Part shown: positions 1 to 64,000 of the stretch, in pieces
Layout: every line of letters begins with the position of its first letter
How positions within the stretch are numbered: the first letter of the stretch is position 1
DNA from: Psammoneis japonica
Lineage: Eukaryota
Assembly: GCA_008632985.1 (NCBI GenBank)
Contig: QPGO01000012.1
Coordinates: 310,001-374,000, forward strand
Direction of reading: 5' to 3'
Length of the DNA stretch: 64,000 bases
The notes under the pieces: generated by a model
The model's input: only the letters and a program-made list of their open reading frames with translations
The model's database searches: none
Told to the model about the DNA's origin: nothing
Made by a program: the position numbers and the translations under genes

Positions 1-3000
1 TGACCAGCTGAGCTGCGTGGCTCATGACACCTTCTGGGTTGCAGGGTTCTTTCACCCATGTGCATCAGAGTTCTCATTTGACATCACAAACAGGAATTGC
101 TCCTGTCATCTGGGCTGCTTTCTGTCACTCCTGCACCCATCAGTTTCCAATGGTGTGATGGTCTTGCTGCCCTGAGATGTGTGGGATGTTTTTGTTGATT
201 GGATGGCCTTGATGTTCCATGAATGAATTTGTCCACAGAATCATGGTCATTGCACCATTGACTCCCACACGTTCATCCTCTGTGCTGCTTTGGGTGTTGA
301 GCTTCTGCTGCATTTTACATGGCCTGCACTGCTCCATTGCCCATGGCCACAACTCCTCCTGTGTGGCTCTTGAAATCCAGGTGCATTGCAAATGACACAT
401 GCGCATGCCACTTGATGACTCAGAGGTTCTTCATGCTCAATGCAGCAACTTTCAGATGCTTGAGACAATGGACTGGCTTTCCCCAGTCCTTGTTGGTCAT
501 CTCACTGACTTGTGTGCACAATGCTGTGATGGTTGGGTGCACATCCATGTGGCCTCTCTTGGGCATGAGTGGTCCCTTGGCTGCCCACACACAGAATGTT
601 TTCACTTTGTCTGTTGGCAATCTCATGCTGCTGGTGTCAAATGGGTTTGCCCTGCTGGCATCATGGATGCATCTGCACTCTTGATCTCATCTGGAAACTG
701 ACCGATCATCTTGTGAATGCAGTTGGTCATGTGAACCTTTGCCTTGCACTTGTGGCTGAAGTCCAGGGTTATGTTAAGGCAATCATGCTTCTTCCCTTGT
801 GCTGCAATGACTTTCCCATGACTTTCACAAATCTTGTTTAGCCAGCTAAAAAATTTGTCATTTGCTTTGGGTTCTTGCAATCAACAACAGGTCATCCACA
901 TGGAAACGCACAGTGTGCCACTTGCCGTTGACCACTCAACTGACAATGAATGGATTGCTTGGGTTGAACTTAAACCCTGTCTTCTTCAAGTCCTTGCAAG
1001 ATTGCTTGCACCAAAGCAGAGCCACAAGCAACATGCTGCAAATGGCTCCAATGACTTGGACACAGTGATTCTCTTCCTCTTTTCCATGACCACATGTGTG
1101 GCCCATGTTGGTTGCAATCAATGATCCAGTCTTTGCCTTCCTTGGACTCTGGAATCAATGTCTGTGTAAATGCATTTGGTGCATTGGCACTCATTGTGCC
1201 ATGCCCTTTCACAGTGTCAACAATGGCTGTCATGAGGAGCATCCCTTCCAGCGATGCTGTTGGGCTGGCTCTGACTCATCCTTGTCCAGCCAATCTCTGG
1301 TTGGTTTCCCATTGCAACCATGTGCCCTTTCATGTGACCATCTTGCTTCTCCATCAGTGACATCAAGGCAATCACAGCCTTTGTCCTTTCAGTTGGAGCA
1401 ACATCTTTGACTGACATTGGTGCAAAGCACACCCTGTCATGGAGTTGTCTGGGGCCACAATCTCCTTCTCTGAGGCATCGTGCCCCCTCTGGCCAAACAC
1501 TTTGTGGCCTTCATGCATGGCAAATGCTGCTGGGCAAAGGAAGTGCCCTTTCCTGATTGGAGTTGGTTGTCAATCTCACACATAAATTGTGCCAGTGCCA
1601 TTTCTGCATTGCACTCAATGTCATCCCCTGGATTGGGACTCATGTTTGTTCATGTGTGACAGCAGCATTTGAGCCTGTTTTGTTCGTGTTCTGCTTCTGC
1701 GGTGTCTGCCACTCCTGCAAATTGAACTTTCTTCTCTCTGTGTTGCCTGATTTGATGTTGAAGGAAGCACCAATTGAGTGTTGTGCGCTCCTGGTCACTC
1801 TGCCAGGCATGACTTTTCTGCCTCTTCCTCCAATCATCTTTCTCCTTCCCATCTCTTGTCTTTTTGGGCAGGATTCATCATCTTTTTCTGACTCTTCATC
1901 TGACTCATCATCTTCACCATGTTGCTTGTGGTCTTTTTGTTCTTTGACTGCTTGGCTCTCATGCTGTTGATCGGGGCTGTGATCTGTCATCAGCCAGGAT
2001 CTTGTTTGCTTCTTCACACTCATCATCCAAGTCAGGTTTGTCTTTGTGGTTTTCATCTTCTGACTTGGTCATGCAGTTGGCATCATTGCACTTGTTTTCA
2101 TTTTCTTCTTTGTTGCTTTTGTCTTTGCTGTTGTGCAGGTTCACAGTGCAGTGGCCACCCTTGGGAATGGCTCATCTTGAAACATGGTCACAGATGTGTG
2201 CTGTCAATGCCGCACATCCATGGTGCTTGTCAGGTTGTTTTCAATGTGAGAAACAGGACAAATTCACCAAAAGCAAATTCAAAATGCTTGTCATGGTCAA
2301 GCTTTCTTCATTGCATGACAGTGTGTGAACTGTGCATGTCAGAAATTTCTTCCTTCTGAGGGTGCATGTTTGCCATGACAGTGTTCTTGATCATGGCGTG
2401 CTTGCAAATCAACCCAAGTGTCATCTTGCATGGCAGGTGGTGCACAGTGGCTCAAGTTTGCTCCTTGATGGTCTCAGTGCTCCTTGCAACTTCAGGAACA
2501 CAGTCATTGGTGTTTGCAGACATTGGGGTCACATTCAATGAAGAAGTCAATCTTGAGCAAAGCTGTGTTGTGCTGTTGCAGCATCATGTCCAGTGTGTTG
2601 TGTGCATTGACATTCTTCTTGGACCTCAGTCTCACACTTGATTGGCACTCAATCATCTTGTCAATTGCATGCAGCATCTTAAGTCCACATGCTTCCACAA
2701 TGCAAATGCAGAAGATCATGCCTTCTCTCTGTTTCTTGCGCATCTCAGGTGGGATGGTCACAATGTCATTCCTCTCATTGGAGCAACACACATGTTTGGT
2801 CTTCCCTTTTAATGCATCTGTTGGTGGACCCCAAATGGCCACCATCCTCTCCACATCTTCAGGCATGATGGACAAGACCTTTGCCTGATTTGATCATGGA
2901 AAGAGCTTGAAATCCCTCACACTGGAAATTCCAGCTTTGCAGCACACTCTGAGTGCTTGCTCAGCATTTGCTGCCTCCCTCTTGGTGCAGCCTGGGGAGC

Positions 3001-4760
3001 TCTGCTCCACCATTGGAGCTGCTGCAGTTCCAGATGTGCTCTTGTGTTTTTTGTTGCTCTTCTTCTTCTTCTTCTTCTTCTTCTTCTTCATCATCATCAT
3101 CATCTTCTTCTTCTTCTTTGACAGCATGCTGACATGTGACTTGCTTTCTTGGAGATCTTTTGCATGGTCAAAGAACTTCTGGCTTGATGCAAAGGCATGC
3201 AGCCCACAATGTTGTTCACTCTGAACACTGCAACTTGTCTTCTAGTTCTCTTGTCTGGCAGCTGGGGCTCATCCACCATTCGCTTGTCACATGTGACACA
3301 GCACTTGCTCTTTGCATCCACCAAGCTGAGGACGTTGGCCATCACATTCCATGAACTGAGCTTCACATCCCCCCATCCAGGCATGACACAGTTTTTGTCT
3401 GAAAAATCCACTCCTGCATTCATGGACAGACCAATCTTGATTTTTGCTGGCTGCACATTGTGCACCAATCTCCAGGTTGCTGTCATGCTGAGGGTGGAAC
3501 CATTGTCAAGGGTGCCAACATCTTTGTTTGCTTGGCCCATGCTTGTGTCTGATCTCTCATTGTCAGCTGCAATGATGCAGTGCTCCTGCTTTGACTGGAG
3601 TGGGTTGATTGGTCAGATCTGGTGATGTCAACACTGACATTGTTGCCATCCACCAAGGAGGCATCTTCATCTCATGTTTGTGCAAGATTTCATCCCCTTG
3701 TGTCCAGCTTCTTTTTCTAATTCTTGAGTCTCATTGTTGTTGTTGTTGTTTTTGTTGTTCATGCACTCACTGTTCCTCTTGTTGCACCTTTTGTGAGAGG
3801 ATTGTTGTCTTTGGAGTGGCCCAGTGGTGCATCCATTGCCTGACCCAGGGTCTTTGGACAGTTGTTTTTGCCAAGGCTGCAGTTCCTCACAAACTCTTCT
3901 TTGCACTCTTGCAATGGCAATTGCTGCTGTTCTCTGTGAACAGGAATGTTGTCCATGTCTTCAATGTCATCTCTTTTGGCATTCTCTGGGCTGGCAAAGC
4001 ACCGTCCTTGGTGCTCCTTGGCATTGGAAACAAGTCCATCTGGCATTCCATCTCCAAGACCTTTGCTTGCAACATGTGGCTGATTCTTGAATCTTGACTG
4101 GCAGTCATTCAGTGACTCATTCTCTTGTTGTTTCATGTCCAGTGTGTTCTGCAGGGACTTGGTGAGTGCACAGAATGGGTTTCAACCTTCAACAGCTTGG
4201 TTGGGTCATCCCCTGCTTGGGTGACTGGGATCACCTTGCACTCTCTGCTTCATCAGCTTGTGGTGTGTCAGTCATCTGCCTCACTTTGTCATTGCACTCA
4301 TGTGGCTCCACTCAGCACTGGCATTCCAGCTTTTTGTCTTCTTGCCATTTCTTTTCCAGCTTGGTTGGGTGATCCGCAGCTGTCTCAGCTGCTGGTCTGT
4401 CATTGTGGACATGTCTGAGGTTGGTTTCTCAGAAACACAGTCCTTGCATTTCAGTGTTTGAAAGATCTCACCAAATGCATGCCTTGTGTGTGCACTCCTT
4501 CTGCATGTGACAGATGATCTTCTCCTTGATGTCTTCACACATTGCATTGTGAGTGTTGCCATTCAGTGATGAAGGACAGAACTTCATCTCAGGCTGAAAC
4601 ACTTCTTGGCATTGGTCTTCTTCTTCTGGTTCTCAGAAGACCTGCGACTCTTGTCACCTCTTCTGCAACCATGTCCTTGGCCTTGGTTGTCAGATCCACC
4701 ACTTCCTCTGCCACTCATTGTGCAGGCACTCAGCACTCAACCAACTGCGGGTGAAGCAGT
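1..4760 (-). mobile_element. Highly degenerate Ty1/Copia (CoDi-like) LTR retrotransposon relic (gag-protease-integrase-RT-RNase H fragments)
   Basis: Minus-strand fragments in Copia order: gag-like (3600-4560), protease-like LDNGSTLS (~3500), integrase-region EDVERMVAIWGP..ALKGKT (2504-2875), RT-like fragments (~620-1430, e.g. LKKTGFKFNP) and RNase H ILWTNSFMEHQGHPINKNI (140-406). Many frameshifts; LTRs not identified. Confidence 0.8.
3058..3119. repeat. Compound trinucleotide microsatellite (TTC)n(ATC)n(TTC)n
   Basis: Directly visible; reads poly-K/M on the minus strand inside the Copia relic. Confidence 0.9.
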
Positions 4761-5479
4761 GTTGCAAAGCACCAAACATGGTGCCAGTGGCGGCTCTTTG
4801 GAGTGAACATTGAACCAGCAAGTCAAGGTCACCAAAAGGGAATCCTGTTGGGCTTCCTGTGCTGCTTGCTTCTTGTTGCTCTTGCCTTGGCCACATGCAG
4901 TGGCCATGGGTTGCCCAGAAGTTGTGGATGCAAACTTGTGATGCAACAGACACCCAGTGGCTCCAATCAAGAAAATTGCACCACAAACCAGTGATTTGCT
5001 TCACAAAGAATGAGATCAGCTGAAAGGTGAGAAAGATCAATGATGATGAAATCCTGATCACAAAGAGTCACTGAATCTGTCATGTCAGGAGCCATGGCAT
5101 TTTTTCTTCAATGCATCTTAATCTGGGTCTCTCACATTTCCCATCTTCTGAATGTTCCAACAAGGGGAGGATGTGCCCCAGCTGTGCACAAACCAAAGTG
5201 TGCACAAAAACAGCATTTGTGCAATTTTTGCACAGTCGCTGACTTTGGCCAAGCTTTTGCCACCAAAAGCACAGATTTGTCCAAATGTTTGTGTTTTGCA
5301 ACACTGACAAGACTGTCACATTGGTGTTGCAACATCATCATTTTTGTGCTGTCAATGTTTTTCATTCTTGCAACAAACCATCTGCAACACAGAAGAAATC
5401 ATGTTGAAGCTTTGCAAGCACCAAATGTTTGCACATCAACATGGAACACTCATTTGTGATTCTTTCCAGCAGGCATTCT

Positions 5480-6549
5480 GTCAGTGAAGGCTTCATTGCA
5501 CCCAATGCAATGTCGTGCAATCAGCACTGGCTCTGCTGGGGAATTTGTGATGAGGATTTGAGTGCCACCAAAAAATGTCATTTGACTGTCCATGCTCTGG
5601 ACACCTGTGAAAGCCCATCTGCACAAGCATTTTCCATTGGCACTCTTCATGCACAAGCAACACATGTCATTTGTGTTCAAATGGAGTGTCATTTTGTGCA
5701 TCACCTGGGGCTGCAGCACATCAGAGAGGCCACAAGAACATGTCAATGATGAAGAAGTGTGCTCCTCTTGTTGCACTTTTTAGAGCCCTTTGCTCCCAAA
5801 TCACCCACACATTTCCTGGGGATCACCCAACAGTGTGAGGGGATTGCCCAACTGCCAGACCCATGTGGGAGCTCTCTTCAAAAGAGCACCAGCTCATTTT
5901 TTTTTCCAGGGCATCAGAGCATGGTGTGGTGTCACCTGTTTGTTCCCATGCTTCCCCTTGTGTTTTCTGGAGGTTTTTGTCACAGAGTGCAGGTGGCACG
6001 AGCCACAAGCCAAAGAGCTCCCCACAGACTGGCTGCAGTGGACAACATGTGTGCTGGCAAGAAAGAGTGAGAAGAAGATCTCAGAGAGATCGTCATGTCA
6101 TTTGCCTGCACATTTGGTGCCAGGTTTCAAGAAAGAATTCCAACAGCATGTTTAATTGTCAGATTTTTGGCAGCCTTGCACCATGATTCTGTCGAGTTTG
6201 GAGGTGCATCGACTGTTTTGAACCGTCTTTGCCTGCCGACGACACTTTATTGACGCATCCTCCGACTCGCACATTTAATCATATGCAGACAGGTGGCCAC
6301 ATGGCCACTGCGCTGAATGCGGGCCGAACTCATCTAGTTAGGTTGAGCGCATTTTGCAGATAAATTGTGACAGCATCATACTTTCTTCTACTGCCTTTAC
6401 TTCTATTCCCCTCTACCCCAGAGCTGCTTCTAGCATTGGAACCGAGGATGTCCAACAAAGAACCCCTGGCATACGATCATATCTCAACAAGCTGCCCTAA
6501 CAGAGGTGGTCACGAGGAAAGTTTGGCGGAAGCTACAGGGGCATTAGGT
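5480..6549. repeat. Partial spacer/3' flank of the kinase tandem unit (copy 1)
   Basis: Homologous to ~26790-27975 and ~52790-53998 (e.g. caatcagcactggctctgctggggaatttgtga...; catgtttaattgtcagatttttggc). Confidence 0.9.
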
Positions 6550-9060
6550 TCATGCACCGTCGACACATGCTGCGATAGTGGACTTCATTTTCCAGTGACG
6601 AACAGTCGAAAGGTCAATGCCGAGGAGCACCAAGCTCGCGCTAGGTCTGTCTTTGTACTCTTTGCATAATTCTGAGAGCTCATCAATGGTTGTCTGTCGG
6701 CGATAATCAAAAGCCTTGTCTCCTTTTCCAAGTCTCGCCTTGAACTCGGGCCATGGAACTGGGTTTTGTTCACGCAACGCGTACACCGTGAAAAGCAAGG
6801 ATGCAATGTCATGCTTGGCTGAGGGCTTCCAGGACTGTTTGTTAGCCTTACCATGAACCTCTGCGTGTGCAAATGGAAGCGATCCACGGAAGCCAATTGC
6901 ATCTTCATTTCCCAGCGCCGCACACCCCCAGTCAATTAGAATGAACCTAGCACCGTCAAACATGACGTTACGTGGCGAAAGATCCAAGTGGTAAACATCC
7001 TTTTTGTGTGAGAACGACAAAGCATTTGACATATCCGACCACAATGAGAGCAGAGTCTGTGATTTGTTAGGGCTCGACATCAAAATGGTAAGAGCTGGTC
7101 TGCCTCTCGGAGTCATCAACAAGGCAGGAACTGTGGCTGTCGTGTCTCGAACCAAGTATTCGACGAGCCCAAAGCCTTGGACTTCGGGGATGTACTGGCA
7201 TGTTCCGTACCGGGCCAAAGCACGAAGTGCCATGAGCTCTCGCTCTATTTGTCGTACTTTACCATTTGCAGACGCTTTTACAAATATTTTGTTGTTGTCC
7301 CCAGCAACCGCGTAAACAACGCCATGTGAGCCAGAGCCCAGCAGCTGACCAACTGAATGTCGGACAGAGACCCCGTTTGAGCTGCGTTTTCCAATAAAGG
7401 TTGCGCTTTGTGCCTCTGAACCAAAAAACGATATGCCAAGATCCTCATCCTCTGAGTGTAGAAGCTCCCACAAGCGACGCATGCCCTCTGGTACATGAGA
7501 GCCAGGGGCGGAAAATACACTCTCTGATGAGAACAGTCGAGGCTTGAGATATATCTTGTCGGAGTTATCAGTAACAAGGGCGTCGAAGGCAGCTTCATCA
7601 ACCAGAGGCCACAATGCAGTCCGATTGAACTTCAACTCCGCACCTGCGGTCCCCATCCCAACCAACTCCAAGGATATTACCTGAAGGTAGACTGGCGTTA
7701 CTATCAAACCAACATGTTTTGAGTTGACGCCTACATCCCCAATGTCAAAGGCCACCAAAGCCCTTTTTGCCAGATGCCCGCAAACTTGTTTTGATACTTG
7801 GTCGTGCAAAACTTGAGCATTTTGACCCGCTCGACGAACGTTCTTGACCTCTTTGACCAACGAAATTTCCTGATTCAGCAGCACAGGTGTGAACGGATTG
7901 AGGTGGTTGGACTCAAAGTCGACAAATCGTTTTGGACCCAACTGAGATGGAGGCATGTAGCGCTCGCGTCGTAGGTCGGATCTGCCATGCAAAGAGCCAT
8001 CACTGTCTCGAATCTGAGATAAGGCACGGAGAAGTGCACCAACGATCGGCTGGACAGCATCTTTCTCTGTCGCAACGGCAGTCGGGAAATGTTTTTTAGA
8101 AAAAAAGCGCTCGGGCTTTTGGTCTGCCCACTCGAGGATCGCCTTTACAGTGTTGTTGACAAGTGTAGGCCTTTTTTTCAACGCCTTGGCGTCGACCTTC
8201 GCTGACTTTTCGACCAGACGGCACCAAGCCTTGGAAAAGAGTTCAAGTTCATCGGTTTGTTGGGGTGCTTTTGATGGCCACCATGGTTGAATTTGTTCGG
8301 ACGACCCGAGAAAGTTATGCAGGTTTTCTTGTGACTTTGATGGACTCGGGATGTGCAGGCCTCGCATCATTTCGCGATAGTCGCTGTCGGATATCTCGTT
8401 TTCATCATCTATTGTACGTGTCCCCGTTTCAGTTTTGTTCGACAAAGCAGCATATGCTTTCAAATCATCGCGAATTTCCTTGATTTTGTTGCATATTTCG
8501 TCGATCGGGATTCGGCACGTTTCGTCATACAAACGATAAACCCGCTCCCAGCAAAACGGGGACTCCTTCATCATCTGATGGTTTTCGTTGACCCAGTTCT
8601 GCAAAGGAGACACGTCAAGGCCGAGATAAGTCGGTGATGAAGGTCCAAGTGGGCCTCTACGCAGCGTTTGAAGAAGCTCCTCGGCAATTTCCGGAGTTGG
8701 CGCTTCTTCGGATGCCACCTTGCCGATTGCTGCAAGCGTTTCACGAGCAGTCTCCTGTCTATTTTTCCAAACCGCCAGCGTTCCGACCATTTTACGCTCC
8801 TCCAATTCGTTGAGAAACATAATGCTGCTACTCACCCCCGATGTAACCACGCCCGCTTCGTCGGCTTTGCGCTTCCTCGCCGACGCATTAGCAGCAACAT
8901 GACCGATACTCGGACGATGATTGGTTGAATTCGCAGCTGCGTCGTCGCCGTTGCCCGCCGCTGCGCTGCTACTGGACGGTTCTATTAGCGCCGCCGCTGA
9001 GGCAGCCATTAGTGCTGCTTCCTGGGGAGATGAAGAATCCACAGGCTGGATCATGGCCAT
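6550..9060 (-). CDS. REase-fold + protein kinase protein (Crinkler/CR-effector-like), copy 1, intact 836 aa
   Basis: Kinase motifs GSGSHGVVY (Gly loop), FVKA (beta3 Lys), RE (alphaC), HLDLSPRNVM (catalytic loop), IDWG (DFG), GSLPFA, HDIASL. Upstream TEKDAVQ..RERY..FVDF..KEVKN..KQVCGHL matches the PD-(D/E)xK pattern. Normal TpA/CpG content. Confidence 0.9.
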   Translation of the reverse strand: MAMIQPVDSSSPQEAALMAASAAALIEPSSSSAAAGNGDDAAANSTNHRPSIGHVAANASARKRKADEAGVVTSGVSSSIMFLNELEERKMVGTLAVWKNRQETARETLAAIGKVASEEAPTPEIAEELLQTLRRGPLGPSSPTYLGLDVSPLQNWVNENHQMMKESPFCWERVYRLYDETCRIPIDEICNKIKEIRDDLKAYAALSNKTETGTRTIDDENEISDSDYREMMRGLHIPSPSKSQENLHNFLGSSEQIQPWWPSKAPQQTDELELFSKAWCRLVEKSAKVDAKALKKRPTLVNNTVKAILEWADQKPERFFSKKHFPTAVATEKDAVQPIVGALLRALSQIRDSDGSLHGRSDLRRERYMPPSQLGPKRFVDFESNHLNPFTPVLLNQEISLVKEVKNVRRAGQNAQVLHDQVSKQVCGHLAKRALVAFDIGDVGVNSKHVGLIVTPVYLQVISLELVGMGTAGAELKFNRTALWPLVDEAAFDALVTDNSDKIYLKPRLFSSESVFSAPGSHVPEGMRRLWELLHSEDEDLGISFFGSEAQSATFIGKRSSNGVSVRHSVGQLLGSGSHGVVYAVAGDNNKIFVKASANGKVRQIERELMALRALARYGTCQYIPEVQGFGLVEYLVRDTTATVPALLMTPRGRPALTILMSSPNKSQTLLSLWSDMSNALSFSHKKDVYHLDLSPRNVMFDGARFILIDWGCAALGNEDAIGFRGSLPFAHAEVHGKANKQSWKPSAKHDIASLLFTVYALREQNPVPWPEFKARLGKGDKAFDYRRQTTIDELSELCKEYKDRPSASLVLLGIDLSTVRHWKMKSTIAACVDGA

Positions 9061-9223
9061 GGTTTAATAGCCCTGCTCCCTACTTGGAGAGTGGAGAGCT
9101 GTCGAAATTGAAAATGGAATCAGCATGCGCGTGGAGCGCGCGCGTGGAGCCACTCTTTCGACTTCCGAGTTTTTCGCGAGACCTGGAAGTTTTCGTTTTT
9201 CAGGCACGTCGTGTCGTTCGGTC

Positions 9224-9449
9224 CGAGTAAATCTAGCTGCCGGATGGGCTCAGCCACTCACAGTCTTAGCATGATAGCGCGAATACAACTAATAAGATGC
9301 TTCTAGGCCTGTTGCAACTACAATGGATGCAACAAGTGAAGACCATTCTGCGGTCATCGGCGTGTCACCCCCTGCGTGCCACATCACAGTTTCTCCACAG
9401 CACCTCCTGGAGCACACTGGGCAGTCCCTGATGCATCGGATTTCATTCG
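9224..9449 (-). repeat. 3' LTR of Copia element
   Basis: Direct repeat of 15871-16094. Confidence 0.92.
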
Positions 9450-9634
9450 GTCCCCTCGAAATGTACCTGACTCGTAAGGCGCAATTCGATCCTATGTTGT
9501 GTCAGTGGTCCAACCCAAACAATCTTGACTTGTCGATCGATGTAAAAACCCTTGCTGGGGAAAAGCCGCCAATTCCTGAGCATGGTGCAAACCCTCGCTG
9601 GGGAAGAAACTCACCACCGCTCCACACATCCATC

Positions 9635-12600
9635 TCAATGCGTGAACTTGTCTAACAGAAAATTCCGTCTGACAGACGACACAACCTTTGTGAACAGATC
9701 GCCCAGGTTTGTCTCTGTTCCCTCCTTTGCAATCCTGACAGTCCCCGCAGCAACGGCTTCGCGGTTGCGGTGATGTGCAATGGAGTGATGCTTCTTCTTG
9801 AGTGTAGACTCAGGAACAGAGCAATTCTTGTAGATGGCCTCATTGTCACAGAAGACATTTGTTGGCCCTTTGATCGGCACCCCAAACATTCGAAGCTTGC
9901 ACCGCAAACCCTCCACGAGCTCGATGGCATTCTTGAGTGCGACGATCTCAGCCCCAAATGTGCCAGCCTCCACGGCATTCTGACGCTTCGAGTGCCACAC
10001 GATGGGTGCCCGATTGATGAACATCAAGATGCCTGTGTGGCTGCGATGATCGGCAACATTTCCGGCATGGTCAGCATCCACAGAACAATGTGTCGACACC
10101 ACATTGCCTCGAGCTGGCGGTGCATTTGTCGGAATGGCTTCTCTTGCATCTCGGCAGAAGTCGTGCCAGTCGCATTTCACGAATCGCGATTCATCGATCT
10201 TGGGATGAGCCGGATCAAATGCCGCTTGGCGCTTTGGAACCTGTTTGAGGTGTGCAAAGACATGCAACACCTGTTCCAGATGACCAATGTGAGGAAGAGC
10301 GAGGTGAGCACACATTGACGAAACCTCCAAATGGATGTCTACTCTGCCGAGTTCCACAGCCCAAACCAGCACACCAATCAGCTCTTGACAGCAGTGAAGT
10401 CCTTCAGCATCCAACTCACCAGCAGTGTCTGGCTCGGGTTTGCATCCACTGCTCAGTGGGGTTGTCGCCTTGCTTTCCCCTCCTTGCCAAGCCTGTCCTC
10501 TACATTTTGGACAGCGGCCTTGCAGCACTTCTCCGCAGACATTGCCCAACAGGTGGTCCCATCGGCTAAAGTCATCTTGGAAAGCGCAGCACCGAGATGA
10601 GAATCCAGCTCGGCTGCCTTGTCACCCTTGAGCTTGAACTTGGACCTGATGCCATCCATCGTCTTCATGGGTTCGTGACCAATCGACAGCACATCGTCCA
10701 CATAAACTAGAGCACATTCGCAGCACTCAAATCCGTCGGGTTTCACCGCAGGTCACATCCATGCATCCGGATCAGCCTTGCTGCCCTGCAAAAGAACTCT
10801 GGAAAACCAAATTTACGTAGAAGCAGTGCCAGGGACCCTGTGCAATTGCCAAAAAAGTCCGGAATGTCCAGAAACTGCGCAGAATCCAGTGTAGAATCAG
10901 TGCCAGGGATGTCAAAAAATCACGAAATTCTGGACTTGTTTGGTGTTTCTACAGGGGACCTGGTGCTGCTTCTACGTAAATTTGTCATTCCGAGGGGGGC
11001 AGCTTGCTCGGTTTGTGCCCTGGATCATAAAGCGTCTCCGCTGGAAATGCCCTGAACGCTGCTCCGGAGCTCTTCAATCCACACAGGGCTCTGACCACAA
11101 TCATGATGCAACCTTCATCCTTGCCAAACTCGGAACCTGCTCTGGTCCAAATCTTCTCCCTGCAAGGGGCAGCAAGGTGGGCGTTCTGGGTGTCACATGC
11201 AAAGACTTGCAAGTCATTGAGTGCAGCAAGCGTCAGTGCAATCCTCACCAAATCCCAAGAGACGACAGAGGAGCAAGTGACATGTGTGGGGGGTTCAGTG
11301 GTGTGGCCTCCAGCCACCATGCGAGCTTTACGGCGGAAGTTTTTTCTCCCAATTTGATGTCAAAAATCATGTGACACTTCACTTCCTGGAAACCAGGTGC
11401 CATGTCCTCAAGCTCCCCTTCATGCTTGTCAAAAGCAACCCACACATTCTTCATCTCCATGCAAATGGCATCCCACCATAGGGTGTTGCCATTTGCGCGA
11501 TCGATCTGGATCGCCTCCTCGACACTCTTTGGGATCCGCATGCCAAATTTGTGTGTCCGAAGCCAACACTTTGACTTGACCTTCGCAATGGAACGCTCAC
11601 GGGTTTTCATGACATGAGGGACCCACCAAGCAAACGCTGCCTCATTTGAGATCTTGCGCTGAATGGCAAACTCGGCAACTTGGACTGGGAAGCTCTCCTT
11701 TGCAATCTTCAAGTCGATCCAAGTCGTGCTTCCATCCTTCCATTGGAACAGGAGTTCCCATCCTTTGGCAGTCTTGCGCCTCTTCCGAACGCCTTGCTCG
11801 GTCTCAAAGAATTCGGATTCAGGAACGTCCCCGTTGGCACGGCAATCAACGATCTCATCAAACAAGACATGCCGGTTCCCGTCCTCGTCAATCTGAGCAA
11901 ACACATTCATGACGATGGAGTTAGCAGAGAGCGCAGCATGGTGCCCATCAGGGTGCTCTACCTCATACATCCTTGTGTCAAGGATGGGATTGTCATTGGC
12001 TGTTCCTGTTGGAATGCCATTGGCATCTCTCAACCTCTTCGTGACACAAGCAAACTCAGGACCATTGTCATCTCTTGGAAGCGCAACTTCCATGTTAAGG
12101 CATCCCCAGTCCACCGCTTCCGGTGAGGCTTCCTCGTCTTTCTTGTCGTCATCATCATTTGTCACCTCCTCTGAGGACATGACGCGATCACACTCATCGA
12201 GGAATTCATCGTCGCATCCAAGGCAGTCTTTCCAGTCTTCGGGACCAATCTTGCAATCCTCGTCATCGGGGAAGTCTTGCTCCTTCAACCGGCGCTTGAT
12301 CTCCTCGTCAAAACTGTCAAACTTTGCCTTTTTCTCTTGAGCAGCGGCTTCTAAATTGGTGACTCGTTGAACAGAAGTTCTCGAAATAACACTGCCTGTC
12401 TGTGTCAGAACGCAGTGCGACATGAGACTCCCTGTTCTGTGAGACACACCAAGCCACCTACCGAGCTTCTCGTCCCCTGGACCGGCATTCTCCCTGCACC
12501 AAACCCAATCATAAAATCCAAAGTCAAGGCACTCCGAGATGTCCACGGTCTCTCCGAGAATGTTCTCTAGTGGCACTCCAGCATCCAAATGATGTGCTCC

Positions 12601-14114
12601 AAGGAATGTGCAAGACATGGTCTCACATGTCCATGTAAATCCGCAGTCCCACAGTCGCCGCGGCACTTGCTTCTTGACCATGATGTGGAGCCACTTGCGT
12701 CCAACCTCGCGCACAACTCCTTCCGCAGGATTCTGGTTGTGTCGATCGGGTTCAATGACATGACAATCTGTGCTTTCCTTGCGCACGGTCTTCATGAACT
12801 CCGTGCCAGGTTTCGTTTGCTCCTTAGATCCATCCATCAGGAGTTTCTCTGGCACGCCAAATTCCTGGCAAAACATCTTAAGAGCCTCGCCAGCCTTGCT
12901 CTTCTTGTCCATGGGATAAATCGCAGCGAAGTGTTGCTTGTTTGTAAAGATCTGGGCATGTCGAATGCCCTCCAGCGAAACCACCTTGCCATCAACCGTG
13001 TCGGTTGCCCATTCACCCCGTAACCCAGGCTTCGTGAACATCCGATCGGCCCGATGGCGTCAACCCATTGGCATCAACGCTGACCTGATGAGCTTTTGCG
13101 TGGTCTTCTTGAGCGTGCTTGCTGCTTGCTTGAGTCCCATGCACCATCGTTCACTTGAGTCAGCAGCCGATGCATCACTGTGTCTCTCCTTGGACATGAA
13201 TGTCTTTGGGAGTGCTGAGTCTTCAGGTCCTTCTCCGATTGTTTCCGTGGCGGAGACCTGGACTGTTGACTCCGATTCCACATTGACGGCAGCTGTGAGC
13301 CTTGATTGGACTTGATTGACCCCACAAATGAATTGCTCATCGCAACAGTCCCGGATTGAGGGTTGCTGTGGGCAGGATCAGCTTTGAACTCATGTGTCAG
13401 ATTGGCGTGGATCGTCGCAATCGACCGAACTGGCTCCATTTCCTCCTCCGCAGATCGTCGAGTTCCAATGGATTTGGACTTGACGGTCTGTGGATCCCAA
13501 GGTTGTTGGGAGGTCATCTGGATCTTGGGGCACTCGTGCAATTCCTGCTCTGCAGGAGTGCGAGCAGCCGCAACAATGTTGGTCCCCATGGCTTCAAGTG
13601 GCATCATGAAAGATCCATCCTCCGCAAGGATGTGCAGTGGCGAATCGGAGCAGGGATTGTCCTGAACCTCAACACCAAAGTGCCGCAGCTGGTTTGGGTT
13701 AACCAGCAAGTGCTCCATGGAATCCGGCATCCACAAGCCCTCGTGGAAGACCAGAATGAATGTTGCTCTCGATGTCGGTGACGTCCACGCCGTGGCTGCC
13801 GAGACAATTGGGACACTCTCAATGGAATCGCATCCCTCGTTAAAAGGCGACACGTCACATTCTCGTCCAGAACAACCCAAGAGGGTAAAGTTTTGACCAA
13901 AAACAGTGGTGTCAGCATGCGAATCCAATTCAAGGCGTCCATGCTGTGCCTTGCTCATGTCACGGATGTGAGTGATTTGTGTGGTGTCAGACCGCGTTGC
14001 CGAGACACGCCGTGTCAAGGCAATGACCTCACAAATGCGTTTGTCACAGCCACGTGGATGCTGTTCCTTTGATCGATGCAGCTGTCCCCCACTCCATTGT
14101 GGCAACCACAACAA
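9635..14114 (-). pseudogene. pol: Copia pol (protease-integrase-RT-RNase H), frameshifted and MITE-interrupted
   Basis: LELDSHADT (protease), WATDT..MDGSKEQ..QNPAEGVVRE (integrase DDE), CHMIFDIK, ALCGLKSSGA, LVYVDDVL (RT), VDADHAGN..RSHTGI..FCDNEA..DLFTK (RNase H). Confidence 0.9.
10781..11002. mobile_element. 222-bp MITE inserted in Copia RT
   Basis: Termini CTGCCC...GGGCAG; duplicated CTTG on both sides (removal restores KPSKAD); subterminal inverted repeat caaatttacgtagaagcag / ctgcttctacgtaaatttg. Confidence 0.8.
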
Positions 14115-14146
14115 GAAGTTTGTGATGCAACAGAGCAGGGTCCAGC

Positions 14147-15580
14147 TCAGCAGTCATTTGTTCTTTCCTCTGCGCTTTTCACTGCGACCACCGAATGCGT
14201 CTCCGGCATTGTCTCCGTCTTCACCGCCAGCCCTTGATTCATCATCGCCAGAATGGCGCTGGCATTAGTGTTCAGGGCAGAGATTTTGCAGTTCGCTTCT
14301 TTAAGCTGCGACGACAGCTTCCAATTCTTCTTCTTGAGCAACTTAACGGATGCAGCACGGCGTTTGGTTGGTTTGGGTTGTTTGGCAATGCCCAGATGCA
14401 CGCGCTCGTCGACAACCTTCTGTTTGTCCTCCTCACTCAACTGGTGCCAAGTTTTGTGGCATCCAGTGTTGATGGATCCATCCTCATTGTAAATGGTGCC
14501 ACCCTCTTTTCCTCCTCCAGAGGCGACTGCGGCAATCGCACGACGATGCGCAATCGTCTCTGGAAGGGTGGCGACTTTTGCAGCAAGATGATTGGCCGCC
14601 GTGGTGAACGTGATGCCTCCTTCAAACTCATTCTGTGCCTTCAAGGTCTCAACTGCGGCTTGCAGTGATTGGTGCTGTGTCTTCTCAAAAAGAATCCGCA
14701 ATTTCTGGGCCTCCATTTTCGGTTCGTCGTTCTCCTCAAAAATGTCAAACATTTCTTGAAGCTTGTTGACAAACGACTCAAACGGCATGGCGCGTTCACT
14801 CTTGCAATGGAGGGTGTTCTCCATGCGCTCGGCTTCAGAGATGTGGTGGGAGGCATTCCCTTCTCCCTGGCAATGGTCACACAACGCTCTGAAGTCAACT
14901 CGTCCGTTCTGCTCATTCTTGTGGTCTTTCAACCATTGCTCACTGGGTGTGCCCGTGGTGAGGGACTCGATGAGCAAATGAACCGTACGAGTGTCAGCCT
15001 CGAAAGCTGGGCCTTGGAGGGGTGCACATGCAATGCACTTCTGGACAAAAGTGTTGTGGCCTTGAGGTTCAGGTGCATCGTTTTGACGTGTGCAACACAC
15101 TGACGGCACGCCAGAGACTCCTGGCACAATGCCGAGCATGTTCGTCAAGCCAGTGCTCCACTTGGCCCAATCCTTTTCACTCTCCAACATCCCGGGTGAT
15201 GCCTCTTTACTGAGAGAGTCAGCAGTGGTCTTGGTCTGGGAACGGATCTCAGCACGACTGAGTGCCGTCTGGAGAGCAGTGCGGAAAGTTGCCTGGTCAA
15301 GCCCATCCAGAGCAGGGTTCTCGCTCACACGACCAAAGTCCTGCACCCAATGGATGAGAGCTTTGAGCCGACGACTGCGGGCCAAACCAAAATGAATGCG
15401 CCCTTCAGCAACCGTCCTCCCAGTGTGCGATGACGCAAGAGAATCGATGTCTTCTTCCTTGAGGTCTTCCAAATCGTCAAAAGACGCAAAGTCCGCCACA
15501 AGCGAGACTCGTTGAGCTGGATCAACAAATCCGATCCATTTGAGTGCTGTCTCGACAGGATCCGGAGGAGCAGCCACCAT
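14147..15580 (-). pseudogene. gag: Copia gag-like ORF (477 aa)
   Basis: Lies 5' of pol inside the LTRs; NGRVDFRALCDHCQGEG resembles Copia gag with Y->C/H changes; only one Tyr in 477 aa. Confidence 0.8.
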
Positions 15581-15870
15581 GGCAGTGCCTGCACCAGTGG
15601 GAAAACAGAGCTGTGTGAGAAATCACAAATTGAAAAGGATGTCTCGGTCTGTGTTGACGACAACACACAGCCATTGGAAGCATGGAGACTGGCCGTGTCT
15701 CCTCACTGCTTGTGCACTCGCTGATGCCAGGCGACGACAATCATCACACACCCTTTGATCGACCGGCACTCGTCGTCACAACCCTGCCATCTTGGTGCGA
15801 TCGTCTCTTCACAGTTGTTCAATGCTTTCCATCAAACTAAACCTGAGTTGACGACTTGGCTCTGACAAAG

Positions 15871-16094
15871 CGAGCAAATCTAGCTGCCGGACAGGCTCAG
15901 CCACTCACAGTCTTAGCATGACAGCGTGAGTGCAACCAATGAGATGCTTCTGGGCCTGTTGCAACTGCAACGGATGCAACAAGTGAAGACCATTCCGTGG
16001 TCATCGGCGTTGCCCCCTGCATGCCACGTCATAGTTTCTCCACAGCACCTCCTAGAGCACACTGGGCAGTCCCTGATGCATCGGATTTCATTCG
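15871..16094 (-). repeat. 5' LTR of Copia element
   Basis: Direct repeat of 9224-9449, followed on the minus strand by a PBS-like sequence. Confidence 0.92.
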
Positions 16095-16730
16095 GGTCAG
16101 GGCATTTTTTTACCTGGTGTGGGCAACAGGTTTTGATTAACTCGACTCGAGCGAAGCGAGAGTCAGTCAGCTCGCAAAAGTAACCCGGATGTTGAAGTGG
16201 GGTGAACTGAACAACTGCACAAGCACTCATCACCAAGCTGCATGCTGCATCTTGAAGAAACAGGTGGAAGGGATGAACAAAATTCCAAAAGAGGAAAATT
16301 ATCAGACTGCTTTGGGCGCCAAAAGCAAGCAGCTGAGATGCTCTGCACAGCACACCCCAGCAAGAGCTCATTGCCAACACAGCAAGCCAGCTGAGAAATT
16401 TTGCATGTTGTCCATGACTTGAGCAGCACCCTGCAAACTGCAAAGCATTCTCAGCACCACTTTGGGGTTTCGCCCAGTTGTTGTTGAGAGCTGCCTCACA
16501 AAAAGCTGCTTCAGCACTTGTTGCGGAATCTCCAAGCAGCACAACAAAAGCACTCCTGGAGCTTGCTGAAGATGTCTGTCTGCTGCTGTGCACTGCTTCT
16601 GTCAAATGAGAGCACAAGTGTGCACTCCATGACCTCTTTGCAGATCTGGAAAATCACCTCTTTGCAGCTTTCACAAGGAAGGAGCTCCCCAGCACAATGC
16701 TTTGCAGAAGCACCAAGATCATGAACAAAA

Positions 16731-16755
16731 GCAGCAGCAGCAGCAGCAGCAGCAG
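16731..16755. repeat. (CAG)n microsatellite
   Basis: gcagcagcagcagcagcagcagcag visible directly. Confidence 0.85.
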
Positions 16756-18329
16756 AAAGCAGTGCTGTGTGTTGGAGCAGCAAGAAGCCAGAGCAACAAC
16801 AAAAAGAAAAGACAAAAAGTGCAGAGGCTTGCAGGGGCGCAGCATCTGAGGTGGCCAGAAATGATCTCCAGCATGTGCCAAAGCCCAAGGTGGGCAGCAG
16901 CAGAAGCAGGGCAAGAAAACAAAGGCTTGCTTTTACAAGGGTGGCATGAGCAAAGTCAAGAAGCCATGCAGAGAGAAGCACTTTGTGCAGCCTTGGTGCC
17001 AGGCAGTGGCTCAGCTGTGCTGCTGGCAAGCTCATGGCTGCAAGAGCACAGCTTCTGGTGTTGCCAACTCAGAGCACTTTGTTGCAGAGTTGAAAAGCAA
17101 AATGCTTTGAGCAATGTGCGCAGCATGGTGGCAGGAAGAAAGTGGATGAGACAAGCGCTTGTGTTGCAAGAGATGAGGAGGTGGGAGACACTTCAAAAAA
17201 GAAGAAATGTGACAATGGAGAGACAGCAAAACAAGCAACAGCTGACAATGGCAATTCTTTCTGCTTAGAATGCCTTCACATTTTCCATGTTCACTGTCCT
17301 GGTTGCTTGCGTTAGACTGGTGACATTTGCACAAGATCTCTCATTTCTGTGCAGGCGCTGCACAATGGCGGTTTAAAGCTGTGTTTGACTAACTTGATTA
17401 AAATGACAAAAGGGCAATGTGTGATGACTTTAAAATTTATCCCCTCAAGCAAGCAACTGTTCGCCCCTGTGTGCAACACAACCTTGTTTTGTCCTCCCCC
17501 ACATGTGCGGTGCAAAATTTGTGCCGCACACAAGGAGCAATTGCTCAACGGATGACCTTCCACATCAGCGTTGTTGTCATGTGCAGTGTCCCACACTGTT
17601 TGACGACCTGCCGTTTGGTCACGCATTGGCCCCGCTCCTTGAATCGCATGCATCGCGCATGATGCACACCGATTCAGACCTCTCATGCTTTTCCCCCACC
17701 GAGCTTGAATTGGACTGACGGCATAAATCTTGCGGTTGACACAGAGGTTGTTCCTCCTTGAAAGTGAAAAAGCGCCAAGTTCAATGGTTCTTGTTGAAGC
17801 TGACATGCAAACATTGGGTGTTTGTGGCGGGAAAACTTGCGCAGTGTCTACGCGTGTGCACTGTGGGCGATGCACTCAGTGCATTTCCACATCTTTTCTA
17901 CGTGTGAAATCGTCACAATTGCCCGGATTTATTTCCATCACCCAGAAATGTTTCTTGACAGTGCAACGCGGTCAGAAGTTTTCACGCCTTGTTGTCGTGT
18001 TGTTGTTGTGCACTTTCCGAGTGGCAGCAAATGAAACAATTGTTAGAAGACGAGCCAATCAAACCCTAGAAAAACAGCACAAAGCACGTCAAGTGCAGCA
18101 GAAGACGAGGATGTGTTGACAATTGTGGCTCTTGAAGAGACAAGTTTTAGCAACAAAGCAGTGCCAAAAAGACGTCACGTGCATTGCCCACGATGCACGT
18201 CAGCAATTTTGGGCGATCTTTGAATTTCGCGTGTTCATCGTGCGCGATGCACACCGGGAGCGGGGTTGGGGCCCCACCGCCTGGTGCTTTGAACTAAACA
18301 CCTTGAAGTGCAGGCATCTACAGCAAACA

Positions 18330-21300
18330 GCGCGCAACCGTTTGAGCGACTTTTTTCGGCAGCTCACGCGTCCGCTGTGAGATTTTTTTCTTTTCTTTTT
18401 TTGTTCCATCAAGGCTAAGTCAGCATCCATGGCGGTCATTTGCCGCACTTTGCATCAACATGTCGCACCACACCAACTCAAACCAACACAGCCCTTTGGC
18501 ATTTCACAATGACGTGATCATGCAAAGAGTCCGTCTCAGTGCGTGGCCAGTGCTGATTCCACCGCAGTGGCCTTGGCACAACACTTGCTGCAGCAGAAGC
18601 CAAGAGTTCGCCAACAAGCATTGCAAGCTCTGCTGATGATGGGCATGAGGACAAGACCAGGTGGGACCTCACACTGCTGGGCTGTGACACATTGACAGTT
18701 TTTTGAATCGCGCCGCGCACGCACATTTCTGCATGATTTTGGTGACATTTTGTGCCATTTTGTGGCACAATTGTTGGGCAATCCATTCAACAACTTTTGA
18801 CATTTTTTCCTTCTGCACCATTCTCAAATGTCTCAAGAGTGGTGCAGGGCAGACGGGCTGTCCAAAACTTCAAGCAGGAACAGGGACACATGCACCACAA
18901 ACTTGGTCATTCATTTCATGTCAGAGATGAACATGTCCATTGGCCAGAGTGCAAACTGCAGAGCTTGCGCACAGAATTCTGTGGGGCAAATGTCACAAAA
19001 AGTCCCACCCAGGGCTGGAACATGTCTGCTGAAGAAAGACCACACAACCCATGTGCCCGTTCCATGACGGAAGAAGCAATCCATCGAGATTGATGACAAT
19101 GACAAGTTGGAGGGCATTGCTTGGGTTTCCTCATGACCACCCAAACTCATCAAAGTCATGGAGGTGAAGGAGCCTCCAAAGGATGTGAAGGCTGCCAAGA
19201 AATTTGGCTTTGTGCAAAATTGGCATGGAGCTCTGCAAAGCTCATGCTGCATGCAACACTCTTTTTTCACAGTGTGAACTGGCTCATTCCTGCCTCTCAC
19301 AAGTGCACCCCACTGCAAAGAATGTGAAAAAGTTGTCAAAGCAACTCGACACTGTGAAGTCCAGGATCAACAGATTGCAACATGATGTCAACCACAAGGA
19401 CACCTCCTTGCAATCCAAGAAGAACACTGGCAACAGCCTCAAATCTTTGGTGGTGGAACACAAGAAAGATGCATCAGAAGTCAACAAACTTTGCAATCAA
19501 GTGTCCAGCCTTGAAAAGGAACTCCAGAAGAAAGAAGCATCAGACAAAGCTTCAGTTGAACATGCAAAGATGGTGAAGAAGAACCAAGAGCTCCAAAACA
19601 AACTTGCTCTCCAGGAAAGCAGAGCTCAGCTGTCAGAGCAAGCAGCAGAGAACAGAGCATGGCAGTCATCCAAGCCAGCAGACAACAGGCATTGCTCAAG
19701 ACAGTTCCACAGCAGCTCAATTGGGTTCATCTCAGGAGCTTGGGGTGGGAGGAGGAGCACCAGACCAACTCAAAAGTTGTTCCACAACCACTCATCCAAA
19801 ATGTTGTTGTTGCCAGCAACATGGATCTGTGCATTGTCACAAACAAGCACAGCACAAGGCTTCAAAAAGCCTGACACAATGGCCTTTCAACAGCAATGGA
19901 AAAGTCCACAGAATCATTGGCATCTTTGTTTGGACAGAAAAAGGATGGGTTGGTGGACTGGTCAACACTTTAGAAGCAAACAACATTGCAAACATTGCAA
20001 AAGTCAGAGTCCACAGCAATGGATGGCATTTCTCCTGTGAGTGGGTCACATCAGATTTTTGGTTGAATGGCTCTGTTGCCTTGAGAGATTTTTCATTGGC
20101 AAACTTGATGCACCAGTGGTCAAGTTGCATGATCAATCGAAGGAATTCAATGGCTCTTTCAACATTGTCAGGTCTGAGTTCATCAACCGGGACCAAGCTT
20201 GGTTTCCTCAAAGCAGCAGAACATGGAAAGCCACAAAGCAACACACGAGACATTGTACTTTGTGACACAAGTGATCCAGTGCAACAAAAGAGTTCCATCT
20301 GGTGGCTTTGCAGTGTTTGGGAAGGGTTCTTGCGACAAAGTGCAATCAAGCAAACAGTGTTGTCCAAGCCAAGCGTCAGTGCTCTTGCTCCCCTGTGTGT
20401 CTCAAAGGCTTTTGACAGTGAGGGTCAACAAGCCCCTCTTGACTCTGAAGCTCCATGCCAACCTTCTTGGCCTGCTTGTCCCTGACTTTTGCCACTCATC
20501 CAAAAGCTCCACCTATGACCGCTCCAGCCCATCCTTGTTGCAGTCACACAGCTCCTGCCAATTTTGTCTTCTTCAGGAAGTTGCAGGGTGTGCCATTTTG
20601 ATGCACACCACCATTTGCATTGTGGGACAGTCCCAAGGTGGTGATGGCATGCAAAGAAATGTGCCAGTCACAGTGTCACCCCTTCAAAACAACAAGAAAA
20701 AACAGCACTTTTTGTGCAGACAATGCTGGTGTCTTGCCAACAAATTTGAAAGCTTTGAAGCAACAATGTTGATGTTGAAAAAAAGTGACAAACAATGAAT
20801 GCCTTTGATGGAGAGAAAGAGAGGCTGCATTGTGACAAAAAATGGCAAATGACCGCCATGGAGGCAGAATTTGCCCTTGGTTGTCAAGACCAAAAAAATT
20901 GCAACGACATGCAGGAGCTGCAAAAGTCACTCGAATGGTTGTGCGCACCGATGGATGACAGGTGTCTGTCGGGGCTTTGTTGCACACAATGCACTGTTGT
21001 GCAATCAGCACTGGCTCTGCTGGGGAATTTGTGACACCTCCCCCACCCCTGTGACACTTTATTGACGCATCCTCTGACTCGCACATCTAATCACATGCAG
21101 ACAGGTGGCCACATGGCCACTGCGCTGAATGCGGGCCGGACTCATCTAATTAGGTTGAGCGCATTTTGCAGATAAATTGTGACAGCATCATCATACTTTC
21201 TTCTACTGCCTTTACTTCTATTCCCCTCTACCCCAGAGCTGCTTCTAGCATTGGAACCGAGGATGTCCAACAAAGAACCCCTGGCATACGATCATATCTC

Positions 21301-21364
21301 AACAAGCTGCCCTAACAGAGGTGGTCACGAGGAAAGTTTGGCGGAAGCTACAGGGGCATTAGGT
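18330..21364. repeat. TpA-depleted spacer of the kinase tandem unit (preceding copy 2), with ~0.8-kb deletion near 21050
   Basis: Colinear with 24300-27975 and 50140-53998; jumps from ...ggaatttgtgacacctcc... to gacactttattgacg. Confidence 0.9.
18650..19019. mobile_element. ~370-bp MITE-like element with CCAGGTGGGAC inverted ends (also ~24452-24823, ~50456-50830, ~58530-58909, 58929-59303)
   Basis: Ends ccaggtgggac...gtcccacc(c/t)(a/g)gggctgga; related sequence recurs in both orientations at 58530-59303. TSD not resolved. Confidence 0.55.
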
Positions 21365-23874
21365 TCATGCACCGTCGACACATGCTGCGATAGTGGACTT
21401 CATTTTCCAGTGACGAACAGTCGAAAGGTCAATGCCGAGGAGCACCAAGCTCGCGCTAGGTCTATCTTTGTACTCTTTGCATAGTTCTGAGAGCTCATCG
21501 ATGGTTGTCTGTCGGCGATAATCAAAAGCCTTGTCTCCTTTTCCAAGTCCCGCCTTGAACTCGGGCCATGGCACTGGGTTTTGTTCACGCAACGCGTACA
21601 CCGTGAAAAGCAAGGATGCAATGTCATGCTTGGCTGAGGGCTTCCAGGACTGTGTGTTAGCCTTACCATGAACCTCTGCGTGTGCAAATGGAAGCGATCC
21701 ACGGAAGCCAATTACATCTTCATTTCCAAGCGCCGCACACCCCCAGTCAATTAGAATGAACCTAGCACCGTCAAACATGACGTTACGTGGCGAAAGATCC
21801 AAGTGGTAAACATCCTTTTTGTGTGAGAACGACAAAGCATTTGACATGTCCGACCACAATGAGAGCAGAGTCTGTGATTTGTTAGGGTCCGACATCAAAA
21901 TGGTAAGAGCTGGTCTGCCTCTCGGAGTCATCAACAAGGCAGGAACTGCGGCTTTCGTGTCTCGAACCAAGTATTCGACGAGCCCAAAGCCTTGGACCTC
22001 GGGGACGTACTGGCATGTTCCATCTCGGGCCAAAGCACGAAGTGCCATGAGCTCTCGCTCTAAATGTCGTACTTTACCAACTACAGACGCTTTTACGAAT
22101 AAAATGTTGTTGCCCCCAGCAACCGCGTAAACAATGCCATGTGAGCCAGAACCCAGCAGCTGACCGACTGAATGTCGGATCGAGACCCCGCTTGAGCTGT
22201 GCTTTCCAATAAAGGTTGCGCTTTGTGCCTCTGAACCAAAACACAATATGCCAAGATCCTCATCCTTTGAGTGTAGAAGCTCCCACAAGCGACGTATGCC
22301 CTCTGGTACATGAGAGTCAGGGGCGGAAGATACACTCTCTGATGAGAACAGGCGAGGCTTGAGATATATTTTGTCGGAGTTATCAGTGACAAGGGCGTCG
22401 AAGGCAGCTTCATCAACCAGAGGCCACAATGCAGTCCGATTGAACTTCAACTCCGCACCTGCGGTCCCCATCCCAACCAACTCCAAGGATATTACCTGAA
22501 GGTAGACTGGCGTTACTATCAATCCAACATGTTTTGAGTTGACGCCTACATCCCCAATGTCAAAGGCCACCAAAGCCCTTTTTGCCAGATGCCCGCAAAC
22601 TTGTTTTGATACTTGGTCGTGCAAAACTTGAGCATTTTGACCCGCGCGACGAACGTTCTTGATCTCTTTGACCAACGAAATTTCCTGATTCAGCAGCACA
22701 GGTGTGAACGGATTGAGGTGGTTGGACTCAAAGTCGACAAATCGTTTTGGACCCAACTGAGATGGAGGCATGTAGCGCTCGCGTCGTAGGTCGGATCTGC
22801 CATGCAAAGAGCCATCACTGTCTCGAATCTGAGATAAGGCACGGAGAAGTGCACCAACGATCGCCTGGACAGCATCTTTCTCTGTCGCAACGGCAGTCGG
22901 GAAATGTTTTTTAGAAAAAAAGCGCTCGGGCTTTTGGTCTGCCCACTCGAGGATCGCCTTTACAGTGTTGTTGACAAGTGTAGGCCTTTTTTCAACGCCT
23001 TGGCGTCGACCTTCGCTGACTTTTCGACCAGACGGCACCAAGCCTTGGAAAAGAGTTCAAGTTCATCGGTTTGTTGGGGTGCTTTTGATGGCCACCATGG
23101 TTGAATTTGTTCGGACGACCCGAGAAAGTTATGCAGGTTTTCTTGTGACTTTGATGGACTCGGGATGTGCAGGCCTCGCATCATTTCGCGATAGTCGCTG
23201 TCGGATATCTCGTTTTCATCATCTATTGTACGTGTCCCCGTTTCAGTTTTGTTCGACAAAGCAGCATATGCTTTCAAATCATCGCGAATTTCCTTGATTT
23301 TGTTGCATATTTCGTCGATCGGGATTCGGCACGTTTCGTCATACAAACGATAAACCCGCTCCCAGCAAAACGGGGACTCCTTCATCATCTGATGGTTTTC
23401 GTTGACCCAGTTCTGCAAAGGAGACACGTCAAGGCCGAGATAAGTCGGTGATGAAGGTCCAAGTGGGCCTCTACGCAGCGTTTGAAGAAGCTCCTCGGCA
23501 ATTTCCGGAGTTGGCGCTTCTTCGGATGCCACCTTGCCGATTGCTGCAAGCGTTTCACGAGCAGTCTCCTGTCTATTTTTCCAAACCGCCAGCGTTCCGA
23601 CCATTTTACGCTCCTCCAATTCATTGAGAAACATAATGCTGCTGCTCACTCCCGATGTAGCCACGCCCGCTTCGTCGGCTTTGCGCTTCCTCGCCGTCGC
23701 ATTAGCAGCAACACGACCGTTACTCGGACGATGATTGGTTGAATTCGCAGCTGCGTCGTCGCCGTTGCCCGCCGCTGCGCTGCTACTGGACGGTTCTATT
23801 AGCGCCGCCGCTGAGGCAGCCATTGGTGCTGTTTCTTGGGAAGATGAAGAATCCACGGGCTGGATCATGGCCAT
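21365..23874 (-). pseudogene. REase+kinase gene copy 2, 1-bp frameshift in a T homopolymer (~22990)
   Basis: Split into ORFs 22960-23874 and 21365-23041; T6 here versus T7 in copy 1 (8172-8178). Could be an assembly homopolymer error; otherwise full length. Confidence 0.8.
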
Positions 23875-24298
23875 GGTTTAATAGCCCTACTCCCTACTGC
23901 GAGAGCTTGAAGCTGTCGAAATTGAAAATGGAATCAGCAAGCGCGTTGAGCGAGCGTGGAGCCACTCTTTCGAGTTTTTCGCGGGACCTGGAAGTTTTCG
24001 TTTTTCAGGCACATCGTGTCGTTCGGTCACGTACCGCATTACCGGTGCTTCGAAGTAAATACCTCGAAGTACCGGTACAACGAACCGATAAAGCAAGGAG
24101 GTAAGCGAGTGCGTAAACAAGCGAAGGATGATTACGGCGGCGGGTGCGGGAAACTCCATCCCGATGCGATGGGTTGTCTTGAAGCAAGCCAACAAGGATT
24201 CGAACGAAAAAATGGCAGTAAAGAAAGAAGCAGGGCTGGCGCATGTCACCTGGAATTCGTAAAAGGAACATTTTTCCAACGGTCGCAAATTTATCTCA
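23875..24298 (-). promoter_or_regulatory. Putative promoter/5' region of kinase copy 2 (near-identical to 49490-49915)
   Basis: Immediately upstream of the ATG; conserved between copies; retains TpA and CpG unlike adjacent spacer. Confidence 0.5.
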
Positions 24299-27200
24299 AT
24301 GGCGCTTCACAATGATGTGATCATGCAAAGAGTCCGTCTCAGCGCGCAGCCGGTGCTGACTCCACCGCAGTGGCCTTGGCGCGACACTTGCTGCAGCAGA
24401 AGCCAAGAGTTCGCCAACAAGCATTGCAAGCTCTGCTGATGATGGGCACGAGGACAAGACCGGGTGGGACCTCACACTGCTGGGCTGTGACACATTGACA
24501 GTTTTTTGAATGGCGCCACACACGCACATTTCTGCATGATTTTGGTGAAATTTTGTGTCATTTTGTGGCACAATGATTGTTGGGCAATCCGTTCAACAAC
24601 TTTTGACAAGTTTTCCTTCTGCGCCATTCTCAAATGTCTCAAGAGTGGCGCAGGGCAGGCAGGCATCCAAAACTTCAAGCAGGAACAGGGACACATGCAC
24701 CACAAACTTGGTGTCATTCATTTCATGTCAAAGATGAACATGTTCATTGGCCAGAGTGCAAACTGCAGAGCTTGTGCACAGAATTCTGTGGGGCAAATGT
24801 CACAAAGTCCCACCTGGGGCTGGAACGTGTCCACTGGAAAAGGACCACACAACCCATGTGCCCATTCCATGATCGAAAAAGCAATCCGTTGAGATTGACA
24901 ACAATGACAAGCTGGAGGGCATTGCTTGGGTTTCCTCATGACCACCCAAACTCATCAAAGTCATGGAGGTGAAGGAGCCTCCAAAGGATGTGAAGGCCAC
25001 CAAGAAATTTGGCTTTGTGCAAAATGGCACGGAGCTCTGCAAAGCTCATGCTGCACACAACACTCTTTTTCCACAGTGTGAACTGGCTCATTCCTGCCTC
25101 TCACAAGTGCACCCCACAGAGCAAAGAATGTGAAAAAATTGTCAAAGCAACTCGACACTGTGAAATCCAGGATCAACAGATTGCAGCATGATGTCAACCA
25201 CAAGGACACCTCCTTGCAATCCAAGAAGAACACTGTCAACAGCTTCAAATCTTTGGCGGTGGAACACAAGAAAGATGCGTTGGAAGTCAACAAACTTTGC
25301 AAGCAAGTGTCCAGCCTTGAAAAGGAACTCCAGAAGAAAGAAGCATCAGACAAAGCTTCAGTTGAACATGCAAAGATGGTGAAGAAGAGCCAAGAGCTCC
25401 AAAACAAACTTGCTCTCCAGGAAAGCAGAGCTCAGCTGTCAGAGCAAGCAGCAGAGAACAGAGCATGGCAGTCGTCCAAGCCAGCAGACAAAAGGCATTG
25501 CACAAGACAGTTCCACAGCAGCTCAATTGGGTTCATCTCAGGGGCTTGGGGTGGGGGGAGGAGCACCAGACCAACTCAAAAGTTGTTCCACAACCACTCA
25601 TCCAAAATGTTGTTGTTGCCAGCAACATGGATCTGTGCATTGTCACAAACAAGCACAGCACAAGGCTTCAAAAAGCCTGACACAATGGCCTTTCAACAGC
25701 AATGGAAAAGTCCACAGAATCATTGGCATCTTTGTTTGGACAGAAAAAGGATGGGTTGGTGGACTGGTCAACACTTCACAAGCCAACAACATTGCAAACA
25801 TTGCAAAAGTCAGAGTCCACAGCAATGGATGGCATTTCTCCTGTGAGTGGATCACATCAGACTTTTTGGTTGAATGGCTCTGTTGCCTTGAGAGATTTTT
25901 CATTGGCAAACTTGATGCACCAGTGATCAAGTTGCATGATCAATCAAAGGAATTCAATGGCTCTTTCAACATTGTCGGGTCTGAGCTGATCAACCGGGAC
26001 CAAGCTTGGTTTCCTCAAAGCAGCAGAACATGGAAAGCCACAAAGCAACACACGAGACATTGCACTTTGTGACACAAGTGATCCAGTGCAACAAAAGAGT
26101 TCCATCTGGTGGCTTTGCAGTGTTTGGGAAGGGTTCTTGCGACAAAGTGCAATCAAGCAAACAGTGTTGTCCAAGCCAAGTGTCGGTGCTCCTGCCCCCC
26201 TCTGTGTCTCAAAGGCTTTTGACAGTGAGGGTCAACAAGCCCCTCTTGACTCTGAAGCTCCACGACAACCTTCTTGGCCTGCTTGTCCCTGACTTTTGCC
26301 ACTCATCCAAAAGCTCCACACATGACGGCTCCAGCCCATCCTTGTTGCAGTCACACAGCTCCTCGCACTTCTTCACCAATTCTGTCTTCTTCAGGAAGTT
26401 GCAGGGTGTGCCATTTTGATGCAAACTGCCATTTGCATTGTGGGACAGTCCCAAGGTGGTGATGGCATGCAAAGAAATGTGCCAGTCACAGTGTCGCCCC
26501 TTCAAAACAACAAGAAAAAACAGCACTATTTGTGCAGACAATGCTGGTGTCTTGCCAACAAATTTAAAAGTTTTGAAGCAACGGTGTTGATGTTGAAAAA
26601 AGTGACAAACAATGACGGCCTTTGATGGAGAGAAAGAAAGGCCGCATTGTGGCAAAAAATGGCAAATGACCGCCATGGAGGCAGAACTCGCCCTTGGTTG
26701 TCAAGACCAAAAGAGCCGCAGCGACGTGCAGGAGCTGCACAAAAAAAGGCACTCGAGTGGTTGTGCACGATGAATGACAGGTGTCTGTTGGGGCTTCATT
26801 GCACCCAATGAACTGTTTGTGCAATCAGCACTGGCTCTGCTGGGGAATTTGTGATGCCTCCCTCCTGTGAGGATTTGAGTGCCACCAAAAAATGTCATTT
26901 GGCAGTCCGTGCTCCAGACACCTGTGAAAGCCCGTCTGCACAGGCATTTTGCTTCAGCGCTTTTCACTCAGAAGCAACACATGTCATTTGTGTTTAAAGT
27001 GGAGCGTCATTTTGTGCATCACCTGGGGCTGCAGCACATCAGAGAGGCCACAAAAATGCATCAATGATGAAGAAGGGTGCTCCTCTCTTTGCACTTTTTA
27101 GAGCTCTTTTCTCCCAAATCACCAACAATGCCTGGTGATCACCCAACAGCGAGAGGGCATTGCCCAACTGCCAGACCCATGTGGGAGCTCTCTTCAAAAG

Positions 27201-27975
27201 AGCACACAAGCTCATTTTTTCTTCAAGGCATCAGAGCACAGTGTGGTGTCACCTGTTTGTTCCCACTCCTCCCCTTGTGTTTTCTGGAGGTTTTTGTCAC
27301 AGAGCACAGGTGGCATGAACCACAAGGCAAGCCAAAGAGCTCCCCACAGACTGGCTGCAGTGGAAAACATGTGTGCTTGCAAGAAAGAGTGAGAAGAAGA
27401 TCTCAGAGAGATCATTGTGTCACCTGCCTGCACACAAGCCAACTGTGGCAGATTGCATCCTTGCTGTGCAGGGATGGCAAAGCAACACCATTGCTTTGCA
27501 GTGCTTGCTCATTTGAGTTTGTTTTCTGCCTGTTCCATTGAAGCAAAGCAGCACCAGGTTTCAAGAAAGAAGTTTAACAACATGTTTAATTGTCAGATTT
27601 TTGGCAGTCTTGCACCATGATTCTGTCGAGTTTGGCGGTGCGTCGACTGTTTTGAACCGTCTTTGCCTGCCGAAGACACTTTATTGACGCATCCTCCGAC
27701 TCGCACATTTAATCACGTGCAGACAGGTGGCCACATGGCCACTGCGCTGGACTCATCTATTTAGGTTGAGCGCATTTTGCAGATAAATTGTGACAGCATC
27801 ATCATACTTTCTTCTACTGCCTTTACTTTTATTCCCCTCTACTCCAGAGCTGCTTCTAGCATCGGAACGGAGGATGCCCAACAAAGACCCCCTGGCAAAC
27901 GATCATGTCTCGACAAGCGGCCCTAACAGAGGTGGTCACGAGGCAAGTTTGGCGGAAGCTACAGGAGCATTAGGT
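24299..27975. repeat. TpA-depleted spacer of the tandem unit between copies 2 and 3
   Basis: Nearly identical to 50300-53998; lacks ~0.39 kb present at 49915-50300. Confidence 0.92.
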
Positions 27976-29521
27976 TCATGCACCGTTGATACATGCTGCG
28001 ATAGTGGACTTAATTTTCGAGTGACGAACAGTCAAAAGGTCAATGCCGAGGAGCACCAAGCTCGCGCTCCCACTGTCTTTGTGCTCTTTGCATAGTTCCG
28101 AGAGCTTAACAATGGTTGTCTGTCGGCGATAATCAAAAGCCTTGTCGCCTTTTCCAAGTCCCGCCTTGAACTCAGGCCATGGCACTGGGTTTTGTTCACG
28201 CAACGCACACACCGTAAAAAGCAAGGATGCAATGTCATGCGTGGCTGAGGGCTTCCAGGACTGTGTGTTAGCCTTACCGTTGACCCGCTCGACGAACGTT
28301 CTTGACCTCTTTGATCAACGAAATTTCCTGATTCAGCAGCACAGGTGTGAACGGATTGAGGTGGTTGGACTCAAAGTCGACAAATCGTTTCGGACCCAAC
28401 TGAGATGGAGGCATGTAGCGCTCGCGTCGTAGGTCGGATCGGCCATGCAAAGAGCCACCGCTGTCTCGAATCTGAGATAAGGCACGGAAAAGTGCACCAA
28501 GGATCGGCTGGACAGCATCTTTCTCTGTCGCAACGGCAGTCGGGAAATATTTTTTAGAAAAAAAGTGCTCGGGCTTTTGGTCTGCCCACTCAAGGATCGC
28601 CTTTACAGTGTTGTTGACAAGTGCAGGCCTTTTTTTGAACGCCTTGGCGTCGACCTTCGTTGACTTTTCGACCAGACGGCACCAAGCCTTGGAAAAGAGT
28701 TCAAGTTCATCGGTTTGTTGGGGTGCTTTTGATGGCCACCATGGTTGAATTTGTTCGGACGACCCGAGAAAGTTATGCAGGTTTTCTTGTGACTTTGATG
28801 GACTCGGTATGTGCAGGCCTCGCATCATTTCGCGATAGTCGCTGTCGGATATCTCGTTTTCATCATCTATTGTACGCGTCCCCGTTTCAGTTTTGTTCGA
28901 AAAAGCAGCATATGCTTTCAAATCATCGCGAATTTCTTTGATTTTGTTGCATATTTCGTCGATCGGCATTCGGCACGTTTTGGAATACAAACGATAAACA
29001 GCCAGAGCCCAGTAAGACGGGGACTCCTTCATTATCTGATGGTTTTCGTTGACCCAGTTCTGCAAAGGAGACACGTCAAGGCCGAGATAAGTCGGTGATG
29101 AAGGTCCAAGTGGGCCTCTACGCAGCGTTTGAAGAAGCTCCTCGGCACTTTCCGGAGTTGGCGCTTCTTCGGATGCCACCTGGTCGATTGCCGCAAGAGT
29201 TTCACGAGCAGTCTCCTGTCTATTTTTCCAAACCGCCAGCGTTCCGACCATTTTACGCTCCTCCAATTCATTGAGAAACATAATGCTGCTGCTCACCCCC
29301 GATGTAACCACGCCCGCTTCGTCGGCTTTGCGCTTCCTCGCCGTCGCATTAGCAGCAACATGACCGTTACTCGGACGATGATTGGTTGAATTCGCAGCTG
29401 CGTCGTCGCCGTTGCCCGCCGCTACGCTGCCACTGGACGGTTCTATTTGCGCCGCCGCTGAGGCGGCCGTTGGCGCTGCTTCCTGGGGAAATGAAGAATC
29501 CACAGGCTGGATCATGGCCAT
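27976..29521 (-). pseudogene. REase+kinase gene copy 3, ~0.97-kb internal deletion
   Basis: Junction ccttaccgt|tgacccgctc at ~28280 joins sequences ~970 bp apart in copy 5 (54303/55272), removing the kinase N-lobe and catalytic loop; leaves a 415-aa ORF. Confidence 0.9.
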
Positions 29522-30883
29522 GGTTTAATGGCCCTGCAGTAGGGCTACCGAAATGGAAGAATCATCGGCAATGGAGTAGACTCCTAGTAGAGGGCCCTAC
29601 CGTATAAAACGTGTAGGATTTATCTACTGGAATTTCTGTAGGATTTGACACACTGTAAGGATTCGACAATGTGCGCCGCAAATTCCAATCTGGCATAGTC
29701 CTAGACTGCCGCGCCAAGAACCACTAAGAAGAAACTTGGCATTAGCATGCTTAGGAGTCTCATAGAGTAGAGCTTTCGGTAATACTCTGCTCCGTACAAG
29801 GGGGGTTGGGTAAACCCATACCCTCCGCAGGGTCTCGAGTCTGAACTCGAGGGCTCGCGAATGGGGCCTGCTGGGATCTGCTCAGGGCGCTCCCGGCTGA
29901 ACCTAGACCAAGGCACCTTCGGCATTTCGCAACGTCGGTGCCTTGCACAAGGTGAGTTTCAAACCGGGACCGCAGGCAATGCCAGACGCTATTTTCTTGC
30001 ATTCGTAGTCGCGCATCATCATGAGCAGGTCGTGGCAGGCACCCTTCTAGACTTCACCGGCAGACTCCCGTGGTCGAACCAGTGAAGTTGAGCACAAATC
30101 CAGGGAGTGGTGGGTGGGTTGCAAAAAGAAGCTTTTCCACTGCTTTGACATGATCCAGTCACGTTGATCAGGGTTCCTGTCTCAACAAAGAATGGAAAAG
30201 TGACAAGAAGAAAACCGATGAGTTTGACTGGCCACAATGACCAGGCATCTTGGTCCAGGAGCACCCGCTCCTGGAGAGGGCACAAGTCTAAGGTCTTGTC
30301 AGTTGGGGAGTCTTGCATCGCACGGTGCGTCTCCATCTAAACTTGGGCACGAGGAGGATTCGACATTGTGCGCCGCCAATTCCAATCTGGCACAGTCCCA
30401 GACTGCCACGCCAAGAGCCACTGAGAAGAAACTTGGTGTTAGCGTGCTCAGGAGTCTCACAGAGCAGAGCTTTCGGCAATGCTCTGCTCCGCACAAGGGG
30501 GGTTGGGTAAACCCATGCCCTCCGCAGGGTCTCGAGTCTGAACTCGAGGGCTCGCAAATGGGGCCTGCTGGGATCTGCTCAGGGCGCTCCCGGCTGAACC
30601 CAGACCAAGGTGCCTTCGGCATTTCGCAACGTCGGTGCCTTGCACAAGGTGAGTTTCAAACCGGGACCGCAGGCAACGCCAGACGCTGTTTTCTTGCATT
30701 CGCAGTCGCGCGTCATCATGAGCAGGTCGTGGCAGGTGCCCTTCTAGACTTTGCCGGCAGACTCCCGTGGTCGAACCAGTGAAGTTGAGCACAAATCCCC
30801 CCCGATGAGAACTCCCCGGCAGTGGCCACCTGAAGAAAAGGTCTTGAAACTTGAGCAGTCGGAATCGAGTTGATGGTGTTGAC

Positions 30884-32548
30884 TCACATTTCCTGTGTGC
30901 ATCTCAAGAAAGAAGGGAGTGGCAGTGACATGTCAGCACAGTGCTGTCTCATCTTGTGTGCAGGTCTCGCCGCACCAGCTCGTTCCTTCTTCTTCCATCG
31001 ATTCACCACATCCATGTCATCTTCTGACACGTTTCGAGAAATGGCTCGGGAATTGGACCCCCGTCTAAATGACCTGCACACGTCGCACTTGTCCTCGATG
31101 TCGTCATGGGAGGTGATGTCAGTTCCAAACAAAGCCGGGTGGTCGTCAAACAGCTCTGACAAAACAAGGTGAAGGAGGGAGTTTAGGTCCCCAGTGGGAA
31201 TTGCCTTGCCCTCGGCATCAGATGTGGCGGGTCCTCGGGTGCGTCCTCTTGAAGCATGCAATGACACGACCGATTGGGCCCACTCGCGGATCCGGATGCC
31301 GGATCCGGTGACATTCACACTTGGCAGCAGGTGCTGCCGCTCCCCGTGTTCTCCCTTAACTCGACCAAGCAACGGGATCACCACGTGCGAAGCGTGGCGA
31401 GGGAGGTGCTCCCTCAGAGCCCCTGGATCAACAAGCAGCCCTTCGGGACCTCGGAGGGAGAGCGCGAAGCTTGCCGCAAAGCAGAACCCACCCGTCAAGT
31501 GTTTGAACTGGTCCCCAACGGTTGTGGCTCGGAGGAATTTTTCTTCGATCCTTGGAAGGAGGTGTTGCATGATCTGGGCTGAAATGGCCCTGTCGGGTCT
31601 CCAGTCCTGACCCATTCGCCTCTTGCATCCCGTCATGAACCTCTGAAACCACAAAGAGGCACACGGATCCTCGCACATCCGGAGGCATTGCTTCCCCTCG
31701 AGATCTGCCAAGGCAAGAGCTCGTGAATTAGCTGACGCTGATGCCCTCACCTGGTTGGAGCATGCAGTCCGGAGCTTCCTGATTGTGTCGAACTGTGTGT
31801 GGGACTCCGAGTGCCGTCCCGGAGAGGTCGAGGCCAAGACGATCTGCATTGCAACCTCGCAACCACAATGGTCATATGGAGGGAGAGGGCCTGGTTCTAG
31901 GTGGGGGCCGTGAAGCCCCAACCGTTCCGACAGAGCCAATCCCCGCCCCACCTTGGAGGCGTTGTTTTCCACCGCAGAGCTTTCTCTGCTCCAGAACGCG
32001 TCCAAGTTAACTCGTCTGATGCACGCCAGTGCCATCTCGTCACGTGGAGAAGAGGTTCCCGGGTCTCTGTGATGCAACTTGTGAAAGATGCAACAATCGC
32101 ACTCGAAGGCTGCCATCAGATGGTCTCCTGTTCGCGCTCGGGTGAACTTGTGTTCGTCCTGGGGCTTCCGAAACCATGTGTTGTCCTCGATCCGGGCGGC
32201 ACCCTCAACGGCTTGCGCTTCTTCGTCATTTTGTTGGTCGGGTTGAAGAATCCCGCCCAGATGGAAGGTCACGCTTGCGCTCGAAGTGTGACACCCGGGA
32301 CACCAAGCCTTGCGGCACGCGGGCCAGTCCCGGACACTGTGCACAAAATTTGAGCAAAACAGTCCGCGAGTCCACTTCAACATCCTCCCACACTCTTTGC
32401 AGCGTCTGGTCCATAGAGCACATCTTAGGGGTTCCTCGGAGCTGCCACGGACTGTGTGAGATGAAGGGAAAAACAAGACCAATGAGAAGGGGTTCGAACA
32501 TGTTGTCAGGCCAAAAGGGCCCTGCTCCAGCCGGCACCGGAAACACAA
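30884..32548 (-). pseudogene. Tyrosine recombinase of the YR retrotransposon (catalytic Tyr apparently mutated)
   Basis: SLRGPEG (first Arg), RVKGE (Lys), RSFRRGS (HxxR equivalent), NRW, and MRQHCAD where a Tyr is expected; overlaps the pol 3' end as in DIRS-order elements. Confidence 0.85.
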
Positions 32549-34905
32549 GGTCTGCTGCCTTGTACAATTGCTTTTGCCACTCAGGGGTCATGAGGCGGGG
32601 ACACACAAAGACGTGAAATGAGCTCTGACGCTTGAGCCGGGCAATTCTCAGTTCCTCGAGTGCTGTCCTTGCCGCGGCTGGGGGAGGCGCCCACACCCAA
32701 GTCCCCGACCTGAACTCGGGCATCTCGACTGCTTCGTAAGGCGGGCAGGTCCACCCAGATACATCATGTCCCTTCTGGTGCCAGTCGAGGGGCGAGAGTA
32801 GTTCTGCCGCGGGCGCTCCCGTCCAGGAACGTATCCACTCTAACAGCAAGGGGGCTCGCTCGGTTGCGGCAAGGTGAAGAGGAACGAAGGAGAGCATGCT
32901 GGCCCCATTCACAACCCCTTCTGTCAGCACACCTCGTGACACACCATCTGTGCCCTGGGCTGTCATCCGTTTGCCCGACACATGGACAAGGTGCAGAATG
33001 AAGCCGCACTTGGCTTCGAGCACCCTCATCCGAATCACCTGTTCCAGGAGCTTTGGGTTAGATGAGGTTCCTTTATGCACGGCGATTTCAGAGACTGAGT
33101 TGTCAGTGAAAAAACAGAGGGTGGCTCCTTCGAGTTCGCCCGCTTCGGCCAGTTCCTGGATCGCATCAATTGTGTTTGATGGCTCTTTCCAATTTGAAGA
33201 GTTTGACTGGTCGTCATCACCCCAGACACCAATCCGGAACAGGATTGCACCGTCCCTGGTCTGAATCGAGGATCCCAGACCTTTGCCAGACGTGTCGCCA
33301 AAACCACACAGGACCACCGCCACCTCAGACGATCGGACAACCCTTGCTGTTGGTTTTTCGGGCTCGAGAATTCGTTGCAGTGCTTTCAAATCTGAAGCCA
33401 AACGTGGCACTCCCCGAACAGACTCAGGGTGCTGGCCATCACGAAGGGTCTCGGCGATGTCGCATGGATCGACATCAAGCTTCGCCGCTTCATGATGAAT
33501 CCATGATGCGTGTTCCTTGTCAGACATGGCCCACCCGTCCTCCTTCCGGTTGGGACGCCAACTGTCCAAGGTTAAGTGGATCCCTTTGAGGAAGGGGGTT
33601 GGGAAAGGGCAGGTCATGGCCGCATGAACTAGAAAACCACGCTTCCTCTCGAGGTCCTTGAACTCAAATTCCGGGAGGGCCAATTCGTCCACCCCGTCGT
33701 AGTGCCCCAGGAGGGACTCGATGATGCCCTTGGCCTTGTCCCACTTGGCTTGAGAAAGTGATTGAGTGACATTCGGGCCAAGGACGCAAAAGATTGCCCC
33801 CGCCCAGGCACCAGTCTCTCGCTGCGAAGGTGGGCGGACCTTACGAGGGGCGTTCTGGAGCCCAAGGTGTTGAAGGCGGGACGCCATTTGATGGGCCACC
33901 TGCCAAGCCGCCTCTTCACTGGGTCCCATGCCTCTCAAGTCGTCGACGAAGGTTTTGATGTCACCGGCAATGGCCCTTGAAACAGAGTTCCATTTGATTA
34001 CGAAGGGGTCCTGAACTCTGTAATTTGGGTCTCCTGGTGGGTTGAGTAAGACTTTGTCGAACCCCATTGGATTTCCAGGGCGGTTGGGGTCGCCACGCGC
34101 CACTTCGTCCGCCCCAGCAGCATGTTCGCACCGCGTCATAAGGGCTGGGCTTCATCCCCATAAAAAGTCTGTTCCACCGTTCCACGCCGACTGGAGATGC
34201 GTTCCCCGTCGGACGTGGGAGATGAGCTCGAAGCGGTGATAAGTCGATCCCGGCATGCGGACGAATTTGGGGATCCATGAAAAAATTTAAGAACATGTCC
34301 CCGAGACCCAAGTCAATGGAAAATGTAGAGACAGTCATGCAGCCAAGCACCAACGCCGCAGTGGGAAGGAAAAAGGAGGGGGCCCACAGAGCGTCATTGA
34401 GACCAGAAGAGGTGCCGTTGCACACCATTCTAATGTCTTCGATCACTTCCTCCATCCTTCCGTCCCCACCTGGGATCAGGGACACAGTCTTGGGCACCCA
34501 GAAGCAATCGGTGAGGCTTGTCACTGGGCCAATTTCTATGCAGCCATGGTCCCGGACCTTCTGAATCTTGGTTGCCATGCGCTGAACCTCAACGGTCAAG
34601 CCACGAACGCGCTGCCGCTTGCGGTTCCGGGGAAGGGTGCCCCGGACAAATGTGGGGAGTCCATCCCGGGCCGCCTGGCGTCGCTCGGGCAAGGGCCAAC
34701 GCCAAAAGAAAAGAGACGACCCCCGGTCCCAGTTCCACCAAGAACTTGCCAAAGTCTGAGAGAGAACGTCAGCGCCAAGGTGCCCGTCCAACAACAAGGA
34801 TGGGAGCGGTGGATCGCGGTGCAACCCCCCCCCCCCGATGACTCGACAAGGAGCCCCCGAACTGCCGCCGCCAGTTCCCCAGCCAAGAGGGCCAATCAAG
34901 GCCAT
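32226..34905 (-). pseudogene. pol: RT-RNase H(-methyltransferase-like) pol of the YR retrotransposon, frameshifted
   Basis: IRMVCNGT..SIDLGLGDMFLNF, RLFMGMKPSP, TFVDDL (RT); FGDTSGKG..SSNWKE..FTDNS..TDGVSRG (RNase H); WVWAPPPAA..FVCPRL..W resembles the degenerate MT-like domain of DIRS elements. Confidence 0.85.
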
Positions 34906-36047
34906 GAGTCTGCCGCAAATGCGCCAAGAAGGAGCGTGTCAATCGCCGCCGCCACCAACGAAGAGCGAGATCTCGCAGAGCTGGGAGGGCAGGCCCAAAC
35001 GTGGGAAACAAAAGAGTCACACGCTTGTCCCACAGGCGAAATGGTGGCAGTGCAGAGTCACCTTTTGCCGCCTTGGCAGCAACAAGAGTCAGATCAATCC
35101 ACTCATGAGATGGGTGTCTACCCAAGCCCGGCAACCAAGTGGCAGTTGCCGGCGCACGAACCGAGCCCGACTTGTGTGCCGGGACCGGTGCTGGGATTTC
35201 CGACGCACCCCGAGAACGTTGCACAATGAAATGGTCCATCACAGCAGTGAGCAGATTGAGCGGGATCAACAGTCTCAAAGTCTCCCCAGATGCCAGAGGC
35301 AAAAGGTCTTGGGTCCGAAATCAGAGAGGGAAGTCCCAAGCGGCCAGGAGTTCATCCGTGCTCAAACTCCTTAAAATCCACCCCGTGTGAGATCGATGAG
35401 ATTGGTGCAACACAGGCCGGTGGGGGAATTGAGGGCTCAAGTGATCACCTTCCTTGTAGACTGCATCCAAAGGATCTGGGGAACCAGCCGGTCCCTCCAG
35501 CTTGCAGTCAATGACATGCCCAATGGTGCGGTCCAACCCACGAACAGAGGCAGGGAGTGAGGCACCAATGCTGAACAGAGACGTCCGAAAGGATGTGACG
35601 CCACCAACCCCCGTGTGGGTGAGGGCAGCGCCCAGCAGGTGTTGCAAGCCCTTCAAGCTTCATCTCGAAAAAACGTCCGACTGGGGCCAAGTACATGGGG
35701 GACTCGCAGTCCAAACGAGAGATCCGCTCCAAAAACGCTGGGTCCCCAGAGACTGGCACGACGTCGCTAGATTTGGACGCCTCGGCAATGCAGGTCGATG
35801 AGATGCGCTGGAGGGATGCACCCGGTTGGGTTTCAAATGGATTTATGACAACACTCTCCAACAGAGTTGGGACTTCATTGTCGCAACACAAAACGACACG
35901 GGGCCATTCGGAGCACCTTAGAGACAAGAGCCAAATGGGGGGGCCGGTGCAAACAATCAAACAAGACCCGTGGAAGGAAAAAACTTTCCGCCCGTGAACA
36001 ACGAGCCCTCTCCTTTCACCCGGCGGCACCTCCTCCCCCACCAAATT

Positions 36048-38543
36048 TCATTTTTTGGATTCTAAAGCCTTGAGGCGCCTGTTGACTTCCTTCAACTCCG
36101 TCTTAAGCTTGTTGATCTCTTGGTGAGCCGTGTCCGCCCGAGCCTGCGCTGACTTTGCCTCCGTCCCAGCGTTCTCAGCTTTGTCCGTCAAAGTTGTCAC
36201 CGTGGCTTGAAGAGCGGTCACTGCCTTGAATCCAGAGTTTGTTGCCAGAAATTTGACGTGCTCCGAGGCCATTGACGGGTGGTCCCTAAAGTTGTGGGCC
36301 GTGTGCTCCGCCATCACGTCCTGGGAGCGAAAAACCGCCCAGAGGATTTGGCTGCAGACTGCATCCGGATCCGTCCCGGCAATTGAGGTGAAGACTCCCG
36401 ACCGAACCTGATTCAGATCATCAAAAATACGGTGCACCAGCTTTGACGTCAACGACCACGCTTGCTTGTGTGAAAACTTGCTCAACTGGACTAAGTTGTC
36501 GCAGGTTTTGTCCATAAATTGGATCAAACCCCGCACGAAAGACACCGACTTTGACAGCGCATCTCGAACTACCTGACCCTCGAAAGACCCGCCCGGAATC
36601 CTCTGATCGACATCACTCAGAATGTTCCTCTCGACCGCACCAATCCTTTCCATGATGAAGTGTTTGGTGCCGGTCGATCCAGTCGTCCACTGGTCGTGCG
36701 TTCCCACCTTATCCAGGAACGAAGGATGCAAACCCGGTGACTGGGCACCTTTTGCCGACCCCGAATCTAGAATCCTTGGCATGCTGTGCTGGAAGCTGGA
36801 CAGGGTTCTCGCGTCTTCTTCGGTGCTAATTTTCAGGTCCATCTGCTTGGATGAACCCGCCAAGAAGTGATGCAAAGCAGCGGGCTTGATGCCCGCAATC
36901 CTGTCCAACAGCAAGTTAGCATCCGTGAGGCATCCACACGCTCTGGACGAGAAATGTTGGACCATCCAAGCTTGACATTCGCCAAAGGACGACACTCCCA
37001 CCCCCGAGAACTTGATTGCCGATGAGTCCGACTTGGACTTTAACTCGTTCACCGCTTGGCCGATGTCCCGGATCCGATTCTCGAGTGATGCCGAAAGACC
37101 GGTCCCCACACCGCCGCCCAGGCCAGTTGTGCCAGAGACTCCGGAGTTTTCCAGATTCTGGACTCTGCCGACCAGCTGGTTGCACACTCTCAAGACTCCT
37201 GCTCTCAGCGAGTCCATGTCCCGTTTCGCAGCCAACCCAGACATTTGGGCTTGTAGTCCCTGAATGGCTGAGTTGACTTTTAAGGCCAGGTTGTTGGAGC
37301 TGGCCCGAACGTTGCTCTCCACACGAGACAATTCTGTTGAGAAATCATGAGGCAGTCGATCTGACGCCCCGACCGCTGACAAGTTGGCGAGAGTTCCCCA
37401 AATCGTCGGGGCCTCCACGCGCTGGTCCAATTCCGGCGGAGGGGAACCCAGAGAGGCGTCGAGCTGCTCTAACTTTCGACTGAGAACGTTGATGAGGGAA
37501 TCCATCTCCTTGAACTGCGCGCAGGCCCGGTTCCCTAGATCACAAAGCGTGTTGCCCGTCTCCGCAAGGTTGCGTTCAACCGATTGGACCACACGCGCCA
37601 GTGCTGCAGGGCTCTCATTTGCCACGAGGAACTGGGATGGGGTGGTGGAAATCACTGGTTGACAAGGCGAGAATCGCCCGAATGGTGGTCCCGGAAAGCC
37701 TTCATTGTGAGGATCTTTCCTCCTGGCTGGGGTCTTGAAAGCCGCGGCCTCCTCACGCTGTTTTAAGGAAGCACCGAACTGGTCCTCTGTGGGGTGGCGA
37801 GTTTCGCTGTTCTCCAGGACGAGGAACTTTTGGCGCCATCCCGCTGGGGCATCTGTGGTGGCCTCCCACTTCACCGACACTTCCGCCAACACGAACGATC
37901 CGTCCAAAGTAGGTTGGCAAAACGCCGCATCCGGTGTCTTCAAAATCGACACCATGCCACTTGACGGGAGACCTTTCTTGGAACCTTTGTGTTTCACCTT
38001 ACAATCGGTGGATTTCTTGAAACAGAAAGTGGCGCCACCGCCAATGACACCCATGCAATGGGAATTGTCTGTCCCTTCCATCCACACGACACGAAAACGA
38101 GGTGCATCAGACGAAGGAGACGCACCTTCCTCCTTCGTTCCAGACGCACCCCGAGAGGCTCCCTCATCTTTCGACGCAAAGAAATCAATGCGAGGTGCAC
38201 GCTCTTCCGATCCAACGCCTGCCCTCGACAGCAAAGCGTTGAATGCCAAGTCCGGGTTCGGGGAAATGACTTCCCCTAATTCCGCCCGCTCGATGTCCAA
38301 ATGTCCGGTGCCACCGGACATTTCTCCAAGATTTAACCCCCCAAGTGAGGGGTTTAAGTGCTCAACCCCCCCCTGATGACCCACCGCAGACGGCGGGGCC
38401 CGAGAAGCGGGCGACGAGGGAGAGCGAGACGAAAACGGGGAAATGACGTCCGCTTCGAGCGTACGAGCGACGTTGATGAAGGCGCCGTCATCGATGCCGG
38501 AGGAGAAGTAATCAGACATGAGCAAGAGAAAGAGAGGGAGCAA
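36048..38543 (-). CDS. gag-like ORF1 of the YR retrotransposon (831 aa, open but hypermutated)
   Basis: First ORF after repeat A1; C..C..C..H cluster (HCMG..FCFK..DCKVKH) and coiled-coil segments; one Tyr in 831 aa. Confidence 0.7.
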   Translation of the reverse strand: MLPLFLLLMSDYFSSGIDDGAFINVARTLEADVISPFSSRSPSSPASRAPPSAVGHQGGVEHLNPSLGGLNLGEMSGGTGHLDIERAELGEVISPNPDLAFNALLSRAGVGSEERAPRIDFFASKDEGASRGASGTKEEGASPSSDAPRFRVVWMEGTDNSHCMGVIGGGATFCFKKSTDCKVKHKGSKKGLPSSGMVSILKTPDAAFCQPTLDGSFVLAEVSVKWEATTDAPAGWRQKFLVLENSETRHPTEDQFGASLKQREEAAAFKTPARRKDPHNEGFPGPPFGRFSPCQPVISTTPSQFLVANESPAALARVVQSVERNLAETGNTLCDLGNRACAQFKEMDSLINVLSRKLEQLDASLGSPPPELDQRVEAPTIWGTLANLSAVGASDRLPHDFSTELSRVESNVRASSNNLALKVNSAIQGLQAQMSGLAAKRDMDSLRAGVLRVCNQLVGRVQNLENSGVSGTTGLGGGVGTGLSASLENRIRDIGQAVNELKSKSDSSAIKFSGVGVSSFGECQAWMVQHFSSRACGCLTDANLLLDRIAGIKPAALHHFLAGSSKQMDLKISTEEDARTLSSFQHSMPRILDSGSAKGAQSPGLHPSFLDKVGTHDQWTTGSTGTKHFIMERIGAVERNILSDVDQRIPGGSFEGQVVRDALSKSVSFVRGLIQFMDKTCDNLVQLSKFSHKQAWSLTSKLVHRIFDDLNQVRSGVFTSIAGTDPDAVCSQILWAVFRSQDVMAEHTAHNFRDHPSMASEHVKFLATNSGFKAVTALQATVTTLTDKAENAGTEAKSAQARADTAHQEINKLKTELKEVNRRLKALESKK

Positions 38544-40516
38544 AAAGAAGCTTTTCCACTGCTTTGATGTGATCCAGTCACGTTGATCAGGGTTCCTGTC
38601 TCAACAAAGAATGGAAAAGTGACAAGAAGAAAACCGATGAGTTTGACTGGCCACAATGACCAGGCATCTTGGTCCAGGAGCACCCGCTCCTGGAGAGGGC
38701 ACAAGTCTAAGGTCTTGTCAGTTGGGGAGTCTTGCATCGCACGGTGCATCTCCATCTAAACTTGGGTGCGAGGAGGACGCAATTCCATTTTGATGAGGAA
38801 AAGTGGAAAGCTGCGGTCCATTTTTCTACAAATTTGACAAGGATGCCTGAAGAGGAATCCTCTTGATTCCCTCCATTCAACGAGCAACGAGCAACGAGCG
38901 CCGCCATGAGAAAATCAACACAACCATGAGGCTCAACCGATGCTCGATTTTGCCGCCGAACCTTTTCCTGTCAAAAGCACCAATGCGTGACATGCCACAT
39001 TTTTTTCTCTGACAAGTGAATCAACAAAAAGAGAGGTGAGAGAAATCCAAAAATGGTCAAAAAATCGATTTGGTCAAGCAATGTCAACACCTGACCAAAG
39101 TGCGTGCCGTTTCGCACCAAATCGCTTTTGCACCCACAGGATCGTCATAAAGAGTTGCACTTTTGACACCATCATGTCTGCTGTCATCGAATTGCAGGTG
39201 GGGTGCACCAAAGAATGACTTTTGGTGGCAGTTTCATCGAGCAATTTCGAAATGTCTGAGAAGGAAGAAAGACCTCGTGTCTCATCTGAGCAACATGCCA
39301 TCATCCAAATGGCACTTTTGTGAGACAGAACTGAGCCGCCTGAACCATGACATCTCGCAAAAACAAAGCCAGAATGTTGTGCAGTGTTGGCACTAGAAGA
39401 GGTGTGCACATGAAGTGTGCGCAGCACTGCACACAATGTGCAAGTCAAATCAGAACTTGCTTGTGACCCTCGTCATGCAGTGCATTCTTTTTCACCCTGC
39501 TCACACAAGTGTTGTTGTGTGTTGTTCCCAGAATCACACACAGAATGAACAAATGGATTCATGACAAGGAACGAATTGACACAGCTGGGCAATTTTGATG
39601 GGGACGGCACGGGAGCATGCAGCAGCAGCACAGTCTGACGCCTCAAACGCCAGTCAACCCATGCTCGACAGCAATGCCCTGGAGATGACTCATTGACATT
39701 TGCATGCAAGAGAGGCAACAACACATGCAAGACGTGTGGCAATCGCCAATGGCAATGTCATGTGAGCAATGCATTCCTGGTCAGACCAAATCAAAATGGG
39801 GTGTTGTGCAATTGTTAAAATCGCAATGGTGTGCACTGTGGCATCTGTGAGAAAAGTGCAAAAAGGTGACCGCAATTGCTGGCCAACCAAGTCTCTCACA
39901 CTTTTCCTTTTGTCAGCACTGGCAGGTTTTGGCAAAAGTGCCTGTTGTCATGCTGCACAACAGCGCTGTGTGGCTCCAACCGGTGCAAGGCATCAAAGAG
40001 TGCATGTTCCAAACACTTTTGTTGAGACCTTTTGGTGTGATGTGTGATTTGATGCAAGAGACTTGATTTCTGTCAAGGATGTCATAGAAGAGCTCAAACT
40101 TGGGCCAATTGGATCACTGATGATTGCACGAACATCTTCTAGAGCACTTCGAGTGGTTGCAGGATCATTTGGACGATTTTTTGGATGACGATGAGTTCTG
40201 GACTGCAGAGGAGCGTGCCAACTTTACACTCACGTGACAGTCATGATTTGCATGAGAATGTGGAGCTTTGCACCCAGCATGGTCAGCATCTTTTGCAGTC
40301 AACCCAACCTTCATGTGAGGACAGTCAACTGCACTGTCAAGCATGGAGAGGACCATGAGAAGCAGGGGGCAACGAGTTTGGATCGGCAGCAGTTTTGGGC
40401 TGCACTTGGAAAGGTGACACATCTAGATTTCCCTCTTTCCAAAATGCAGTGCTTGAACAATTGTTGGGAGCTGCTTGTCACTGAGTTTCCACAGTCTGCT
40501 GTGTTGATCCCTGACA

Positions 40517-40835
40517 AAAATTGAAGATGACTGGGTGGAAGAAAACAATGACTCCTTGCTGCTGTCTAAACAGCAGATGAGTCTCCGTGCAGAGACCAGT
40601 GCAGGAGCTGAAAGACTGGTGTTGTGATGTTGGTGCTGCTGTTGTTGTTCTTGTGAGCAGTGTGGTTTGAAAGCAGAAATTGAAGATGACTGGGTGGAAG
40701 AAAACAGTGACTCCCCACTGCTGTCTAAATGGCAGATGAGTCTCTGTGCAGAGACCGTCACAGGAGCCGAAAGGCTGGTGTCGTGACATTGGCACTGCTG
40801 TTGTTGTTCTTGTGAGAAGTGTGGCTCAAAAGCAA
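40517..40835. repeat. Two tandem ~160-bp repeats
   Basis: aaattgaagatgactgggtggaagaaaaca...ttgttgttcttgtgag occurs at ~40518 and ~40677. Confidence 0.85.
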
Positions 40836-40899
40836 ACTACATTGCACAGCGCACACAGAACCAAGAGCACACACAATCATGTGTGATGAACTAAAATCT

Positions 40900-42010
40900 T
40901 GTTCAAATCCTGTCACTCCCCAGCTTGCTTGTGGGGTCAACAGCGACAGATTCAAAGTCAGATTGGTTGAAAGCCTCGGGATCAAAGTTCCAAAACATTA
41001 GAGGATGAAGGAGGTTCCAGACTTGGGAGCAACTCCAATGCTTGCTGAGGATGTCAGCCAGGTTGCGGGACCCTTTGATGAAATGAAATCCCCAAACATG
41101 CAACGTGTTTCACAAATGGGGATGCCAAGGCAACGCAAATTGATGCACAGGTCAACATTCTGCTCAACGCACGTCCTTGCGGCAACAAACTTGGGTCCAC
41201 ATGTGGCAGTCTCGACTGCAGCTTGTTTCTCAGAGAACCAATCAGCTGGAAACTTGTTGAGGAAATGGAAGATGCCAGTGACAGAGCGTCCAGTGAGCAT
41301 GCAATGGAGCAAGTTCGCATTGACACAGTGTGTTGTGGTGACGAACTTGCCAAGTGGCTCAGGCGCATCTTGCAGGAGCAGCTCTTCCACCTCCCCATGC
41401 ACAGACTGGGCCCAGTCATGCACGGGCTTGGGAAGGTCTGAATGGTCGGGCTCCTTGGTGTGCACTCGGAGGGCACCATGACGCATCTTGGAGAGGAATC
41501 TGCGGACATGTTTGGCGTGGTCCAGGTGGCCCTGGCGGGGTGCTGCACGGAAGCCAGACAGAGTCATGACAGCCACAGCTTTGAGACAGGCATTCCCAAT
41601 GTTGGTGGTCCAAGTCTCTAGTTCATTGAGTTTGGCTGGGAAGATCATCATTCACAGGCCACGAAGAGACACTGCTCTGGAACAGACACTGTCAACGGGC
41701 ACATCTGTGAGGTGTCCATTGGCAACAAGCCTTGCTTTGTGCCATCCGTCATGTTTGACATCACAGACAAGATGCACCCAGATCTTCTTGTGCCCCAATG
41801 GGGCACTGGAATCTTTGCAATGTCCGCAGTTGTGGAAGACCTTGCACTCATCAAGCTGAGTCATCTTGATGTCCGTTGCGTCTCCCCACTTGCGGTTGCC
41901 ATTGCACTCATCGAGGGCCAAGGCATGCTTGTGGTCCCACAGCACTTCATGCCCGCAGCAACAGCCTGAAGCATTCTTGACTGCAATTTGCACTCTAGAA
42001 GAGTGGCTGT
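40900..42010 (-). pseudogene. Degenerate Copia RT/RNase H fragment with the RT core deleted
   Basis: KKIWVHLVCDVKHDGWHKARLVANGH; IGNACLKA joined directly to VMTLSGFRAAPRQGH (YVDD region missing); VNANLLH..TGRSVTGI..VETATCG; NLADILSKHW. Confidence 0.85.
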
Positions 42011-42139
42011 CCTCATGCTTGACAACATTCAGCAGGCAGGAACAGGCTCTGTTTCTCTGATTGAAGCAATGCCAGAGGATTCTCAAAAGCAAATGATGCA
42101 TCAAAAGTTGTTGTTTGTGAGTGTGCATCATCCTTTTCA

Positions 42140-45100
42140 GAAAATGCTCCCAGCTGGTTAATTTCAGCAAGAAAACAAAACATGCTCACCAAGCTTGGCA
42201 GTCTGTTGCTGGAGGATTTGGTTCTTTTACGCCTCAAAGCTCTTTTGATGAGATGAAAATGAGGTCAGAGAAGTGGCACATGTCACACACAAAAAGACTG
42301 GAGGCAATGCTTTTTTTGTGGTCCAGTTTTTGAGGACATTGGCACAGCAAGAATTTGTTTTCTGCTTGACAGTTTCCATCATCGCTGGAAGTGGCACATG
42401 GGCCAAATCATTTCAGAGACAGACATTTCTGCCAACGTTCTTCAGTTTGTTTCAAAAAGATCCAGACTTTGCCTCATGATCAACAGGTTGTGCTGGAGAA
42501 TGCTGCCTGCCTTGGGCTCTCCCAGCTTGACTCATTCACCATCATGGCGGCATTGTTGCCCTTGCCTGTCCACACAGCAGATGCAAGCACAACTGAAATT
42601 GTGAGTGCCAAAGACTTGAATGAGACTCTTGATGCTGTGGCCACATGTGGGTTCTTGGAAAAGACCCATCCTGGAATGACCAAGTTTGCCATCACCAAAT
42701 TTGCAAAGCTTCTCACTCAATGCTCCCTGACTGCAAGAGTCAACAAGTCTTGCACCTGGCAATTGGAGGGAAATTGAGGATGCTTTTGGTGGGAATGTCA
42801 CAAGCATCAATGCTTCAAGAGACAGCCTCCTCTTCCAGATGGCAAGCCAGCCAATTCTTGGCTCATCATTGAGCTTTGCACACCAGGCAACTCTTTCAAT
42901 GGGATTGCTGTTGCACTGGGGGCTGATTGTGCACCAGACAACCCCAAAAACACTTGAAACTTGAAACAGTCAATGAATGACATCAGGAGGTGCACTGGGG
43001 GCATTGGAATGACTGCAAGTGTGCACAGTTTTATGAAACAGGGGCAAGTTTCTTCCAGACAGTGGCAAACCTGACTCAAGAAGATGCAAAGGAGTCAGAT
43101 GGTTCCACCTTTAAAGGTGAGTTTTCAGATCAGAAGACATGTGATGCAGAATGAAGCAACAATTTTACACCATGACAAAACAAGTGCAAATGCTTTGTTT
43201 GTGTTGAGCAATTGTTGCGCACATCTTCAACATGCTTCCAAGCCAATCCCCTGCATTCATGATTGTCTGCTTCTCTGCAAAATGCTTTGCAGTCAATGTG
43301 CCAGGGACTCACAGCCTTTGCACTTGCAAAATCAACTGGCAAATGAAAATGCCAAAGAGAAGGTCAGCATGTCATTGGTGTCATGGAGAATTGGAAAAAG
43401 GGAAATGTGAACTGCCACTCCAAGTTGCTGTTGTTGTGGGCAGAGCAGTTGTCGTGCGCCAACAAGATGGACTTGAGAGTTGTCATGAAGGCACATGATG
43501 ATGCCTTGACAGTTGCAGCAAACCTGGGACTTGCAAACAACCAGGCAATCACTGCCAAAAGGGCCAGAGCATCTGCTGCATTGATCTGAATGACACAGAA
43601 CACAATTCTGTGGCAGCCACCCACCAAAAACACTTGCGTGTGTTTCTGCATGCGCTCCTGCACTGATGTCACCCTTCTCAGATGGCATTTTGCTGATGGG
43701 TCTCCCAAGACCATTCTGGCCATTTCAATCAATGGCACACCCTTGTTTCAGCACAACAAGCAATGTTTCTAAGTGGAAAATGACTGGTGTTGACTCCTCA
43801 TGGTTCACATGCTCGTTGATTTTTTTTGCAATTTTCTGCAGACTCAAGAAATTTTCTGCGTGGATTCCAGTGTAAATTCTGTGCGCAACAGCAACAACCG
43901 CCAATGACTGCTGCATCAACACTCTGAATTGGTTGCACCCATGCCCATCGGTCCTCAACAACCTTCTTTGTCTCCATCTGCCAATCAAGTGCTTCGCTCC
44001 ATTTGGTGAAAGTGCCTCCTCTGTTGCGGCACTGACAAGTGTGAAAGTGAGTCGTCTCCCTGTGGTGCCAAGCAATGGTCATCCTTTTGCTGTGCATGTC
44101 AGAAGCCTGTGCAAGATCTGGCATGGTTTCTACACGAGATGATTGTTTTTTCAGATGACCAACAAGGTCCATCTGCATGGCTTCTTGTTTCACATCTGCA
44201 AGTCCTGTGCCACCTTGCTTCTGTCTGCTGGCCAATCAAGCTCACTGCTCTAAGTGGCGACCTCACTGTTCTTGCTGCAGTTCCTCAAGGTGTGCAAACA
44301 ATGAGATGTCTCATGATGCCAGTTGGTGTCTGTCACTCAAGTGAATTCCAGGGTCCCTTTTGGCTTCCTTTGTGGCTCCTGCTGATTTTTTTCTCAAACG
44401 CAACTGTCCTCTGTGGTTGCGGTGGAACCAACATGCGCATCACCAGCAAGACTGCAGCAAACTTCAAGTGGCACATTCTCTGTTTCAGCTGCTTCCACCA
44501 GGCATCTCATTCTGGAGGTGCCAAATCTGGCCAATTGCACGAACTTCTGTCACACCAATGGCACAGCATGCACTGGAAGTGTGGGTCAGCTGGCATTGGT
44601 GTTGCTGGGCAAAGGCGCGGTGGCACTTAAAATCAGGTTTGGTTTTCTTTTTCAATGACACAGAACAACTTGAGTCACACTGTCTGGTGCTTTCCTGAGA
44701 TTTGTTCCTGGAGTGCCATTGTCTGGTGTGTCAGTGAACTTTCCAAGTGCTGTCGGCTCTGACAAACAGCTTCTGAGCATCCCCACAGTTGACAACAAGA
44801 GTGCTAAAGAGCAGATCTTGCCTTGCTTGAGACTGTTGAAAATGACATCAATGACAGGTTCAGGCCACAATGCACATCATCCACTTGTTCTTCTTCATGG
44901 TGTTCCCAACTCTGTCAAGCAAAGCACCCCAAAATCAAGAATCTCACTCTTTGGTTGTTGGGGAATTGTGCTTGGTTGCTTTGGCCACTTTTGCAGAAGC
45001 TTGCTGGCACGGGGGATGCCAAGTGTGAAGATGGCTGAACATGGCATTGGTTGTGTCTTTGATGTCCTTGGGACTTTTTTGCACCATGCCGTGCTTGTGC

Positions 45101-45590
45101 ACTTGCAGTTGCCACACAATGAAAGCCCAGAGCCTCTTGCCTGAAGCACCCGGCATTTTGAGGGTGGTGAATGGCTTGAAATCTACTTTGTGTGTGCACC
45201 CATCTGTCTTTGGTGGTCACATTTTCTTTGTTGTCTTGACTTGAAACCATCAATGAATGACATCACAGGAGGTGTGCTGAGGGCATTGAAATGACTGCAA
45301 GTGCGTGCAGTTTTATGAAATGGGAGCAAGTTTCTTCCAGACAGTGGCAAACCTGACTCAAGAAGATGCAAAAGAGCCTGTTGTGGGCAGACCAGTTGTC
45401 ATGTGCCAACAAGATGGACTTGAGAGTCATCATGAAGGCACATGATGACACCACAATGGCTTCAGCAAGACAGTGGCTCTTGAACAACCAGGCAATCACT
45501 GCTGAAAGGGCAAGCATCTGCTGCATTGATGTGAGCAACACAGAACTGAGTCACACTGTCTGGCACTTTCCCAAAATTTGTTCCTAGAGT
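42140..45590. pseudogene. Scrambled relics of a STAND/AAA-ATPase-type gene (plus-strand piece ~42140-42800; duplicated minus-strand pieces further right)
   Basis: HKKTGGNAFFVVQFL, KIQTLPHDQQVVLENAACLG, KFAHHQI (cf. F.HD.I), LHLAIG are typical post-NTPase STAND motifs; 42955-43085 ~ 45240-45370 and 43430-43610 ~ 45378-45545. Confidence 0.6.
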
Positions 45591-46586
45591 GAGGTGCTTT
45601 AGCAAAAGTCACTCAGCCTGAAACAAAGTGTGACGAGCTCTTGTCAGGGAAGAAAGGATCAGCTTTGCATGGCTGAAAGCTCATGGCCAACACCAAGCTG
45701 CAGAAACTCTCTGCTGCAACTCACAAAGCTCTTTGCATGAGCACCACAAAGTCGTGACATGCGCCTTGTCAGAACAGGGTCAACTGCAACACTGCAATGT
45801 CGGCTGGGCTGCTGACTCCTCTTCTCATGATGCAAGGTTCTCCTTTCAAATGACCCTCAAGCATCAGTGCTGGGAGGATGTTTCCAGTGTGCAGGTGCTT
45901 TGGACGTGCCAAGTTTTCTTGAGAGCCAACTGCATGGTTGAGATTGAGGAATCAATGATGGATTTCCATCATTTGCCTGCGCACAAGCCAACTGCGGTGG
46001 ATCACATGCATGCTGTGCAGGGATGGCAAAGCAACACCATTGCTTTGCAGTGCTTGCTCATTTGAGTTTGTTTTCTGCCTGTTCCATTGAAGCAAAGCAG
46101 TGCCAGGTTTCAAGAAAGAAGTTTGACAACATGTTTAATTGTCAGATTTTTGGCAGTCTTGCACCATGATTCTGTCGAGTTTGGCGGTGCGTCGACTGTT
46201 TTGAACCGTCTTTGCCTGCCGAAGACACTTTGTTGATGCATCCTCCGACTCGCACATTTAATCACGTGCAGACAGGTGGCCACATGGCCGCTGTGCTGGA
46301 CTCATCTGTTTAGGTTGAGCGCATTTTGCAGATGAATTGTGACAGCATCATCACACTTTCTTCTGCTGCCTTTGCTTTCATTCCCCTCTGCTCCAGAGCT
46401 GCTTCTAGCATCGGAACGGAGGACGCCCAACAAAGACCCCCTGGCAAACGATCATGTCTCGACAAGCGGCCCTGACAGAGGTGGTCACGAGGCAAGTTTG
46501 GCGGAAGCCACAGGAGCACCAGGTTCATGCACCGTTGATGCATGCTGCGACAGTGGACTTAATTTTCGAGTGACGAACAGTCAAAA

Positions 46587-47014
46587 CAGCGTCACAAAAT
46601 CGTTGACTTTCTCCCAACAATCACAGATTGCAACCATCGATTGCGCGCGGCTTCGCAGCAATCGAAAGATCGCAGTGCGCGCGCGCTTGCCACGTGTGAC
46701 AATCGATTGCAATCGCGATCGCGATTGGCCACCGCGCGGAATTCGCGCGCCCCACGCAGGGGCGCCCTCTGCGCAAGAATGCATTTTTCGTGAATGTGTG
46801 CCACGTTTCGGTCAATTTTTAGTCCCGTGCAGGATGAAAATCCCGATTCACAACTAAATTTTAGACACGAATCGATCGCGATCGATCGCGAACATGATTG
46901 CGATCTTTGTGACCAGCGCCAGACAAACAATCAGCAGATTGCAATCGTTTCGATCGCGATCCGCAATCGAATTGCAAACAAGATTGCAACCGAGTTGGCG
47001 ATTTTACAACGCTG
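46587..47014. mobile_element. hAT-type MITE (428 bp) inserted in the 3' end of kinase copy 4
   Basis: 8-bp TSD AGTCAAAA (46579-46586, 47015-47022); TIRs cagcgtcacaaaatcg / cgattttacaacgctg; many internal CGATCG/GCGAT motifs. Confidence 0.92.
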
Positions 47015-49489
47015 AGTCAAAAGGTCAATGCCGAGGAGCACCAAGCTCGCGCTCCCACTGTCTTTGTGCTCTTTGCACAGTTCCGAGAGCTCAACAATGG
47101 CTGTCTGTCGGCGATGATCAAAAGCCTTGTCGCCTTTTCCAAGTCCCGCCTTGAACTCAGGCCATGGCACTGGGTTTTGTTCACGCAACGCACACACCGT
47201 AAAAAGCAAGGATGCAATGTCATGCTTGGCTGAGGGCTTCCAGGACTGTGTGCTAGCCTTGCCGTGAACCTCTGCGTGTGCAAATGGAAGCGATCCACGG
47301 AAGCCAATTACATCTTCATTGCCCAGCGCCGCACACCCCCAGTCAATTAGAATGAACCTAGCACCGTCAAACATGACGTTACGTGGCGAAAGATCCAAGT
47401 GGTAAACATCCTTTTTGTGTGAGAACGACAAAGCATTTGACATGTCCGACCACAATGAGAGCAGAGTTCGTGATTTGTTAGGGTCCGACATCAAAATGGC
47501 AAGAGCTGGTCTGCCTCTCGGAGTCATCAACAAGGCAGGAACTGTGGCTTTCGTGTCTCGAACCAAGTATTCGACGAGCCCAAAGCCTTGGACCTCGGGG
47601 ATGTGCTGGCATGTTCCATCTCGGGCCAAAGCACGAAGTGCCGTGAGCTCTCGCTTTATATGTCGTACTTCACCAACTACAGACGCTTTTACGAATAAAT
47701 TGTTGTTGCCCCCGGCAACCGCGTAAACAACGCCATGTGACCCACAACCCAGCAGCTGACCAACTGAATGTCGGATAGAGACCCCGCTTGAGCTGTGTTT
47801 TCCAATAATGTGTTTTCCAATAAAGTTTGCGCTTTGCGCCTCTGAACCAAAACACAATATGCCAAGATCCTCATCCTCTGAGTGTAGAAGCTCCCACAAG
47901 CGACACATGCCCTCTGGTACATGAGAGCCAAGGGCGGAAGATACACTCTCTGATGAGAACAGTCGAGGCTTGAGATATATCTTGTCGGAGTTATCAGTGA
48001 CAAGGGCGTCGAAGGCAGCTTCGTCAACCAGAGGCCACAATGCAGTCCGATTGAACTTTAACTCCACACCTGAGGTCCCCATTCCAACCAACTCCAAGGA
48101 TATTATTACCTGAAGGTAGACTGGCGTTACTATCAAACCAACATGTTTTGAGTTGACGCCTACATCCCCAATGTCAAAGGCCACCAAAGCCCTTTTTGCC
48201 AGATGCCCGCAAACTTGTTTTGATACTTGGTCGTGCAAAACTTGAGCATTTTGACCCGCTCGACGAACGTTCTTGACCTCTTTGACCAACGAAATCTCCT
48301 GATTCAGCAGCACAGGTGTGAACGGATTGAGGTGGTTGGACTCAAAGTCGACAAATCGTTTCGGACCCAACTGAGATGGAGGCATGTAGCGCTCGCGTCG
48401 TAGGTCGGATCGGCCATGCAAAGAGCCATCGCTGTCTCGAATCTGAGATAAGGCACGGAGAAGTGCACCAAGGATCGGCTGGACAGCATCTTTTTCTGTC
48501 GCAACGGCAGTCGGGAAATATTTTTTAGAAAAAAAGCGCTCGGGCTTTTGGTCTGCCCACTCGAGGATCGCCTTTACAGTGTCGTTTACAAGTGCAGGCC
48601 TTTTTTTGAACGCCTTGGCGTCGACCTTCGTTGACTTTTCGACCAGACGGCACCAAGCCTTGGAAAAGAGTTCAAGTTCATCGGTTTGTTGGGGTGCTTT
48701 TGATGGCCACCATGGTTGAATTTGTTCGGACGACCCGAGTAAGTTATGCAGGTTTTCTTGTGACTTTGATGGACTCGGTATGTGCAGGCCTCGCATCATT
48801 TCGCGATAGTCGCTGTCGGATATCTCGTTTTCATCATCTATTGTACGCGTCCCCGTTTCAGTTTTGTTCGAAAAAGCAGCATATGCTTTCAAATCATCGC
48901 GAATTTCCTTGATTTTGTTGCATATTTCGTCGATCGGCATTCGGCACGTTTTGGAATACAAACGATAAACCCGCTCCCAGCAAAACGGGGACTCCTTCAT
49001 CATCTGATGGTTTTCGTTGACCCAGTTCTGCAAAGGAGACACGTCAAGGCCGAGATAAGTCGGTGATGAAGGTCCAAGTGGGCCTCTACGCAGCGTTTGA
49101 AGAAGCTCCTCGGCAATTTCCGGAGTTGGCGCTTCTTCGGATGCCACCTTGCCGATTGCTGCAAGCGTTTCACGAGCAGTCTCCTGTCTATTTTTCCAAA
49201 CCGCCAGCGTTCCGACCATTTTACGCTCCTCCAATTCGTTGAGAAACATAATGCTGCCGCTCACCCCCGATGTAACCACGCCCGCTTCGTCGGCTTTGCG
49301 CTTCCTCGCCGTCGCATTAGCAGCAACATGACCGTTACTCGGACGATGATTGGTTGAATTCGCAGCTGCGTCTTCGCCGTTGCCCGCCGCTACGCGGTCA
49401 CTGGACGGTTCTATTAGCGCCGCCGCTGAGGCAGCCATTAGTGCTGCTTCCTGGGGAGATGAAGAATCCACAGGCTGGATCATGGCCAT
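46931..49489 (-). CDS. REase+kinase gene copy 4 (852 aa; C-terminus now encoded by the MITE; original end stranded at 46525-46586)
   Basis: Same motifs as copy 1; 15-bp duplication (KHIIGKH) and 3-bp insertion keep the frame; reads into the MITE after GIDLLT. Confidence 0.85.
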   Translation of the reverse strand: MAMIQPVDSSSPQEAALMAASAAALIEPSSDRVAAGNGEDAAANSTNHRPSNGHVAANATARKRKADEAGVVTSGVSGSIMFLNELEERKMVGTLAVWKNRQETARETLAAIGKVASEEAPTPEIAEELLQTLRRGPLGPSSPTYLGLDVSPLQNWVNENHQMMKESPFCWERVYRLYSKTCRMPIDEICNKIKEIRDDLKAYAAFSNKTETGTRTIDDENEISDSDYREMMRGLHIPSPSKSQENLHNLLGSSEQIQPWWPSKAPQQTDELELFSKAWCRLVEKSTKVDAKAFKKRPALVNDTVKAILEWADQKPERFFSKKYFPTAVATEKDAVQPILGALLRALSQIRDSDGSLHGRSDLRRERYMPPSQLGPKRFVDFESNHLNPFTPVLLNQEISLVKEVKNVRRAGQNAQVLHDQVSKQVCGHLAKRALVAFDIGDVGVNSKHVGLIVTPVYLQVIISLELVGMGTSGVELKFNRTALWPLVDEAAFDALVTDNSDKIYLKPRLFSSESVSSALGSHVPEGMCRLWELLHSEDEDLGILCFGSEAQSANFIGKHIIGKHSSSGVSIRHSVGQLLGCGSHGVVYAVAGGNNNLFVKASVVGEVRHIKRELTALRALARDGTCQHIPEVQGFGLVEYLVRDTKATVPALLMTPRGRPALAILMSDPNKSRTLLSLWSDMSNALSFSHKKDVYHLDLSPRNVMFDGARFILIDWGCAALGNEDVIGFRGSLPFAHAEVHGKASTQSWKPSAKHDIASLLFTVCALREQNPVPWPEFKAGLGKGDKAFDHRRQTAIVELSELCKEHKDSGSASLVLLGIDLLTQRCKIANSVAILFAIRLRIAIETIAIC

Positions 49490-50100
49490 GGTTTAATAGC
49501 CCTACTCCCTACTGTGAGAGCTTGAAGCTGTCGAAATTGAAAATGGAATCAGCAAGCGCGTTGAGCGAGCGTGGAGCCACTCTTTCGAGTTTTTCGCGGG
49601 ACCTGGAAGTTTTCGTTTTTCAGGCACATCGTGTCGTTCGGTCACGTACCGTATTACCGGTGCTTCGAAGTAAATACCTCGAAGTACCGGTACAACGAAC
49701 CGATAAAGCAAGGAGGTAAGCGAGTGCGTAAACAAGCGAAGGATGATTACGGCGGCGGGTGCGGGAAACTCCATCCCGATGCGATGGGTTGTCTTGAAGC
49801 AAGCCAACAAGGATTCGAACGAAAAAATGGCAGTAAAGAAAGAAGCAGGGCTGGCGCATGTCACGTAGAATTTGTAAAAGGAATATTTTTCCAACGGTCG
49901 CAAATTTATCTCAAATCTGACATTAGTTTTTTCCCGCGTAATTTTAGAAATATATTGTACAATTTTCGATAGTGAGTTTGGTTTGAGCGAGCGATACACA
50001 TATTAAAACTGCTTAATGTTGTTCTTTAGTTCTCCAGTCTATCTTAATCAGCAGACTCTCAGCTTTCCGCCGATATATCACACGTGGGGTCTATCATGGG
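49490..50100 (-). promoter_or_regulatory. Putative promoter/upstream region of copy 4, TpA- and CpG-retaining, AT-rich distal part
   Basis: Conserved with 23875-24298; unmutated island ending near 50100-50260. Confidence 0.5.
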
Positions 50101-50139
50101 CACAAAATTTCAACTCATCATAAATGCTCAAGTGCACGG

Positions 50140-53100
50140 TAGCGCGCAACCGTTCGAGCGACTTTTTTCGGCACCAGCTCCCGCGTCCGCTGCGAGATTT
50201 TTTTCTTTTTTCCATCAAGGCGAAGTCAGCATCCATGGCGGTCATTTGCCGCACTTTGTATCGACATGTCGCACCACACCAACTCAAACCAACACAGGCC
50301 TTTGGCGCTTCACAATGATGTGATCATGCAAAGAGTCCGTCTCAGCGCGCGGCCGGTGCTGACTCCACCGCAGTGGCCTTGGCCCGACACTTGCTGCAGC
50401 AGAAGCCAAGAGTTCGCCAACAAGCATTGCAAGCTCTGCTGATGATGGGCATGAGGACAAGACTGGGTGGGACCTCACACTGCTGGGCTGTGACACATTG
50501 ACAGTTTTTTGAATCGCGCCGCACACGCACATTTCTGCATGATTTTGGTGACATTTTGTGTCATTTTGTGGCACAATGATTGTTGGGCAATCCATTCAAC
50601 AACTTTTGACAAGTTTTCCTTCTGCGCCATTCTCTCAAATGTCTCAAGAGTGGCGCAGGGCAGGCAGGCTGTCCAAAACTTCAAGCAGGAACAGGGGCAC
50701 ATGCACCACAAACTTGGCGTCATTCATTTCATGTCAAAGATGAACATGTTCATTGGCCAGAGTGCAAACTGCAGAGCTTGTGCACAGAATTCTGTGGGGC
50801 AAATGTCACAAAGTCCCACCTGGGGCTGGAACGTGTCCACTGGAAAAGGACCACACAACCCATGTGCCCATTCCATGATGGAAAAAGCAATCCATTGAGA
50901 TTGGCGACAATGACAAGTTGGAGGGCATTGCTTGGGTTTCCTCATGACCACCCAAACTCATCAAAGTCATGGAGGTGAAGGAGCCTCCAAAGGATGTGAA
51001 GGCTGCCAAGAAATTTGGCTTTGTGCAAAATGGCACAGAGCTCTGCAAAGCTCATGCTGCGTGCAACACTCTTTTTCCACAGTGTGAACTGGCTCATTCC
51101 TGCCTCTCACAAGTGCACCCCACAGAGCAAAGAATGTGAAAAAATTGTCAAAGCAACTCGACACTGTGAAATCCAGGATCAACAGATTGCAACATGATGT
51201 CGACCACAAGGACACCTCCTTGCAATCCAAGAAGAACACTGTCAACAGCTTCAAATCTTTGGCGGTGGAACACAAGAAAGATGCGTTAGAAGTCAACAAA
51301 CTTTGCAAGCAAGTGTCCAGCCTTGAAAAGGAACTCCAGAAGAAAGAAGCATCAGACAAAGCTTCAGTTGAACATGCAAAGATGGTGAAGAACCAAGAGC
51401 TCCAAAACAAACTTGCTCTCCAGGAAAGCAGAGCTCAGCTGTCAGAGCAAGCAGCAGAGAACAGAGCATGGCAGTCGTCCAAGCCAGCAGACAAAAGGCA
51501 TTGCACAAGACAGTTCCACAGCAGCTCAATTGGGTTCATCTCAGGGGCTTGGGGTGGGGGGAGGAGCACCAGACCAACTCAAAAGTTGTTCCACAACCAC
51601 TCATCCAAAATGTTGTTGTTGCCAGCAACATGGATCTGTGCATTGTCACAAACAAGCACAGCACAAGGCTTCAAAAAGCCTGACACAATGGCCTTTCAAC
51701 AGCAATGGAAAAGTCCACAGAATCATTGGCATCTTTGTTTGGACAGAAAAAGGATGGGTTGGTGGACTGGCCAACACTTCGTGAGCCAACAACATTGCAA
51801 ACATTGCAAAAGTCAGAGTCCACAGCAATGGATGGCATTTCTCCTGTGAGTGGATCACATCAGACTTTTTGGTTGAATGGCTCTGTTGCCTTGAGAGATT
51901 TTTCATTGGCAAACTTGATGCACCAGTGATCAAGTTGCATGATCAATCAAAGGAATTCAATGGCTCTTTCAACATTGTTGGGTCTGAGCTGATCAACCGG
52001 GACCAAGCTTGGTTTCCTCAAAGCAGCAGAACATGGAAAGCCACAAAGCAACACACGAGACATTGCACTTTGTGACACAAGTGATCCAGTGCAACAAAAG
52101 AGTTCCATCTGGTGGCTTCTCAGTGTTTGGGAAGGGTTCTTGCAACAAAGTGCAATCAAGCAAACAGTGTTGTCCAAGCCAAGTGTCAGTGCTCCTGCCC
52201 CCCTGTGTGTCTCAAAGGCTTTTGACAGTGAGGGTCAACAAGCCCCTCTTGACTCTGAAGCTCCACGACAACCTTCTTGGCCTGCTTGTCCCTGACTTTT
52301 GCCACTCATCCAAAAGCTCCACACATGACGGCTCCAGCCCATCCTTGTTGCAGTCACACAGCTCCTCGCACTTCTTCACCAATTCTGTCTTCTTCAGGAA
52401 GTTGCAGGGTGTGCCATTTTGATGCACACTGCCATTTGCATTGTGGGACAGTCCCAAGGTGGTGATGGCATGCAAAGAAATGTGCCAGCCACAGTGTTGC
52501 CCCTTCAAAAAAACAAGAAAAAACAGCACTTTTTGTGCAGACAATGCAGGTGTCTTGCCAACAAATTTAAAAGTTTTGAAGCAACAATGTTGATGTTGAA
52601 AAAAGTGACAAACAATGATGGCCTTTGATGGAGAGAAAGAAAGGCCGCATTGTGGCAAAAAATGGCAAATGACCGCCATGGAGGTAGAATTCGCCCTTGG
52701 TTGTCAAGACCAAAAGAGTCGCAGCGACATGCAGGAGCTGCACAAAAAAGGCACTCGAATGGTTGTGCACGATGGATGACAGGTGTCTGTTGGGGCTTCA
52801 TTGCACCCAATGAACTGTTTGTGCAATCAGCGCTGGCTCTGCTGGGGAATTTGTGATGCCTCCCTCCTGTGAGGATTTGAGTGCCACCAAAAAATGTCAT
52901 TTGGCAGTCCGTGCTCCAGACACCTGTGAAAGCCCATCTGCACAGGCATTTTGCTTCAGTGCTTTTCACTCAGAAGCAACACATGTCATTTGTGTTGAAA
53001 ATGGAGCATCATTTTGTGCATCACCTGGGGCTGCAGCACATCAGAGAGGCCACAAAAAATGCATCAATGATGAAGAAGGGTGCTCCTCTCTTTGCACTTT

Positions 53101-53998
53101 TTAGAGCCCTTTTCTCCCAAATCACCAACAATGCCTGGTGATCACCCAACAGCAAGAGGGCATTGCCCAACTGCCAGACCCATGTGGGAGCTCTCTTCAA
53201 AAGAGCACACAAGCTCATTTTTTCTTCAAGGCATCAGAGCACAGTGTGGTGTCACCTGTTTGTTCCCACTCCTCCCCTTGTGTTTTCTGGAGGTTTTTGT
53301 CACAGAGCGCAGGTGGCATGAACCACAAGGCAAACCAAAGAGCTCCCCACAGACTGGCTGCAGTGGAAAACATGTGTGCTTGCAAGAAAGAGTGAGAAGA
53401 AGATCTCAGAGAGATCATTGTGTCACCTGCCTGCACACAAGCCAACTGTGGCAGATTGCATCCTTGCAGTGCAGGGATGGCGAAGCAACATCATTGCTTT
53501 GCAGTGCTTGCTCATTTAAGTTTGCTTTCTGCCTGTTCCATTGAAACAAAGCAGTGCCAGGTTTCAAGAAAGAATTCCAACAGCATGTTTAATTGTCAGA
53601 TTTTTGGCCGCCTTGCACCATGATTCTGTCGAGTTTGGCGGTGCGTCGACTGTTTTGAACCATCTTTGCCTGCCGAAGACACTTTATTGACGCATCCTCC
53701 GAATCGCACATTTAGACTAATCGCACGCAGACAGGTGGCCGCATGGCCACTGCGCTGCATGCGGGCCGGACTCATCTAGGTAGGTAGGTTGAGCGCATTT
53801 TGCAGATAAATTGTGACAGCATCATCATACTTTCATCTACTGCCTTTACTTCTATTCCCCTCTACCCCAGAGCTGCTTCTAGCATTGGAACCGAGGATGC
53901 CCAACAAAGAACCCCTGGCATGCGATCATGTTTCGACAAGCGGCCCTAATAGAGGTGGTCACGAGGCAAGTTTGGCGGAAGCTACAGGAGCATTAGGT
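50140..53998. repeat. TpA-depleted spacer of the tandem unit between copies 4 and 5
   Basis: Colinear with 18330-21364 and 24299-27975. Confidence 0.92.
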
Positions 53999-56509
53999 TC
54001 ATGCACCGTTGATACATGCTGCGATAGTGGACTTCATTTTCGAGTGACGAACAGTCGAAAGGTCCATACCGAGGAGCACCAAGCTCGCGCCCCCACTATC
54101 CTTGTGCTCTTTGCATAGTTCCGAGAGCTTAACAATGGTTGTCTGTCGGCGATAATCAAAAGCCTTGTCGCCTTTTCCAAGTCCCGCCTTGAACTCAGGC
54201 CATGGCACTGGGTTTTGTTCACGCAACGCGCACACCGTGAAAAGCAAGGATGCAATGTCATGCTTGGCTGAGGGCTTCCAGGACTGTGTGTTAGCCTTAC
54301 CGTGAACCTCTGCGTGTGCAAATGGAAGCGATCCACGGAAGCCAATTACATCTTCATTGCCCAGCGCCGCACACCCCCAGTCAATTAGAATGAACCTAGC
54401 ACCGTCAAACATGACGTTACGTGGCGAAAGATCCAAGTGGTAAACATCCTTTTTGTGTGAGAACGACAAAGCATTTGACATGTCCGACCACAATGAGAGC
54501 AGAGTCTGTGATTTGTTAGGGTCTGACATCAAAATGGCAAGAGCTGGTCTGCCTCTCGGAGTCATCAACAAGGCAGGAACTGTGGCTTTCGTGTCTCGAA
54601 CCAAGTATTCGACGAGCCCAAAGCCTTGGACCTCGGGGATGTACTGGCATGTTCCGTCTCGGGCCAAAGCACGAAGTGCCATGAGCTCTCGCTTTATATA
54701 TCTTACTTCACCAACTACAGACGCTTTTACGAATAGATTGTTGTTGTCCCCAGCAACCGCGTAAACAACGCCATGTGAGCCAGAGCCCAGCAGCTGACCG
54801 ACTGAATGTCGGACAGAGACCCCGTTTGAGCTGTGTTTTCCAATAAAGGTTGCGCTTTGTGCCTCTGAACCAAAAAACGATATGCCAAGATCCTCATCCT
54901 CTGAGTGTAGAAGCTCCCACAAGCGACGCATGCCCTCTGGTACACGAGAGCCAAGGGCGGAAGATACACTCTCTGATGAGAACAGTCGAGGCTTGAGATA
55001 TATCTTGTCGGATTTATCAGTGACAAGGGCGTCGAAGGCAGCTTCGTCAACCAGAGGCCACAATGCAGTCCGATTGAACTTCAACTCCACACCTGAGGTC
55101 CCCATTCCAACCAACTCCAAGGATATTACCTGAAGGTAGACTGGCGTTACTATCAAACCAATATGTTTTGAGTTGACGCCTACATCCCCAATGTCAAAGG
55201 CCACCAAAGCCCTTTTTGCCAGATGCCCGCAAACTTGTTTTGATACTTGGTCGTGCAAAACTTGAGCATTTTGACCCGCTCGTCGAACGTTCTTGACCTC
55301 TTTGACCAACGAAATTTCCTGATTCAGCAGCACAGGTGTGAACGGATTGAGGTGGTTGGACTCAAAGTCGACAAATCGTTTCGGACCCAACTGAGATGGA
55401 GGCATGTAGCGCTCGCGTCGTAGGTCGGATCGGCCATGCAAAGAGCCACCGCTGTCTCGAATCTGAGATAAGGCACGGAGAAGTGCACCAAGGATCGGCT
55501 GGACAGCATCTTTTTCTGTCGCAACGGCAGTCGGGAAATATTTTTTAGAAAAAAAGCGCTCGGGCTTTTGGTCTGCCCACTCGAGGATCGCCTTTACAGT
55601 GTTGTTGACAAGTGCAGGCCTTTTTTTGAACGCCTTGGCGTCGACCTTCGTTGACTTTTCGACCAGACGGCACCAAGCCTTGGAAAAGAGTTCAAGTTCA
55701 TCGGTTTGTTGGGGTGCTTTTGATGGCCACCATGGTTGAATTTGTTCGGACGACCCGAGAAAGTTCTGCAGGTTTTCTTGTGACTTTGATGGACTCGGTA
55801 TGTGCAGGCCTCGCATCATTTCGCAATAGTCGCTGTCGGATATCTCGTTTTCATCATCTATTGTACGCGTCCCCGTTTCAGTTTTGTTCGAATAAGCAGC
55901 ATATGCTTTCAAATCATCGCGAATTTCTTTGATTTTGTTGCATATTTCGTCGATCGGCATTCGGCACGTTTTGGAATACAAACGATAAACCCGCTCCCAG
56001 TAAAACGGGGACTCCTTCATCATCTGATGGTTTTCGTTGACCCAGTTCTGCAAAGGAGACACGTCAAGGCCGAGATAAGTCGGTGATGAAGGTCCAAGTG
56101 GGCCTCTACGCAGCGTTTGAAGAAGCTCCTCGGCACTTTCCGGAGTTGGCGCTTCTTCGGATGCCACCTGGTCGATTGCCGCAAGCGTTTCACGAGCAGT
56201 CTCCTGTCTAGTGTTCCAAACCGCCAGCGTTCCGACCATTTTACGCTCCTCCAATTCATTGAGAAACATAATGCTGCTGCTCACCCCCGATGTAACCACG
56301 CCCGCTTCGTCAGCTTTGCGCTTCCTCGCCGTCGCATTAGCAGCAACATGACCGTTACTCGGACGATGATTGGTTGAATTCGCAGCTGCGTCGTCGCCGT
56401 TGCCCGCCGCTACGCTGCCACTGGACGGTTCTATTTGCGCCGCCGCTGAGGCGGCCGTTGTTGCTGCTTCCTGGGGAGATGAAGAATCCACAGGCTGGAT
56501 CATGGCCAT
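53999..56509 (-). CDS. REase+kinase gene copy 5, intact 836 aa
   Basis: Uninterrupted ORF colinear with copy 1; all kinase and PD-(D/E)xK-like motifs present. Confidence 0.9.
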   Translation of the reverse strand: MAMIQPVDSSSPQEAATTAASAAAQIEPSSGSVAAGNGDDAAANSTNHRPSNGHVAANATARKRKADEAGVVTSGVSSSIMFLNELEERKMVGTLAVWNTRQETARETLAAIDQVASEEAPTPESAEELLQTLRRGPLGPSSPTYLGLDVSPLQNWVNENHQMMKESPFYWERVYRLYSKTCRMPIDEICNKIKEIRDDLKAYAAYSNKTETGTRTIDDENEISDSDYCEMMRGLHIPSPSKSQENLQNFLGSSEQIQPWWPSKAPQQTDELELFSKAWCRLVEKSTKVDAKAFKKRPALVNNTVKAILEWADQKPERFFSKKYFPTAVATEKDAVQPILGALLRALSQIRDSGGSLHGRSDLRRERYMPPSQLGPKRFVDFESNHLNPFTPVLLNQEISLVKEVKNVRRAGQNAQVLHDQVSKQVCGHLAKRALVAFDIGDVGVNSKHIGLIVTPVYLQVISLELVGMGTSGVELKFNRTALWPLVDEAAFDALVTDKSDKIYLKPRLFSSESVSSALGSRVPEGMRRLWELLHSEDEDLGISFFGSEAQSATFIGKHSSNGVSVRHSVGQLLGSGSHGVVYAVAGDNNNLFVKASVVGEVRYIKRELMALRALARDGTCQYIPEVQGFGLVEYLVRDTKATVPALLMTPRGRPALAILMSDPNKSQTLLSLWSDMSNALSFSHKKDVYHLDLSPRNVMFDGARFILIDWGCAALGNEDVIGFRGSLPFAHAEVHGKANTQSWKPSAKHDIASLLFTVCALREQNPVPWPEFKAGLGKGDKAFDYRRQTTIVKLSELCKEHKDSGGASLVLLGMDLSTVRHSKMKSTIAACINGA

Positions 56510-57114
56510 GGTTTAATAGCCCTACAGTAGCCCTACTGGTAGAGCTGTCGAAATGGAATCACTTCGAGTTTTTCGGGGGAAATTGTCACTGTCAATTTTC
56601 TACGGCACGCCGCCACACGTCCTCGCCAAATAACCCGGACATTACAGTCATTTTCACTTTTCAGCATCCGTGGAACAATCGTGGTTTTCGCGGCGCCGCG
56701 CGGAAGCACGAAAAGCACGCACGCCTTGTGCGGCTAAGGGCCCTTCCGTTAGGCGTGCCCTTGCGAATCCTGCGAAACCTGCGAACTACATTACGAGGCC
56801 GCACATTTTGACAGAAACGTGAAGGGACAATTAAGGGGGGTCAGCCCCGCGTTTATCCTAAAATCACAGTGGCATTTGAATGACAATGTTGACAAGAGTT
56901 CATTTTTGAATGCAAAAATTGTTCCTCGCATTCACACCCGATCGCCGATCGCACACGAAAACGAGAACACCAGGCACCGCGATCGAAGCACGACGATGAC
57001 GACAATCGTCGACATTTCTCAAAAACGCAGCATGTCGTGCGCCAACTTTTCATGCATGTGACAAAACAAATGAGAGTTGGTGCACGGACTGCCCCCGTCA
57101 CAGACTCATGGCTT

Positions 57115-58352
57115 TGCAATGTGCAGCTGCCAATGAGAGTCAATGCATCACGGCGACGTGTTGCAGCCTTTAAATGTCACAAAGGGCGTGTCAAAAACAA
57201 CCTTTTGTCTGCATGCACACTGCATTGTGAATTCACAGTGGAGTGGTTCAATGCGTGACCATTGGGCAGGAGGCCAGGGGTTCGAAACCCTGAGTGGGAG
57301 TTGTCTGCAGCAACGTTGATCACTGTCGAACGCGCAAAACTCTGTGCAGTTCTGCACATTCCTTCGTACGCACCCACACTGTTCCGCCAAAACCGTGCAG
57401 TGTCAGGCTCGGTCTGCAGGTGAACCGTGCTGGATCGGATCGCCGGATCGGATCGCGCCAGAATTCCGTCAGTCGACAGGTGGAACCGGATCGGATCGCA
57501 GATCGGATTCGACATTTTGATGAGTCGCAAAACGACGTAAGTTTCAAGATTCCAAATTCTCAAGAACAACAAAGCACTGAAATGGCGAACAACAGAGAGA
57601 GTGTGGCCATGATGCTTCACATCTTGTCATGACGAGACAACATGATGACAGAACCATGCTGTCATTGCTGCTTCACATGCTTGCTTGACCGCATCATTGA
57701 GCATCATTGTCGCTCAGTGTTTGCAGCACGCCAAGGAAGAAAAAGCCACCTCTTTTGCAGCTCAGAAACTGACGCTGTGTTTTCGTGTTGAGGTTTTGAA
57801 TTGCATGACAAACACTTGTCATTTTGCTCATTCAATGTTTCTCCAACAAATCTTTGCGGCATTGTCGGTTTGACAAGCTGTTCCATTGCCATGCGACCTT
57901 TTTCATCTCCATTTCAAGCATGGGAAGAGCAAGGCTGCAATGCCAAGGAAGTTCTGTGCCCTCATGGCTGAATGTCATGCCGCCCTGTGTCACAATCGTG
58001 TGATGTTTCGCCACTGTCGTGATGACGGCACGGAATCTTCCAAATTCGATCCGACATCCGATCCGAGATGGCGGATCAGTCCCGCGAAGGCCACGGATTG
58101 ACTTTTTGACTCGATGGACCAATGTTTTAATGGGTCATGAAGGAGTCGATCCGGCGATCCGATCCGGCTCGGTTCACCTGTAGACCGAGCCTCAGCACAC
58201 GTCAGCAAAGAGCCGTGTGGATGCGTGACACATGGGGAGGAGTGCAACACACAGCTGCTGACAAGAGTCAGTGCATCACGGCGACGTGTTGCAGCCTTTA
58301 AATGTCACAAAGGGCGTGACAAAAACAACCTTTTGTCTGCATGCATGCTGCA
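57115..58352 (+). mobile_element. TRIM copy 1, interrupted by a MITE
   Basis: ~105-110-bp TG..CA terminal direct repeats; PPT GGGGAGGAG before the 3' repeat; TSD GCTT (57111-57114, 58353-58356). Confidence 0.85.
57406..58191. mobile_element. PIF/Harbinger-type MITE (786 bp) nested in TRIM copy 1
   Basis: 22-bp TIR ggctcggtct(g/a)caggtgaaccg; 3-bp TSD TCA; subterminal (CGGAT)n/(ATCCG)n repeats. Confidence 0.88.
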
Positions 58353-59374
58353 GCTTGCTGTTTTTCACCGCGGTGAAGTGTGGTGAAATTCAGGAAAAAC
58401 GGTGCAAAACATGAGCCATTCGGCCGCATTCAAGCTAAAAAGAGCAGCAACCAACCAGCCTTGATGACTTTTCTCGCATTTCCCTTGCAGAAATTTGCCC
58501 ACAATTGTTGCGAACTTGCTGACGTGTTCATGCTCTGGGTGGGACCTCGCACTGCTGGGCTGTGGCACAGTTGTTTTTTGTCATCTGTCGTGTGTTTTGC
58601 ACACACATTTCTGCATGTTCCATTGTAAAAAATTGTTCCACACTGCCTGTTTTGCAAAGCCAAAGGCTTTCTGTTTTCTGCATTTGTGACAATGAAAACA
58701 CGCTGGGCATGTTCTTCAATGTCTGAAGAACACACCCGGGCACGCTGTCAACAATGTGCTTCAAGTGTGGAGGAGGAGACACGTTCGCAAAATTGCCTCT
58801 TTTTCTGTTGGTGATCATTCATGTTTTCATTGCTCGACAATTTTGCTGCCGGAGCTCGCACACGGAATTCTGCGGGCCCAATGTCACAAAAAGTCCAGCC
58901 TGGGGCTGGAGCCCATCTGCTGACAGGCTCCAGTCCCAGGTGGGACTTTTTGTGACATTTGCCCCGCAAAATTCTACGTGCGAGCTCTGCAGTTCGTACT
59001 CTGGTTAATGGACACATTTGTCTTCGACATGAAATGAACGGCCAAGTTTGCAGCACATGTGTCTCTGTTCGTACTCGAAGTTTTGGACAATGCGCCTGCC
59101 CTGTGCCATTCTCAAGACACTCGAGAATGGCACAGAAGAAAAAAATGTCAAAACTTGTTGAATGGATCGCCTGACAATTGCACCATAAAATGATGCAAAA
59201 TTTCGCCAAAATCACGTAGAAGTGTGCGTGCGCGACATGCGACGCGATTCAAAAAACTGTCGATGTCACAGTTCAGCAGTGCGAGGTCCCACCTAGACCT
59301 GGAACGCGTCTGCTTGCCAGTCGATTCAAATTGACTGGTGGCAAGCTCGCAATCTGCAGAACCTGTGTGCAAAT

Positions 59375-60349
59375 TTGTGGTGTGTTCACTCTGGCTGTGC
59401 ACCTCCTGAAGCTGAAACTGGGTGCATCACGAAATGTGCTAGAAAACAATCAACACAAAAAATTGATCGCACCATGTCGTCTTCAAGCGACTTCACTGAC
59501 AACACAAATGGCACCAACCAAGTGCCACCAACACAAGACAGCAATGATGATGGCATGCCTCATGACAAGGACTTGGGGCTTGTGTCAACCCCTCACCTCT
59601 TTGGTCAAAAGCTGTTCTTCTCCCTGCATGTTTGTGACAGCAAAGAACTGTCTGCAGAAGAAAAGACGCTTGCGGATGCCAGTGTCTTGTCAATGAAAGT
59701 GGCCGGTCTCAGATCTCTTTGCCACAAGTGCAAGCATGTTCATGATGACAATCCTGCGCCAAAAAACATTTACACCACAGGCAATTCAGGCCACTTGAGG
59801 AAGCATCCGATGATGTGGTTCTGCATCTTCCGGCAGGAAGAAGCACATGTCGAAAAGCGCCCCTTCAGCACTTCCAAGAACTGGAGCCAGGCAGAAGATT
59901 CTCGCATCATTGAGATTTTAAGTGACCCGACCTTCCAGAAACCCCTCCAGCACCTTCGCCAAAAGGCTCCACATGTTGTGCTTGACGAAGGCAACCCGCC
60001 CCTTGTGGCTGTGTGCCGACATTTCATTGCTGTTTTGCACAACAATTTTGACAAGTGCAAACCAACCCATCGGTTTCCAGATGACCCACTTCTCAAGGCC
60101 TTCAATCCCAATGACAAGACCATTTCTTCCCATGCTCCAGATGTCTTGAAGTTGAGGGTTGGACAGCTTTGCAGCAGGTTGACAGCAGTGCACAAGGTTG
60201 GCATGAAGAGCGGCTTGGATCCGGAAGGTTTTGAGAGTGCTCTTGATCTGACCAACCCACTGGACCAATCCATTCTCTGTTGGTGGAAGGCAATTGACCT
60301 GAGTGATGATTCATCTGTTCTCAACAAGTTTGTGCATCTCCTTCATTAA
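59375..60349 (+). pseudogene. Hypermutated ORF of unknown function (324 aa), possibly part of the adjacent Helitron-like element
   Basis: Protein-like composition from MSSSSDF onward, but nearly Tyr-free; no recognisable motif. Confidence 0.4.
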
Positions 60350-61343
60350 ATTTGTCAGTGAATGCACACATTTGACAGTTTTTTCTCAAATTGGTTCCTC
60401 CTTTGTGGCAGGAACTCTGGACACAAATTGAGGAGGTGTGAAACCCAGGCTGGTTTGGATTGCCATGCGCACGAGCATCAGAATTTAGAGCTCTGATCTT
60501 TGCTTGCCACCAATCATTTTTTAAAAAAGTTGCATGGTTAAATGAGGGGTTGCACCCAATTAACATCTGATGAGATGCCACATTAAATTTCTAAGATCAC
60601 ACAAAAAAATGGGGGTCAAACATTGTTTTTCATGTGTGGATGTGTTGCAACAAAAGACGTGGGCTTTCCAATTTGTGTTTCTGTTTGGTGGTCTTCAGTG
60701 CCTGGACACATTGCAAAAGAGTCGTGCTTTCCAATTTGTGTGTGGCTCTGTTTGGTTGTTCGATTTTGCCAAGCGATGATGAGAGAACGGTTCTTTGCCA
60801 TTTGTTTCCATGCAGTTTTGTGTGTTTCTTCCATTGAAATGAGGTGTTGACACTGTGTCTTAGATTGCTCTTAATTGTTTGTCATCCGGGCACAGATGCA
60901 GATGGCCACAAACTCCTCATTTAAATGCTTGGAATTTTTCCCAAAAATTAGAACAAATTCCCAGATGCAGTGATGTGAGAATGTCATGTGTCAACTGGAC
61001 TGCAAAATGTCATCGCACTTTTCGTTGGTGAAGTGCATGACACTCCTTCCTTTCTTCAACTGGATCAGGGCATTGTGCCCATCTGGCAGGCCACACAGAC
61101 TTAAATCTTTCTTCAGCGGTTGCCGAAGATGCGGGCCATTTCTGGTCTTGACTCTGGAGAGCATGACATGCACCCAGTTTTGGGTGCAGCTCCAGCTGGG
61201 TGCAAACACACATTGTCAACACCGCTTTCTTGCAACTTGTGTCCCGCAGTTGCACTGCTTGTTGTGAATGACAGCTGGCTCACTTTTAGTCTGAGCGCGT
61301 GCTTCTCTTTTTCCTCATCCGTCAGCTGTTGGGTTGGGTCTTC

Positions 61344-61788
61344 TGCAACACACAGCCACTGATGAGAGTCAATGCATCACGGCGACGTGTTGCAGTTTAA
61401 ATGTCACAAAGGGAGTGACAAAAACAACCTTTTGTCTGCATGCACACTGCGCTGTGAATTCACAGCAGAGTGGTTCAATGCGCAACCATCAGGCAGGAGG
61501 CCAGGGGTTTGAAACCCTGAGTGGGAGTTGTCTGCAGCAACGTTGATCACTGTCGAACGCGTGGAACTCTGTGCAGTTCTGCATGTTCCTTCGCACGCAC
61601 CCACACTGTTCCGCCAAAACCATGCAGTGTCAGCACACGTTAGCAAAGAGCCGCATGGACGCGTGACACATGGGGAGGAGTGCAACACACAGCTGCCAAT
61701 GAGAGCCAATGCATCACGGCGACGTGTTGCAGTTTAAATGTCACAAAGGGAGTGACAAAAATGACCTTTTGTCTGCGTGCACACTGCA
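61344..61788 (+). mobile_element. TRIM copy 2 (445 bp)
   Basis: Terminal direct repeats tgcaacacac...acactgca; PPT; TSD CTTC. Confidence 0.9.
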
Positions 61789-62012
61789 CTTCTAAACAGG
61801 CTCCAAAAGTGCAAGATTCAGGCTTGAGTGAAAAGGTGGACAGACCAGTGGTTTTGTTGCTGTGCTTGAGTTCTGCATGATCCACCTGGGATGCTGTGAC
61901 ACCTTGAATGAATGTCCCACAATCTGGGACAACTTTTGATGAAGTTTTTCCTGGTTTGAGCATGACTTTCACTGTGGTTGCTTGTGTCCCATTCGCAGCG
62001 CCATTTGCCATG

Positions 62013-62460
62013 TGCAACACACAGCTGCCAATGAGAGTCAATGCATCACGGCGACGTGTTGCAGCCTTTAAATGTCACAACGGGCATGACAAAAACAACC
62101 TTTTGTCTGCATGCATGCTGCACCATGAATTCACAGCGGAGTGGTTCATCGCAACCATTTGGGCAGGAGGCCAGGGGTTCGAAACCCTGAGTGGGAGTTG
62201 TCTGCAGCAACGTTGATCACTGTCGAACGCGCAAAACTCTGTGCAGTTCTGTGTGTTCCTTCGCACGCACCCACACTGTTCCACCAAAACCGTGCAGTGT
62301 CAGCGCACGTCAGCAAAGAGCCGCATGGACGCGTGACACATGGGGAGGAGTGCAACACACAGCTGCCAATGAGAGTCAATGCATCACGGCGACGTGTTGC
62401 AGCCTTTAAATGTCACAATGGGCGTGACAAAAATGACCTTTTGTCTGCATGCATGCTGCA
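62013..62460 (+). mobile_element. TRIM copy 3 (448 bp)
   Basis: Terminal direct repeats; PPT; TSD CATG; removal rejoins the helicase frame (..HNENM|ANG..). Confidence 0.9.
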
Positions 62461-64000
62461 CATGTTCTCATTGTGCGGGATCATGACTCTGCATCCTTTG
62501 CGTGTGCACAAAACTGGGTCAAGCCTTCCAGACTGCACGTCAACATCGCTCTCTCCACAATTCTTCCAGAATGTTTTGCACACAGGGAAAGGTCCATGCT
62601 GTCTGGCTCCATCACACACTTGTGAATTGTTGCTGAAAATGGCCAAAGAGTCCAAGACTTCTCCATCTCTTTGGTGCAATTTCCTGGCTCTTTCTTCAAA
62701 CAAGGCTGAGTCAACAGAGTCTCTGTCTTTGTTCCTGTGTGTTGCACATTTGATGTTCTCTGGGAGCTCTTGACCATTTTTCACTGCTCTTTTGTTTTTT
62801 TTTCCAATGTCTTTGAGTGCCGCCTTGCCATCCCTGAATCGTTTCAGCAACTCACCCCACTCTGGATCATTGCTGAATCTGTGCATCCCATGTGGCTCGA
62901 TGCAACAGTTCACCCATTCCTGGAATTTGGCACAGGGTTCTTTGCAAGAGGGTTCATGCCATGTCCCACTGGCTTGAGTTGTCTCAGATCACCTGCAAAC
63001 ACTGCATTCATGCCCCCGCAAGGTCTCCCCAAATTTGATTTTAAAACAGATGGATTAGCGTGCAACTTTTCCAAGTCTCTTTTGCAAGCAGTGACATTTT
63101 GTTGACAATCAACAAATGGGTGTCACTCCAGCTTTCCATTTGTGTTTCTGTCATTTCTTTTTTCCTGTTTGAACAAGCCACTCTGTGAGTGGTGTGCCTC
63201 CTTTTAGAGCAGTTGCTGCTGCTCCAGTCATGGCAGCAACAGCCATTGTGTGCATTGTGAATGGTTGTTTGATTGGAGAGCAATGTTTGCTTGCACGCAA
63301 AACAACAAGATCAATGACAGTCAATTTCCCACTTCATCCTGCTCCATGCAAAAAACAGACATTGATTGTGTGGTCCGTCATGCACGTGCTTCAACCAACT
63401 TCGTCAATCTCCTGTGTTCTTTGTCAAACTCATGCATGCCTGATTCCTCCTCTGGCATTTCCGCTGGCTTGTTCTCCCAGAGCATCTTTGCAGCATGTCA
63501 AAACGAATGTTCCCACAACAACTTCAAATGCACGTCTTTGGTGTGGGTCCAGCTTGGCTTTTCTTGACCAATTGATCATGCTTTTGATGGAGCCATTCAC
63601 TTCATGGACATCAACCATTTCTTCTGAATTGGTTGTGTCTTGGAAGGATTGTCAAATGCGCTGAGTCTTGGCCACATCTGATTGTTGCTGCTTTCGCCAT
63701 TTTCTTTGTCAACCTCATCCTGTGGCGGTTCCATCATTTCCACAACAGGTTCCAAATTGATGACAGTGTCTCCACAAGCAGCAGCAATGTTCATGTGTGC
63801 CAAGTGTTGACATCCTGCAAGATGACTTCCTTTTTGCCTGGTGTGTTTGCCGCTTGAGTGTGACAGGACGGTTGCTTTGTCATTCATGTCTGACCCACCC
63901 TCGTGTTTGCATTCCACCAATTCTTCCAGGAGAGCATCAAGCAGCTGTCCTTGCGGAGCTGTCTTGGTTTCATCTTCACTGTCGTTTGCCCTTGTTTGAT

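Follow-up and report, generated by a model that had tools for sequence, protein, structure and literature searches.

The 64-kb stretch of DNA analyzed here (hereafter the window) raises the question of why the dinucleotide TpA is almost missing from its transposons and spacers and yet persists in its protein kinase genes. Across the whole window, 734 TA are found where 3963 would be expected (observed/expected ratio, O/E, of 0.185), alongside O/E ratios of 1.53 for CA, 1.49 for TG, and 0.63 for CG. In 500-bp bins, TpA O/E falls below 0.25 over 46.0 of the 64 kb, where CA+TG O/E ranges from 1.15 to 1.99; several kb lie at 0.00–0.03, and two stretches (24501–26500 and 18501–19000) contain no TA whatever. 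A sequence-only reading had described TpA as near-absent from transposable element (TE) and spacer DNA, with about 15 TA in positions 1–6150, and both the binned ratios and the count for 1–6000 bear this out (14 TA; TpA O/E 0.035, CpG O/E 0.075, CA+TG O/E 1.93). The same reading called TpA normal in the kinase genes: it is indeed far above the level of TE DNA, and the sliding O/E check shows that genes and TEs are not equally low, but values of 0.34–0.77 across the five kinase copies are better described as ordinary to lowish. Long open reading frames (ORFs) in TA-free DNA arise partly because TAA and TAG have been lost.

Table 1 Features of the 64-kb window and their TA status.
Feature	Coordinates	Strand	Remarks
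Repeat-derived spacer, near-devoid of TA and CpG	1–6000		14 TA (~400 expected), 25 CG
Kinase copy K1, 837 aa, Pkinase, spared	6553–9063	-	TpA O/E 0.38–0.57
Ty1/Copia-like LTR retrotransposon	9224–16095	-	LTRs 9224–9450 and 15871–16095; 227-bp direct repeats
Repeat S copy 1, TA-free, CpG-poor	18329–21042		TA resumes at 21060, just beyond repeat end
Kinase copy K2, spared; ORF split in two (563 and 305 aa)	21368–23877	-	
Repeat S copy 2	24300–26862		Preceding TA at 24292; none in 24501–26500
Kinase copy K3, spared; truncated to 416 aa	28277–29524	-	
Two copies of a 444-bp repeat	29658–30798		29658–30101 and 30355–30798
Second retroelement	30121–38777	-	238-bp direct repeats 30121–30358 and 38540–38777
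TA-poor and CpG-poor repeat DNA, Copia fragment at 41088–41930	39001–46000		Composition; tblastn
K4 flank with 12 TA>TG/CA changes, absent from sister copies	46232–46551		CpG undepleted
Short insertion, 14-bp inverted ends differing solely by CACA versus TGTA	46587–47014		K4 only
Kinase copy K4, 853 aa, spared except 3' end	46934–49492	-	
Repeat S copy 3	50141–52864		1 TA in 50501–52500
Kinase copy K5, 837 aa, spared	54002–56512	-	
TA-poor repeat DNA, TpA O/E 0.0–0.14	57001–64000		Short repeats of 100–450 bp; CpG variable, 0.25–0.84

Two retroelements lie in the TA-poor DNA between 9 and 39 kb. Judged by its predicted architecture, the first is of the Ty1/Copia type, with LTRs, a gag-protease-integrase-RT-RNase H polyprotein, and an RVT_2-type RT. 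Its ORF at 11248–13059 has 8743 homologues, the full-length members of which carry RVT_2, and a tblastn search with a 1368-aa RVT_2 homologue covered residues 2–1348 within the element. Pfam searches of the window's retroelement ORFs at E-values up to 1 found no domain, and no target-site duplication was confirmed at the flanks of the Copia-like element. This element combines a TpA O/E of ~0.1 with a CpG O/E of ~0.75, and its word depth of 1500–2800, compared to ~70, corresponds to ~25–40 genome copies. For the second retroelement, TpA O/E is 0.06–0.33, CpG O/E 0.59–0.86, and GC content 54–63%; the ORF at 32229–34151 has 224 homologues, one of them with RVT_1, and the named ones are from diatoms. 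Since its CA+TG excess is modest (1.15–1.41), part of the TA poverty of this second element may be original. A diatom host is plausible from the transposon homologues, although such elements can pass from one host to another.

Comparisons between repeat copies identify the sites of change. The LTRs of the Copia-like element are 90% identical, with 19 of 20 mismatches at TA/CG-derived YR steps and a non-YR difference at one position only. Because the LTRs of a single insertion differ almost solely at TA sites, the change must have followed insertion and affected both strands of the DNA. Two further repeat pairs (29658–30101 versus 30355–30798 and 27425–28037 versus 45974–46586) each have 26 of 29 mismatches at such steps, in agreement with the earlier statement that TA-derived sites hold most of the differences between paired repeats; non-YR mismatches are few (1/20 and 3/29), with no rise in other A:T>G:C changes. 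All ten of the quoted strings that we searched were present, at the LTR pair (9288/15935), the B2/B1 repeats (29694/30391, 29761/30458, and 29778/30475), and the inverted ends (46587/47001). Where one copy has CA and the other TG, the ancestral step may have been CG as readily as TA; such double differences number 0 in every kinase-core pair and 2–11 in TA-poor pairs. In the 29658/30355 pair, which has kept its CpG (26 shared and 5 singly changed), there are 4 doubles compared to ~0.1 predicted by hand calculation from CG decay.

The loss is also one-sided. Within the 444-bp pair, TA in the gene-proximal copy faces CA or TG in the distal one at 13 sites, and the reverse is never seen; two repeat pairs yield TA losses of 13:0 and 14:0, compared to CpG differences of 2:3 and 2:4 in the same pairs. 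When the K4 flank is polarized by its sister copies, all 12 TA are found to be kept in the other four, and the K4 products (7 TG and 5 CA) point to both strands. Four further TA>TG/CA changes lie in the 3' end of K4 (47078–47605), and CpG O/E is 0.59–1.63 across the flank and the short insertion despite the loss of TA.

Retroelement proteins provide an outgroup. At conserved columns, defined as Tyr in ≥60% of ≥15 homologues, the window has Cys 12, His 4, Tyr 4, Ala 1, and Phe 1 for the Copia-like element (22 columns) and Cys 6, His 2, Tyr 2, Ala 1, and Phe 1 for the second retroelement (12 columns), i.e., Cys 18, His 6, Tyr 6, and other residues 4 for the pooled 34. None of the 68 + 85 homologues has Cys or His at ≥30% of those Tyr columns. 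Other conserved residues of the two elements were largely retained (Trp 16/16 and 23/25; Gly 42/43 and 42/44). The scarcity of Tyr in TE proteins reported earlier was reproduced, with 1 Tyr in the 491 aa of ORF 14150–15622 (0.2%) and 1 in the 850 aa of ORF 36051–38600 (0.12%), compared to 16 in the 837-aa kinase (1.91%). Outgroup and sister-copy polarization, one-sided loss, and LTR divergence thus uphold the proposal of a directional, post-insertion change from TpA to TpG or CpA that affects both strands and spares genes. As far as these fixed differences within one 64-kb window can be read, the direction of change is from TA to TG/CA, and the process appears far faster than background, by ~100- to 1000-fold per TA as a rough estimate from tiny counts. 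In the saturated S repeats, parsimony returns 10 apparent CA/TG>TA changes versus 1 TA>TG; we attribute these apparent gains to TA that survived or to ordinary C>T change.

The kinase genes behave differently. The five copies are 95–97% identical over 2.5–3 kb, only 24 of 75 mismatches between the cores at 6241–9223 and 21053–24028 fall at YR steps, and singleton changes in the cores comprise 7 TA>TG/CA versus 11 CA/TG>TA. Five near-identical copies being spared, duplication alone is no trigger, and the label “reverse RIP” given by the sequence-only reading fails in the duplication trigger that it implied. A comparison of TA positions with repeat borders places the stop or start of TA ~10 bp or less from the ends of repeat S.

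Changed sites also show a flank preference. On the strand of the changed A, the next base is usually C or T and seldom G, which gives T[A]Y, or R[T]A when viewed from the T strand. In an event table that takes TA as ancestral in every TA-versus-CA/TG pair, and in which changes inherited by duplicated copies may count twice, non-genic RTAR sites became CA rather than TG at 14:2 and non-genic YTAY sites TG rather than CA at 15:2 (Fisher p = 1.6e-5), compared to 12:8 and 8:10, respectively, for genic sites (p = 0.52). Surviving TA are enriched in YTAR contexts, and the 18:6 ratio of Cys to His at conserved Tyr is as the flank rule predicts for TAY codons (p = 0.023).

Low CpG has a separate origin. 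CpG O/E is 0.04–0.3 in ~20 kb of TA-poor DNA, where CG-versus-CA/TG differences are common, while TA was lost with CpG retained in the Copia-like element (0.75) and in 57001–59500 (0.84). Since CpG is co-depleted in only part of the TA-poor DNA, two processes are superimposed: the low CpG of older segments would represent ordinary decay of methylated CpG, and the TA loss, from these compositions, is both faster than this decay and separable from it. Methylated-CpG decay accounts for the low CpG O/E and the CG-versus-CA/TG differences, and also feeds CA and TG, but is unable to remove TpA; it was rejected as the cause of the TpA deficit because TA is gone where CpG is kept. In Phaeodactylum transposons, 5mC is DNMT5a-dependent according to PMC9998398.

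Taken together, these patterns probably reflect a targeted mutation process of the host nucleus, whose targets are integrated transposons and DNA derived from repeats, where TpA becomes TpG or CpA, with nearby genes spared. The process acts on DNA after integration and on both strands of one locus, halts within ~10 bp or less of the S repeat ends, and is weaker in repeat copies adjoining a gene; its target is presumably marked by silent chromatin or small RNAs and not by homology. Its most likely chemistry, although at somewhat less than an even chance among all readings, is enzymatic deamination, whereby adenine would become hypoxanthine in DNA and be read as G at replication. Mobile DNA would then be permanently inactivated through replacement of Tyr by Cys/His and of Ile by Met/Thr/Val. 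However, TA is palindromic, so that T>C on the opposite strand fits the sequence equally. The main alternative is thymine oxidation, in which a TET/JBP-type dioxygenase would act on silenced transposons and turn the T of R[T]A into 5-hydroxymethyl- or 5-formyl-uracil, with G mispairing or faulty repair then leading to T>C. All data fit this change as well as A>G, and 5-formyluracil mispairs with G; we know of no 5-hydroxymethyluracil (5hmU) in diatoms, and of no report of TpA loss in dinoflagellates, where 5hmU is abundant. There is a precedent in dinoflagellates, where 5hmU made by a TET/JBP homologue is found on repeats and contributes to transposon silencing (PMC11572971), and early work found T in TA and TC to be preferentially replaced (PMC11572971, PMC11071213). 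Conversely, the base-resolution 5hmU map from Breviolum is described in PMC11071213 as lacking sequence preference. Overall, we consider thymine oxidation unlikely, and enzymatic adenine deamination remains the preferred reading.

Three other explanations are each far less probable. An artefact, with TA truly present and either a modified base misread in silenced DNA or polishing errors in repeats, would suit a signal restricted to repeat DNA, which is the hardest to polish. Moreover, the supporting public run (X1) may be the source of the assembly, its platform being unrecorded, so that a match is not independent proof. Nevertheless, X1 contigs of ~0.5–1.4 kb at a word depth of 68–72 agree with the window at 0–1 differences in four essentially TA-free stretches (460–1439, 1420–2447, 3160–4522, and 4828–5284, with 6, 1, 2, and 1 TA versus 65, 66, 85, and 34 expected), whereas per-strand misreading would be expected to mix CA and TG at each site and shatter such contigs. 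The signal also obeys a flank rule, stops at element ends, is one-sided between repeat copies, and takes differing resolutions in copies of the same family, which makes an artefact very improbable. Similarly improbable is the absence of any dedicated process, i.e., a deficit due to native composition, selection against TA, GC-biased gene conversion, or UV damage at TA, plus CpG decay. Mild TpA under-representation is found in most genomes, including the kinases here, and some distant Copia relatives reach a TpA O/E as low as 0.36–0.42. However, eleven related metagenomic Copia loci span 0.36–0.83 compared to ~0.10 here, and the closest relatives have a TpA O/E of 0.63–0.78 and a normal Tyr content (median 3.45% versus 0–0.5% here). 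Replacement of conserved Tyr by Cys/His would be opposed by selection, and neither the lack of a rise in other A:T>G:C changes nor borders sharp to ~10 bp would be expected. Least probable of all is RNA editing before integration, with retroelement dsRNA edited by an ADAR-like enzyme, then reverse transcribed and inserted, even though retroelements are the clearest targets and ADARs favour U before the edited A (bioRxiv 10.64898/2026.01.13.699255). It is contradicted by the LTRs of one insertion differing at TA sites, and a non-retroelement gene flank and the short inverted-repeat element are affected as well. The strands are also affected about equally (CA 609 and TG 581 over the Copia-like element, summed bins), and ADAR-type editing was rejected on this count and on the LTR differences. 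Finally, ADARs prefer G after the edited A, the base disfavoured here.

A process of this kind is already in print for the alga Bigelowiella natans (2026), and the window probably adds a new lineage with saturated transposon targets. Going further, it is possible, although we hold it as a tentative view, that diatoms or one diatom lineage have a constitutive DNA-level editing defence that acts at T[A]Y and erases TpA from silenced transposons independently of cytosine methylation, that this is the same system as in Bigelowiella, and that its effector is a natural adenine deaminase working on double-stranded chromosomal DNA. If so, the system would be old within the SAR supergroup or have spread by transfer, and a natural double-stranded DNA adenine deaminase would exist where such enzymes have hitherto come only from laboratory evolution. 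Heritable hypermutation defences known before 2026 targeted cytosine only (RIP, APOBEC), and a second unrelated host would make a class of a one-alga curiosity. The window offers ordinary transposons as targets, near-complete erosion, and a measurable flank motif; the search for the enzyme is narrowed by this motif (T[A]Y/R[T]A) and by borders that resemble those of chromatin. Transformation and CRISPR tools are available in diatoms, so that the mechanism would become testable. In practice, dating transposons in such genomes by LTR divergence would make them appear far too old, gene callers would be misled by ORFs that lack stops in TA-poor DNA, and mutated retroelement proteins escape Pfam.

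Among known systems, RIP in Neurospora and other fungi likewise hypermutates mobile DNA irreversibly, by transitions on both strands that favour a particular dinucleotide and leave a strong compositional scar. Unlike the present process, RIP changes C>T mainly at CpA, creating TpA instead of destroying it, and targets any duplication, whereas duplicated kinases keep TA here. It was therefore rejected, and the earlier statement that neither RIP nor 5mC decay could give this pattern holds. ADAR and TadA/ADAT enzymes, including laboratory adenine base editors, convert A to I, which is read as G, and favour a target A that is preceded by U/T. In the case of bacterial TadA, the natural site in tRNA is U-A-C, in agreement with T[A]Y; the enzymes are known to act on RNA, and on single-stranded DNA only after laboratory evolution. 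The 5hmU of dinoflagellates is similarly a non-cytosine modification linked to repeats and silencing, with an old report of TA/TC preference, but what PMC11572971 relates of it is an epigenetic mark, without mention there of mutagenicity or TpA loss.

The closest parallel comes from B. natans, where integrated viral DNA undergoes TpA-restricted A:T>G:C hypermutation (Mettrop et al., bioRxiv 10.64898/2026.01.13.699255). Of the 231 mutations that mutation-accumulation lines gained in two viral regions, 230 were A>G or T>C, all of these at TpA, at a rate ~1000-fold above background, and low-TpA coding sequences were enriched for reverse transcriptase and DDE endonuclease. The same preprint compares the process with RIP, proposes an ADAT2-like deaminase, and refers to work reporting that amphioxus ADAT2 edits DNA. 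As described there, the two cases differ in host (a chlorarachniophyte versus a probable diatom), in target (giant-virus and virophage inserts versus LTR retroelements, a short inverted-repeat element, and spacers), and in depth, with a TpA rho of 0.45 for the NCLDV region and a cluster cut-off of 0.43 versus 46 kb below 0.25 here. Mutations were observed arising in the laboratory in B. natans and are seen as fixed differences here, while the CpG co-depletion and flank preference of the window are absent from the preprint's main text. Shared by both are TpA>TpG and TpA>CpA changes on both strands, near-exclusively A:T>G:C; a restriction to foreign or mobile DNA with neighbouring genes spared (here, in one window); and a long-term scar of low TpA together with elevated CpA+TpG. 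The TA process of the window is probably the same in kind as that of B. natans, run to saturation on transposons.

TpA is depleted across the window, which holds 734 TA dinucleotides against 3963 expected (observed/expected ratio, O/E, 0.185), with O/E values of 1.53 for CA, 1.49 for TG and 0.63 for CG. A sequence-only reading of this DNA had contrasted transposon and spacer DNA with kinase genes, and this contrast was recovered here: TpA O/E was <0.25 over 46.0 of the 64 kb (500-bp bins), versus 0.34–0.77 in the five kinase gene copies (K1–K5). Bases 1–6000 contain 14 TA, whereas about 400 are predicted from base composition, and TA is absent altogether from 24501–26500 and 18501–19000. All ten of the strings quoted in that reading that were searched are present in the window, and its tyrosine counts were confirmed on recount. 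The depletion is real, extreme, and striking.

Pfam, applied to sets of 13 and 19 long ORFs, identified kinase domains only; relaxing the threshold to E = 1 yielded no transposon domain. Long ORFs in TA-poor DNA are partly an artefact, since without TA only TGA can close a frame. However, ORF 11248–13059 had 8743 homologues (HMMER, 1.8 billion representatives), the full-length ones being polyproteins of ~1350 aa with an RVT_2 domain, and residues 2–1348 of one such polyprotein map by tblastn to 13883–9644 on the minus strand. Based on this match and on the 227-bp terminal repeats, we assign the surrounding element, on sequence grounds, to Ty1/Copia-like LTR retrotransposons (“Copia”). Read depth (1500–2800 versus ~70) suggests ~25–40 genome copies of Copia. 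For the second element, ORF 32229–34151 had 224 homologues, one of them with RVT_1, and those with a name were all from diatoms (Fragilaria crotonensis, Cylindrotheca fusiformis, and one MMETSP transcript), while ORF 36051–38600 had no homologue in a word-indexed search. Among the Atlas clusters closest to the Copia ORF, Bacillariophyta was commonest, the phylum being known for just 6, 4, and 2 members. Since both the named homologues and the nearest Atlas clusters point to diatoms, the host is probably a diatom, as judged from its mobile elements only. Retroelement ORFs in 9638–15622 and 30887–38600 were blank in Pfam (E up to 1), whereas HMMER on the raw proteins returned thousands of relatives; a divergent element lineage, altered further by hypermutation, escapes standard domain annotation.

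Coordinates of kinase copies and TA-poor elements, in window positions
Feature	Positions	Strand	Length	Description
K1	6553–9063	minus		Pkinase, ~837 aa, intron-less
K2	21368–23877	minus		Pkinase, ~837 aa, intron-less; two ORFs after split
K3	28277–29524	minus		Pkinase, ~837 aa, intron-less; short by ~970 bp
K4	46934–49492	minus		Pkinase, ~837 aa, intron-less
K5	54002–56512	minus		Pkinase, ~837 aa, intron-less
Copia	9224–16095	minus		Ty1/Copia-like by sequence
Copia terminal repeats	9224–9450 and 15871–16095		227 bp
Copia-type fragment	41088–41930			tblastn
Second element	30121–38777	minus		Retroelement
Second element end repeats	30121–30358 and 38540–38777		238 bp
Repeat S, copy 1	18329–21042			TA-poor repeat
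Repeat S, copy 2	24300–26862			TA-poor repeat
Repeat S, copy 3	50141–52864			TA-poor repeat

The sequence-only reading had also held that copies resolved in opposite directions reveal an ancestral TA. Taken alone, a CA-versus-TG difference between copies is ambiguous, as it can equally descend from CG. For this reason, direction was established by three independent routes (outgroups, sister copies, and one-sidedness), and all three upheld TA>TG/CA. At conserved tyrosine columns (≥60% Tyr among ≥15 homologues), Copia displayed Cys at 12, His at 4, Tyr at 4, Ala at 1, and Phe at 1 of 22, and the second element Cys at 6, His at 2, Tyr at 2, Ala at 1, and Phe at 1 of 12. Control residues in the same two alignments were retained (Trp 16/16 and 23/25 columns; Gly 42/43 and 42/44). 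None of the 68 + 85 homologues, with columns anchored by tblastn, had Cys and His together at ≥30% of conserved Tyr columns, and their median Tyr content was 3.45% and 2.29%, versus 0–0.6% in the window elements. Among kinase copies, aligned over trimmed blocks that exclude non-homologous flanks which had inflated K2 changes, 12 TA retained in other copies had become TG (7) or CA (5) in the K4 flank (46232–46551), and a single change ran in the reverse direction in the whole four-copy block. Between 29658–30101 and 30355–30798, TA in the first corresponded to CA or TG in the second at 13 sites and the reverse at 0, and between 27425–28037 and 45974–46586 one-sided TA loss was 14:0, while CpG differences in these two pairs were 2:3 and 2:4. 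CA-versus-TG doubles numbered 0 in every kinase-core pair and 2–11 in TA-poor pairs, including 4 in the 29658/30355 pair versus ~0.1 predicted from CG decay by hand calculation. When parsimony was applied to the three S copies, both TA and CpG seemed to have been gained, and the method was judged unreliable at saturation.

Targeting is local, with sharp borders. S copy 1 ends at 21042, with no TA from before 20700 to 21060; copy 2 starts at 24300, the last upstream TA being at 24292; and the alignment of copy 3 to copy 2 begins at 50303, the closest TA ahead of it being at 50259. Being duplicated does not by itself trigger the loss, since the kinase copies (2.5–3 kb, 95–97% identical) were spared. 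The Copia LTR adjoining a kinase promoter retains TA 7:2 relative to its partner, the gene-proximal copy of the 444-bp repeat at 29658–30101 and 30355–30798 retains it 13:0, as counted above, and in K4 the mutated tract extends ~670 bp into the 3′ end of the gene. This pattern would suit a chromatin domain better than a search for homology. The kinase family itself is rare, with only 8 homologues among 5.8 billion proteins (≤55% identity, none named); Atlas matches to it are generic kinases, and its clusters carried no taxon. K4 is the only kinase copy with a 428-bp insert (46587–47014), which is CpG-rich (O/E 1.63 in 46501–47000) but TA-poor (0.14); previously called a hAT element, it does have inverted ends, of 14 bp, but no transposase to back the hAT label.

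Loss of TA also depends on flanking bases. Across the 46 kb with TpA depletion, the 218 surviving TA are concentrated in YTAR (TTAA 53, CTAA/TTAG 62, CTAG 21) and nearly absent from RTAY (ATAT 1, ATAC/GTAT 2, GTAC 7). At 73 non-genic sites with TA retained in one copy, taking TA as ancestral in each pair and possibly counting inherited events twice, RTAR became CA rather than TG at 14 versus 2 sites, and YTAY became TG rather than CA at 15 versus 2 (Fisher p = 1.6e-5), whereas genic sites were unbiased (12:8 and 8:10, p = 0.52). The base 3′ of the changed A was C at 30, T at 22, A at 14, and G at 7 of the 73 sites, the palindrome confounding position −2 with +1. For TAY codons the flank rule predicts more Cys than His, and the count was 18:6 (p = 0.023). 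T immediately precedes 5 of 6 surviving Tyr codons, which hints at a further TTA effect. A purine two bases before A had been considered as the change-favouring flank, and was replaced when contradicted by the direction data. The S repeats carry a strand skew (CA 248–262 versus TG 181–195 in 19001–21000, 24501–26500, and 50501–52500) opposed to that of 1–6000 (CA 657 versus TG 763), and these skews may stem from the flank rule acting on an already skewed original sequence.

An artefact would arise if TA were actually present and a modified base misread in sequencing. Four Logan contigs from a public run, X1 (980, 1029, 1363, and 457 letters, word depth 68–72), matched 460–1439, 1420–2447, 3160–4522, and 4828–5284 with 0, 0 (one gap), 1, and 0 differences, over stretches with 6, 1, 2, and 1 TA versus 65, 66, 85, and 34 expected. 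Since X1, whose platform is unrecorded, may be the assembly’s own data, it does not represent an independent platform. Nevertheless, a base misread on both strands would place a mixed CA/TG signal at intervals of a few bases, and contigs of this kind would not be expected to survive that, which argues against misreading. Where these repeats occur elsewhere in the genome, their variants comprise 827 transitions versus 204 transversions. Run X2, from the same sample as X1, covers only the kinase region 6004–9338 and almost no repeat DNA, as would fit a transcript library, although none of the runs is recorded as RNA; run X3 covers next to none of the window.

Editing of an RNA intermediate before integration would place the changes earlier than the LTRs indicate. 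The two LTRs of an insertion start out identical, and since those of Copia now differ, change took place in the chromosome, after insertion. Their 20 differing positions were 13 TA-derived, 6 CG-derived, and 1 other, consistent with the earlier claim that LTRs differ mainly at TA sites, and 5/5 differences between the 238-bp repeats lie at YR steps (TA- or CG-derived sites). Both strands are altered within one locus, the K4 flank, and CA and TG are about equal across Copia (609 versus 581, summed over bins). In the LTR pair, TA sites were intact in 2 cases, altered in one LTR in 9, and oppositely resolved in 2, while 6 CG sites were intact and 6 altered in one LTR: TA loss is faster than CpG loss. 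About 57% of TA was lost per Copia LTR versus ~0.3% change elsewhere, a ratio of a few hundred based on very small counts. The Copia LTRs, with 1 of 20 differences outside TA/CG-derived sites, are 90.3% identical; dating by LTR identity in this genome would greatly overestimate insertion age.

TA loss is independent of CpG loss: CpG O/E is 0.04–0.3 in 1–6000, the S repeats, and 42–46 kb, and 0.6–0.9 in Copia, the second element, and 57–59.5 kb, all TA-poor. Transposons of the diatom Phaeodactylum are described as CpG-methylated via DNMT5a (PMC9998398), and, read most simply, the data reflect ordinary decay of 5mC in older DNA, superimposed on a faster TA process. The ~2.2 kb between Copia and repeat S (16096–18328), which matched nothing elsewhere within the window, is TA-poor with patchy CpG (O/E 0.14–0.91).

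As to mechanism, an enzyme guided by silent chromatin might deaminate adenine to hypoxanthine, which would give A>G directly. We tentatively favour this chemistry because the change is direct and because TadA, ADAT, and ADAR enzymes prefer T before A, like the changes in the window; T[A]C is the natural tRNA context of TadA. Adenine and thymine chemistries are inseparable by sequence, since TA is its own complement, and the main alternative, although rather unlikely, is thymine oxidation by a TET/JBP-type enzyme. Such an enzyme is described as marking and silencing dinoflagellate transposons (PMC11572971, PMC11071213), and an old report of a TA/TC preference for the dinoflagellate thymine mark is cited in PMC11572971.

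The signature was absent from 153 homologous proteins and 11 metagenome Copia loci (TpA O/E 0.36–0.83). It is therefore not characteristic of these element families in general, nor of every host that carries them. Metagenome Copia relatives L008–L011 (31–35% identity) displayed CpG O/E of 0.18–0.38, TpA of 0.36–0.58, and CA+TG of 1.39–1.54, which may reflect either a mild form of both processes or just decay of CpG. For Bigelowiella natans, a study of mutation-accumulation lines reports that two viral regions integrated in the genome mutate at ~6e-7 per site per generation, with hypermutation in 11/15 lines and 230/231 mutations being A>G or T>C, these all at TpA (bioRxiv 10.64898/2026.01.13.699255, Mettrop et al.). 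The same preprint describes 124 genomic clusters of low-TpA, high-CpA+TpG windows, with reverse transcriptase and DDE endonuclease enriched among low-TpA coding sequences, likens the process to RIP, and proposes an ADAT2-like DNA adenine deaminase. The kind of process proposed in the sequence-only reading has thus already been published. Outside subscription journals, our literature search returned only this preprint, and none for diatoms, other lineages, or A-to-G retroelement hypermutation; its main text makes no mention of diatoms, CpG, or flank context, although its supplements may hold flank data. Judged from one window, with the host inferred from mobile elements, the present case joins this kind, first described in 2026, with a probable diatom host and with transposon targets at saturation. 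Its new features are the flank rule, a TA loss uncoupled from CpG decay, duplicated genes that are spared, and an effect of position close to genes.

Follow-up and report, generated by a model that had tools for sequence, protein, structure and literature searches.

Slower loss of YTAR sites accounts for the flanks of surviving TA dinucleotides in transposon-rich DNA of the diatom Psammoneis japonica

Why do the few TA dinucleotides left in a block of decayed repeats of Psammoneis japonica mostly share the flanks YTAR? The block opens the window, a stretch of 64,000 nucleotides (assembly GCA_008632985.1, contig QPGO01000012.1, positions 310,001 to 374,000; Table 1), and extends about 2.4 kb upstream of it, with dense TAs again at 6248 and upstream of -2444. 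Positions 1-1500 have 66 matches in the genome, and all nine relatives fetched (9/9) have a TA observed/expected ratio (O/E) of 0.00-0.08. Motifs in the stop-to-stop translations of the minus-strand element in this block are ones that we take to be Copia-type, and the element is probably Copia; a tblastn comparison with the other Copia family, using 120 of its homologs, gave no match. A large part of the DNA is affected, 108 of 264 kb being at TA O/E <0.1, and the distribution of TA O/E is bimodal, with sharp block borders. An assembly artefact is ruled out by five long contigs of the public run X1, which show zero base differences and two single gaps against positions 460-2447 and 3160-5284, X1 possibly being the window's own sample.

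Table 1. Features of the window used in the analysis, in window coordinates.
Feature	Position	Strand	Remarks
TA-poor, CG-poor block of decayed repeats	1..6240	.	TA O/E 0.03, CG 0.08, TG/CA 1.90
Decayed Copia-type LTR retrotransposon (label tentative)	1..4800	-	gag-, protease-, integrase- and RT-like fragments in stop-to-stop translations
Four non-YTAR survivors	315..1585	.	TTAC 316, TTAT 770, GTAA 1167, ATAA 1583
Ten YTAR survivors	774..5783	.	TA at 775, 839, 847, 971, 2680, 2810, 3243, 3718, 5119, 5781
Kinase gene copy adjoining TA-poor block	6550..9063	-	one of several tandem copies (95-97% identical), TA-rich; internal control
Younger diatom Copia element	9600..15650	-	TA O/E 0.07-0.19, CG 0.6-0.8; Tyr codons to Cys/His
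TA-rich copy of repeated stretch	27425..28037	.	partner 45974-46586 TA-eroded; TA>TG/CA 14 one way, 0 back
444-bp direct repeat pair	29658..30798	.	copy 1 TA-rich, copy 2 TA-poor, 13:0
Six TRIM terminal repeats	57115..62460	.	single TA each, within TTTAAA: 57169, 58297, 61396, 61733, 62067, 62405
Older MITE copy, 390-bp	58922..59311	.	young relative carries 4-bp target-site duplications

Positions 1-6150, where TA O/E is 0.03, keep 14 TAs. As the earlier note had claimed, most are YTAR (10/14: TTAA 5, CTAA 2, TTAG 2, CTAG 1), and none (0/14) is RTAY. Because Y..R flanks occur on just 22.7% of the TA/TG/CA steps in this DNA, the probability of at least ten YTAR among 14 is 1.5e-4. All 11 positions listed in that note are YTAR TAs, the last of them (6153) lying 3 bases past the stretch 1..6150 that it described, and TTTAAA is indeed kept in all six TRIM repeats at 57-62.5 kb. 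Among hexamers with at least 40 sites, TTTAAA survives best (27/160). TA-poor DNA of the same contig (108 kb) has 62% YTAR and 3% RTAY, compared with 17% and 30% in 79 kb of gene-like DNA; on other contigs, 166 kb of TA-poor DNA has 307 YTAR and 25 RTAY among 559 TAs. Surviving TAs show no evident periodicity (20-bp bins, up to 400 bp).

The low YTAR share of gene-like DNA inflates the contrast with genes, and it favours an origin of the YTAR excess in base composition, in stop-codon avoidance within the gene baseline or in biased creation of new TAs (e.g., YC>YT), loss being equal. Such an origin is scarcely credible and is refuted by three lines of evidence. In six fresh-versus-eroded repeat pairs, 11/23 YTAR sites survive but only 1/72 other TAs, so that YTAR sites do mutate (12/23 lost, compared with 71/72), only more slowly. 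Gains by CA>TA are few and do not differ with the 5' base (1/2040, 3/2932, 3/2670, 2/2429). Survivors in the 108 kb of old DNA are predicted by the fitted rates described below with one parameter (deviance 9.4), whereas the composition-only null gives a deviance of 335. Asymmetric pairs are one-way in TA loss (14:0, 13:0, 13:0). The YTAR excess is slower loss of YTAR and not gain.

Rates of A>G were obtained by a competing-risk fit to 214 sites of two transposon families, represented by 30 copies of the MITE and 15 copies of the younger Copia element; a DIRS-like family was left out as too diverged. Split by the base following the A on its 3' side, the rates A:G:C:T stand as 1:1.5:2.9:3.3-3.7 (site-bootstrap 5-95%: C 2.3-3.8, G 1.1-1.9, T 2.8-4.9), with 1:1.4:3.0:4.7 in the MITE alone and 1:1.6:3.1:3.6 in Copia alone. 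TA loss is about threefold faster with C or T 3' of A, and for this reason the few remaining TAs are mostly YTAR. These strand-resolved rates bear out TAY as the preferred target, which the earlier note had read from the survivors: most of the variation is explained by the base that follows the mutated A. The log-likelihood gain is 252 for the +1 base and 14.5 for -2 alone, and a 5' purine (-2) as driver in place of the 3' base was rejected, its effect being minor. Rate fit, survivor prediction and pair retention together exclude equal loss across NTAN contexts, the outcome named in advance as fatal to the idea, and the flank rule is hardly in doubt. Off-target A>G has the same bias to a 3' pyrimidine (RAY 100/668, RAR 43/726 sites; AAY 52/285, GAY 48/383, AAR 21/355, GAR 22/371). 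Specificity for TA is 60-80-fold over other A>G, and CpG decay is slower than TA loss by a factor of about 5.6.

Hits fall on DNA once it has inserted and on either strand, at single sites and by transitions only. The strand ratio of TA mutation is 1.14-1.15, and 2794 sites of TA origin are now TG or CA, compared with 79 in other non-TA states. Copia transversions at TA are not in excess (11/372 compared with 65/1951 columns), which fits a miscoding deaminated base; in the MITE they occur in 7/60 TA columns compared with 9/161 others, small numbers that point the other way. A MITE that has terminal inverted repeats and is bounded by 4-bp target-site duplications (23/26 identical; one pair TGCA/TACA) carries transitions at 17/56 TA bases compared with 1/56 CG bases. 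ADAR-type editing of retroelement RNA, made permanent by reverse transcription, would agree with the two A_deamin genes of the genome (homologs of the one checked are spread across diatoms) and with the 5' U preference of ADARs. It is refuted as the main source, however, by hits on host-derived DNA, on a target-site duplication and on the MITE, which is no retroelement, and by the equality of strands with no sense-strand bias. TAG is moreover slow, although UAG is the ADAR optimum, and this route can practically be dismissed.

Same-strand runs are absent at 3-300 bp (|z| at most 1.44 in 8 distance bins), with no strand overdispersion, and no stem effect of hairpins is seen in 209 sites near saturation. 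Single-strand deaminases often give same-strand runs and a hairpin preference; neither is seen at these sites. Separately, predicted unpairing has a small link with survival (rho 0.2), possibly an artefact, since the folded copies are not alike at the site.

Loss of TA tracks loss of CG, with rho 0.82 across kb bins and 0.71 across Copia copies; over MITE copies the two are uncorrelated (rho 0.18), and MITE TA retention rises with the TA content of the flanks (rho 0.44, p 0.02). The target blocks are transposon-rich and CpG-decaying, and are probably 5mC-marked and silent. The target might instead be set by repeat homology through RIP-like pairing, with the same chemistry: every hit sequence examined is a repeat, and tandem kinase copies have transitions at 30/89 TA sites compared with 46/1956 other columns. 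Yet these 3-kb copies, 95-97% identical, remain at TA O/E 0.4-0.5, near-identical pairs are eroded in one copy only (14:0 and 13:0), the strand-polarised hits of RIP are not seen, and the unrelated target in Bigelowiella natans is single-copy, all of which makes homology an improbable guide. RIP of fungi is a dinucleotide-specific transition mutagenesis with cytosine methylation. The diatom process resembles it in the first of these traits, probably in the second, and in the killing of transposon copies. RIP creates TpA by C>T and hits both copies of a linked duplication, whereas the diatom process destroys TA, with CA>TA rare, largely spares tandem duplicates, hits one copy of a pair and leaves no strand-polarised runs.

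The YTAR excess is best read as what is left by a nuclear mutator of DNA that converts the A:T pair of TpA to G:C, giving TA>TG on one strand and TA>CA on the other, and works in transposon-rich, CpG-decaying blocks once an element has inserted. Each TA holds two targets, one on each strand. At each of them the rate depends chiefly on which base follows the A (T ~ C > G > A) and to a small degree on more distant neighbours; YTAR, best as TTTAAA, survives longest because purines lie 3' of both adenines. As to chemistry, we lean slightly towards deamination of A to hypoxanthine, carried out by a polynucleotide adenine deaminase that silent chromatin recruits, with replication then fixing a G. 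Endonuclease V is present in the genome, which counts against deamination, and an AAG/MPG glycosylase had no match there, which counts weakly for it.

Since a TAY reads RTA on the opposite strand, the lesion does not have to be on A. The T of 5'-RTA might be oxidised (formyluracil-type) or marked by an enzyme where the DNA is silent, and template G, giving T>C, with a palindromic TpA mark like 5mCpG. All counts fit such a thymine lesion equally, near-absolute dinucleotide specificity without processivity resembles a DNA-modifying enzyme, and thymine modification occurs in protists; but we know of no T modification that yields such clean T>C, and Tet_JBP has no match in the genome (a weak point, control genomes also giving none), and we consider the lesion unlikely. 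Error-prone repair synthesis in methylated chromatin, with Pol eta or Pol iota inserting G opposite template T, would fit the accompanying CpG decay and the five Y-family polymerase genes of the genome, of which one presumably stands closest to Pol iota and two resemble Pol eta. At WA, Pol eta causes A>G (PMC2213188), and Pol iota favours G opposite T (PMC3031609); A>G after T is common to Pol eta and the diatom. However, WA predicts hot AA, and AA is no hotter than GA; same-strand patches are absent, distance to CG is irrelevant to TA loss and a transversion excess is not clear, which leaves repair synthesis with little probability.

That the enzyme is of TadA/ADAT2 type is less likely than the deamination as such, and rather doubtful. 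The earlier note had raised the TadA family; the likeness holds in the favoured 5' T and in the rate being up with 3' C and down with 3' A, and fails in that TAT is no slower than TAC, the demand for 5' T is far stricter, AA is not coldest and the deaminase genes are ordinary. Adenine base editors work faster after T and before C and slower before A; for ABE8e and ABE8.20m the 5'-T effect is +25-52%, up to about 4-5-fold off-window, and AA is coldest (PMC8989541). In the data of that source used here, these editors share with the diatom A>G that is best after T, up before C and down before A, but they are far laxer than its 60-80-fold 5'-T demand, and AA about equals GA in the diatom. In amphioxus, an ADAT2 that naturally edits DNA favours GAA and hairpin loops (PMC10354150), unlike the TA-specific process here, with no hairpin effect seen.

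Profile searches of the genome, which scored first-look candidates exon by exon, gave 9 matches to PF00383, 5 to PF14437, 4 to PF02137 (two genes), 27 to PF00145 and 6 to PF00817 (five genes); PF04493 is present, PF14441 has 1 weak match of 80 aa inside eroded DNA, and PF18785, PF02245 and PF12851 have 0, the last giving none in the control genomes either. PF00383 and PF14437 yielded a bacterial-type TadA, an ordinary ADAT2 and metabolic deaminases. The TadA candidate has a hydrophobic leader and the RNA-type Asp108, and the ADAT2 candidate carries the Asn present in all eukaryotic ADAT2. No lineage-specific enzyme stood out in these searches.

The one precedent found is B. natans, where integrated viral DNA undergoes TpA hypermutation, with 231 de novo mutations (TpA>TpG/CpA), a rate raised about 1000-fold in some lines only, and ADAT2 proposed as the enzyme, as a hypothesis (Mettrop et al., bioRxiv 10.64898/2026.01.13.699255); the literature search returned no report of TpA hypermutation in a diatom. 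By the preprint's main text, both systems make TpA>TpG/CpA changes on both strands, by transitions only, locally and in foreign or silent DNA, with clusters that are TpA-poor, CpA/TpG-rich and enriched in transposon domains. In the diatom, likewise, only TpA>TpG/CpA transitions are seen, mobile DNA is hit while genes are spared, and integrated DNA is changed on both strands. Compared with B. natans as there described, the diatom has transposons eroded across 108 of 264 kb (TA O/E 0.03, compared with 0.45); CpG decays along with TA, and a flank rule has been measured. The words 'flank', 'context', 'trinucleotide' and 'diatom' are absent from that main text. With TpA hypermutation already in print there, the new element here is the quantitative, cross-validated flank rule.

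Copia proteins eroded from Tyr to Cys/His hint at other genomes. In foreign proteins the Cys:His ratio by preceding codon has the expected direction (4:1 compared with 12:11) and is not significant. Of two metagenome loci found, L189 is partly TA-poor (27 TAs: 8 YTAR, 13 YTAY, 3 RTAR, 3 RTAY), and TA is not depleted in L190. Allelic polymorphism was rejected as a gene control, the C41/C317 pair differing by 1 base.

The flank rule is a testable fingerprint of a DNA-mutating process. A candidate enzyme should show TAT ~ TAC > TAG > TAA and roughly 1% activity at RAY, and should neither be processive nor cause transversions. Comparison with the 231 B. natans mutations could ask whether one system operates in diatom and chlorarachniophyte. 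Removal of stop and Tyr codons leads to long false open frames in annotations. More speculatively, and with rather less confidence than in deamination itself, this diatom lineage may possess a natural DNA adenine editor that is guided by chromatin, or a new kind of TpA-specific base-modifying enzyme, acting on duplex TpA with near-methyltransferase strictness (cf. CpG) and preferring (A)ATAYY; it might form a genome-wide transposon defence common to distant protists, the eroded Copia proteins of other samples (Tyr loss faster in RTAY than YTAY) belonging to the same system. A natural duplex-DNA adenine editor, if true, would be relevant to base editing.

Across the decayed DNA at window positions 1-6150, TA stands at an observed/expected ratio (O/E) of 0.03, CG at 0.08 and TG/CA at 1.90. 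Ten of the 14 remaining TAs are flanked as YTAR and none as RTAY, an excess of YTAR (P = 1.5e-4, the null being the flanks of all TA, TG and CA steps) that agrees with the earlier note, where the residual TAs were described as mostly YTAR. Contigs of the public sequencing run X1, perhaps from the same sample, match most of this DNA with zero base differences. Part of the block resembles an old minus-strand Copia element, a label that we presume from motifs and for which tblastn gave no support. TA O/E is bimodal across 264 kb of contig C12 of the 91-Mb genome (the window is bases 310001-374000): YTAR and RTAY make up 62% and 3% of TAs in the 108 kb with O/E <0.1, and 17% and 30% in the 79 kb with O/E of at least 0.45. 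Loci on other contigs (166 kb) have the same pattern, with YTAR at 307 of 559 TAs. TTTAAA is present in 6/6 TRIM repeats, as had been noted.

Positions of repeat and gene features (window coordinates unless a locus, L, is named)
Feature	Position	Strand	Description
Decayed-repeat block, ~8.7 kb	from 2.4 kb before the window to near 6240		contains 1-6150
Kinase gene tandem copies	6550-9063, 21365-23877, 28274-29524, 46931-49492, 53999-56512	-	five copies, 95-98% identical
DIRS/Ngaro-like element (presumed)	29658-38777		split direct repeats, one TA-rich, partner TA-poor
Young 390-bp MITE	L023:9054-9443 and L032-L060		4-bp target-site duplications

The YTAR excess is due to slower loss, because TAs retained in paired copies favor YTAR, and new TAs are rare and unbiased. 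Among 82 repeat pairs listed, several join a TA-rich and a TA-poor copy; TA>TG/CA counts in such pairs were 14:0, 13:0, and 13:0, and CA to TA gains were scarce and had no flank bias. In six pairs chosen for their TA contrast, YTAR was kept at 11/23 sites and other TAs at 1/72; YTAR sites thus do mutate, but more slowly, as the earlier note held.

Flank rates were fitted to 30 copies of the older MITE (the query plus 29 of the 40 matches scored) and to the 15 of 30 loci at least 85% identical to the 9.6-15.6 kb Copia element. Two adenines compete in each TA, and the TG:CA ratio gives the strand even near saturation. Over 214 TA-origin sites, A>G rates by the 3' base A:G:C:T were 1:1.5:2.9:3.3, the two families concurring, although MITE copies have some common ancestry and sites converted one way in every copy go unseen. 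The -2 base alone added little; with it in the fit the T rate becomes 3.7. Weaker effects in a wider fit (faster with A at -2 and -3, slower with T at -3 and -4 or A at +2) explain why TTTAAA outlasts other contexts. When a single scale was left free, these rates predicted the ten classes of survivors in the 108 kb of old DNA, a small part of which overlaps the fitted families (deviance 9.4 vs. 335). Both the YTAR observation and TAY as preferred target stand.

TA decays about 5.6 times as fast as CG (hazards 1.23 and 1.75 vs. 0.22 and 0.31), and per adenine 60-80 times as fast as A>G elsewhere (339/31991 per copy). The young MITE (1581 first-look candidates in the genome) is TA-rich even within eroded blocks and can therefore be used as a clock. 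Its copies carry transitions at 17/56 TA bases and 1/56 CG bases, and one target-site duplication pair has TA in one member and TG in the other; the change thus takes place on DNA, after insertion, and precedes CpG decay. The strands are affected about equally, and there were no same-strand runs at 3-300 bp. Transversions were not in excess in Copia (11/372 vs. 65/1951 columns), and in the MITE counted 7/60 vs. 9/161. The 3'-pyrimidine bias extends to non-TA adenines (RAY 100/668, RAR 43/726). Repetition alone is ruled out as the trigger by the tandem kinase genes, which have extra variation at TA (30/89 sites) yet are TA-rich throughout, one copy being partial, one frameshifted, and transposons lying in between. 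Silent chromatin is the likelier putative guide. For the element at 29658-38777, labeled from motifs, there was no Pfam match.

For clean A>G, adenine deamination is the simplest chemistry; a thymine lesion at RTA would give identical counts. Pol eta predicts hot AA (PMC2213188), whereas AA is not hotter than GA among non-TA adenines here, and Pol iota, as far as the source describes it, offers no reason for such strict TA (PMC3031609). None of the enzyme genes found stands out: the genome has a TadA of the bacterial type, which carries a hydrophobic leader and whose residue at the 108 position is Asp, along with an ordinary ADAT2, two ADAR/ADAT1-fold genes (the one checked is common to diatoms), Endonuclease V and five Y-family polymerases, and searches gave no AAG or TET/JBP match. 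The TadA site is UACG, with U before the A. A review table lists 5'ACG for TadA/ADAT2 and 5'UAG for ADAR (PMC10661471), and amphioxus ADAT2 favors GAA and hairpins (PMC10354150). Of the TadA link suggested earlier, the direction of the flank effect is as in adenine base editors, but its size is not (PMC8989541), and membership of the TadA/ADAT family is not established.

A Pol iota-like Y-family polymerase gene lies on C22 (L200; best PDB matches at E 2e-26). A dCMP deaminase gene with two domains occurs on both C41 and C317 (L061, L062; 99% identity) and probably reflects a haplotype that the assembly contains twice. On C79 (L065), a CDA-fold deaminase shares a single frame with what we take to be a 2-oxoglutarate/Fe oxygenase-like domain. 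A weak OTT_1508 deaminase match (L198:1501-1629; E 2e-5, 80-aa frame) in fully eroded DNA stems either from a gene now dead or from chance. C5 cytosine methyltransferase genes in several near-identical copies (L166, and L167 on C297; L165 on C301) are possibly carried by a mobile element; L166 and L167 sit in TA-poor DNA (O/E 0.10 and 0.09).

The named homologs of the window Copia protein, like those of one deaminase, come from diatoms, and the genome is accordingly taken to be a diatom's. Among 120 listed Copia homologs, five have Tyr at or below 1.2%, and their conserved Tyr columns read Cys or His in 62-94% of cases (29% in a sixth homolog). The best match of one Tyr-poor homolog to this genome was 58% (71 of 970 candidates scored). 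In the six, which are related proteins with columns in common, Tyr was retained at 12/17 YTAY-type and 8/31 RTAY-type positions (p 0.005; without the sixth, 6/11 vs. 4/24, p 0.04), a contrast that may hint at the same process in other genomes. A metagenome Copia locus from another sample (L189:1-1000) has only 9 TAs in its first kilobase and normal CG; TA has been lost there and CpG has not.

De novo TpA>TpG/CpA hypermutation has been described in B. natans, with ADAT2 proposed (Mettrop et al., bioRxiv 10.64898/2026.01.13.699255); the main text contains neither flank analysis nor a diatom, although flanks may be given in Fig. 2B or Table S2. A literature search by listings found no diatom report of TpA hypermutation. 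The mutagenesis is of a recently described kind, here in a new form, and the flank rule can serve as a fingerprint of it. In eroded Copia copies (window 11245-15622 and L191-L195) frames of 1100-1500 aa stay open because TAA and TAG codons are lost, and Tyr codons are lost to Cys or His; this combination marks the process at the protein level and can mislead annotation.

What the first reader, a model, noticed from the sequence alone, without database searches (positions are those of the whole stretch)
9061..9330. Hypermutation depends on position, not just repetition: TE ends next to kinase promoters are protected
The LTR half nearest the copy-1 start (9224-9330) keeps TAs that its twin at 15871-15970 lost, while the outer half of the other LTR (caTAg ~16032, ccTAg ~16053) keeps TAs lost in the first. 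Likewise repeat B2 (29658-29830), ~140 bp from the copy-3 ATG, keeps TAs that B1 lost. The five highly similar kinase copies are themselves largely unmutated, including non-coding upstream DNA and the deleted copy 3, so protein-level selection alone is insufficient. Inference: the mutator is guided by heterochromatin or DNA methylation and excluded from open chromatin, unlike homology-triggered RIP.
Basis: partly seen in the sequence, partly recalled or inferred. Interest (0 to 1): 0.82.

Follow-up and report, generated by a model that had tools for sequence, protein, structure and literature searches.

The report
TpA-erasing mutator spares kinase islands
A mutation process that erases the DNA step TA has stripped the mobile elements of this alga-like genome but not five kinase genes or the element ends touching two of them; the process was first described in 2026 in another alga, and what sets its borders is still open.

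Summary
Every coordinate checks. The left LTR of a copia-type retrotransposon has TpA at 7 sites (9228-9319) where the right LTR has CpA/TpG. The right LTR has 2 (16032, 16053) that the left lacks. B2 has 13 TpA that B1 lacks, and none the other way.

The context is larger than the finding. About 48 kb of the 64-kb window is almost free of TpA (o/e 0.08) and partly of CpG. The five kinase copies sit in roughly 3.3-kb islands of normal composition.

Two polarised tests show the direction is TpA loss, A:T to G:C on both strands. One uses the paralogues of kinase copy 4. The other uses conserved Tyr columns of diatom copia proteins. This matches the TpA-specific hypermutation reported in 2026 for Bigelowiella natans.

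Repetition does not trigger it: the kinase copies kept 54/56, 54/55, 28/29 and 54/56 ancestral TpA.

The promoter-protection reading is only partly supported. There are two cases. The LTR mosaic is modest (exact p = 0.019). The LTRs are not proven twins, because no target-site duplication was found. An element-centred domain that stops short of the outer LTR ends fits equally well. TpA loss and CpG decay are separable, which weakens methylation as the guide.

The parts
9224..9450 (-). 3' LTR (left LTR) of a copia-type retrotransposon. The outer 100 bp (9224-9323, U5 side) lost 0 of 13 TpA/CpG sites. The inner part (9324-9450) lost 5 of 10.
   Evidence: The end at 9224 is confirmed by loose ends of family contigs. 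A polypurine run abuts 9451 (read).
15871..16095 (-). 5' LTR (right LTR) of the same element. The inner part (15871-15970) lost 8 of 13 sites. The outer part keeps TA at 16032 and 16053.
9451..15870 (-). Internal region of the copia-type element (gag-like, integrase and RT/RNase H ORFs in pieces). TpA o/e is 0.07-0.19 and CpG o/e is 0.6-0.8. Tyr codons are eroded to His/Cys.
6550..9063 (-). Kinase copy 1: intact 836-837 aa ORF with a Pkinase domain, inside TA-normal island 1 (about 6100-9330).
9064..9223 (-). Native upstream DNA of copy 1, up to the insertion point. It shows no CpG decay, and one TA>TG change compared with copies 2 and 4.
21365..23877 (-). Kinase copy 2 (frame broken after 304 codons) in island 2 (about 21000-24300). 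It carries the empty site of the copia insertion at 24028|24029.
28274..29524 (-). Kinase copy 3 (internally deleted, 415-416 aa ORF) in island 3 (about 27500-30100).
29658..30101 (.). Repeat B2, 137 bp from the copy-3 ATG. It keeps 16 TpA and shares 4 CA/TG double sites with B1.
30355..30798 (.). Repeat B1, inside the GC-rich TA-poor element. It lost 13 of 16 TpA but only 2 of 31 CpG.
30121..38777 (-). GC-rich element of unknown type. It is bounded by 238-bp repeats Y (30121-30358) and Y' (38540-38777), which are 97.9% alike. It has long minus-strand ORFs with no Pfam match. TpA o/e is 0.14-0.22 and CpG o/e is 0.67-0.92.
46587..47014 (.). 428-bp CpG-rich insertion in the 3' end of kinase copy 4. 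It has an 8-bp direct duplication and imperfect terminal inverted repeats. It is the centre of a local burst of TpA loss.
46231..47261 (.). Mutated flanks of that insertion. 12 of 15 ancestral TpA are lost within 356 bp to the left, and 3 of 4 within 250 bp to the right. Only 1 of 51 is lost further into the gene.
46931..49492 (-). Kinase copy 4 (C-terminus replaced by read-through into the insertion), in island 4 (about 46900-50200).
53999..56512 (-). Kinase copy 5 (intact) in island 5 (about 53500-56900).
18329..21042 (.). Unit a1. Further copies are at 24300-26862 and 50141-52864. These units were duplicated together with the kinase genes. They hold no shared TpA, and 45 of 59 CpG-type sites differ between a1 and a2.

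Best explanation
The LTR and B-repeat asymmetries mark local borders of a regionally targeted hypermutation. It turns TpA into TpG or CpA, meaning A to G at 5'-TA on either strand. The most likely chemistry is adenine deamination in DNA (inferred).

The process acts in place on mobile elements and other silent DNA. It is accompanied by a slower CpG decay. It leaves the five kinase genes, plus a few hundred bp on each side, untouched. It is not set off by sequence repetition.

The outer 100 bp of the copia 3' LTR, and all of B2, lie on the spared side of such a border. Their partners lie on the mutated side.

My committed reading is that the border is a chromatin-domain border between silenced element DNA and a gene island. 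Borders fall from about 100 bp inside an element to about 350 bp outside it.

Shown here: the direction, the dinucleotide specificity, the locality, the independence from copy number, and the in-place action after insertion.

Inferred, not shown: the enzyme, the guide, and the claim that gene activity sets the border.
For: Composition:
- 245 TpA in 48,162 bp outside the islands (o/e 0.08), against 489 in 15,835 bp inside them (o/e 0.50). CpA/TpG o/e reaches 2.0.

Direction, polarised by paralogues:
- Copy 4 lost 16 of 70 ancestral TpA (10 to TG, 6 to CA). Fifteen of the 16 lie within 360 bp of a 428-bp insertion.
- Of 27 copy-4-specific changes in 46100-47700, 24 are A>G or T>C. Sixteen of those are at TpA.

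Direction, polarised by an outgroup:
- In 15 columns where at least 60% of 25 copia homologues have Tyr, this element has Cys 5, His 4, Phe 3 and Tyr 3.
- Conserved Phe is kept in 16/20 columns and Trp in 15/16.
- Tyr makes up 0-0.6% of the element ORFs, against 1.9% in the kinase.

Timing:
- The copia insertion is absent from copies 2 and 4, so it is younger than the c1/c2 split.
- c1/c2 differ by 25 transversions in 2972 bp. The LTR pair shows 0 transversions in 227 bp. The right LTR lost 7 of 11 TpA, while c1 and c2 lost 2/56 and 1/55.

Borders:
- The left LTR lost 0/13 sites in its outer part and 5/10 in its inner part.
- TA counts per 100 bp from 9200 inward run 7, 2, 3, 1, 1, 0, 2, 0, 0, 0.
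- B2 versus B1 is 13:0.

Differential CpG decay at equal age:
- a1/a2 differ at 45 of 59 CpG-type sites. c1/c2 differ at 14 of 190. Each pair has 25 transversions.

Precedent:
- In B. natans, 230 of 231 mutations in the two hypermutable regions are A>G or T>C. The A>G/T>C mutations all fall on TpA.
- They lie in a single-copy, transcriptionally silent integrated virus region and in a virophage region. Mutation ran about 1000 times above background (bioRxiv 10.64898/2026.01.13.699255; Results and Discussion read).
Against: - Border-setting by the kinase genes rests on two cases in one window.
- The LTRs are not proven twins. No target-site duplication was found, and the DNA right of the element is not the continuation of the empty site (985 of 2000 shuffles reach the alignment score). 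The element may therefore be a recombinant of two copies.
- Family contigs hold C at 9290 in about 97% of depth, so that TA in the left LTR may be a gain. At 9275, 9285 and 9305 both letters are common (38-51% TA), as subfamily variants would be. Sixty of 100 variant rows were not shown.
- TpA loss and CpG loss do not run in parallel. B1 lost 13/16 TpA against 2/31 CpG. The right copia LTR lost 7/11 against 3/12.
- The GC-rich element keeps CpG o/e 0.67-0.92 at TpA o/e about 0.15.
- Near the copy-4 insertion, gene DNA was mutated, so proximity to a gene does not protect in itself.
- There are no chromatin, methylation or RNA data.
Confidence: 0.6

Rival explanations
1. Open chromatin at active kinase promoters excludes the mutator, so element ends next to promoters are protected. 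The distance to the promoter is the controlling variable.
For: - Both element ends that face a kinase ATG are the spared ones. These are the left LTR at 161-260 bp from the c1 ATG, and B2 at 137-580 bp from the c3 ATG.
- All five copies have a TA-normal zone of about 240-700 bp upstream, whatever sequence lies there.
- In the left LTR, CpG decay stops at the same border as TpA loss.
Against: - There are only 2 cases, so the direction alone has chance 0.25.
- The spared distance differs: about 260 bp at c1 and at least 530 bp at c3.
- Copy 3 has lost its native upstream DNA from about 25 bp before the ATG, and it is deleted. Copy 2 has a broken frame. Promoter activity is therefore assumed, not shown.
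- The right LTR's spared outer half is not near any kinase gene.
- No expression data are available.
Confidence: 0.35
2. An element-centred domain. The mutated stretch is the element's own transcription unit (R-U5 of the 5' LTR, through the interior, to U3-R of the 3' LTR) or a heterochromatin core. The outermost parts of both LTRs escape whether or not a gene is near.
For: - The mosaic is complementary. The 3' LTR is spared in its outer U5-side 100 bp. The 5' LTR keeps its 2 TpA in the outer U3-side half. Both inner parts are mutated (exact p = 0.019).
- B1 lies inside the GC-rich element and B2 lies outside its terminal repeat Y.
- The c1 upstream DNA beyond the LTR end shows no decay.
- TpA is held by 38-51% of family depth at three U5-side sites. 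That is the expected share if only one LTR of each pair loses them. This is weak support.
- The U3-R-U5 transcription logic comes from textbook knowledge, not from a call.
Against: - The spared state of the right outer half rests on 2 TpA sites. It still lost 2 of 10 sites, both CpG.
- The transcription start and poly(A) site were not mapped.
- At the copy-4 insertion the mutated zone overshoots the element by 100-350 bp.
- The two CA/TG double sites of Y/Y' lie near both LTR ends and are changed in both copies.
- In B. natans the hypermutated virus region is transcriptionally silent.
Confidence: 0.3
3. No positional rule. The asymmetries reflect different histories, such as non-twin repeats, a recombinant element or copies of different age, together with chance.
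For: - The copia element has no target-site duplication, and its right flank is unrelated to the empty site.
- B2/Y/B1 is not a canonical LTR arrangement.
- LTR differences fall on sites that are polymorphic in the family.
- The TpA-only split in the LTR pair is 7:2, with perfect segregation at 2 of 36 arrangements (my arithmetic).
Against: - The B pair is 13:0 with only 3 background differences in 444 bp.
- The copy-4 burst is polarised, sharply local, and lies in DNA whose history is known from four paralogues.
- The left LTR border is shared by TpA and CpG sites.
Confidence: 0.2
4. Purifying selection on the kinase proteins and their regulatory DNA keeps the TpA, while the mutator acts everywhere.
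For: c1 and c5 are intact, with dN/dS 0.58.
Against: - The broken c2 kept 54/55 TpA and the deleted c3 kept 28/29.
- Non-coding upstream DNA, the LTR end and B2 are spared too.
- Constraint is weak (dN/dS 0.58).
- Copy-4 coding DNA was mutated next to the insertion.
Confidence: 0.05
5. Editing of element RNA or cDNA before integration (ADAR- or APOBEC-like), or a sequencing or assembly artefact.
For: ADAR prefers a 5' U, as cited in the Discussion of the preprint. Only 45% of the sampled words of 6500-16200 occur in the best run.
Against: - There is no strand bias. Tyr went to Cys 5 times and to His 4 times. Copy-4 outcomes are TG 10 and CA 6.
- Non-element flanking DNA is mutated.
- Editing before integration would leave the two LTRs identical.
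- 30 contigs of X1 and 1 of X2, of 250 laid, are 99% or more alike to the stretch. One X2 contig matches 8933-9042 without a difference.
Confidence: 0.04

Closest known systems
TpA-specific A:T>G:C hypermutation of integrated viral DNA in Bigelowiella natans (Mettrop et al., bioRxiv 10.64898/2026.01.13.699255)
   Same: - TpA goes to TpG or CpA on either strand.
- The bias toward GC is extreme.
- The process is confined to regions of foreign or mobile DNA while the rest of the genome is ordinary.
- It does not depend on copy number.
- The long-term footprint is TpA depletion with CpA+TpG enrichment, enriched in reverse-transcriptase and DDE genes.
   Different: - The carrier here looks diatom-like, judged from element proteins.
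- The targets are retrotransposons, a small DNA transposon and unidentified repeats, not a giant-virus insert.
- The footprint is far deeper: o/e 0.00-0.2 over tens of kb, against 0.45 for their virus region.
- It is not strictly TpA-only (16 of 24 A>G/T>C changes).
- CpG decay accompanies it in the older parts.
- Borders are resolved to about 100 bp and spare genes.
- No de novo rate was measured here.
Repeat-induced point mutation (RIP) of ascomycete fungi
   Same: A genome defence that riddles mobile elements with transitions at one dinucleotide. It can leak a few hundred bp into flanking DNA (the leakage is recalled, not taken from a call).
   Different: - The direction is opposite. RIP makes TpA from CpA and lowers GC. 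This process destroys TpA.
- RIP is triggered by duplication. Here five 95-98% identical copies of 2.5-3 kb are untouched.
Decay of methylated CpG in silenced transposons
   Same: CpG goes to TpG/CpA and is concentrated in element DNA. a1/a2 differ at 45 of 59 CpG-type sites, against 14 of 190 in c1/c2 at equal transversion divergence.
   Different: It cannot remove TpA, and it is slower here than the TpA loss. The two are separable (B1, the GC-rich element). Methylation itself was not measured.
ADAR / APOBEC hyperediting of retroelements before integration
   Same: Clustered transitions in retroelements. ADAR prefers a 5' U.
   Different: Here both strands are hit equally, non-element flanks are hit, and the two LTRs of the element differ. 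The change was therefore made in chromosomal DNA after integration.

Membership tests
TpA-specific A:T>G:C hypermutation (B. natans type) | Changes are almost only A>G / T>C | tested here: met
   24 of 27 copy-4-specific changes in 46100-47700 are A>G or T>C. Tyr goes to Cys or His in 9 of 15 conserved Tyr columns.
TpA-specific A:T>G:C hypermutation (B. natans type) | Changes fall on TpA, giving TpG or CpA depending on the strand | tested here: met
   16 of the 24 are at TpA, 5 at CpA/TpG and 3 elsewhere. Outcomes are TG 10 and CA 6. This is less exclusive than in B. natans, where all fell on TpA.
TpA-specific A:T>G:C hypermutation (B. natans type) | Confined to regions of foreign or mobile DNA, with neighbouring host genes at an ordinary rate | tested here: met
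   Islands against the rest. Kinase copies kept 54/56, 54/55, 28/29 and 54/56 TpA.
TpA-specific A:T>G:C hypermutation (B. natans type) | Independent of copy number (a single-copy target is hit) | tested here: inconclusive
   Repetition is not sufficient, since the kinase copies are spared. Whether single-copy DNA is hit could not be judged without the genome.
TpA-specific A:T>G:C hypermutation (B. natans type) | Long-term footprint: TpA depleted, CpA+TpG enriched | tested here: met
   TpA o/e is 0.08 outside the islands, and CpA/TpG o/e reaches 2.0.
TpA-specific A:T>G:C hypermutation (B. natans type) | Measured de novo rate about 1000-fold above background, active in only some lines | not testable with these tools
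   This needs mutation-accumulation lines.
Fungal RIP | C>T at CpA, creating TpA and lowering GC | tested here: not met
   The direction is the reverse. The mutated elements are not AT-rich.
Fungal RIP | Triggered by sequence duplication | tested here: not met
   Five copies at 95-98% identity over 2.5-3 kb are unmutated.
Ty1/copia LTR retrotransposon (the carrier of the LTRs) | Direct terminal repeats, a primer-binding site next to the 5' LTR, a polypurine tract next to the 3' LTR, gene order gag-integrase-RT-RNase H, and a 5-bp target duplication | tested here: inconclusive
   - The LTRs and the ORF order are present.
- Relatives carry RVT_2 and are named as diatom reverse transcriptases.
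- Pfam finds nothing in this eroded copy.
- A PBS-like and a purine-rich motif were read by eye.
- No target duplication was found.

The most novel reading that the evidence does not exclude
A TpA-erasing DNA hypermutation of the kind just found in a chlorarachniophyte also operates, far more intensely, in a diatom-like alga. There it works as a chromatin- or transcript-domain-targeted defence against transposons. Its borders are sharp to about 100 bp and stop at gene islands. Paired repeats of single elements therefore record where the silent domain ended. The system would be an AT-to-GC mirror image of RIP, shared by two distant eukaryotic supergroups and separable from cytosine methylation.
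Probability: 0.45. Interest if true: 0.8.

Novelty: new member of a known kind. Interest (0 to 1): 0.64.

Why it matters
The TpA-specific mutator is known from a single 2026 preprint in one organism. Its targeting rule is unknown.

This window shows the same signature in an apparently unrelated alga, at near-saturation. It also offers natural experiments that bear on targeting:
- Equally repeated genes are spared.
- A dated insertion was mutated next to unmutated paralogues.
- A polarised burst surrounds a small insertion.
- Repeat pairs were hit on one side only.

There are practical consequences.
- LTR divergence badly overstates insertion age. 17 of 18 substitutions between the copia LTRs are at TpA or CpG-type sites.
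- Long open reading frames persist in dead elements, because TAA and TAG stops are erased.
- Domain searches fail on these elements.

If the borders follow chromatin state, sequence alone would map past silent and active domains.

Tried and rejected
- No whole genome is held for this window.
- Two scans of metagenome contigs for kinase loci found no relative. One used the single protein and one used the alignment A2.
- No RNA holder was listed among the sequencing runs, so expression and promoter activity remain unknown.
- Reads could be laid once only. 60 of 100 variant rows and 240 of 254 contig pieces were not shown. Family letters at 9228, 9293, 9319, 9387 and 9408 are therefore unknown.
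- Majority-rule polarisation of the LTR sites was rejected as unsafe, because a pervasive directional mutator also changes the family majority.
- Pfam found nothing in the copia ORFs, the GC-rich element ORFs or the a-unit ORFs. The only hit was a sub-threshold V_ATPase_I match.
- The tandem repeats at 57124-62460 were tried as a third proximal-versus-distal test. All copies are already TA-free, and one site favours the proximal copy, so the test is uninformative.
- The right flank was aligned with the empty site. The similarity is not above shuffles.
- Earlier notes of this scan held nothing relevant.
- Five literature searches were run. Only the B. natans preprint came up for TpA-loss hypermutation, and nothing for diatoms. 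Subscription journals are not covered.
- The preprint's supplementary tables could not be read. They may hold wider sequence context.
- My first reading, ordinary CpG/CpA deamination with a chance pattern, was abandoned.
Full report
WHAT IS THERE

The window is eukaryotic. No genome is held for it.

It carries five tandem copies of an intronless kinase gene on the minus strand. Copy 1 is an 837-aa ORF at 6550-9063 with a Pkinase domain. The copies are 95-98% identical over 2.5-3 kb. Copies 1 and 5 are intact. Copy 2 has a broken frame after 304 codons. Copy 3 is internally deleted. Copy 4 has its C-terminus replaced by a 428-bp insertion.

Between 9224 and 16095 lies a minus-strand copia-type LTR retrotransposon with 227-bp LTRs. 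Its integrase-region ORF finds 488 relatives. The named ones are reverse transcriptases of the diatoms Fragilaria crotonensis and Nitzschia sp., and the Atlas clusters are commonest in Bacillariophyta. On this evidence I call the host diatom-like. The inference rests on element proteins only.

The element sits 160 bp upstream of the copy-1 ATG, in the same orientation. Copies 2 and 4 carry the empty site. The LTR in the finding (9224-9450) is the 3' LTR.

One search lists every TpA and CpG site of the LTR pair.
- Seven sites are TA in the left LTR and CA or TG in the right. All lie in 9228-9319.
- Two sites are TA only in the right LTR (16032, 16053). Two TA are shared.
- CpG sites: 6 shared, 3 lost on each side.
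- Two sites read CA in one copy and TG in the other.
- Outside these classes the LTRs differ by one transition, no transversion and a small indel.

In the outer 100 bp (9224-9323) the left LTR lost 0 of 13 sites and the right lost 8 of 13. In the remainder the left lost 5 of 10 and the right lost 2 of 10. An exact test over all 3003 arrangements, allowing any cut point, gives p = 0.019. That is modest, because the pattern was selected by eye.

For B2 (29658-30101) against B1 (30355-30798), 13 sites are TA in B2 and CA/TG in B1, and none run the other way. They spread over the whole 444 bp. There are 3 shared TA, 4 CA/TG double sites, 5 CpG-type differences (B2 lost 3, B1 lost 2) and 3 background differences.

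THE LARGER PICTURE

The finding is a detail of something far bigger. Outside five islands that coincide with the kinase copies, the window is almost free of TpA. The islands are at about 6100-9330, 21000-24300, 27500-30100, 46900-50200 and 53500-56900.
- Outside the islands there are 245 TpA in 48,162 bp (o/e 0.08). Inside there are 489 in 15,835 bp (o/e 0.50).
- Some stretches have also lost CpG (o/e 0.04-0.3) and have CpA/TpG at twice expectation. These include 1-6000, 19000-21000, 25000-27000, 42000-46000 and 51000-53000.
- The copia element and a GC-rich element at 30121-38777 have lost TpA (o/e 0.07-0.22) but keep most CpG (o/e 0.6-0.92).

DIRECTION OF THE MUTATOR

Two independent polarisations show loss of TpA, not gain.

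First, the paralogues. At sites where three or more other kinase copies have TA, copies 1, 2, 3 and 5 kept 54/56, 54/55, 28/29 and 54/56. Copy 4 lost 16 of 70, 10 to TG and 6 to CA.
- 12 of 15 are lost within 356 bp left of the 428-bp insertion.
- 3 of 4 are lost within 250 bp to the right.
- 1 of 51 is lost further into the gene.
- Of the 27 copy-4-specific changes in 46100-47700, 24 are A>G or T>C. Sixteen of those are at TpA, 5 at CpA/TpG and 3 elsewhere. The other 3 changes are C>T.

Second, an outgroup. In 15 alignment columns where at least 60% of 25 copia homologues have Tyr, the window's element has Cys 5, His 4, Phe 3 and Tyr 3. Conserved Phe is kept in 16/20 columns, Trp in 15/16 and Leu in 20/24. 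Tyr makes up 0-0.6% of the element ORFs, against 1.9% in the kinase and a median of 3.6% in the homologues.

Both strands are hit about equally. This, together with the mutated non-element flanks and the fact that the two LTRs differ, rules out editing of RNA or cDNA before integration.

Loss of TA removes TAA and TAG stops and creates none. This explains why long ORFs persist in eroded elements, and probably why Pfam finds nothing in them.

IT ACTS IN PLACE AND IGNORES REPETITION

The copia insertion is younger than the c1/c2 split, because copy 2 has the empty site.
- c1 and c2 differ by 25 transversions in 2972 bp.
- The LTR pair shows no transversion in 227 bp. The B pair shows 2 in 444 bp.
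- Yet the right LTR lost 7 of 11 TpA and B1 lost 13 of 16. Over a longer time, c1 and c2 lost 2/56 and 1/55.

The a-units were duplicated along with the kinase genes and have the same transversion divergence (25 in 2538 bp). They hold no shared TpA. They differ at 45 of 59 CpG-type sites, against 14 of 190 in c1/c2.

Equal copy number and age therefore give opposite fates. So does the point that protein-level selection cannot explain the sparing, because broken copies and non-coding DNA are spared too.

COMPARISON WITH WHAT IS KNOWN

Five full-text searches were run. One relevant paper came up: bioRxiv 10.64898/2026.01.13.699255. I read its abstract, all of its Results and its Discussion. Its supplements could not be read.

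In mutation-accumulation lines of Bigelowiella natans, 230 of 231 mutations in the two hypermutable regions are A>G or T>C. The A>G/T>C mutations all fall on TpA. They lie in a single-copy, transcriptionally silent integrated giant-virus region and in a virophage region. The rate is about 1000 times background, and only some lines are affected.

Genome-wide, TpA-poor and CpA+TpG-rich clusters in that genome are enriched in reverse-transcriptase and DDE domains. The authors propose an ADAT2-like DNA adenosine deaminase, guided by RNA or by epigenetic state.

The window shows the same signature. The differences are these:
- The carrier is a different, diatom-like organism.
- The targets are transposons.
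- The depletion is much deeper.
- TpA specificity is less strict.
- CpG decay accompanies it.
- The borders are resolved to about 100 bp.

It is not RIP. The direction is reversed and duplicates are spared.

WHAT SETS THE BORDER

For promoter protection:
- Both element ends facing a kinase ATG are the spared ones.
- Every copy has a TA-normal zone of 240-700 bp upstream, whatever sequence lies there.
- In the left LTR the CpG losses stop at the same border as the TpA losses.
- TA density declines gradually into the element: 7, 2, 3, 1, 1, 0, 2, 0, 0, 0 per 100 bp from 9200.

Against it:
- There are two cases only, and the spared distances differ.
- Copies 2 and 3 are damaged, and copy 3 has lost its native upstream DNA.
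- The right LTR's spared outer half has no kinase gene near it.

The complementary mosaic is what one expects if the mutated domain is centred on the element. That domain could be the element's transcription unit, which runs from R of the 5' LTR to R of the 3' LTR (textbook knowledge), or a heterochromatin core. Either would stop short of both outer ends. That reading also fits B1, which is inside the GC-rich element, and B2, which is outside its terminal repeat Y.

Neither rule is universal. At the copy-4 insertion the mutated zone overshoots the element by 100-350 bp into gene DNA.

CAVEATS ON THE "TWINS"

The copia element has no recognisable target-site duplication. The DNA to its right is not the continuation of the empty site; 985 of 2000 shuffles reach the alignment score. 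It may therefore be a recombinant of two copies.

B2-Y-B1 is not a canonical LTR arrangement.

250 contigs of runs X1 and X2 were laid on 8800-9800 (244 and 6). They show that the LTR family is highly repeated.
- Three of the left LTR's TA sites are polymorphic in the family. TA is held by 38%, 48% and 51% of depth at 9275, 9285 and 9305.
- The T at 9290 is held by only about 3%, so that one may be a gain.
- 60 of 100 variant rows were not shown.

METHYLATION AS GUIDE

The tenfold faster CpG decay in the a-units than in the kinase copies suggests that the TA-poor domains are also methylated domains. But the two losses are separable.
- B1 lost 13/16 TpA and 2/31 CpG.
- The right copia LTR lost 7/11 TpA and 3/12 CpG.
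- The GC-rich element keeps its CpG.

The TpA mutator is therefore faster than CpG decay and not proportional to it. This weakens 5mC as its direct guide. It leaves silent chromatin or an RNA guide open.

VERDICT

The mutator is real, directional, regional, acts in place and is not homology-triggered. That it is excluded by kinase promoters is one of two equally good readings of two cases.

The phenomenon is a new member of a kind described in 2026. It is of high interest for its intensity, its new host lineage and the natural experiments it offers.

Noticed in passing
window 1-6000, 19000-21000, 25000-27000, 42000-46000, 51000-53000: These stretches have lost both TpA (o/e 0.00-0.09) and CpG (o/e 0.04-0.34). 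CpA/TpG stands at 1.7-2.0 times expectation. GC content stays near 46-49%, because the two losses cancel.
   Followed up: partly
whole window outside the islands: The surviving TpA are not random. TTAA (o/e 0.29), CTAA/TTAG (0.17/0.18) and CTAG (0.11) survive best. ATAT, GTAT/ATAC and ATAG/CTAT are almost gone (0.01-0.02). The mutator therefore seems to disfavour Y-T-A-R contexts. In keeping with this, the sites lost in both members of a repeat pair (CA against TG) would mostly be GTAC, GTAT, ATAG or ATAT if the ancestor was TA.
   Followed up: partly
window 46587-47014: A 428-bp CpG-rich insertion (51 CpG, 4 TpA) lies in the 3' end of kinase copy 4. It has a perfect 8-bp direct duplication. 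Its terminal inverted repeats of about 16 bp differ from each other only at pyrimidine-purine steps. It looks like a small non-autonomous DNA transposon.
   Followed up: partly
window 9224-9450 / 15871-16095 and 29658-30798: 17 of 18 substitutions between the copia LTRs, and 26 of 29 between B2 and B1, are at TpA or CpG-type sites. Dating insertions by LTR divergence would therefore overstate age many-fold in this genome.
   Followed up: yes
window 9635-15622 and 30884-38600, minus strand: Eroded elements keep ORFs of 330-850 aa with almost no Tyr (0-0.6%) and no Pfam match. Erasing TA removes TAA/TAG stops and creates none, so an open frame is no sign of an intact element here.
   Followed up: yes
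window 6550-9063 and the four other copies: By Atlas features the kinase resembles Pkinase_fungal (FunK1-like) / DUF6826 kinases. These form multicopy families in rotifers, fungi, haptophytes and plants. The closest database proteins are only 46-62% identical and unnamed. dN/dS between c1 and c5 is 0.58.
   Followed up: partly
window 16096-18328: This is 2.2 kb of unique DNA between the copia element and unit a1, where the continuation of the copy-1 upstream region is expected. It has small bumps of TpA and CpG at about 16000-16300 and 17200-18700, and a frame that encodes a run of Gln. Its nature is unknown.
   Followed up: no
window 57124-62460: An array of repeats of about 335 bp (88-96% alike) lies upstream of copy 5. 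It is already free of TpA except for a shared TTTAAAT, and it has many CA/TG double differences.
   Followed up: partly
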